Part shown: piece by piece, positions 1-32,000 of the stretch
Position numbering within the stretch: the stretch's first letter is position 1
Layout: each line of letters opens with the position of its first letter
Source: an uncultured Chloroflexia bacterium
Lineage (GTDB): Bacteria; Chloroflexota; Anaerolineae; Anaerolineales; Anaerolineaceae
Assembly (NCBI GenBank): GCA_963704755.1
Contig: OY969938.1
Location: 2,430,001-2,462,000 of the forward strand
Direction: 5' to 3'
Length of the DNA stretch: 32,000 bases
Notes under the pieces: generated by a model
The model's input: only the letters and a program-made list of their open reading frames with translations
Database searches by the model: none
Told to the model about the DNA's origin: nothing
Made by a program: the position numbers and the translations under genes

Positions 1-828
1 GCCTTCCGGCGCCCCGGCAGCCTCGCTTGAATCGGATATCATCATCCAATGGTCCAGGCTCTTTACCCGGAACATCAATTCGAGCATCGTGGGGACAATA
101 TGCAGCCCATCGCAAATGACCTCACACTGGACGTTCTCGTTGAGCAGGCAAGCGCCCAGGCCGCCCATATTGCGATGGTGAATCCCGCTCATAACGTTTC
201 CGGTATGGGTCGAAACCGAAATACCGTTGTCGAAGGCTCGCATAGCTTCCTGAAAGTTACAGTTGCTGTGTGCATAAGCCATAACGACCCCTTTGTCGCG
301 CAGGTAGTCCACCACTTTTTGGCTATCCGGAATTTCAGGCGCAATGGCCATCAGCTTGAGCAGGCTGTCCAAATCGGCGTAGATCTTTTCTACCAGTTCC
401 ATATCTACCTGGGGAGGTTCAACGTAAACGCCGCCTTCACCCACCCGGTTCAAAAAAGGCCCTTCCGAATGGATGCCCAAAATTTGAGCCCCATCGGGTT
501 GTTCGCGGGCTACTTTAGCGATGTATTTGCACATTTGAGGCGAGGCGGTCGGAAATACGCCGGTCACACCATTGGCAGCACAGCCCTTGAGGTAGCCCCG
601 GATTTCACCTTCCGGGTCGCTAACGTCCGATCCGATCACACCATACCCCCTGGTCCCATGATTGTGGGTATCGATGATTCCCGGAATTATTCTATACCCG
701 CTGTAATCGAAGGACGGCTCGATTTCCGCATTGGCACTATGAAAAGCAACAAATTGGCCGTTCTCGATTTCTAAATAGCCGTCGCGAACGCCTTGTTCGA
801 AATAGATCTGATCGGATTTGATGTACAT
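1..828 (-). CDS. nagA: N-acetylglucosamine-6-phosphate deacetylase (amidohydrolase superfamily), N-terminal 276 codons; 3' end lies beyond the window
   Basis: Absent from the ORF track because it is open at the window edge. Manual minus-strand translation from the ATG at 826-828 gives MYIKSDQIYFEQGVRDGYLEIENGQFVAFH..RIIPGIIDTHNHG..LGIHSEGPFL..AYAHSNCNF..VICDGLHIVP. These include the HxH metal site and the EGPF and DG-H motifs typical of NagA. The listed + ORF 49-774 is its antisense shadow. Confidence 0.8.
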   Translation of the reverse strand, partial: MYIKSDQIYFEQGVRDGYLEIENGQFVAFHSANAEIEPSFDYSGYRIIPGIIDTHNHGTRGYGVIGSDVSDPEGEIRGYLKGCAANGVTGVFPTASPQMCKYIAKVAREQPDGAQILGIHSEGPFLNRVGEGGVYVEPPQVDMELVEKIYADLDSLLKLMAIAPEIPDSQKVVDYLRDKGVVMAYAHSNCNFQEAMRAFDNGISVSTHTGNVMSGIHHRNMGGLGACLLNENVQCEVICDGLHIVPTMLELMFRVKSLDHWMMISDSSEAAGAPEG

Positions 829-833
829 GGAAA

Positions 834-1637
834 TTACTCCGTGCGAAGGTCGTCGTAGGTGATGAGCGAGATTTTGTGAGAATCCAGGTAATCGATCAGT
901 GCCGGCGAGCAAGCCATATAAAGATCTTTTTCGCGGATAAGGGTGTAAGAGGAAACCTGGAAGATCTCCTCATCCACAAAGCCGGCATGGCAAATCAAAA
1001 AAGAATATTCGTTTTCGAGAACTTCCGGGATAACTTCGAGGACGTGTTTCTCGACGTCCGTTTTTAATTGCAGCTCCACCGGAAATGGTTTGGGGTTCCA
1101 GGTATTGGTCAGGGGGTGGATGTTAAATTTTTCCCACATTTCAAAGGACGTCGGTACGCCGTACTTCACCGAGATGGCCTTCATCGCCTTAGCGATGTTG
1201 GGGGTGACGAAGGAATGCGGGTGAATGTACTTGGGCTTCTCGCCAACCAGGTCGAGGAACTTCAGGTACTGGTTTTCCACCTCGATCAGTGTCTGTTCCC
1301 AGGGGTACGGATCGTTGTCCATCTCGCTGATAATCGACATGGACGGTTTCTCGCCGGACTTGGCCCGCATTTCGGACGAGGTGTAGAACTCGCCGGTCGG
1401 TTTCACCAGGTCGGGAATTTGATCTGCCGCTGAAACCGGTTTTCCGGCCACCAGGTTGATATCGATGCCCAGGCAGCATTGAGGATATGGCTTGATCTGT
1501 TTGGCCGCAAAGGCAGAACTGGGCATATTTACAAACAAACCGGTATTGCGAATTAACCCTTCACGGATTCCTTTGAGAATCCCACAAGTTACTCCTTCGG
1601 TAATGCCGTAATCGTCCGATTCAAATAGCAATTTCAT
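834..1637 (-). CDS. YdjC/ChbG-family carbohydrate (chitooligosaccharide-type) deacetylase
   Basis: 267-aa ORF. The N-terminus MKLLFESDDYGITEGVTCGILKGIREGLIRNTGLFVNMP matches the YdjC-family signature (ADDFG-like DD pair, then G-x-v-t-s-t-s-l-M-v-N). It stops 5 nt before the nagA start, so the two are probably co-transcribed. Confidence 0.7.
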   Translation of the reverse strand: MKLLFESDDYGITEGVTCGILKGIREGLIRNTGLFVNMPSSAFAAKQIKPYPQCCLGIDINLVAGKPVSAADQIPDLVKPTGEFYTSSEMRAKSGEKPSMSIISEMDNDPYPWEQTLIEVENQYLKFLDLVGEKPKYIHPHSFVTPNIAKAMKAISVKYGVPTSFEMWEKFNIHPLTNTWNPKPFPVELQLKTDVEKHVLEVIPEVLENEYSFLICHAGFVDEEIFQVSSYTLIREKDLYMACSPALIDYLDSHKISLITYDDLRTE

Positions 1638-1639
1638 GG

Positions 1640-2563
1640 TTATCCTTTCAAAAACATCAACAGTCCGTCACGAATTTTTTCTAATCTCGGCATATCCACT
1701 TGAAAATCTTTTTTCGAGCGCGTGTTGCGTACCAAAAACCAATCTTTTTCAATGGTTCCCGTACAAATGTGAATCATCTTCGGGAAAAATTGGAGGTTTG
1801 TGTCCTTCCCGCGATCCTCACCAATTACTTTTTCAAGAATTTCCATGCGCGGAAGAGATGCAATGAGCTTTTTCGCTTCCAGGTCCGAATCTTTCTTGTG
1901 GATGCAGGCCATTTTTTCGCCAAAGGCCAGGCAATCGAGGTAAACCAAGATCTTATTCTGCAGGCTTTCATCCTTAGTCAGCATTTTTAAACCTGAAGAA
2001 TTGATCGTGTTTTTATCCAGCAGAATAAAACAAGTATCTTTAATATTTAGTCGCTCTTGAGCCAGGGATGCAATCAAGGCGACACTTGCGGAATTTTTAT
2101 TAAAATTGACCGGATTTGGGATTCCACCGATGACCATGGTGCTGAAAAACAACAACAGGGCCAATAAAATGGTCCCGATCGTGTTTATCGAGGGATTGAA
2201 TACCGAAAAATGGTTCAAGAAAAAGAATAATAGGCCACCGACCGCTGCATAGATAAAAAAGCTCAGGAGCAAATTAACATTTTCCTGGCGGAAGTTACGC
2301 CCCAGGTTGAACGGATAGTATTTAAAAGGGATGATGGATTTGGTAGGCGTATCATAGGGACAAAGAACGATCTTTTTGGCTTTCTTCATATCGCCAATAA
2401 TTACATTAGAGGCCTGATTAACCTTGCTCGCAGCTTCTTGAATCTCAACGGCAAATCCCAATTTTTGGAAATAGGGGACAGCCTGGGAATAGAAAATACT
2501 TTTTTGTTTTTTAGTGCAACGTTTTGCCAGCGTAACGCCAAAAAGCAGTAATAAGTCTTTCAT
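1640..2563 (-). CDS. Hypothetical membrane protein with two or three central hydrophobic helices and a possible degenerate M28-peptidase-like fold
   Basis: The ORF track gives 1640-2602. I prefer the internal ATG at 2561-2563 (MKDLLLLFGV..), because the 2602 start lies in the loop of a perfect hairpin. The hydrophobic core reads NLLLSFFIYAAVGGLLFFFL and GTILLALLLFFSTMVIGG. VLCPYDT and NKNSASVALIASLAQ weakly recall the M28 HxD and DNASG motifs, but the metal ligands are replaced. Confidence 0.55.
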   Translation of the reverse strand: MKDLLLLFGVTLAKRCTKKQKSIFYSQAVPYFQKLGFAVEIQEAASKVNQASNVIIGDMKKAKKIVLCPYDTPTKSIIPFKYYPFNLGRNFRQENVNLLLSFFIYAAVGGLLFFFLNHFSVFNPSINTIGTILLALLLFFSTMVIGGIPNPVNFNKNSASVALIASLAQERLNIKDTCFILLDKNTINSSGLKMLTKDESLQNKILVYLDCLAFGEKMACIHKKDSDLEAKKLIASLPRMEILEKVIGEDRGKDTNLQFFPKMIHICTGTIEKDWFLVRNTRSKKDFQVDMPRLEKIRDGLLMFLKG

Positions 2564-2577
2564 GGTTGGCCTTTTCA

Positions 2578-2616
2578 GGAAAAGGTTATGGACGAAGTAC
2601 ATCCATAACCTTTTCC
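2578..2616. repeat. Perfect inverted repeat (15-bp stem, 9-nt loop) between the PTS IID gene and the downstream membrane-protein gene
   Basis: ggaaaaggttatgga (2578-2592) pairs perfectly with tccataaccttttcc (2602-2616); the loop is cgaagtaca. On the transcribed (minus) strand the only U residues are those inside the stem end, so it is not a canonical terminator. Confidence 0.6.
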
Positions 2617-2628
2617 ACGAAAATATTT

Positions 2629-3447
2629 TTAGAAGATGCCGATCAAGGCGCCCAACAAGCCCAGAACCAGAATTCCAAATACCAGATAAAGAGGGCGCCA
2701 GCCCTTTTTAATCATGGCCACCAGTCCAAAGACAAGTGCGATGCTCAATAATCCGGGGAAGATATTGTTGAGGACGTCTTGAATAACCACCTGGGCTCCG
2801 CTGATCGAAATCGTCCAGTTCAGGGGCACATTGACCATCTGGGCCACCATTGCTCCAACCATCAACAACCCCAAAATTGATGTGGCTCTGGTCAGCGCTT
2901 TCATCATGCCCGAGCTAAAGACCTGGTCGATAGCAGACGTACCGGCCGTATAGCCCCAATTCAAGAGGAAATACTTGGCAATGGATTGGGTTACGCCATA
3001 CAGAAGGATGAACAGCAGTGTTCCCAGGAAATTCCCCTGGGAGTTGAACCCGATAGCAATACCAGCGGCAATAATGCGCAAACCATTAAAGAATAAAGAG
3101 TTGAACATACCCGCGGTCGGGCCCATTAAACCGACTTTGATGCTGTTAATGGTCGCGCCATCAATTGCGCCGGTCTCTTTTTTCTCTTTTTCCAAAGCAT
3201 AGGAAAGGCCGGCGATGAAAGAGAAAGGAACCGCATTGGTGTTGAAAAAGTTCTGATGGCGCAGGTAGGCTTCCTTCTTGCCCTCGGGATCATCTTTATA
3301 GATTGATTCGATCGCAGGCTGCATGGTATGAGTGAAACCATTGGCTTGCATTTTCACCATATTGAAGGCGATGAAAGCCAGGTGCGAGCGCCAGAACATC
3401 GAGCGTAGAATTTTCTTATCGTCCAGGGTTACCGCTGTTGTGCTCAT
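2629..3447 (-). CDS. PTS mannose/fructose/sorbose-family EIID component
   Basis: 272 aa. LRSMFWRSHLAFIAFNMVKMQANGFTHTMQPAIESIY..RHQNFFNTN is a typical EIID N-terminal region. The C-terminus is membrane-embedded. The ATG overlaps the IIC stop (ATGA at 3444-3447). Confidence 0.85.
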   Translation of the reverse strand: MSTTAVTLDDKKILRSMFWRSHLAFIAFNMVKMQANGFTHTMQPAIESIYKDDPEGKKEAYLRHQNFFNTNAVPFSFIAGLSYALEKEKKETGAIDGATINSIKVGLMGPTAGMFNSLFFNGLRIIAAGIAIGFNSQGNFLGTLLFILLYGVTQSIAKYFLLNWGYTAGTSAIDQVFSSGMMKALTRATSILGLLMVGAMVAQMVNVPLNWTISISGAQVVIQDVLNNIFPGLLSIALVFGLVAMIKKGWRPLYLVFGILVLGLLGALIGIF

Positions 3448-4271
3448 TTAAAGAATCCCTCCGCTTCATTAGATTCGGTCGCTGCCCTAGGTTTCCGCAA
3501 CAGCTCGTTCCGGAGATCGATTTGGCCCTTGTCGATCAGGAAGATGGTGATTGCAATGACGATACCGATTACGGCAATGGGCACAACCGGCAGATTTGCA
3601 TATTTAACCAGCACAAACCCGAGGAAGAAGAAAGCCCCAACCTCTCTCGACCAGATCATCGAGGTCAGGATCGCGAACCCAACCGCCAGCATCATGGAAG
3701 AGGATGCCCCAAGGCCGGTCATAACCCAGGCCGGCAGCGTCGCCAGGAAGTCGTTCAGGCCGGAAACACCGAAGGCAACCGCCAGGAAAATGACCGCCGC
3801 ATTGACCAGGGTCATCACGATCGAAAAGATGATCGCCTGGATTGCGAGTTCGTTGTTCTTCCCCCTGACGGACACCCGTTCCCAATAGGGAGCCAATGGG
3901 TTGGAGAGCACACTCATGACAATAGCGCCGATACTTGCCAATACCGTTCCGATTGGCAATGCGAGTGCCAGGCCGGCTTCGGTCGTCGCGCCTGTGATGA
4001 CTGCATACGCAACTGCTAAAAGACTGGCCGATGTGGCGTCAGCCGGTATAGAGCCTCCAATTGCGGATATTCCCATGAAGATGGATTCCAGGCCAGCCCC
4101 CATAATAATGCCTGTCCGGAAATCACCGAGGACGAGCCCGGCAAGTGGAGCAATAACAATGGGCCTATTTAAGCATTGCCAACCAATGATGTAGGGGTCA
4201 ATGGTTTGGATAATCAAATAGACAAGGCTAATCTTCAATGCCGCTGCTACTGCCATTTTTACTCCTTTCAA
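3444..4271 (-). CDS. PTS mannose-family EIIC component
   Basis: 275-aa polytopic hydrophobic protein placed between mannose-family IIB and IID, the canonical gene order. It shows translational coupling with IID. Confidence 0.8.
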   Translation of the reverse strand: MKGVKMAVAAALKISLVYLIIQTIDPYIIGWQCLNRPIVIAPLAGLVLGDFRTGIIMGAGLESIFMGISAIGGSIPADATSASLLAVAYAVITGATTEAGLALALPIGTVLASIGAIVMSVLSNPLAPYWERVSVRGKNNELAIQAIIFSIVMTLVNAAVIFLAVAFGVSGLNDFLATLPAWVMTGLGASSSMMLAVGFAILTSMIWSREVGAFFFLGFVLVKYANLPVVPIAVIGIVIAITIFLIDKGQIDLRNELLRKPRAATESNEAEGFFK

Positions 4272-4286
4272 TCCTTATAATGAGAA

Positions 4287-4778
4287 TTATTTGATAATGT
4301 TCTTGATGGGTTCGGGTGTTTCTTCCGGCGTTGTTTGATAAATACAATCAACACCTGTATTTACGATTTCTTTGAGTATTTCCACCTCCTTGTCATATAG
4401 ATAAAGATTATTACGATATGCTTTCCGAAATTCAGAGCCTTCTTTTTGTGCGACCCTGCCATAATTCCCGATATTGACTTTTTGAATCCCTTTGACGGAA
4501 TTCAATAGTTGAAGAACCTCTTGAGGGGTACCGACCAGCACCAGGATGCTCATTCCCTCTGCCCGCGGGTCATTCAATAACTTAAGGCCATTCTCCATTC
4601 CCATGATGGCCACCTTGATATTCTGAGGAGCTGCCATCAAAAGAGATTTTTTAATAATTTCGTTATGAGCTGCACCTTCATTAATCACGACAATGCTGTC
4701 TACACTCAAATGTCGAGACCATTTAATAGCAATTTGCCCATGGATCAATCGTTCATCGAGACGGAGTAGTTTAATCAT
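4287..4778 (-). CDS. PTS mannose/sorbose-family EIIB component
   Basis: MIKLLRLDERLIHGQIAIKWS carries the RxDxRLIHGQV-type phospho-His motif. I place the start at the ATG at 4776-4778, which has a GAGG about 8 nt upstream and overlaps the IIA stop by 8 nt. The track's 4832 start would add 18 non-conserved residues. Confidence 0.85.
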   Translation of the reverse strand: MIKLLRLDERLIHGQIAIKWSRHLSVDSIVVINEGAAHNEIIKKSLLMAAPQNIKVAIMGMENGLKLLNDPRAEGMSILVLVGTPQEVLQLLNSVKGIQKVNIGNYGRVAQKEGSEFRKAYRNNLYLYDKEVEILKEIVNTGVDCIYQTTPEETPEPIKNIIK

Positions 4779-5196
4779 TGGATACCTCAAAGAAATCGTC
4801 TTCCCTGGTTGGCGTTGTAGTGGGTTCAACAAGCCTTAAAGCTTCTTTGTTCTGCAGCACAATATTCGATAATCGGTTGGCGTCAATCGATTCGGTAAGG
4901 AGTGCCAGGTCTATGATTAAAGCCAGGTTCATCCCTGCAACGAGGTAAGTGTCTGGCCTGGATAAAAACAGGTACATGATTTGATTGACACTTCCCCCGT
5001 ATAAATCGGATACCATGATCACCTGATCGGACTCGGGGATGGATTGGAAGTATTTCTCGAGTTCGTCTTTCAGGTTGCGCTCATCGAGATAAGCATCGAA
5101 AACCGTCACATTATCCGATTTGCCAAGCAGAATATCGAGAGAACTTTTCATGCCGCTGGCAATTGAACCGTGGGAAGCTATGAATATCCTCAGCAC
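4771..5196 (-). CDS. PTS mannose-family EIIA component
   Basis: The N-terminus MLRIFIASHGSIASGMKSSL has the mannose-family EIIA His motif (x-x-H-G-x-x-A). GTG start is preceded by AGGAGG plus a 4-nt spacer. Confidence 0.8.
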   Translation of the reverse strand: MLRIFIASHGSIASGMKSSLDILLGKSDNVTVFDAYLDERNLKDELEKYFQSIPESDQVIMVSDLYGGSVNQIMYLFLSRPDTYLVAGMNLALIIDLALLTESIDANRLSNIVLQNKEALRLVEPTTTPTREDDFFEVSND

Positions 5197-5320
5197 TTTA
5201 CCTCCTAAAAATTGAGAGAGATCGTGAGCACCTTCTCGTTTTGCGTTGAATAGGTTTGCCGCAAAAAAAGAGGTGAATTTAATCGGATGGGGCGTTTTGA
5301 GATATGTCGATCGGGACGGG

Positions 5321-5623
5321 TCAAATCTTTGGTGGAAAAACAGAATTGACCTGTTTAAAAATGTTGATTACATTTCCGGTGGCGTAATCGTTAGGCTGAA
5401 TCAGCAAAACAGGCTTTGCGGATTGTTCCTCGATTTTGCGATGTTTATATGAAATTTGCGGCCCAAGCAGGATAATGTCGATCTGGTCGTAATATTCTTC
5501 ATATTCACCGATACCTTTCGCGATGATTTCGACCTCCAGCCCCTTTTCCCGGGCGTATTTCTCCATCTCTTTCATTAATACGCTCGTCGAAACGCCACCA
5601 GCACATACAAGTAAAATTTTCAA
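5321..5623 (-). CDS. PTS lactose/cellobiose-family EIIB component
   Basis: 100 aa. MKILLVCAGGVSTSVLMKEM contains the active-site Cys in the LxCxxGxSTS context of ChbB/CelA-type IIB proteins. Confidence 0.85.
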   Translation of the reverse strand: MKILLVCAGGVSTSVLMKEMEKYAREKGLEVEIIAKGIGEYEEYYDQIDIILLGPQISYKHRKIEEQSAKPVLLIQPNDYATGNVINIFKQVNSVFPPKI

Positions 5624-5629
5624 TTCGGA

Positions 5630-5953
5630 TCACTTCCTTTCGACATATTCGCGAAGTTCAATGATTTCGGAAATCAGATCCCGGGCCAATTCAGCACACA
5701 TCAAATGATCTTGCGCATGAGAAATTAGAAAATCGCTATGCTCAAGCTCGCCTTTTGAATACATCGTCAGAAGTTCGGTATGAGTGGTGTGGGCCTTGCG
5801 GGAATAACTTTCCGAACTTGCCATCAACTCCTTTGCTCTTGCGAAGTTTCCATCCTTTGCTGAAGCCAGAGCGTCGAATGCAGCCCCGCGGGCAGCGCCT
5901 GCATTGGCGATTATTTCCATCGCAATGTCTACAAATCGTTGGTCCAACACCAT
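5630..5953 (-). CDS. PTS lactose/cellobiose-family EIIA component
   Basis: 107-aa all-helical protein. ..ESYSRKAHTTHTELL..DHLMCAEL.. resembles ChbA/CelC-type IIA with the conserved His region. It sits 6 nt upstream of the IIB gene. Confidence 0.75.
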   Translation of the reverse strand: MVLDQRFVDIAMEIIANAGAARGAAFDALASAKDGNFARAKELMASSESYSRKAHTTHTELLTMYSKGELEHSDFLISHAQDHLMCAELARDLISEIIELREYVERK

Positions 5954-5971
5954 AGTCTCTAAATTCTCCTT

Positions 5972-8596
5972 TTATATTTTGTTGATGATCGTTATGATGT
6001 TGGCCATTTCATCGTCTGTAAAAATAATTCCAAACGATCGCTCGACCGGCTTGAATATCTTTAATAGCTTCCGGTAGCAAACCTCATTGGTATTCAGTAT
6101 TTGTTCTTTATTGACCCGTTGTGGAATGGGCTCGTTCCCAAGTATGCGGTTAATGCCACAGGCTATGTGCATGAGCAACCCAATTTCCGTGTCGATAGAC
6201 ATACGGGTCACTTCACTGTTGATTTGATCGATTAACGGGGGCAGCATTTTGCGCAATTTTTTTATGTTTACATTTTCTAGTTGCTCTCCCAGGTATTTGA
6301 ACACTTCGTCGAAATCGATCCTGCTTTTTTCGCGATTCTTGAAGCGGAGTATTTCCGGGAGTTCATTTGGATCAGCTCCCAGTACATCACTGACTGGAAT
6401 AAAGGGAATCCCGAAAAGTTTGGGATCGTTTGTTCCGACGATACAGTGAATGATGGCCTGTTCCTGCAATTTTCGAAGGTTCTCGCGAAGCTGGGGAAAA
6501 TCGGCGATCGATAAAGGAATCACTTTCATGTTGGCAGCCTTGCCATAGCGCTCGATATATTTCTTTAATTCTTGCGCCCCGCCTTCGCCGGTGGTACACA
6601 GGGTAACGATCACCCGGTCGAGCGGCTTTCCATACTGGTGTATGCTGGTTACAACGCTCTGGTAGAGCGTGTCCACATTATCGGCAACTGCTGCCTTCCG
6701 CGCGCATTCGATCCCAATCATGGTCATCGGCAGTTGCACGGCGCGAATCTCGATGCCAGTTTCAACTTCGATGGTTGTAAAAATATTGTTCAATAATTCC
6801 ATGTCGTAAAAAGCAATCAGCCCTTTTTCGTGATCGATGCGCTTGATCAGCTCCATCAAGGACGAATAAATCTCGGAAGGCTGGCTGTCGAATGGAACTT
6901 CGAAGGCGTACACATTGTTTTGTTTAACCAGGTCGTTAATCAACCCAGCAATCGAAGACGCGACACCGCTCCCCAATAGAGCAAAAAGAATGACCGGTTT
7001 TTGAGCAATATTGTCGGAAGAATCCTCAAAACACAGGAACATTGTGATCAAAAAAGCTTCTTCGATGGGAAGGTGGACCGAAAAGGCCTTTTCGATTTCC
7101 GTCATGAACTGCATCGAAAGCGTGTACTTGGTCTTATGCTTTTCGACAATTTCCGAGATCTGTTGGTTGGACAGGATTTGCCGGGAAGAATTTCCTTTTA
7201 CAATACTTTCGACGTGCAGGCAAAGGCCATAGAACACAGAAAGGGGGAAATCTTCCGCGAGCTTGGCGCTCACCTCTGCCAAAAACGATTCGACCAGATC
7301 GATCGTGCGGGCATCTACCAGCTTCTCGAGTTGTTCTTTGTTAACCACCTGTGTAGAAACGTCTTTTAGAAATTTGCTGTAAATATTTTCGAATTCAGCG
7401 GTCAAAAGGAGCCCGATCTCTTCATCCGGCACACCCAGGCCAATCAAGGCATTGGCTTTTTGATCCATCATATCGTACAGATTAAAGGATTTCAGTTTAG
7501 CGCGATCGATTGCACTCATTTTCATGGTCGACTCTGAAAATGAATAATCATAGCCTTCCAGGATGATGCGTTCTACCTCTTCGCTGCGGTTGCGATAATT
7601 CAAGAAACCCTTACGAACATCCGGTTCAAAATCGCTCAAAAATAAGTTGAGCGACTCTTTTTTGGATGCATGTTCGCGCAGGTAGGCCATAGCGCAGCCG
7701 AGTTTAATGTCACCCTTTAATTGTTTGATATTGTTGAGATTACATTCGTATAAAAGTAAACAACGGAGCAATTCTGCGTTGATGATGAATGCCATTTTTG
7801 CCCGGGCAGCTTCCAGGGTAAAAAGGCTTTGGATCAATGCCATCCGTTCTTCCAGCGGCCTTTCGGAAAGAGATGGGATTTCGATAACGATGGGCAGTTT
7901 TTTGGCGTAGTCGTCGCAAGCCGCCTTGTTGGAATTATTGCAAGCGACGACAACAATAGGAGATAATTTTTTAAAAGGAGCGCCATCGTAATGTTGAAAT
8001 CGTTCGATTTCCGTACAAAATTTGTTGCGCAAACCCGAACTAAGTAGATGTGCGTTATCGATATGGACGACACATTGCCCATTTTCAGAAAATAAACCGC
8101 CAGTGCCATCTTCACCAAAAAGTTCGGTCATCAACCTGTTTTCATCGCCCTGGTAATCTTTGCAATCGAAAACAATAAAAGGAGCGTTTTCCGGGATCAC
8201 CTTTGTTGCAATTGCATATTTGTGGATGATCATTGCAAAAAAGCTCTTGCCCGTCCCTGGTTCTCCCAGAAGCAAGGTATTCAGACTTTTCTCCGGGTAA
8301 ATAACCGCGGCCTTTGCTAACTGAATTGCTCTCCTGAGGCTGCCGTTTACCCCAATGAGATTTTCAAAACACTGGTCTTCGCGAATCTCATCTTGTGTTT
8401 TGACTTTATAAAGAACCGGCCGTCCCTGGGCCTTAGTCACACGTTCTTCGGCGACTAACTCGTTCAGTAGGCGACTTACATTTGTTCGTTGGATTCCAAG
8501 GGTTTGGGAAAGGTATTGGGTGGTAACACCACCGCCATCCTGGGCGGATGCGTGGAGCTTTAAGAAATCGTATATTTGTTCTTTATTATTCTTCAT
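5972..8596 (-). CDS. LevR-type transcriptional regulator: N-terminal wHTH, AAA+ (sigma-54-activator-like) module, PRD, EIIA-Man-like, EIIB-Gat-like and second PRD
   Basis: 874 aa. The domains read as follows:
- HTH: QYLSQTLGIQRTNVSRLLNELV.
- Walker A: LLLGEPGTGKS (nt 8243-8266).
- PRD-like: FYGLCLHVESIV and LLMHIACGINRIL.
- EIIA-Man-like: PVILFALLGSGVASSIAG.
- EIIB-Gat-like: RVIVTLCTTGEGGAQEL.
The GAFTGA loop and the Walker B DE pair look degenerate (see findings). Confidence 0.75.
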   Translation of the reverse strand: MKNNKEQIYDFLKLHASAQDGGGVTTQYLSQTLGIQRTNVSRLLNELVAEERVTKAQGRPVLYKVKTQDEIREDQCFENLIGVNGSLRRAIQLAKAAVIYPEKSLNTLLLGEPGTGKSFFAMIIHKYAIATKVIPENAPFIVFDCKDYQGDENRLMTELFGEDGTGGLFSENGQCVVHIDNAHLLSSGLRNKFCTEIERFQHYDGAPFKKLSPIVVVACNNSNKAACDDYAKKLPIVIEIPSLSERPLEERMALIQSLFTLEAARAKMAFIINAELLRCLLLYECNLNNIKQLKGDIKLGCAMAYLREHASKKESLNLFLSDFEPDVRKGFLNYRNRSEEVERIILEGYDYSFSESTMKMSAIDRAKLKSFNLYDMMDQKANALIGLGVPDEEIGLLLTAEFENIYSKFLKDVSTQVVNKEQLEKLVDARTIDLVESFLAEVSAKLAEDFPLSVFYGLCLHVESIVKGNSSRQILSNQQISEIVEKHKTKYTLSMQFMTEIEKAFSVHLPIEEAFLITMFLCFEDSSDNIAQKPVILFALLGSGVASSIAGLINDLVKQNNVYAFEVPFDSQPSEIYSSLMELIKRIDHEKGLIAFYDMELLNNIFTTIEVETGIEIRAVQLPMTMIGIECARKAAVADNVDTLYQSVVTSIHQYGKPLDRVIVTLCTTGEGGAQELKKYIERYGKAANMKVIPLSIADFPQLRENLRKLQEQAIIHCIVGTNDPKLFGIPFIPVSDVLGADPNELPEILRFKNREKSRIDFDEVFKYLGEQLENVNIKKLRKMLPPLIDQINSEVTRMSIDTEIGLLMHIACGINRILGNEPIPQRVNKEQILNTNEVCYRKLLKIFKPVERSFGIIFTDDEMANIITIINKI

Positions 8597-8618
8597 AGCA
8601 GAATCCCTTGAAACAAAT

Positions 8619-8801
8619 ATACACTAAATACACTAATAGAACTATAGCGAATGATAGCGACCGTTACAAATGCCTATCTTTTACAAGAGAGGGCTTAAAA
8701 ATTTATACACTAGCACACTCTCGGGACAATGTTGGATTAAAGCAACGTGCTTTGCTGTTTTTTAAAGGTAATGATTATTAAAATTTGGCCTTTTAGTGTA
8801 T
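8619..8801. promoter_or_regulatory. Four copies of the motif ATACACTA(A) in the regulator's upstream region; candidate operator or UAS sites
   Basis: Two exact tandem copies lie at 8619-8627 and 8628-8636. A third copy (ATACACTA) is at 8705-8712. An inverted copy (TTAGTGTAT) is at 8793-8801. All lie upstream of the minus-strand regulator start at 8596. Confidence 0.35.
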
Positions 8802-8829
8802 AAACCAGGAAACATTTTTTACGAAATTA

Positions 8830-9135
8830 GTGCATTCGAATAATTTTGTAATGATTTTTTGGAATTTAAAAACCGCACTCGAGGTTGCAAATTTCCTTAC
8901 CATTAGATTATTTAAGTACCGCGACAATAAAGGCGTATACTTCGGAGATATGGATAATATTTACATGGCAGCAAGATATATAAATCATTATTTTGGAGTT
9001 ACCCGTATAGAGAAAAACGCGATATGTGCCTTACCCAGGGTTTTATTTTCAAGTGCGAGGGATTTTGATCGTCATATCTTTCTGGCAAGGAGCCCTTCAA
9101 ATAACGAAATATTTAAATTCTCTCATTTAGACTAA
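8830..9135 (+). CDS. Hypothetical 101-aa ORF in AT-rich spacer; coding status doubtful
   Basis: It is the only ORF over 60 aa in the 940-bp AT-rich gap. It has a GTG start, no obvious RBS and no recognisable motif. Confidence 0.2.
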   Translation: MHSNNFVMIFWNLKTALEVANFLTIRLFKYRDNKGVYFGDMDNIYMAARYINHYFGVTRIEKNAICALPRVLFSSARDFDRHIFLARSPSNNEIFKFSHLD

Positions 9136-9537
9136 GATATTCGCGATGAATATAAGCGTCGATTTAGCAAAGGTTTTACCTTTAAAAATAAAGTATTAGA
9201 GATCGATATTTGATAAAGAATTATTAGGACCTTGTACCCGATATCGTTAAACATTGATAGCCTGGCTCCAATCTGCTAAACAGTGAATAAACTCCAACTC
9301 GAGTAAAAGGCACTCTACAAAAAAGCACATAAAAGGGATTTGCTAAGAAGCCCTCACTTACGTGTTTAACTTTACCAACAACATATTCAACTAAGCCCTA
9401 CTAGTAGAAGACACTCTGTTACTTCCTTACAATTAACCAATTTACAAAAATGGAAATATCGACATACCGGTATACTAAAATTTACTCTCCGCTAAGAAAA
9501 TATGGTTAAGAAATATTACTCCCAATCACAATAACAT

Positions 9538-9951
9538 TTATTCCAAATACTTCCCCACCAACACCAACATCGCCTCCACCACCGCCTTCCTCACGCCCGG
9601 CTCGGGGATCTTCGCGACGGCTAAAGCTATGTCCACCGCCTCAGGCGGCAAGTTCTCCGTATCCAAACCGCGCACATCGAAAATCTTCAGCGCCGGCCAA
9701 CCGGTCATGGTCAGGAACTCGTTCGGGTTGATCCCAAAGCGATCCGCCAGCAGGATGCAGACGTGCATGCTCGGGCGCTGGCCTTCCAGCACCCGCCGTA
9801 CGCCCTGGTGATCTAGTCCCGCGCGCAAGCTGGCTTCGCGGTAGCTTTCGTTGTTCTTCTCCAGGAGTTCCCGCAAGCGGGTGACCATCCGTTCCGGATC
9901 GTATTTGCTTTTGATCGTTTCTCGGCGTGCTTTGGCAATTGGTTTTTCCAT
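9538..9951 (-). CDS. XRE/Cro-C1-type helix-turn-helix protein
   Basis: 137 aa. The central segment SYREASLRAGLDHQGVRRVLEGQRPSMHVCILLADRFGINPNEFL has the HTH_XRE pattern. Its ATG lies 6 nt after, and in the same frame as, the orphan rhs fragment's stop. Confidence 0.65.
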   Translation of the reverse strand: MEKPIAKARRETIKSKYDPERMVTRLRELLEKNNESYREASLRAGLDHQGVRRVLEGQRPSMHVCILLADRFGINPNEFLTMTGWPALKIFDVRGLDTENLPPEAVDIALAVAKIPEPGVRKAVVEAMLVLVGKYLE

Positions 9952-9957
9952 GGGAGT

Positions 9958-10383
9958 TTACCTGACTGCCAGGATAGCGGCAGCCGAATTGCGCCCCGAG
10001 GGATCAAAATACATAATTGGGTTGCTATTGGCATAAGCCCATTTGTTATAAGTAATTGGCTGCTGATAATTCCCTAACCATGTATCTCTTGAAATAAACC
10101 TTCCATCCCCACCAGCATAATACCGTGCCCGCAGATAAACCAGCCCGGTCTGCGGATCATAATTCTCCCCGGTAAAGGCATAATCTGTCTCGGCTTCCCC
10201 ATCACTGGCCAATACTTCCCCATACGGTTCGAAGCTGCGGTTTAGGCGTACTTCACCCGCCTCGTCCACCAACTGGCGCACCGAGCCAAGCGCATCGCCA
10301 ATAAAATACTCGCTCGAAGCAGCACTTTCTTGTTCCAACCGACCGTTTCCGTAAAGGTAAGTCTGTGCTCCATCGGCCAGGAC
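9958..10383 (-). pseudogene. Orphan, 5'-truncated Rhs core-end fragment (RHS repeat-associated core with a DPSG motif and only an 11-aa tail)
   Basis: The translation ..EYFIGDALGSVRQLVDEAGEVRLNRSFEPYGEVLASDGEAETDYAFTGENYDPQTGLVYLRARYYAGGDGRFISRDTWLGNYQQPITYNKWAYANSNPIMYFDPSGRNSAAAILAVR* parallels residues of the main Rhs protein. Nucleotide homology extends upstream of the listed ATG and ends abruptly at 10383/10384. Confidence 0.8.
10148..10383. repeat. Repeat copy A (orphan rhs), paired with 12221-12456
   Basis: Hand alignment at a fixed offset of 2073 nt gives about 10 mismatches in 236 nt. A more divergent extension runs roughly 9985-10147 versus 12058-12220. Confidence 0.85.
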
Positions 10384-10578
10384 TTCTAAGACATCTGGGT
10401 ACTAAGCCGCACTCGCCTTCAAGTTTTTATACGGAATTTACTACGACTGAAAGATTGAACCATGCTATAAAGAAATCACTTATACAATAAAAATTTATAT
10501 TTCAATTTATAAATTTACCAATTAATAATAAAATACCATACGTAAATACAATACAACAACCAAATCTGCTCAATAAAA

Positions 10579-11247
10579 CTACTCTAGTATAAGAAAAAGT
10601 GAGGAATTGTTTTGTAGTGCATAAGCTAACATAGACAATGCATCAAAAAATGATTTTCGAATTACTTCGTCAGGTTCTACCCAAAAATGATGAGCTAAAT
10701 CATTTACTTCACTTAAGAGGTTATTGGGAGGGTTTAGAAACGTATCTTTATTCAACATTAATTTTTCATACAAGATGGATATTTCTTCATTTGTTAACCA
10801 CCCAACCCAGTTATAAAGTGGAAATGAAAAAAAAGAAAACATTGCAGGATTGCACACTTTAATTAACTCTTCCAATTTGTTACCAATGATTAAATAATTA
10901 ATTTCCTCGATAGTCCAACCCATTAGCCCCAAAACTTTCTGTAAAATATAATAGCTAAACGGTTGGCTAGAGCTCAAGTCAGGAGCTGTTTTTAGGTAGG
11001 ACGCAAGGAGCACAAGATACCAATTACTTTCCCGTGAAATTCCTGGATCTGAAATGTCAAACCATTGCTCATCGAATCTCAAGAATTGTAAAACACTTCG
11101 CATAGTGTTATCTGGATTGTTTACCTTTTTTTTCGAAAGATTATATAACCTTTCAGTATTGGGCCTTGTTCCTTCTCCCATAGCATCTTGCAAATTGTTA
11201 CATAAATCTGTTAAATTAAAGATATATGCTTTATGCTTAATAGCCAT
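10579..11247 (-). CDS. Hypothetical 222-aa protein; candidate cognate immunity protein for the Rhs C-terminal toxin
   Basis: It is the first ORF downstream of rhs on the same strand, after a 105-nt gap. It is markedly AT-rich, with no signal peptide or TM segment and no recognisable family motif. The position matches the usual rhs-CT/immunity gene order. Confidence 0.5.
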   Translation of the reverse strand: MAIKHKAYIFNLTDLCNNLQDAMGEGTRPNTERLYNLSKKKVNNPDNTMRSVLQFLRFDEQWFDISDPGISRESNWYLVLLASYLKTAPDLSSSQPFSYYILQKVLGLMGWTIEEINYLIIGNKLEELIKVCNPAMFSFFSFPLYNWVGWLTNEEISILYEKLMLNKDTFLNPPNNLLSEVNDLAHHFWVEPDEVIRKSFFDALSMLAYALQNNSSLFLILE

Positions 11248-11352
11248 CCTTTTTTACCTTCCTGGAGAAAAACTTTTTCTATTTCAATGTAATGCATTCA
11301 TAGGATAAGTCAATACCGATTTAGATATTGGCTTTTATCAAGGGAAGAATTG

Positions 11353-14300
11353 CTAAGGTAATCTCCTCTCGTATGGCTCCCCGACCCATTGTGGATTAAG
11401 AATTATATTTGTTTTCCCAATTCCCTTGGCGTACTCGGACAATGCGATATTTGTTGGTGTCCCAGAACAAATTACCGACCAATGTTTTAATCCTCCCCCG
11501 AGTTCAGGCGTGAATGTTCCAGTACATATTGGAATATCCACAACAGGACCATTTGAACCTGGAACAATGGGCGTTTTGACTTTTACTTTAAGTCCTAATG
11601 CATAGGGCTTGTTGCCTGGCAAATCAGCAAGCTCAAAGGTGGATACACCATCCACGTCAACTCTGAATTGGCTAGGACTTGTTATTGGCTTTTTAAAGTA
11701 ACTTCTCTCAGAATTTATATCTCCATCAAGCCCTCTATAAATGATCACTATAGTTGAAGGTTCGGGTGTCTCCGTTGGGATCTTTGGGGGAAATGGATCA
11801 ATTGTGGGAACCGGCTCTGGAGATGGCTCTGGTACTGGTTCGGGCAGACCTAACAAGTCTTCCCAAGTCAATGTACATCTATCGCCAAGAACATCCACAG
11901 ATCTAGCGAGGTCTCCGGCATGCTGTGATGCCATAATTGCAGTGTAGGCAGCGGTTCCAAATATGACGGCACATATTCCAACCCCAACTGCGTCCCCAAT
12001 GGGAAGTGGCCCATCCACTGTGGCTGCAAGCAAAAATAATGCACCACAATCTGTAATCGGATCTTGGCCTGAAGGATCGGTATAAATTATTGGATTCGAA
12101 TACGAGTAGTTCCACTTGTTATAAGATACCGGGCGTCTGAAATTTCCTACCCATGTATCTCTTGAAATGAATTTTCCATCTCCACTGGCATAATATCTTG
12201 CCCGTAGATACACCAATCCTGTCTGCGGATCATAATTCTCCCCGGTAAAGGCATAATCTGTCTCGGCTTCCCCATCACTGGCCAATACCTCCCCATACGG
12301 CTCGTAACTGCGGTTCAGGCGTACTTCACCCGACTCGTCCACCAACTGGCGCACCGAGCCAAGCGCATCGCCAATAAAATACTCAATCGAAGCAGCACTT
12401 TCTTGTTCCAGCCGACCGTTTCCGTAAAGGTAAGTCTGTGCTCCATCCGCCAGGACCTGGGTGAGCCCGGCGTTCAGATCCAGGGTATAGGTCTTCAGTA
12501 TGCCACTGGTGGTAGAGGTCAGGCGGTCTCCCTGGCCGTTATAGCTATAGCTGCTAATCACTGACCCCTGATTATTAATCGTTATCAGCCGGTTGGCATG
12601 ATCGTATGTGTAGATATAGGTCCCATCGTTCAGCAAATTGCCGTTATCATCCCACTGGTATTCGGTCTCATTGACATTGGCCAGCCGGTTGGCAGCGTCG
12701 TAGCTATAGCTGGTCGTCCCGGCAGCAGTCGTTTCGCTCAGCCGGTTACCAACCGAATCGTAGGTGTAGTGGAAGTTTGTCCCATCGTTGTTGACTGCAT
12801 CGGTCAGCCGGTAAAGGGCATCGTAGCCATAGGTGATGCTGGTCTCGACCCGCTCGGGATCCGTATAGGTCACCGCATCCGATCCGGTCCCGGTTTCCAC
12901 CGTCTGCACTTCGCTGCCCCCACTGCTGTTGTGGGCCGTCAGCCGGTACCAGTAGGGGGTCAGGCGCGCCAGTCCGTAATCGACATACTCCAGAACGTTA
13001 GCGCCCAGTTCAGCGACCGGCAGCCAATGCTCCCCGTCGGTGCTGCGCTCCAGAGTATACCCATCCTCAATAATGGAACTGTCCGGCCAACTTAAACGAA
13101 TGGCAAGGAAGCCTTCCTCCACCGCCGTCAACGCCTGGGGCAGCGGGATACTGCTGGAGGGTAAATGGCTTTCCACCACGGCTGTGCGGTTGCCGACTTC
13201 GTCCACCGTATAGACAAACGAGGACAGACTCTTCCCAAGGCGGGTATATCCCAACGAGGTCAGCCGGCCGGCGCTGTCGTAATGAGAGGTAGCCACTACG
13301 CTATTAGGCAGGGTGGTGGTGGCCGCTCGCCCACCCCGATCCCAGGTATAGGTCGTGTGTTGGCCGTCCCAACCGGTAACCCCTGCGAGCCGACCGGACT
13401 GATCATACACGTACGATACCGTCTTATCATCCGGGTATATTAAGCGGGTGCGGTTGCCCACCGCATCATAGGCATAACCGGTTGTTTGCTGGTACGGGTC
13501 CTGGATAGTTTCTGGCCGGCCCAAGGCATCGTAGGTCCAGGTAGTGATGCCGACTCCATCGGTCATGGTATGGCGGGTACCAGAAAGGTAATATGTGAAA
13601 GCTACATCCGCATCAGGAGCCGGGTAATCGATGAGAGTTTGCCGGTCGAGATCGTCGTAATAGTAATGGGTTGTGACGCCGTTCGCGTCCGTCAGGCTGG
13701 CCTGGTTTCCTGCTGCATCGTAGGTGTAGGTGATCTGGTGGCTCAACGCGTCTTCTTCGTTTTCAACTCTGCCCATTGCATCGTAAGAGAAGAGGGTCTG
13801 GTGCCCCAAGCCATCGTTGATTGCTTCGCGATTTCCGGCCGCATCGTATTCGTATTCGGTGCGCACGTTGGTTTCCTGGTCGGTAGCCATCCCTTCCTGA
13901 TAGTTCTCAATTACGGCGGTCAATCGCCCGGTTGCGTCATATTCGTATTTCGTCACGATCCCTTTGGCGTCCACCAGGCCAATCTGGTTTCCAGCCGCAT
14001 CATACACATTGCGGGTTACATGCTGCATGGGGTCGGTCTGTTTCACCAGCCTATTCAGGTTATCGTAGGTGTACTTTGTTTCGAAACCATTGGAATCAAC
14101 TACCGAAATACGGTTACCACTAGGATCGTAACCGGTCAGGGTCACCTGGTCCCGGTCGGTCGCAGCATTGGCAGTATAGTCCAGGCATGGATTCCCAACA
14201 GTCGGGTTCTCGATGTGCTTGACCTCTCGGCCCGAAGCATCGTAACAGAAATACACCTCTCCGCCGTTGGGATCGATCGTTTTCATAACCGTTCCGGCCG

Positions 14301-17300
14301 CGGTATATTCTGTCTGGGACTGGACGTTTTCATCTGTAACCTGGGGATCGAAAACTGGCAGCGGATCTTCGATTGACGCGCTGATGAAATTATCCACTGA
14401 TGCAACGACCTGCTGGCGAGCGTCATAGTAACTGCGCGAGACGGTCCCGTCCGAGCCTTGAGAGGCAATCTGGTCGCCCAGGTTATCGTATGAATAATCC
14501 GAGCGAATATTGCTGTCTTCGTCACAACTTACGCCAACCTGCAAACAATCCGGGGGCTGTGGATCGTAAATATCCCAATCGCTCAGATTCTGGATAGTTG
14601 TTGTGGCGCGGTTTAATGCGTCGAAATAAGTCCTTGTGATGGAACCGCTGCCGTCCGCCGCCCTCCACAGCTTGCTTCCAATTTGCTGCCCGGCCGCGTC
14701 GTAATAATAGTCTGTACGGATGTTGCGATCCGGAAAGGCCTGGTCAAAAACAGGCGCCGGGTCGAAGATCGAACTGCTGACGAAGTTCTGGATGGTGGTC
14801 GTGGTCCGGCCGGCTTCATCCGTATACAACCGAGATATTAGATTTCTGTCCGGAAACCCCGCTTCGACTTCTGTCTGGGTGAGCTCTCCATCCGCCGTTT
14901 CAGGCGGCTCCCAATAATTCTTAACAACTGCAATCTGGGTACCATCCGTATCGTAGTAATAACGGGTCACCAGGTTCCGGTCCGGAGCGGCAGGATCGAA
15001 AGCGGGAACTGCGGGGCTGCTGACATCCCCAACAAAATTATCGACAGTATATTCGACCTGGCCAAGGGAATTGTAAAAAGTGCGTGTGATGAAATTGTAT
15101 TGGCTCGAGAATTCCAGGACACCATCCGCGTCCGGGTCGTAATAATTACGGATGTTGGCGTACTGTTGGCCCATTTCGTCGTAAGCTGTAAAGGAAACCA
15201 CGTTATAGAGAGCGTCCCCAACTTGTAGATAATCCGGTTGTCCGGGAACGCAGGCTGTACGGATGAAGACCGGCCGGTTGAGTGCATCATAGGTCGTACA
15301 GGTGATCTGGTTGCGGTCGGGAGCATCGGGATCCACTTTAATCCAGCGATAAACGCCGTCTATCTTTACCTGAACGCTAAAACCATCTCCATCAGAATCG
15401 GTTAAATTAGGGTCGTAATTGTTTATTGTTTTAGTTACATTTCCCACATCATCATATTCATATGCTTCTAAAAGATCATAGATTTTACGCATTCGAGCTT
15501 GATCACCGTATGTGTAATGGAAATAGTTCCCATTACCCGAATATAGTTTCCTAATGATAGCAATTCTTCCTGCTTTATCATATTCGGTTCGGGTAACCTG
15601 GTTATATTCAGGAAAATCAAAGTTTACTTCAACCCGCCCTGTATTGATTTCGAATTCATCGAAAAAGATTTGATAAAAGGTAGAACCATAATAACCAGGA
15701 AGATCACCATCATAATAGTTGTTAATTTGAACCACAACTCGTCCTGCCGGATCATAATAGTATCGTGTCGAAAAATTATAGAGGTTTAAATAATACTGGG
15801 AATGACCAGGCCAATAATTCGTGATGGACTCGGTAGGCCGGCCATTTGAATCATATGTGTTATGGGTAATAATATTGTATTCGGGTTTATCCGGATCGAT
15901 TTCTAGCCGATATTCTGGGATGCCATCATGATCAAAATCCAACGTCAAGATCGGTTCGACCTGCTCATCCCCTGTTAAATCCCCATCGAACGCATTGGTA
16001 ACCGTATCGATGGACTTCCCTTCTGAATCATACGTGTAGAGAGTGGTGAAATTCCATAAGCCGTCCTCGTAAGGGCCTTTTGATTCTTCATAATTTCTGA
16101 TTACAGCATCGGCGTTATTATCCACATCGTAATACTCGTAGCGAGTGACGTACCCATTCGCATCCGTTGTAGCGGTCACTCGCCCCAGGACGTCATATTC
16201 CGTCTGGGTTTCGATGTCTTCATTAGAATCTCCGGTTTCCGGGTCCATGTCCACACAGTTGGTATAAACGTGGGTCTGCTGGCCATATTCATCGTATGAA
16301 TAGCAAGTATCAGAACCCGGTGCCTCTATTTTACGAAGCAGGTTGGGCGGTTCAGGCGCATCGGAAGCGGTTGTATACGTGTACCTTGTGACCAGGTTGG
16401 CGTCTGGATCAATGGATCCTTCCACAAAATTGGTGATTTCCATCAATACCAGGTCTTCGTCCCAATCCGGGTTATAGATTGCAGCTTCTGTCAGCGGATC
16501 TAGAACTCCTGGCGTATTATAGACAACCTTGGTAACGGTTTCGTCAGGGTTGGTTACTTCCGTCAGATGATTGCTGCCATCATAATCCAAGCTGGTGGTA
16601 TGATCCAGCGCATCCGTCAATGATGTCAGGTTTGCCCCGTCTTCACTCCATTCCATCTGAGTTGTGTTATTCGCAGCATCAGTTAAAGTATTTAATTTGA
16701 AATTGGAATCGAGAGTTTGCGTACTTGCATTCCCAAAATTGTCTGTTGACCCCGAAAATGTATTCTGATTAATATTGTAACCCTGGGTCGAAATATAGCC
16801 CAATTGATCGATCAGAGTCGCGGTTAGGTCAGCATTGTATGTAATCGAGGTAGCTGCCGCTAATTCGCCATTTGCTTGAAGGCAATGTACCTGATTATAC
16901 AAATGGTTAAAACCAGTCACTGGGGGGTAGGCATCCCCTTCCTGCTGGCAAACAACCCGTCCAGAATCATCGAATATATTGCGCACCTCTGTCCTTAGGC
17001 TGGCCGGATTTGCTGCTTCTTCCAATTGTACGGTGGTTATGCGGTGATCAGAATCGTAGGTATAATGATAAATATTTCCAAGGATATCTGTATATGTGAC
17101 AAGATCCTGGCTTGAATCGTACGAATAGGAAAGACTCCTCCCGGTGTAATCCTCCACTGTAGTCAATAAACCATCCGTATAGAAGAACTCCAGGTATCGG
17201 TCTCCGGTAGGGTCGGAAATCCTGGACAATTCACCATTATCATATAAATAAGTGAATGCCTGCCCTGTAGACGATTCCCAGCGTGTTATTTTCCCGTTTT

Positions 17301-18543
17301 CGTCAAAAGTATATTCGGTCTGCCCCGAATCGCTCAATGTATACTCATCAGTTAACGAATCATAACTCAGGGAAGCCGTCACACCCGCATAGGGGGTATA
17401 GGTCCCATCCGGGTTGGCCGTGAAGAGATATTGGTTTGCCGACTGCGCCTTGAGGCGGATGTCACCATTTTCTTGAATATCGAGGTAAATGTCCTGGTTA
17501 TGCGTCCATCCGTACCCCAATACCGTATCCGTTCCAGGAACATAGAGATTCAAATCCCCGGAGCCAGAGGAATAGGAGCGTTGGAAAACCAATTGACCAG
17601 CAGAAGTTGGGATGGATATATCTTCAACGCTATAGTCGAAACTTCCCGTTCTCGTGTTGACTGGATCAGCCACGTTTCCAGTTGCACCGGTGCATTTTCC
17701 CAGCGGACATTCGCGTGAGTCTCCAGTACCGTTTTTTGTCGAACCGCTGGAGAGCATATGGTAGTACAACAAAGTAGGATGATATTTCGATGGCGTATTC
17801 GAAAGAAATGAGAACCAGGCTATCCGATAGGCGTTTCCGACATTAGTTTGCTGAGTAATCGAATACCGAAGATACCGGATATTTGCCGGCGAGGCCGACA
17901 AATCATAATCGTAGTTGCCACATCGTTCGTTTTGCCAGGAGGTCGTCCCCTCATCAAAAGTATTCCAATTTACTTCATCTTCGGAATATTCTAGTTTCCA
18001 GATTCCATGATGCAAATCCCAAGAGGTAAATTTCTTGATTTCAAAAACCTCCCCAAGATCGAAAATTACCCAGGCATCTCCACCGCTGTCTGGCGCCATG
18101 ACATTTGTATAATTTCCAGATCCGAAATTACAATCTCCTTCAGGCGAAAGAGCTCTTCCCTCGTCATAGGTTCTAAACAAGTCAGCAACCGAAAAATACC
18201 CACTATCACTTGTGTAGCAATACCCAAATCCTTCCGGGCAATATACATCGGAATACAAGATCACGTTCTGTTTCGCGGGTTTGACATATGCAGGGGGAAG
18301 GGCATTCCTCACATCGATCAATAACGGACTTTTCGAAGAATTTTCCGGCATAGTCGTTAAATATTCACTTATTTGGGCATTGTCTTGAGATAATATTTGG
18401 TTAGCCGAACTTTCACTTGTTTCGCTCTTTGCCTGAGCTTTCGTTGGAAATACAAAGGCAGAAATAACCAGGCTGATAGCCACGATCATATTGATGAGCT
18501 TATAAACTACGCGACCTACGTGAGAATGGAAGAAACTGTGCAT
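11353..18543 (-). CDS. Rhs/YD-repeat polymorphic toxin, Sec-signal type, with an unassigned C-terminal toxin tip
   Basis: 2396 aa, preceded by AGGAGGG plus a 4-nt spacer. Reading the product from the N-terminus:
- Signal peptide: ..LVISAFVFPTKAQA/KS.
- Discoidin/F5-8-C-like region: ..DAWVIFDLGEVFEIKKF..
- RHS entry motif: DPVNTRTGSFDYSVEDISIP..LVFQRSYSS.
- Dozens of YD repeats (xYxYDxxGRL/NR).
- FN3 insert at nt 12890-13140.
- Core end: YSNPIIYTDPSG (DPSG at nt 12067-12078).
- A 237-aa tip follows the core end. Confidence 0.9.
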   Translation of the reverse strand: MHSFFHSHVGRVVYKLINMIVAISLVISAFVFPTKAQAKSETSESSANQILSQDNAQISEYLTTMPENSSKSPLLIDVRNALPPAYVKPAKQNVILYSDVYCPEGFGYCYTSDSGYFSVADLFRTYDEGRALSPEGDCNFGSGNYTNVMAPDSGGDAWVIFDLGEVFEIKKFTSWDLHHGIWKLEYSEDEVNWNTFDEGTTSWQNERCGNYDYDLSASPANIRYLRYSITQQTNVGNAYRIAWFSFLSNTPSKYHPTLLYYHMLSSGSTKNGTGDSRECPLGKCTGATGNVADPVNTRTGSFDYSVEDISIPTSAGQLVFQRSYSSGSGDLNLYVPGTDTVLGYGWTHNQDIYLDIQENGDIRLKAQSANQYLFTANPDGTYTPYAGVTASLSYDSLTDEYTLSDSGQTEYTFDENGKITRWESSTGQAFTYLYDNGELSRISDPTGDRYLEFFYTDGLLTTVEDYTGRSLSYSYDSSQDLVTYTDILGNIYHYTYDSDHRITTVQLEEAANPASLRTEVRNIFDDSGRVVCQQEGDAYPPVTGFNHLYNQVHCLQANGELAAATSITYNADLTATLIDQLGYISTQGYNINQNTFSGSTDNFGNASTQTLDSNFKLNTLTDAANNTTQMEWSEDGANLTSLTDALDHTTSLDYDGSNHLTEVTNPDETVTKVVYNTPGVLDPLTEAAIYNPDWDEDLVLMEITNFVEGSIDPDANLVTRYTYTTASDAPEPPNLLRKIEAPGSDTCYSYDEYGQQTHVYTNCVDMDPETGDSNEDIETQTEYDVLGRVTATTDANGYVTRYEYYDVDNNADAVIRNYEESKGPYEDGLWNFTTLYTYDSEGKSIDTVTNAFDGDLTGDEQVEPILTLDFDHDGIPEYRLEIDPDKPEYNIITHNTYDSNGRPTESITNYWPGHSQYYLNLYNFSTRYYYDPAGRVVVQINNYYDGDLPGYYGSTFYQIFFDEFEINTGRVEVNFDFPEYNQVTRTEYDKAGRIAIIRKLYSGNGNYFHYTYGDQARMRKIYDLLEAYEYDDVGNVTKTINNYDPNLTDSDGDGFSVQVKIDGVYRWIKVDPDAPDRNQITCTTYDALNRPVFIRTACVPGQPDYLQVGDALYNVVSFTAYDEMGQQYANIRNYYDPDADGVLEFSSQYNFITRTFYNSLGQVEYTVDNFVGDVSSPAVPAFDPAAPDRNLVTRYYYDTDGTQIAVVKNYWEPPETADGELTQTEVEAGFPDRNLISRLYTDEAGRTTTTIQNFVSSSIFDPAPVFDQAFPDRNIRTDYYYDAAGQQIGSKLWRAADGSGSITRTYFDALNRATTTIQNLSDWDIYDPQPPDCLQVGVSCDEDSNIRSDYSYDNLGDQIASQGSDGTVSRSYYDARQQVVASVDNFISASIEDPLPVFDPQVTDENVQSQTEYTAAGTVMKTIDPNGGEVYFCYDASGREVKHIENPTVGNPCLDYTANAATDRDQVTLTGYDPSGNRISVVDSNGFETKYTYDNLNRLVKQTDPMQHVTRNVYDAAGNQIGLVDAKGIVTKYEYDATGRLTAVIENYQEGMATDQETNVRTEYEYDAAGNREAINDGLGHQTLFSYDAMGRVENEEDALSHQITYTYDAAGNQASLTDANGVTTHYYYDDLDRQTLIDYPAPDADVAFTYYLSGTRHTMTDGVGITTWTYDALGRPETIQDPYQQTTGYAYDAVGNRTRLIYPDDKTVSYVYDQSGRLAGVTGWDGQHTTYTWDRGGRAATTTLPNSVVATSHYDSAGRLTSLGYTRLGKSLSSFVYTVDEVGNRTAVVESHLPSSSIPLPQALTAVEEGFLAIRLSWPDSSIIEDGYTLERSTDGEHWLPVAELGANVLEYVDYGLARLTPYWYRLTAHNSSGGSEVQTVETGTGSDAVTYTDPERVETSITYGYDALYRLTDAVNNDGTNFHYTYDSVGNRLSETTAAGTTSYSYDAANRLANVNETEYQWDDNGNLLNDGTYIYTYDHANRLITINNQGSVISSYSYNGQGDRLTSTTSGILKTYTLDLNAGLTQVLADGAQTYLYGNGRLEQESAASIEYFIGDALGSVRQLVDESGEVRLNRSYEPYGEVLASDGEAETDYAFTGENYDPQTGLVYLRARYYASGDGKFISRDTWVGNFRRPVSYNKWNYSYSNPIIYTDPSGQDPITDCGALFLLAATVDGPLPIGDAVGVGICAVIFGTAAYTAIMASQHAGDLARSVDVLGDRCTLTWEDLLGLPEPVPEPSPEPVPTIDPFPPKIPTETPEPSTIVIIYRGLDGDINSERSYFKKPITSPSQFRVDVDGVSTFELADLPGNKPYALGLKVKVKTPIVPGSNGPVVDIPICTGTFTPELGGGLKHWSVICSGTPTNIALSEYAKGIGKTNIILNPQWVGEPYERRLP
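12221..12456. repeat. Repeat copy B (inside main rhs core-end region), paired with 10148-10383
   Basis: Same alignment as copy A. Homology to the orphan stops at 12456; the main gene continues with YD repeats while the orphan continues with AT-rich spacer. Confidence 0.85.
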
Positions 18544-18630
18544 GCATCCCTCCTGCTATAATCGCTTTTTTGAATTAATCATCGAGACCGAGTTTTCATT
18601 TTTACGCCGGTGGCTATTAACATATACCTA

Positions 18631-18789
18631 TTTCTGTAGAGCGCCGTAATACAGGATAAGACGTCCTTCATCGATTTCACCACCATCTTTTTGGGGGGCA
18701 CCGATCAAGACATCATCTATTTCGTCCCCGTTTACATCTCCTGCAATCCAGGTCGAGTAACCAAAATTCGAATAAGTTTGGTTGCCAAC
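18631..18789 (-). other. In-frame 53-codon continuation of the giant ORF past its TAA; encodes a seventh FG-GAP blade
   Basis: Checked codon by codon. After the TAA (18790-18792) the same frame reads VGNQTYSNFGYSTWIAGDVNGDEIDDVLIGAPQKDGGEIDEGRLILYYGALQK, then TAG at 18628-18630. This matches the preceding six blades (FGxSxxxAGDxNGDGxxDxxxGAP....G..Y.Y.G). Confidence 0.8.
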
Positions 18790-21700
18790 TTAAGTCCAGC
18801 AATTGGCTCCACTGAACCCGGAATCGCCCCCGAAATAAATGTAAATTTTGCCCTCACGGCCCCCCTCGCTGGTTAATCCGTTCGCACCAATGAGGATGTC
18901 AATGTATCCATCCCCATTAAAATCACCCAAAGCACTAATCGATCTTCCAAATTGATCCCCTGCTTGATCACCATATTCGACCCATAAAGGTTGGGGCGCT
19001 AATCCTTCCATGGAACCTTGAAAGACGGACAACTCACCACTATCCACATAAGACCCATCGAAATCAGGGGCACCAACCAGAATATCGCCAATTCCATCCT
19101 TGTTCAGGTCTCCTGCAAGGCTTACAACCTCTCCTAAATGAGCATAGGCTTGGTTTCCACTGACCGACCAATCGGCTGTCTCAGACAAACCATTAGCCGA
19201 GCCATAATAAACGTATGCCGTACCTTCCTGATCATACGTTCCAGTGGAATTAGGGGCTCCAATGATTAAATCGCCAAAACCATCCAGATTTACATCCCCG
19301 GCGCTGCTAACCGATAGGCCAAACAAGCTATTATGCTCTTGGCCAAAACCAATCCATGCAGGAGTGGGGTTTAACCCACTGCTTCCTCCCAAATAAACGT
19401 AAACCGCCCCCAGGTTGGAGTTTCCATCCAATAGGTTCGGTGCGCTGATATAGACGTCATCATATTGATCGCCGTTAATATCTCCCGCCGAGCCGGCTGT
19501 ATATCCGAACGCTGCATAATCCTGGTTCCCCTCTAAAGTCAAACTGGGGGTGCTACTCAATCCATTTTCTGACCCGTAATAGATATAAACGCAGCCTTCA
19601 TCTATCTCCGCGCGACTACACCCCAAAGAACTTACGACCACATCATCAAAACCATCCTGGTTGACATCGCCGGCGCCGCTCACCGACCAGCCAAAACGCG
19701 CTTGAGCAACTCCGCCCTCGAGTGTCAAGCCAGGATTCGTGTCCAGACCTGTTTGAGAGCCATAATATGCAAAAATGGCCCCTTCGTTGGCCTGACCGTT
19801 GGCATAATAAGGTGACCCAACTACCACGTCGTCATACCCATCACCATTGATGTCCCCTACGATGCTGGCTGACCAGCCATAGTACCCTGCTATTTGCTGA
19901 CTCTCTGTACTCCAGGCTAATTGAAGTGCCTGTGTGGTTGGCAAAGACAAGCCAGCCACTGTTATTTGAATCGTTTTTTCCTCGATGACCGATGAGCCAA
20001 CTGTGAAAGTGATGTCACCCTCCGAATCGCTGACGCCAAGTTCTGTCCACGCTCCGGGTTCCACTTCCAACTCATTGACCAGGTTTTCGGTTCCGCTTAC
20101 CTGAACGGAAACCGGTAAGCCCGCGAGAGGGACTCCAAAACCATTTCTTAATCGGATATTAACCGGTAATGAGGTCGCATTGTCAGAATATATTCTGGCA
20201 GTCCCATACTCAACCGTTGAGTCTTCCAAATCTACACCAGGGAAAGATAGGAGGTTATGCGGGACCACTTCTCTAGCCAGTTCGGGGGCAGACCAATCTA
20301 ACCGTACAGATGCATCCCCTACATCATCAAAATACTCTAGCCTGATATCAACGGTGGTTCCGCTTTGGAGTTCAATTTGTCCCTGATCGTTTTTCAACCC
20401 ATTCGAGACCCAATCGTCAATGACAAGTTGGTCATTTATATATAGTCGAACTCCGCCATCAACTTCGGTGTAAAACGTATATAACCCATCTACCGGAACG
20501 CTTACCTGACCACTCCATCGGATAGAGAAATTATCAACCGGCAAACTCTCGAAAGGTGCGTCCACTCCCCAATCGTGGTCGACAATTTCGCCAAATTGGT
20601 CAGCAACCGGATTTCCTTCCAATGATGGATTGTTGAAATACTCACCCAGCAAGCCCGTAATATCTGCAGATGACAAAAATTCGATAAGTTTGTGATCATA
20701 GAGCACGTTATTCTGCACGCGTACTGAATATCGCTTTACGCCGCTTGCCGTACATAAAAATTGAGCATTTATTCGTCCGTCACGACCGGTTTCTCCCAGA
20801 TATATCCAATTACCGGGATCCACAGGGGTTTGTGCAATGCTGCATCCCTCGTTATAAACTTGAAGGAATGCAGGCAGGCCAGCGATCACCAGACCTTCGG
20901 TTGTGGTTATTTGTATTGCTATTTCTGCATTATTTCCCGCTATAGGATAGGATGGTGATACATCGGGTTCGGTACTATTCAGGCTGATCCCATCTGAATT
21001 CATGCTATCAAGAGGAATTATTTCTTGGGTCTGTGAGGCGGAGCTCCATTCGAGCCGGATAACCGCGTCGCCAGTTGTTTCATAATATTCAAGGACAACC
21101 TTTGCTTGATGTCCGGCACTCATTTGGACATTTCCGCTATCCCAGTTCGCGGTATGAGGATTCCAATTATCGATGAGCAAATCATCATCCACCCAAAGCC
21201 GTACACCTTCGTCGGAATATGTGTAAAAAGTGTACGTTTCGTCGTATTCTGGATTAATATAACCTTCCCAACGCACTGAAAAATTATCCGTAATCGGCTC
21301 CAAAAACGGCCCACCAGAACCCCAATCATAGTCTATTACTTGACCATATTGTACAAATGCGGCCGGCGCCAGGAGTTGCGAGTTCGGAAAGAAAGTCCCC
21401 TTTAACCCGCTAATATCATCGTTGGTTGTAAAAGTGATACCTAAAAGGTAGCGATCAATATAGTCTCCGGTTTCAACTGAAATCAATTTGTAATCCGCCA
21501 CGGATGAAGCCAAAGTGGTCTGCACGACACCTTCTGAATCAGTTTGTCCAACATAGGTCCAATCGCTACTTTCAACAGATATTCCGGAAACTTTACTGCC
21601 ATCGCCAGTAACTTTCAAATAAACGGATTCATTTTGGACGGCAGCTCCATCTTCATCCACAACCCGTATCCCAATTTCACTTTCGGCTCTCCCATTTGCC

Positions 21701-24700
21701 GGCAGAGAACGTGGGCTTGCTGAAATTTCAAACCTTCCATTCGGGTCATCCGGAATTGAGCGCAGATTTTCCAAGGGAATGATCTCCCTGGCAATTTGCG
21801 ATGACTCCCATTCCAACTTCGCGGACGCGCCACCTCCATCCTCATAATACTCAATGACAATTTCGTAATATTGCCCTTCCTCAAAATCGTATTGAATTGA
21901 ATCTTCTGTAGGCCCTCTTCCATACCAGCTATTAATCATTAGCTCACCATTTACCCAGAGGCGTGCTCCATCATCGGTTGTCAGGTAAAGGGTATACATT
22001 CCATCCAAACTTGGCCAGATGTATCCGCTCCAGCGGATCGAAAATTGGTCAGAAGGTATCCCATTGATGGGATTTCCCTCCATCCAGTCATAATCAATTA
22101 TTTCTCCATATCTGGTCTGTGCAGCCGGCGGATCTAAATTAGGATTAGTAAAATATTCTGCCTGAAGCCCACTTGTTAATCCCGGGATAAGAAACTCAAG
22201 TTCTGTTTCATTCGGGAAATAAGCATCCTGGACTTTAACCCTCATCAATTTTACGCCGGCTTCAACCGAAGAGACTTGAGTTGTTACTGCACCTGTCTCA
22301 TCTGTCAACCCCAAATAAACAAAACTTTGTGGGGCCAATTCGTTATCATCAATGAAATTCCCATATCCACTTAAAGAGACATAAACGGGGAGGCCGGATA
22401 ATGGCTGGCTATTTGAATCTGCAACATTGACTGTAACAGTTATAGCCTCAATCCCATCAGCCGGAGCATATCCTGGGTCTAGTTGAACAGTAGTCCCTGA
22501 AATATCCATGCTCCCATAGCTCAGATTTTCTTGAGGAATTACTTCCCGAGGAGTCCTTTCAGAGTCCCACTCAAAGTGCATGTCTGCACCACCTCCCTGC
22601 TGGAAGTACTCCAAAACCAGATCATATTTATTGCCAGCTTCCAGGTATATTTCTCCAGAATCCCATTCCGGCCCATGAACAGTCCAATTATCAATTAATA
22701 GTTCACCATCTACCCACAGCCTTACGCCATCATCAGTCAATGTATAAAAAGTATAAAGTTCGCTATAATCTGGAGTAACTTGTCCTGTCCATCGAATAGA
22801 ATAATTGTCTGGGCCGATGCCTTCAGGGAGATTACTTTCTCCAAAAACGAAATCGACTACTGGATCGATTCTTGTAAATGAAATAGGCGGTTCAAGGGAA
22901 GTGTTCAGATAATAGTCTGCTCGTAAACCATTCATAGAAGGAGGAAACTCAACAAAAAATTCACCCACGATAGGTAAAAGTGATTCTCCTATTTTTACTT
23001 CAACACGCTTTTCCTCACTGGTCGTCGATTTAACACTGGTTGATACCAAACCATCATCATCGCTGGTTCCAATCAACACCCACTGGCCATTCTCGATCTG
23101 TTCATCTCCTACCCAATTAGAGCTTCCGCTTACATTAATTGAAACAGGCAGCCCCGATATCGAAACATCTTCGGAATTTGCAATCCGCACATTCAAATCC
23201 AGCTCCGATTCACCGTCTGCAAAAATCGGTCCTTTTCCAAATTCAATTGTTGATCCGCCAAAATCCGGATCAGAAGTTGAGGCGTTTTCTAAAGGAACGA
23301 TCTCAAAGGGTAAAGAAGAAGAACTCCAGGCCAAATAAGCATAAGCGTCTCCTGTTTCATCAAAGATTTCCAGGGTAACATCGACTTTCTCCCCCGATGA
23401 TAGAGCAATCTCACCTTTGTTTTCTGTTCCGTATGGGGGACTCCAATTATCAATGATCAATTGGTTATCTACCCATAACCGGATCCCCTCGTCAGCCCCG
23501 GCATAAAATGTATAAGTTTCATCGTATTCTGCTTCGATCTGCCCACTCCACCGCGCAGAAAAATGATCTTCCGGCACGCCTGGTTCAGGCGCGGAGGTTC
23601 CCCAATCGTAATCGATAACTTCCCCATACTTTTTTAGAATCGCCGGCCCTTCTAAAGAGGTGTCGTCGAAATATTCAGCCAGAAACCCTTGAATTTCAAC
23701 TACTTGAATATAAGTGACCTGGGTTGTTGTCCCTAATTCAATATTCTCAACTCTAGCTCGTACTTCTACTTGCTCGATTTCACTCGATTGCAGAACTGCA
23801 TTCACAGTTCCATCGTATCCACTTGTGCCAACATAAATCCAGTCACCCCAATAAACTGGGATCCCGTTTAATGTACAATCATCCCCGTTGACTTGAAAGA
23901 ACACATCTTCTCCAGCCACTGGTACATTGTTTGAGTTTAGCAAATTTACAGTAATTACAGAATCATGGTCAATGCTTACTTGTGCCGGCTCAGATGATAT
24001 AGTCGAAGAGGCGAGATCTATTTGTGGGTATCCCAGGTTATCGACAGGGATGATTTGGCGTTCGGTAGATGGAGAACTCCACTCCATTTGGATAACAGCA
24101 TCTCCATCAACTTCGTAGTACTCAAGGACAATATCAACATTTACCCCGGCTTCAAGATCGATTTGAGCGCTATCCCATTCGGCCGTATGTGCATCCCAAT
24201 TATCAATTAACAATTCGCCATCGACCCATAATCGAACACCCTCATTTGAATTAGTGAAGAACGTGTACGTTTCGCTATAATCTGGGTCGATGTTACCCTC
24301 CCAGCGTACAGAAAAATTGTCAGTCATTGATTTAGGGATTGGCCCACCCGGTTCCCAGTCAAAATCAATTACTTGCCCATATTGGACAAACGAGGCCGGT
24401 CCCTGTAATAGCGGATTTGAAAAGTATGTACCTTTTAATCCAGCCAATTCGTTATTCTCGTCAAACGAAATGCCCAAAATGTACTCGTCCAACCACACAA
24501 TCGTTTTAAGAGAAATCAATTTATGATCCATTGCTGTGGAAGCCAATGAGGCATAAACATTACCCTCTGAATCCGTCAGGCCTAAAGACACCCATTCACC
24601 ATTACCTACAGGTGTTCCATTAATCCGGCTTCCAGATCCAGTGACTTTTATAAATACTTCTTCGTTTTGGACATCTGATCCATCTGGATTTAATACGTGT

Positions 24701-27372
24701 ATGTTAATTCCACTGGCTGATCTCCCGTTTGCTGGCACAGAAACAGAATCTGCGGTTACCTCGAACCTACCATTAGGAAAATCCGGAACAGATCGATAAT
24801 TTTCTACAGGGATGACCTTTCTAGATACTTGTGACGATTCCCATTCCAACGAAATATTGGCTGCTCCACCGTTTTCGTAATACTCGACAACAATGTCATA
24901 ATATTGCCCTGCTTCCAAATAATAATCAACGGAATCTTCTGTCCGCCCACGGTCATACCATCCATTGATTAAAAGTACTCCGTCAATCCAAAGGCGCGCC
25001 CCATCATCAGAGGATAAATATAACGTATACATTCCGTCGTAGTCAGCTAGAAGTTGTCCGCTCCAGCGAGCCGAGAAATTATCATATGGCAACCCGATCG
25101 CAGGTGATCCATAAGACCAGTCGTGATTAATTTGTTGATCATATCGGATCTGGGCCGCTGGTGGTGTCAAATTTTGATTTGTAAAATATTCTGCTTGAAG
25201 TCCCTCGGTCAAATCAGGGATTGCAAATTCGACAGCTGACGAATCGGGAAGGAAATCTCCCCCAATAAAGGCTCGGATATTCTTATCACCTGCCGAAAAT
25301 GAGGAGATATTGGCAGTTACAACTCCAAACTCGTCTGTCAAGCCCAGGTAGACAAATCTGCCAGGAAATTGTTCATTTCCATCAATAATGTTTCCATACC
25401 CACTTATGGATAAATACACCGGTAACCCGGATATACTCAAGTCGCTTGAATTTGCCGCGCGAATCGTTGTGATGATAGCTTCTTCCCCATCTGCCAACGC
25501 GTGGTCCTCACTAAGTTGGATTTCTGATCCGGACAGATCCTGAGATCCAAATTCATAACTCAATTGTTCCTCGGGTATTACTTCTTGCGGTGTATGTTCG
25601 GAACTCCATTCAAGAATCAGGTCTGCTTCTCCGCTTTCCTGGAAATGTTCCATTACAAGATCATATTTTTGCCCAGCCTGCAAGTCAATTTGACCAGAAT
25701 ACCAGTCTGATCCTACTGACCAATTTTCCACCAACAACTGACCATCCACCCATAGCGCTATGCCGTCATCTGCCAAGACATGGAAGGTATAGGTTTCAGA
25801 AAACTCAGCTTCTACCCTTCCAACCCACCGAACCGAAAAATTATCCGGCTCTATACCGATCGGAAGGTTATCGTAACCTAACCAAAAATCTAAAGCAGGG
25901 TCTATTCGTGTCTCGGCAACCGGATCATTCAAATTGATATTTGGGTAATAATCCCCACGAAGACCATTTGTACTTGTAGGAAGCACAACATTAATAACCG
26001 AAAAAGTGGAAAGGGGGACATCTGCTACCTTTACATGTATTTGTTTTTCTTCAACTAAACTTGAGCTGAACGAAACGACAATTTCTCCGCCAACGTCGCT
26101 GCTTCCTATTGACCGCCATTCCCCATTATTGGCTTCTTCTCCATCTATCCAATCGTCGTTTCCAGAGACATTAAGTGAAACAGGCAAACCGAAAAGTGGG
26201 GTACCTTGCGAATCAGACAATTTAACAGTCAAGTTCACAGCATTTCCCCTACCGGCATAGACCGGCTCGGTTTCTGTTTCAATTGTTGAACCTGAAACAT
26301 CTATTCCATATTTAGAGAGTCGTTCTATTGGGATTGTCTCCAAAGGAGTTGACAATGAACTCCATGACAAATTAATTTGGGCGTCCCCTTCTTCATCAAA
26401 AATTTCTAGGATGACATCAACTTTTTGCCCCGCCTGTAATTCAATCTCTCCACTATTCTCTGTTTCGTATGGAGCACTCCAATTGTCAATAATCAATTCA
26501 TTGTCAACCCATAATCGAACGCCTTCATCAGATGTCGTATAAAATGTATAGACTTCGTCATTCTCCGCTTCAATTTGTCCACTCCACCGCATCGAAAAAT
26601 AATCCGCAGGTACACCATCTTCAGGTGCTGATGTTCCCCAATCGTAATCGACAACTTCACCGTATTTTTTAAGAACAGCAGGCTCTTCTAAAGTGGTGTT
26701 GTCGAAATATTCAGCCTGCAATCCCTGGAGCTGGACCCCCGCGTCGTAGATGACCGTGGCCAGTAGATTTAATTCAGTACCTTCAACTCGCACCCGAATT
26801 TCGTACATACCTGCAAAATCCGACTCTAATACTGCTGTGACACTTCCATCCATATCACTTTCACCAATAGAGGTCCATTCGCCAGAGTTTGTTGAGTTTT
26901 CATTCAGCCGGCCGCCTTCTCCGGTGATTTGCAGGAAGACCTCTAAATCAGGTACTGCCACACCGCTAGAATTCAATAAAGTAACCACAATTGTTGATTC
27001 ATCACCAACCAACAATTGTTCAGGTGCTACGTCGAGCGTAGACAAATCGACGTCAAGCACTTCTTCATTAACACTTGGTCGTCGAAAAGCCGAATACTCA
27101 TTGTCAGGCTTTTCAGGAATTATTGAGGATGTTAAATCTAATCCGTTTGTTTCTAATCTACTTTTGGGGGAGTCAGTAAAAGTAGTGATCTTTGTCCCGT
27201 TTTTGGACGATACATTGGATTGCGCGGACACCGGTAGGATGTTGGAATTCGGTAAACATAAAGTGGACAAAATCAAAGATGAAACGCAAAATACTGCGAT
27301 TAGCTTCCAGAAAAGAGAAAATGTCATTCGGTTGTGTAATTCACGGACGAAAGGTAAATTTTGCTTTGACAT
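18790..27372 (-). CDS. Giant secreted or surface protein: signal peptide, nine (Ig-like + PA14) modules, a tenth Ig-like domain and a C-terminal FG-GAP/integrin-alpha-type beta-propeller
   Basis: 2860 aa with signal peptide ..LILSTLCLPNSNILPVSA/QS.
- PA14 starts (GLQAEYF / GLRGDYY / GLKGTYF types) fall at residues 217, 470, 724, 978, 1229, 1482, 1735, 1989 and 2240, a period of 251-254 aa.
- Each has the RW(S/E/T)G..(Y)TF....DDG.RLW(V/I)(D/N) PA14 core.
- FG-GAP blades run from residue about 2494 (nt 19893 downward) with a period of about 61 aa. Confidence 0.9.
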   Translation of the reverse strand: MSKQNLPFVRELHNRMTFSLFWKLIAVFCVSSLILSTLCLPNSNILPVSAQSNVSSKNGTKITTFTDSPKSRLETNGLDLTSSIIPEKPDNEYSAFRRPSVNEEVLDVDLSTLDVAPEQLLVGDESTIVVTLLNSSGVAVPDLEVFLQITGEGGRLNENSTNSGEWTSIGESDMDGSVTAVLESDFAGMYEIRVRVEGTELNLLATVIYDAGVQLQGLQAEYFDNTTLEEPAVLKKYGEVVDYDWGTSAPEDGVPADYFSMRWSGQIEAENDEVYTFYTTSDEGVRLWVDNELIIDNWSAPYETENSGEIELQAGQKVDVILEIFDEEGDAQINLSWSSLSTPLETIPIERLSKYGIDVSGSTIETETEPVYAGRGNAVNLTVKLSDSQGTPLFGLPVSLNVSGNDDWIDGEEANNGEWRSIGSSDVGGEIVVSFSSSLVEEKQIHVKVADVPLSTFSVINVVLPTSTNGLRGDYYPNINLNDPVAETRIDPALDFWLGYDNLPIGIEPDNFSVRWVGRVEAEFSETYTFHVLADDGIALWVDGQLLVENWSVGSDWYSGQIDLQAGQKYDLVMEHFQESGEADLILEWSSEHTPQEVIPEEQLSYEFGSQDLSGSEIQLSEDHALADGEEAIITTIRAANSSDLSISGLPVYLSISGYGNIIDGNEQFPGRFVYLGLTDEFGVVTANISSFSAGDKNIRAFIGGDFLPDSSAVEFAIPDLTEGLQAEYFTNQNLTPPAAQIRYDQQINHDWSYGSPAIGLPYDNFSARWSGQLLADYDGMYTLYLSSDDGARLWIDGVLLINGWYDRGRTEDSVDYYLEAGQYYDIVVEYYENGGAANISLEWESSQVSRKVIPVENYRSVPDFPNGRFEVTADSVSVPANGRSASGINIHVLNPDGSDVQNEEVFIKVTGSGSRINGTPVGNGEWVSLGLTDSEGNVYASLASTAMDHKLISLKTIVWLDEYILGISFDENNELAGLKGTYFSNPLLQGPASFVQYGQVIDFDWEPGGPIPKSMTDNFSVRWEGNIDPDYSETYTFFTNSNEGVRLWVDGELLIDNWDAHTAEWDSAQIDLEAGVNVDIVLEYYEVDGDAVIQMEWSSPSTERQIIPVDNLGYPQIDLASSTISSEPAQVSIDHDSVITVNLLNSNNVPVAGEDVFFQVNGDDCTLNGIPVYWGDWIYVGTSGYDGTVNAVLQSSEIEQVEVRARVENIELGTTTQVTYIQVVEIQGFLAEYFDDTSLEGPAILKKYGEVIDYDWGTSAPEPGVPEDHFSARWSGQIEAEYDETYTFYAGADEGIRLWVDNQLIIDNWSPPYGTENKGEIALSSGEKVDVTLEIFDETGDAYAYLAWSSSSLPFEIVPLENASTSDPDFGGSTIEFGKGPIFADGESELDLNVRIANSEDVSISGLPVSINVSGSSNWVGDEQIENGQWVLIGTSDDDGLVSTSVKSTTSEEKRVEVKIGESLLPIVGEFFVEFPPSMNGLRADYYLNTSLEPPISFTRIDPVVDFVFGESNLPEGIGPDNYSIRWTGQVTPDYSELYTFYTLTDDGVRLWVDGELLIDNWTVHGPEWDSGEIYLEAGNKYDLVLEYFQQGGGADMHFEWDSERTPREVIPQENLSYGSMDISGTTVQLDPGYAPADGIEAITVTVNVADSNSQPLSGLPVYVSLSGYGNFIDDNELAPQSFVYLGLTDETGAVTTQVSSVEAGVKLMRVKVQDAYFPNETELEFLIPGLTSGLQAEYFTNPNLDPPAAQTRYGEIIDYDWMEGNPINGIPSDQFSIRWSGYIWPSLDGMYTLYLTTDDGARLWVNGELMINSWYGRGPTEDSIQYDFEEGQYYEIVIEYYEDGGGASAKLEWESSQIAREIIPLENLRSIPDDPNGRFEISASPRSLPANGRAESEIGIRVVDEDGAAVQNESVYLKVTGDGSKVSGISVESSDWTYVGQTDSEGVVQTTLASSVADYKLISVETGDYIDRYLLGITFTTNDDISGLKGTFFPNSQLLAPAAFVQYGQVIDYDWGSGGPFLEPITDNFSVRWEGYINPEYDETYTFYTYSDEGVRLWVDDDLLIDNWNPHTANWDSGNVQMSAGHQAKVVLEYYETTGDAVIRLEWSSASQTQEIIPLDSMNSDGISLNSTEPDVSPSYPIAGNNAEIAIQITTTEGLVIAGLPAFLQVYNEGCSIAQTPVDPGNWIYLGETGRDGRINAQFLCTASGVKRYSVRVQNNVLYDHKLIEFLSSADITGLLGEYFNNPSLEGNPVADQFGEIVDHDWGVDAPFESLPVDNFSIRWSGQVSVPVDGLYTFYTEVDGGVRLYINDQLVIDDWVSNGLKNDQGQIELQSGTTVDIRLEYFDDVGDASVRLDWSAPELAREVVPHNLLSFPGVDLEDSTVEYGTARIYSDNATSLPVNIRLRNGFGVPLAGLPVSVQVSGTENLVNELEVEPGAWTELGVSDSEGDITFTVGSSVIEEKTIQITVAGLSLPTTQALQLAWSTESQQIAGYYGWSASIVGDINGDGYDDVVVGSPYYANGQANEGAIFAYYGSQTGLDTNPGLTLEGGVAQARFGWSVSGAGDVNQDGFDDVVVSSLGCSRAEIDEGCVYIYYGSENGLSSTPSLTLEGNQDYAAFGYTAGSAGDINGDQYDDVYISAPNLLDGNSNLGAVYVYLGGSSGLNPTPAWIGFGQEHNSLFGLSVSSAGDVNLDGFGDLIIGAPNSTGTYDQEGTAYVYYGSANGLSETADWSVSGNQAYAHLGEVVSLAGDLNKDGIGDILVGAPDFDGSYVDSGELSVFQGSMEGLAPQPLWVEYGDQAGDQFGRSISALGDFNGDGYIDILIGANGLTSEGGREGKIYIYFGGDSGFSGANCWT
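20656..26724. repeat. Tandem ~3.03-kb super-repeat inside the giant gene, each copy holding four Ig+PA14 modules
   Basis: Modules 1-4 pair with modules 5-8 one to one. For example, ..AVLKKYGEVVDYDWGTSAPEDGVP.. aligns with ..AILKKYGEVIDYDWGTSAPEPGVP.., and ..TRIDPALDFWLGYDNLP.. aligns with ..TRIDPVVDFVFGESNLP... The copy boundary is at residue 1229 (nt 23688). Module 9 resembles type A. Confidence 0.8.
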
Positions 27373-27948
27373 ATTAGTTCCCCGCTCTGTTCTTATTGTT
27401 TGTATGGATTACTTGTTGTGAGCAACCATAAAAGAGTTGGTCATAAAAAACTTACCGGTAAACTTTTACACGTGTCTGCTTGCTTTATCAAAATCATTTC
27501 ACTCTCTTTCCATCAATCCAATAATGACCAGAACCATTCTAAAGGATCACATTTGGCCGCTTTGTGGATTCTTTACAGTAATGTATAGGAAAAAGTGAAG
27601 AAAAAAAGAATCGGAAATAGATTATCGATGCGTTCGAACTAAAGCGATTTCTTTACTACTCGTCGATTTCCCACCTAAAAATTACCAATAAATTACTTTA
27701 CATCGACAGTATATAGTATTTGCAAAATAATACAATAACCTTGCCATATGATTTATGTCACCATTTATATATGACACAAAATTATTGGGTGCCCGATTGA
27801 ATCCCAAGAAAAAATAAAGTGAATTATGAAATATCCGCACTAAAAAATTGGGAGTCGTTGATTTCCCTCGATATAGTCGAGTTGATACATTATCTCCTGG
27901 TGCCTGACAAACTTGATCGAATTTTAAAAACAACAGATGTTCATTCAA

Positions 27949-27977
27949 TTGACAGTGCTACAATAGCATGATGATAT
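27949..27977 (+). promoter_or_regulatory. Candidate sigma-70-type promoter for the Tad-like operon leader
   Basis: TTGACA lies at 27949-27954. An extended -10-like TGCTACAAT lies at 27956-27964, too close to that -35. An alternative -10, TGATAT at 27972-27977, has a 17-nt spacer. Which elements are used is unresolved. Confidence 0.3.
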
Positions 27978-28048
27978 AGCTATGTACCAAATTACGCTTT
28001 GGCTTTCTAGGTCGCCCACAGCCTCAGATTTGCAATACACCTATGAAG

Positions 28049-28095
28049 CGACTACCTGTACATTCAGTACTTGTAGTCGTTTTTTTTGTTTTTTT
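28049..28095 (+). terminator. Intrinsic-terminator-like hairpin plus U-tract immediately upstream of the first Tad-operon RBS; candidate attenuator
   Basis: The stem pairs cgactac..gtac (28049-28061) with gtac..gtagtcg (28067-28079): 7+4 bp with a 2-nt internal mismatch and loop attca. T8-G-T7 follows at 28080-28095, then cAGGAG and TTG at 28108. Confidence 0.6.
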
Positions 28096-28107
28096 CAGGA
28101 GTTTAAC

Positions 28108-29082
28108 TTGAAGTCCAAATTCTTTCCATTATTCCAAAAAGAAAAACGGCTCACCATCCTGATGGCTTCCTATAATCCTGACCAAACGATCCTTGAATTC
28201 CTTTCTCTTCAACCAGATCTAAATATTCGTGAAGCTTTTTCTACTCAAGGGATGATCCAGGGATTACCTCTTTCCGATCTCGTTATTCACGATCACCTGA
28301 TCGAAACTAATAGCATCTCGTGGGAACTTATCAGCCGTACCTTGGAAAAAATTAGGGTTCCCACAATTACCCCTGATGTTTTTCTCGCCAACCCGGAAGA
28401 GTGGTTAAGTAAAGCACGACTGGCAAAGTCCACAAAGATTTCTTTTCTGCCTTCACACCAAATAAGTATATTGAATTGGTCTGGTGGCGTAGGGAAAACC
28501 ACCCTTTCTCTGGCAACATGCAAACGGTTCATTGAGAAAACGGGGTTGCCAGCAGCTCTCCTGGAATTGGGCATGGGTTGTAGTGCCTTGCAAGCCAGAT
28601 TACCAGGCGATCTACCGGAATTCTACAACCTTACCATAGGAAAAGAACCTCCGGGAAAATGGCAAGGTGTGTCAATCTATTCAATGGATATCCGCTCCTT
28701 CGAGGTATTGTGGCGGGAAAACCCGACAAAAGTCCTGGATTTCGTAAATCAAATTAGAAAGAGCCATACTCTTCTGGTGTTTGACTGTTTCCCTGGCCAT
28801 GTCTTGTTTCCTGAAGTAATGAATACAAATTTACCGACCACGAACCTTGTTATTGCTTCTCCCCGCGAAGACACCCTGGCCCAGGCGAAGCGCTTGATGT
28901 CCGAGGTCCCTGAGCCAACCCATCTAGTATTGAATATGGCCAGAAGCCTGGCTGACTCGGCCGGCACAGGCGCATCAGTTACTCTTCCCTATAACGAACG
29001 CTGGGCAACCTCGTTCGATCACCGCCTCGCCGACCCCCTCCTGGAGCTGGTCTACCCGGGCTGGAACAAGAGGAAGCCATGA
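28108..29082 (+). CDS. TadZ/CpaE-like pilus-assembly protein: receiver-like N-domain plus ParA/MinD-like ATPase domain with a deviant Walker A
   Basis: ISILNWSGGVGKTTLSLA lacks the signature Lys of KGGxGKT. LLVFDCFPG is Walker B-like, and KRLTILMASYNPD begins a receiver-like fold. I place the start at TTG 28108, which has AGGAG 6 nt upstream. The track's ATG at 27982 would translate through the terminator hairpin and has no RBS. Confidence 0.6.
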   Translation: MKSKFFPLFQKEKRLTILMASYNPDQTILEFLSLQPDLNIREAFSTQGMIQGLPLSDLVIHDHLIETNSISWELISRTLEKIRVPTITPDVFLANPEEWLSKARLAKSTKISFLPSHQISILNWSGGVGKTTLSLATCKRFIEKTGLPAALLELGMGCSALQARLPGDLPEFYNLTIGKEPPGKWQGVSIYSMDIRSFEVLWRENPTKVLDFVNQIRKSHTLLVFDCFPGHVLFPEVMNTNLPTTNLVIASPREDTLAQAKRLMSEVPEPTHLVLNMARSLADSAGTGASVTLPYNERWATSFDHRLADPLLELVYPGWNKRKP

Positions 29083-29780
29083 ACAGGAGCCTGCAAATTC
29101 TCATTGGTGTTCTTTCGGTTGGACTTGCTTTGGCTGCCGGGATTTATGGTCGGAACCTTTATTTGCAAGAAGTCTCCACCTATAAAGTACCCGTCCCAAT
29201 CCAAACTATTCAACCTTATACCGTACTCTCCGAAGACCAATTCCAGCTTCGTGAGATGCCACGGGCTATGGCTAACTTGCCTTATTTCCAATCCATCTCA
29301 GACATGGAAGGGCTCATTTCTACCACAACCATCCCCGCCGGCCTACCAGTAACCAAAACTAGTGCAGTTCCGGCAGCCCAGTTCCGCCTGGCAGATGCCC
29401 GATATGAGGTGGTTTCGATCCCGGTAGCCCCGGTCTCGGCCGTGGGGGGACAAATCCAAATTGGGCAGCGGGTGAACCTGTATCAGATGGTCGAAGAGCA
29501 ACCTGATAGCGACTTAGTCGCCGGTAGCGAAACAGAATTTGGTGTCGAAGCGATTGCCAGCAGTGTCCTGGTAGTGGATGTGCGCAATTCTCAGGGGGCA
29601 CAGGCCAGACCTGCCAATACCCAGGCTGAAGCCGGTACATTTAGTGGAAGCAACCAGGTCGAGCAGGTCCAAATCTTGACGCTGGCGCTCGAACCTGACC
29701 TGGTCCAAAAAGTGCTGGCTGCTGTAGCGCTATCCGAAAAGCAAGGAGGGTTGTTGTGGACGACGCTGGGCATCCCTTGA
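29079..29780 (+). CDS. cpaB: CpaB/RcpC-like Flp-pilus assembly protein (N-terminal TM plus SAF-like domain)
   Basis: 233 aa. The TM segment is LQILIGVLSVGLALAAGIY, followed by VPVPIQTIQPYTVLSEDQFQLREMP..GLISTTTIPAGLPVTKTS, typical of CpaB. ATGA overlaps the upstream gene. Confidence 0.65.
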   Translation: MNRSLQILIGVLSVGLALAAGIYGRNLYLQEVSTYKVPVPIQTIQPYTVLSEDQFQLREMPRAMANLPYFQSISDMEGLISTTTIPAGLPVTKTSAVPAAQFRLADARYEVVSIPVAPVSAVGGQIQIGQRVNLYQMVEEQPDSDLVAGSETEFGVEAIASSVLVVDVRNSQGAQARPANTQAEAGTFSGSNQVEQVQILTLALEPDLVQKVLAAVALSEKQGGLLWTTLGIP

Positions 29781-31090
29781 GCGAAAGTCATTTCCCGAAA
29801 GTTGTCCCCTTGACCGCTGAGGACCAGGCCTTGATCCAGCGCACGCGTGAAGCCCTGGTCAGCCGGATGATCAAGCCACCTTCCTGGCGAGAGGCGGATC
29901 CCGGGCAGCGCCGGCGTTTCTTCAACGAGGTGCGTTCTATCCTCCTTGAGCAGGGCACTCTCATCCCGGCGATCAACCGCCAGGCGCAGATCGTCACCGA
30001 TGCCCTCTCAGGGATCGGCATCCTGGACCAGCTTTTACGCGACCCGTTCGTGGAGGAAATATTCGTCCGCCAGGGACAGGTAGCGGTCGAATACGATGGT
30101 GTCTTTCATTACCTGGGCAAGCTGGCCGACGACCGCTATTTCGAGGACCTGGCCATCCACGTGGCCGACCAGGGCGGCGCCACCATCCGGGGCGACCGTC
30201 CGGCCGTGTTGGTCGACCTGCCGGGTGGCGAACGGTTTACCGCCATCATTCCACGACTTTCTACCGAAGGGACGGCCATCAACATCCGCACCTTTGGCCG
30301 GCGGATCAAATCCCTCGAACAGATGGAACAGGCAGGAACTTTTGCGAATAGGGAAGCTTCTTTTAGCAGAGCCTGGGACCCGGTTGCCAATCCGGATGTC
30401 CGCGCTCGTATTGGACAACTCAGTGAAGCTCCCGACCGGTTCCTGGCCTGGATGGCTGCCACCCTTTCGGGCAGTCTGCTGATCGCCGGGGAAATGGGCT
30501 CAGGCAAGACCACTCTGCTAAATGCCCTCTCCGGGTTCTTGCCTGATTACGCACCGGTTGCAGCCCTGGAAACCTTTCGGGAGTTGGAAATCCAGCGCCC
30601 ATTCCTGTTGCGCGCTATCGCGCCGGCAGAACTGCCGGCCGGTGCACCCGGCGTTACCCTGGATTGGGTTCTGAACGTGATCTACACCCGTATGAACCCG
30701 GCCGCCATCCTGATCGGTGAAGTGGTGGGGCCGGAAGCGCTGCAATACCTCAAGGCCACCTGCCTGGGGAGGAAAGCACTGACCACGATCCACGGCGGGA
30801 CGGTAGAACAGGCCTTGATGCGTCTGGAACAATTGGCCCTGGCCGCAGCGCCTGAGCTGGGCCTGCTGGCCATCCGCTCGATGGTCGCTTCGGGCGTCGA
30901 CGTGGTTGCCCTGATGGGCCGTGTACGCAAAGGTGAGCGTGTCGAGCGATCTCTCCAGGCCATCGCAATTCTCGAAGGACTCGACGAACGTGGAGAGTAT
31001 TCCCTCAAGTACCTGTATCAAACCCAGGGGGAGAATACCGGCGTAAGGTTGGAAAACGCATTCCGGTCTTTTCAGAAGGAAGCGGCATGA
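29756..31090 (+). CDS. cpaF: CpaF/TadA-type secretion ATPase (VirB11/GspE superfamily)
   Basis: 444 aa. Walker A is LIAGEMGSGKTTLLNAL. ..ILIGEVVGPEA.. (Walker B/Asp box region) and ..LTTIHGG.. (His box) are also present. GTG start with AGGAGG 6 nt upstream. Confidence 0.85.
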   Translation: MDDAGHPLSESHFPKVVPLTAEDQALIQRTREALVSRMIKPPSWREADPGQRRRFFNEVRSILLEQGTLIPAINRQAQIVTDALSGIGILDQLLRDPFVEEIFVRQGQVAVEYDGVFHYLGKLADDRYFEDLAIHVADQGGATIRGDRPAVLVDLPGGERFTAIIPRLSTEGTAINIRTFGRRIKSLEQMEQAGTFANREASFSRAWDPVANPDVRARIGQLSEAPDRFLAWMAATLSGSLLIAGEMGSGKTTLLNALSGFLPDYAPVAALETFRELEIQRPFLLRAIAPAELPAGAPGVTLDWVLNVIYTRMNPAAILIGEVVGPEALQYLKATCLGRKALTTIHGGTVEQALMRLEQLALAAAPELGLLAIRSMVASGVDVVALMGRVRKGERVERSLQAIAILEGLDERGEYSLKYLYQTQGENTGVRLENAFRSFQKEAA

Positions 31091-31398
31091 GATCCATCCC
31101 CTGGAGGCGTTTTTTCAAGCTGGCGGTAATTGCTTTGCTCGTGGCAATTATTGCCAGCTGCCTGGTTTTCGTCTTCATCAAGGTCAACCAGCCCATATTG
31201 GGGTTATTAGCACCACATCCATATCCGGTGCGTGCGTCTTTCGGGGAACTATGTACTGTTTTCACATTTCGCCGGTTTTCTGACACGTCTTTGTCGATCC
31301 AGCTAACCACTTCCAAAAGAAGCCCGGCCCATAATCGGAAATCCAACCCAGGGAATTTTCAACTCCTTTTATTGAGGGGCACATATGAACCGTTTTAG
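31087..31398 (+). CDS. Small hypothetical membrane protein (single N-terminal TM)
   Basis: ATGA overlaps the cpaF stop. RRFFKLAVIALLVAIIASCLVFVFI is a plausible TM segment. The remainder is low-information and overlaps the next gene by 14 nt, so coding status is uncertain. Confidence 0.35.
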   Translation: MRSIPWRRFFKLAVIALLVAIIASCLVFVFIKVNQPILGLLAPHPYPVRASFGELCTVFTFRRFSDTSLSIQLTTSKRSPAHNRKSNPGNFQLLLLRGTYEPF

Positions 31399-32000
31399 CC
31401 TGCTCCTGAACCTCGCTTTTGCCCTGCTGGTCGCCGGCGTGGCATTGATGAGCTCCGGAATACTTGGCGGAACCATCGAGCTGGTTACGAAATTATGGCA
31501 GCGGGTCTTCAAGAGATGGACGCAGGGTAAACTGCAGGATCTGGGGATGGTACGGAATGCGGGCAGTAAAAACGATACTCCCATCGATTGGAAACCCTTG
31601 GTCCTTATCCTCACAATCCCCGTTCTGGCCATATGGGTTCACGATTTCTTGTTATCCCCCCTGGTGATCTTGATAGGTGGCCTGGGCGTTTTCTGGATGC
31701 GTTTTCAAGCTCGGCAGGCGGACAAGAACCGCGTCAACGAGGACGCCGAGATGGCCTCTTTACAGTTGAGGTCGCTCCTGGAAGTCGATCATTCCTTGCT
31801 AAGTGCCATCCAGAGTATCGATTTGCCGGTAGGAACCATGAAAAAGGCCTTCGCAGAACTGGCAAACCGGCTGCAGATGCGCCAGCCGCCCGACCAGGCG
31901 GTCCAACCTCTGCGCGTCTTACCCGGGAAAGTCACCGCCCGGCTGGGGGTCTTGATCGCCAACAGCGCACACATCACGGAAGACCTGCAGTCCGCGCTGT
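31385..32000 (+). CDS. TadB/TadC-like (type II secretion system F-family) pilus inner-membrane platform protein; 5' part, runs off the window
   Basis: Absent from the track because it is open-ended. Manual translation from ATG 31385 (GAGGGG 5 nt upstream) gives MNRFSLLLNLAFALLVAGVALM..PLVLILTIPVLAIWVHDFLLSPLVILIGGLGVFWMRFQARQA..LRSLLEVDHSLLSAIQSI.. This is an N-terminal TM segment followed by a helical cytoplasmic region, as in TadB/C. Its position after cpaF fits. Confidence 0.55.
   Translation, partial: MNRFSLLLNLAFALLVAGVALMSSGILGGTIELVTKLWQRVFKRWTQGKLQDLGMVRNAGSKNDTPIDWKPLVLILTIPVLAIWVHDFLLSPLVILIGGLGVFWMRFQARQADKNRVNEDAEMASLQLRSLLEVDHSLLSAIQSIDLPVGTMKKAFAELANRLQMRQPPDQAVQPLRVLPGKVTARLGVLIANSAHITEDLQSAL

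Follow-up and report, generated by a model that had tools for sequence, protein, structure and literature searches.

Among the described systems, the locus reported here is best compared with the WapA-type toxins of Bacillus subtilis and Streptococcus suis; the S. suis WapA, which has a DUF6531 domain, is a precedent for Sec-dependent export (PMC12704120). Bacterial teneurin-like proteins, composed of an FN-plug, an NHL propeller and a YD shell, are also exported by Sec with variable N-terminal adhesion domains. They have been reported from six phyla, Chloroflexota not among them, and their delivery machinery is not evident and is a named open question (PMC13018210). Surface retention and delivery of Sec-exported YD-shell toxins, WapA and bacterial teneurin-like proteins alike, is an unsolved problem. 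In Rhs proteins, DUF6531 forms the N-terminal plug of the barrel (PMC10684867). In the B/C components of Tc toxins, a propeller of the FG-GAP/VCBS superfamily is functionally tied to a toxin-bearing RHS cocoon (PMC3482391, PMC8023676), a theme shared with the present locus. Integrin-like propellers coupled to RHS toxins have been catalogued as TcdB/TcaC type, Chloroflexi included (PMC3482391), so the theme is not wholly undescribed, although the original prediction did not recognise the architecture as a described one.

We analysed a stretch of 32,000 nucleotides (the window), in which an rhs toxin gene lies directly behind a giant adhesin-like gene; the features are listed in table 1. The product of the upstream gene is a rod, either secreted or anchored by its N-terminus, in which 10 Ig-like and nine PA14 domains carry an FG-GAP propeller at the tip. 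At the sequence level, this propeller belongs to a subgroup of terminal FG-GAP propellers encoded immediately 5' of Rhs-type genes in six of six loci.

Table 1. Features of the rhs locus and of the giant gene upstream (positions in the window).
Feature	Position	Strand	Details
Orphan rhs core fragment, displaced 3' end	9958..10400	(-)	ends DPSG + 11 aa
Candidate immunity gene	10579..11247	(-)	222 aa; assigned by position alone
Rhs polymorphic toxin gene	11353..18543	(-)	2396 aa
C-terminal toxin domain	11356..11760	(-)	aa 2262-2396, 135 aa
Post-core hydrophobic helix (aa ~2180-2206) and Pro-rich linker	11761..12063	(-)	aa 2161-2261
Rhs-associated core: C-terminal plug and aspartyl protease	12064..12306	(-)	aa 2080-2160; TIGR03696, E=1.2e-14
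YD/RHS shell	12307..17427	(-)	aa 373-2079
Fn3-like insertion in YD shell	12886-13146	(-)	aa 1800-1886
DUF6531 N-terminal barrel plug	17428..17667	(-)	aa 293-372; begins DPVNTRTG; PF20148, E=2e-11
Discoidin-like (F5/8 type C, NedA-like) domain, sub-threshold	17833..18117	(-)	aa 143-237
Rhs signal peptide	18430..18543	(-)	aa 1-38; site between AQA and KS; inspection and hydropathy
Spacer ahead of rhs	18544..18627	(-)	AGGAGG at 18554..18549
Propeller blade 7, untranslated as assembled	18628..18789	(-)	53 sense codons + TAG, in frame
In-frame TAA nonsense codon	18790..18792	(-)	separates FG-GAP blades 6 and 7
Giant adhesin-like gene as assembled	18790..27372	(-)	2860 aa; stops at in-frame TAA
FG-GAP (integrin-alpha-type) propeller blades 1-6	18793..19899	(-)	aa 2492-2860
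10 Big_1/invasin-like Ig domains alternating with 9 PA14	19909..27075	(-)	aa 100-2488
Adhesin signal peptide or signal anchor	27220..27372	(-)	aa 1-51; hydropathy scan and inspection

To judge from its domains, the Rhs protein is an ordinary WapA-class, Sec-exported polymorphic toxin. With WapA-type proteins it shares the Sec signal peptide, DUF6531, the YD shell and the DPSG core, and also the variable C-terminal toxin, a downstream gene in the immunity position, an orphan fragment and the absence of T6SS and T7SS. It differs from them in having no cell-wall-binding, LysM or DNRLRE module in Pfam and NCBIfam searches, and the SrtB/SecF-like partner genes of S. suis WapA are absent from its neighbourhood in the same searches. 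It also adds a discoidin-like N-terminal domain, an Fn3-like insertion in the shell and a Chloroflexota-type host, and the propeller-tipped partner gene upstream is not described for WapA. The discoidin match (E=8e-6) scores 26.5 bits against a cutoff of 28.2, and the orthologous Rhs protein of locus L002 has identical matches at the identical position; an AF2 model of the N-terminal domain, built on a four-sequence alignment (pLDDT 40), was too poor to confirm a discoidin fold. The shell repeats were matched by RHS_repeat (E=2e-63, in 12 stretches) and YD_repeat_2x (E=2e-43), and the tblastn alignment with the Rhs protein of locus L001 is interrupted at aa 1792-1864. The core carries the motif RDTW...DPSG, with DPSG at aa 2156, and as an aspartyl protease it is expected to cleave the cargo free and retain it.

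The best PDB sequence matches of the Rhs protein are solved Rhs shells, the closest being T6SS effectors (8h8a, E=2e-33; Tse5, E=5e-26). The T6SS Rhs effectors (Tse5, RhsA, Rhs1, RhsP) have the same DUF6531 plug, YD shell and aspartyl-protease core, but the window protein bears a signal peptide instead of a PAAR, prePAAR or VgrG-binding region, and neither an Eag chaperone nor T6SS genes are present at its locus. Shell and core also match the teneurin-like structures 9pt5/9ifo (E about 1e-18). Like the bacterial teneurin-like proteins (PMC13018210), the window system brings together a YD-shell toxin exported by Sec, adhesion modules and a propeller, and has no obvious delivery machinery. In contrast to them, FN-plug, NHL/TEN_NHL and TIP were undetected: the plug is DUF6531, and the propeller is of FG-GAP type and supplied in trans.

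Profile searches with the PAAR, prePAAR, VgrG, LXG and WXG families gave no match in the Rhs protein, in agreement with the original prediction. Likewise, no T7SS-type LXG/WXG helical N-terminal domain or EssC-type ATPase was matched in Rhs or its neighbours. The scanned neighbours in the window are PTS components, a LevR-like regulator, an HTH protein and Tad-pilus proteins, the divergent Tad genes adjoining the adhesin gene; no T6SS or T7SS gene is among them, again as predicted. The missing secretion-system marker is not the puzzle it was first taken for: with the Chloroflexota relatives reported to be monoderm (PMC6013643), Sec export suffices, as it does for WapA (PMC12704120), and T6SS or T7SS is unneeded. 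The relatives are from Anaerolineae/Chloroflexota, and nearly all have signal-peptide-like N-termini.

On inspection, both giant products begin with a basic n-region, followed by a hydrophobic core of ~20 aa and a site of AXA type, in agreement with the signal peptides first noted in them. By inspection and hydropathy the core spans aa 9-38 in Rhs and aa 16-43 in the adhesin, where the site lies between VSA and Q; the hydropathy scan detected no further hydrophobic segment in the adhesin. The upstream product is identical to a public-database protein of 2860 aa (P0121) that ends at the same TAA, and a search of 5.8 billion clustered proteins gave no orthologue over its full length. The nine PA14 domains first counted in it were confirmed, and they alternate with 10 Big_1/invasin-like Ig domains. 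The array is a four-module super-repeat: modules 1/5, 2/6, 3/7 and 4/8 share 48-58% identity, and the remaining module pairs about 27-38%. The propeller (Pfam FG-GAP, E=1e-37) has loops of the Ca-binding type D-x-[DN]-x-D-G, and its nearest solved sequences are those of integrin alpha-V (E=5e-27), with no TcB chain among the best 60 PDB matches listed. Propellers of this kind, at 40-50% identity, are very common (5784 proteins at E<=1e-20), and a few of the FG-GAP homologues also match TcdB_toxin_midN. Signal peptide, tandem Ig/PA14 domains, a seven-blade propeller and DxDxDG-type loops are shared with giant PA14/Ig-repeat adhesins and integrin-alpha-like FG-GAP proteins, from which the window protein differs in that its propeller is terminal, belongs to an Rhs-adjacent subgroup and is broken by a stop codon.

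That stop codon was overlooked in the original prediction, which described a complete propeller (18631-19893); as assembled, only six blades are translated. Past the TAA, the reading frame runs on for 54 codons to a TAG at 18630..18628, and in the L002 and L010 proteins the colinear counterpart of this segment is blade 7 with the natural C-terminus; if the segment is counted, the propeller has seven colinear blades. As TAA is the most frequent normal stop codon among the window genes, the assembly has a true nonsense codon here, and stop-codon reassignment or readthrough was rejected for the same reason. The L002 protein has Glu at the aligned position, which suggests a GAA to TAA change at 18792..18790. 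Apart from this codon the 2860-codon frame is intact, with no second stop codon and no frameshift. The adhesin may be crippled in this strain through the loss of blade 7, or the base call may be wrong.

The two giant ORFs (27372..18790 and 18543..11353) are co-directional on the minus strand, as had been claimed. Their spacing of about 85 nt holds only if the TAA is ignored; since the TAA strips off blade 7, the gap as assembled is 246 nt. A strong ribosome-binding site ahead of rhs was correctly anticipated (AGGAGG, 18554..18549, 5 nt before the ATG), and so was the lack of a terminator: the gap contains no terminator-like hairpin, and the MFE of the spacer at 18544..18627 (-11 kcal/mol) is weaker than that of shuffled sequences. 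No conserved intergenic motif was found across loci, and there were no Rfam or tRNA matches.

The conservation of the pairing was surveyed in 63 genome loci and 12 contig look-ups. Mutual best hits join the window propeller to five others, and in all six loci the propeller terminates its protein and is followed, 11-135 nt downstream, by a co-directional gene with a signal peptide. This gene is a proven Rhs in the window, in L002 and in L010; in L073 it matches an Rhs N-terminus (50% over 212 aa), and the genes of L071 and L072 match Rhs N-termini less well (36-46% over 81-89 aa). Contig ends truncate three of these six genes ahead of any RHS repeat. An unbiased test is provided by the loci of propellers P0197, P0190 and P0235, since the other three were found through Rhs and their pairing is subject to ascertainment bias. 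Each of these propellers is followed after 94-135 nt by a signal-peptide-bearing gene whose product resembles an Rhs N-terminus, either that of P0038 (50% over 212 aa) or that of P0045 (36-46% over 81-89 aa). No Rhs was found downstream of three FG-GAP propellers outside the subgroup (P0174, P0175 and P0245), and a strong hairpin follows P0245; none of the six propeller-Rhs gaps has a terminator-like hairpin. In L002, a protein with an RCC1 propeller and a seven-blade FG-GAP propeller precedes the Rhs orthologue, which has the same N-terminus of discoidin and DUF6531; in L010, 13 nt separate the FG-GAP stop codon from a giant Rhs gene with a signal peptide. The region ahead of the propeller varies, from the PA14 array of the window to the RCC1 propeller of L002 and other sequences elsewhere. 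While flanks and N-terminal modules vary among loci, the propeller-to-Rhs junction is constant.

The subgroup is weakly set apart, with 45-60% identity inside against 42-48% to generic FG-GAP propellers, and the window propeller is its most peripheral member. Propeller identity was rejected as proof of orthology because generic FG-GAP propellers of unrelated phyla score at least as high as the L002 protein. Seen from the Rhs side, the co-occurrence is not general: a Rhs-type gene follows in all six loci of the propeller subgroup, but an FG-GAP gene is upstream in only two of the 63 related Rhs loci. At L001, the locus of the closest Rhs homologue (52% identity), the secreted protein encoded upstream is a different one, and no FG-GAP gene precedes the relatives P0004, P0013 and P0007. 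The pairing is facultative. Other tightly spaced upstream genes likewise encode proteins of adhesin type, in L049 (PKD/cadherin-like, 2408 aa), L008 (DUF7948) and L001. Fused arrangements also occur: P0010 is a single polypeptide of signal peptide, seven FG-GAP blades, DUF6531 and Rhs, PA14 and Big_1 are fused ahead of DUF6531-Rhs in P0129/L016 and L037, and at least 400 aa precede DUF6531 in 37 of the 63 related loci. Taken together, these observations support the view that more than chance has placed the two genes side by side, and they hint that the propeller subgroup upstream of Rhs is an undescribed helper for toxin delivery.

The reading we prefer, and regard as an even call, is that the locus belongs to an Anaerolineae-type bacterium and encodes a Sec-dependent Rhs toxin together with an accessory surface protein in trans, whose propeller docks the Rhs. 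The adhesin and rhs would be co-transcribed and both products would leave the cell through Sec; once outside, the conserved propeller would dock the Rhs particle, and the variable N-terminal part would give reach, or glycan or target binding. The accessory protein would then be the counterpart in trans of binding arms that in most relatives are fused ahead of DUF6531. The propeller would play no part in gating the cocoon. Such gating, put forward in the original prediction, is unsupported because the shell has two plugs of its own, DUF6531 and the core, and there is neither an SpvB domain nor a TcA; with the DUF6531 plug kept in the cocoon, a gate role is unlikely. With a lectin-like domain of its own and both plugs, the Rhs protein could also work alone, like WapA. 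A more specific proposal, which we consider doubtful, is that the subgroup propellers act in trans as dedicated adaptors or receptor-binding subunits for the Rhs toxins that monoderm Chloroflexota export by Sec, with the propeller clamping the cocoon and the exchangeable N-terminal part choosing the target or projecting the toxin beyond the sheath. If so, the locus would encode a two-component contact-dependent toxin that follows the TcA-TcB docking logic without the syringe, and would give a first clue to the route by which Sec-exported YD-shell toxins get to their target cells. The upstream partner gene, with its constant propeller and swappable binding module, is a testable candidate for the missing accessory factor, and the pairing would tie free-standing FG-GAP propellers to the propeller-cocoon theme of Tc toxins.

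Alternatively, it is quite possible, if on the whole improbable, that a stand-alone adhesin and an autonomous WapA-like toxin are independent neighbours with no physical or mechanistic coupling. The adhesin would perhaps work with the Tad-pilus genes that its own gene adjoins, in attachment or biofilm formation, and the adjacency would stem from shared surface-protein islands, inherited synteny or co-regulation. The self-sufficiency of Rhs on paper (signal peptide, lectin-like domain, both plugs) is consistent with this, as are the lack of an upstream FG-GAP gene in 61 of the 63 related loci and at the closest homologue, the abundance of similar FG-GAP propellers and the tolerance of a nonsense codon in the adhesin gene. 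It accounts less well for the Rhs-N-terminus-like gene downstream of three of three unbiased subgroup members against none of three propellers outside, or for a junction kept while flanks and N-terminal modules differ. The tight, terminator-free spacing and the fusion of identical domain types to Rhs in cis in other relatives also argue against it. Mere co-location would leave an ordinary Rhs toxin beside an ordinary giant adhesin.

Gene fission or decay, in which a former single polypeptide of arrays, FG-GAP, DUF6531 and Rhs has left a decaying pseudogene upstream, is very unlikely. Fused architectures are known (P0010, P0129) and the upstream gene already holds a nonsense codon, but rhs comes with a Shine-Dalgarno sequence, a signal peptide and a discoidin domain of its own, which are kept in L001 and L002. 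Furthermore, the same natural C-terminus comes right after blade 7 in six loci, and the 2860-codon frame is otherwise intact with repeat modules diverged to 27-58% identity. Least probable of all is a split Tc-toxin-like (TcB/TcC, TcdB/TcaC-type) system whose propeller gates the cocoon and docks a TcA-like translocator: the TcB propeller is of the same VCBS/FG-GAP superfamily (PMC8023676), toxins with signal peptide, SpvB, integrin-like propeller and RHS are listed in Chloroflexi (PMC3482391) and TcdB_toxin_midN is matched by those few FG-GAP homologues, but SpvB/VRP1 and TcdB_toxin_midN/midC are absent from both giant proteins at E<=0.01, no TcA-like gene lies within the 32-kb window, the DUF6531 plug occupies the N-terminal pole of the shell (PMC10684867), and the propeller, in contrast to that of Tc toxins, is C-terminal on a separate protein and by sequence nearest integrin alpha, with TcB missing from those best 60 PDB matches.

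Behind the core, the post-core stretch is common to the Rhs proteins of L003, L028 and L034 as far as about aa 2269, and the toxin domain that follows is absent from the closest Rhs relatives. Pfam, NCBIfam and PDB sequence searches gave no match for this domain, and neither did a Foldseek search of the PDB with its AF2 model (pLDDT 98; best E=1, TM 0.23 or lower). An assignment as ADP-ribosyltransferase, from the motif YRG...STFE, was dropped, as neither profile nor fold backs this reading. The toxin family is small, with 58 homologues in 1.84 billion representatives; S40, H93 and W94 are invariant in it, and C79 and C98 near-invariant. The candidate immunity ORF of 222 aa starts 105 nt past rhs, has no Pfam match and forms a singleton cluster. 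The orphan rhs fragment is typical of rhs loci and shares 92% nucleotide identity over 300 nt with positions 12141-12440.

The locus is a Sec-type Rhs toxin locus of the ordinary kind, and terminal FG-GAP propellers of one subgroup lie immediately 5' of Rhs-type genes, recurrently and not at random. Profile searches matched no PAAR, prePAAR, VgrG, LXG, WXG, SpvB or NHL family in the Rhs protein, in agreement with the original prediction that its N-terminus has no PAAR, VgrG-adaptor, LXG/WXG or prePAAR-like region. In solved Rhs barrels DUF6531 is the N-terminal plug, and the core is both C-terminal plug and aspartyl protease (PMC10684867). As the DUF6531 plug and the core plug are both within this Rhs protein, the cocoon is shut at each pole by its own domains, and the idea that it is gated by the propeller of the upstream protein is unsupported. 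A Tc-like mechanism is likewise unsupported: SpvB and TcdB_mid domains are missing from both giant proteins, the window has no TcA-like gene, and integrin alpha subunits are the closest solved relatives of the propeller.

Coordinates of features in and around the toxin locus (window positions in nucleotides; residues of the protein concerned)
Feature	Window position	Residues	Strand	Remark
Tad/Flp-pilus-type genes	27982-31090		+	
Upstream ORF	27372..18790		-	2860 aa
Big_1/PA14 array	19909-27075		-	four-module unit duplicated, plus ninth module
Rhs ORF	18543..11353		-	2396 aa
Rhs signal peptide (predicted)		aa 1-38		AQA|KS
Rhs discoidin-like domain		aa 143-237		sub-threshold match; present also in L002 orthologue
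DUF6531 of Rhs		aa 293-372		begins DPVNTRTG
Rhs YD shell		aa 373-2079		
Fn3-like insertion in YD shell	12886-13146	aa 1800-1886	-	~87 aa
Rhs-associated core		aa 2080-2160		DPSG at end
Rhs hydrophobic helix and Pro-rich linker		aa 2161-2261		
Rhs C-terminal toxin domain	11356-11760	aa 2262-2396	-	
Orphan rhs core fragment	9958-10400		-	
HTH_3 ORF	9538-9951		-	137 aa
PTS gene set	834-8596		-	

The upstream protein begins with a predicted signal peptide or signal anchor that contains the protein's sole hydrophobic segment (aa 16-43), continues with 10 Big_1/invasin-like Ig domains interleaved with nine PA14 domains, and ends in FG-GAP blades. Array modules 1/5, 2/6, 3/7 and 4/8 share 48-58% identity, against ~27-38% for the remaining module pairs; judged by these values, the array is an old duplication of a four-module super-repeat, open over 2860 codons. 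The ORF is terminated by an in-frame TAA at 18792..18790, past which the frame stays open for 53 further sense codons, to a TAG at 18630..18628, and encodes a flawless seventh FG-GAP blade. The propeller had been taken as complete; as assembled, it has six of its seven blades, and the distance to rhs is 246 nt instead of the proposed 85 nt, the TAA having been overlooked. The database copy of the protein (P0121) terminates at the same codon, and TAA ends more of the ordinary genes in the window than any other stop codon. Because the best-aligned relative has Glu at this position, the stop is most simply read as a single GAA-to-TAA change. Other features of the predicted junction hold: both giant genes are co-directional (minus strand), rhs has a strong RBS (AGGAGG, 5 nt before the ATG), and the stretch ahead of it contains no terminator-like hairpin. 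Divergent from the adhesin gene lie Tad/Flp-pilus-type genes for a CpaE/ParA-like ATPase, CpaB/RcpC and a CpaF-type T2SSE ATPase; no Rfam element was found in the spacer between them (~600 nt, 36% G+C).

Homologues of the Rhs protein come overwhelmingly from Anaerolineae/Chloroflexota metagenome-assembled genomes, and nearly all have signal-peptide-like N-termini. Chloroflexi genomes are without outer-membrane protein genes and have been interpreted as monoderm (PMC6013643). On that interpretation Sec export alone suffices to bring both proteins to the outside, as it does for WapA, a Sec-exported Rhs precedent (PMC12704120). The missing T6SS/T7SS marker, a point of the original prediction, is therefore expected and no anomaly, since Sec export is enough in a monoderm-type host.

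Conservation of the pairing was surveyed in one genome per species using a profile of DUF6531 and the early shell, which yielded 63 loci, each with upstream sequence of at most 10 kb; these upstream regions were searched by tblastn of the propeller and with domain profiles derived from the repeats in the window. FG-GAP sequence was present in two of the 63 related Rhs loci (L002 and L010), in both directly upstream of Rhs and co-directional. The upstream gene of L002, from an uncultured Anaerolineaceae bacterium, encodes an RCC1 propeller and seven FG-GAP blades, colinear with the window propeller at 47% identity, and the Rhs that follows has the same N-terminus as in the window (signal peptide, discoidin-like domain, DUF6531). 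At L010, 13 nt separate the stop of the FG-GAP gene from the ATG of a giant signal-peptide-bearing Rhs. The closest Rhs homologue (P0002, locus L001; 52% identity, nearly full length) is preceded at 68 nt by a gene for a secreted protein of 947 aa that combines repeated domains with a Thr/Pro-rich linker and in which no FG-GAP was found, and no adhesin gene lies upstream of the Rhs proteins P0004, P0013 and P0007. Tightly spaced upstream genes at two loci also encode predicted adhesin-type proteins: a PKD/cadherin-like protein of 2408 aa in L049, 24 nt upstream of Rhs, and a DUF7948 protein in L008, this domain being fused to Rhs elsewhere.

FG-GAP propellers are generic (5784 proteins at E<=1e-20, many of them from unrelated phyla at 39-50% identity), so percent identity alone proves nothing. 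All-against-all BLAST identified six terminal propellers as mutual top hits: those of the window, L002, L010 and the database proteins P0197, P0190 and P0235 (which lie on the loci L071-L073). Within this comparison the subgroup is shallowly resolved, with the window as outlier. Half of the loci were found via Rhs and are thus ascertainment-biased; P0197, P0190 and P0235 were found without reference to Rhs and provide a blind test of the pairing. In each of these three the FG-GAP gene ends directly after blade 7 and is followed, 94-135 nt later, by a co-directional signal-peptide-bearing gene that runs off a short contig (partner genes are cut by contig ends in three of the six subgroup loci). 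The partial product in L073 matches the N-terminal extension of the DUF6531-Rhs protein P0038 (50% over 212 aa), and those in L071 and L072 match that of P0045 (36-46% over 81-89 aa). No Rhs was found downstream of any of the propellers P0174, P0175 and P0245, three that fall outside the subgroup, and a strong hairpin comes after the P0245 gene; terminator-like hairpins are missing from all six propeller-to-Rhs gaps. Flanking genes vary among the subgroup loci, as does the N-terminal part of the upstream protein (PA14 array, RCC1 propeller, others), and on the sequences compared the conserved element is specifically the junction between terminal propeller and Rhs start. The adjacency is facultative (2/63 loci).

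The region ahead of DUF6531 in the 63 loci has a median length of 530 aa and reaches at least 400 aa in 37 of them. P0010 consists of a signal peptide, seven FG-GAP blades, DUF6531 and Rhs, P0129 (L016) and L037 have PA14 and Big_1 fused ahead of DUF6531-Rhs, and FG-GAP/VCBS families are present in P0055, P0069, P0080 and P0102. The upstream protein would be a trans version of the cis-fused arms of most relatives. We propose that the upstream gene and rhs are co-transcribed and both products exported, that the propeller would dock the Rhs particle outside the cell, and that the exchangeable N-terminal part would confer reach and glycan or target binding. Integrin-like propeller-coupled RHS toxins have been catalogued as TcdB/TcaC type, Chloroflexi included, and discoidin-type adhesion domains have been noted at the N-termini of Sec-exported toxins (PMC3482391). 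The TcB propeller is a member of the VCBS/FG-GAP superfamily (PMC8023676). Bacterial teneurin-like proteins combine a Sec-exported YD shell with an NHL propeller in cis and adhesion domains that vary, and no route of delivery is known for them (PMC13018210). Our literature search turned up no account in which DUF6531-Rhs genes have a free-standing protein with a terminal FG-GAP propeller as their conserved upstream partner. The propeller protein nominates a testable accessory factor for the open delivery question of Sec-exported YD-shell toxins.

The Fn3-like domain in the shell lies where the alignment to P0002 breaks, and CarboxypepD_reg/Big_1-type domains are listed among the shell segments of P0002 and P0010; insertions at the shell surface seem to form a second variable display site in this Rhs group. 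A motif of ~25 nt (TTATTAAACCGCAyAyCATAyCA), ~35-60 nt upstream of the rhs start, is common to L001 (~6738-6765) and L002 (~4655-4685) and cannot be made out in the window; as a possible promoter or operator, it would give rhs its own transcription start. L001 (573-3299) and another locus, L065 (4142-6921), have common flanking unannotated genes, an opposite-strand pair of ~421-437 aa and 179 aa followed by ORFs of ~77 aa and ~155 aa, and a similar pair (424 and 178 aa) recurs downstream of Rhs in L001 (17139-18931). These shared genes may be a mobile-element frame around Rhs genes.

A search of 1.84 billion representative proteins detected 58 homologues of the toxin domain, most of them C-terminal and after an Rhs core motif. 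Ser40, His93 and Trp94 are invariant in the family and a Cys pair is near-invariant, which suggests an extracytoplasmic hydrolase. Foldseek with the AF2 model (pLDDT 98) found no match in the PDB (TM 0.23 or lower), and the domain may be a toxin fold without a solved counterpart. The 222-aa ORF downstream of rhs matches no family and is an immunity candidate by position only. The orphan rhs core fragment, with 92% nucleotide identity over 300 nt to the main-gene core (12141-12440), is the usual trace of C-terminal displacement and terminates in DPSG plus 11 aa, then TAA. The HTH_3 ORF begins two codons past this TAA, in frame, which we judge a coincidence (1-in-3 chance); a displaced toxin could nevertheless have been lost here. 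The G+C content is down to 0.38-0.41 at window 10000-12000, from 0.53-0.57 at 12-15 kb. Most of the toxin domain lies in this G+C-poor stretch, along with the immunity candidate and the orphan fragment, as would fit horizontal acquisition of a toxin-immunity cassette.

The immunity position right after rhs in the two closest Rhs loci, L001 (15404-16462) and L002 (12087-13103), is occupied by a PD40-like or PQQ_2-like beta-propeller protein (338-352 aa); according to Zhang et al. 2012 (PMC3482391), no beta-propellers had been found among polymorphic-toxin immunity proteins. Downstream of the window's toxin locus, on the same strand, lies a mannose-family PTS (IIA, IIB, IIC, IID), together with lactose/cellobiose-type PTS IIA and IIB, a YdjC-like protein and a LevR-like PRD/sigma-54-activator regulator, a sugar uptake set that is unusual for an Anaerolineae-type genome.
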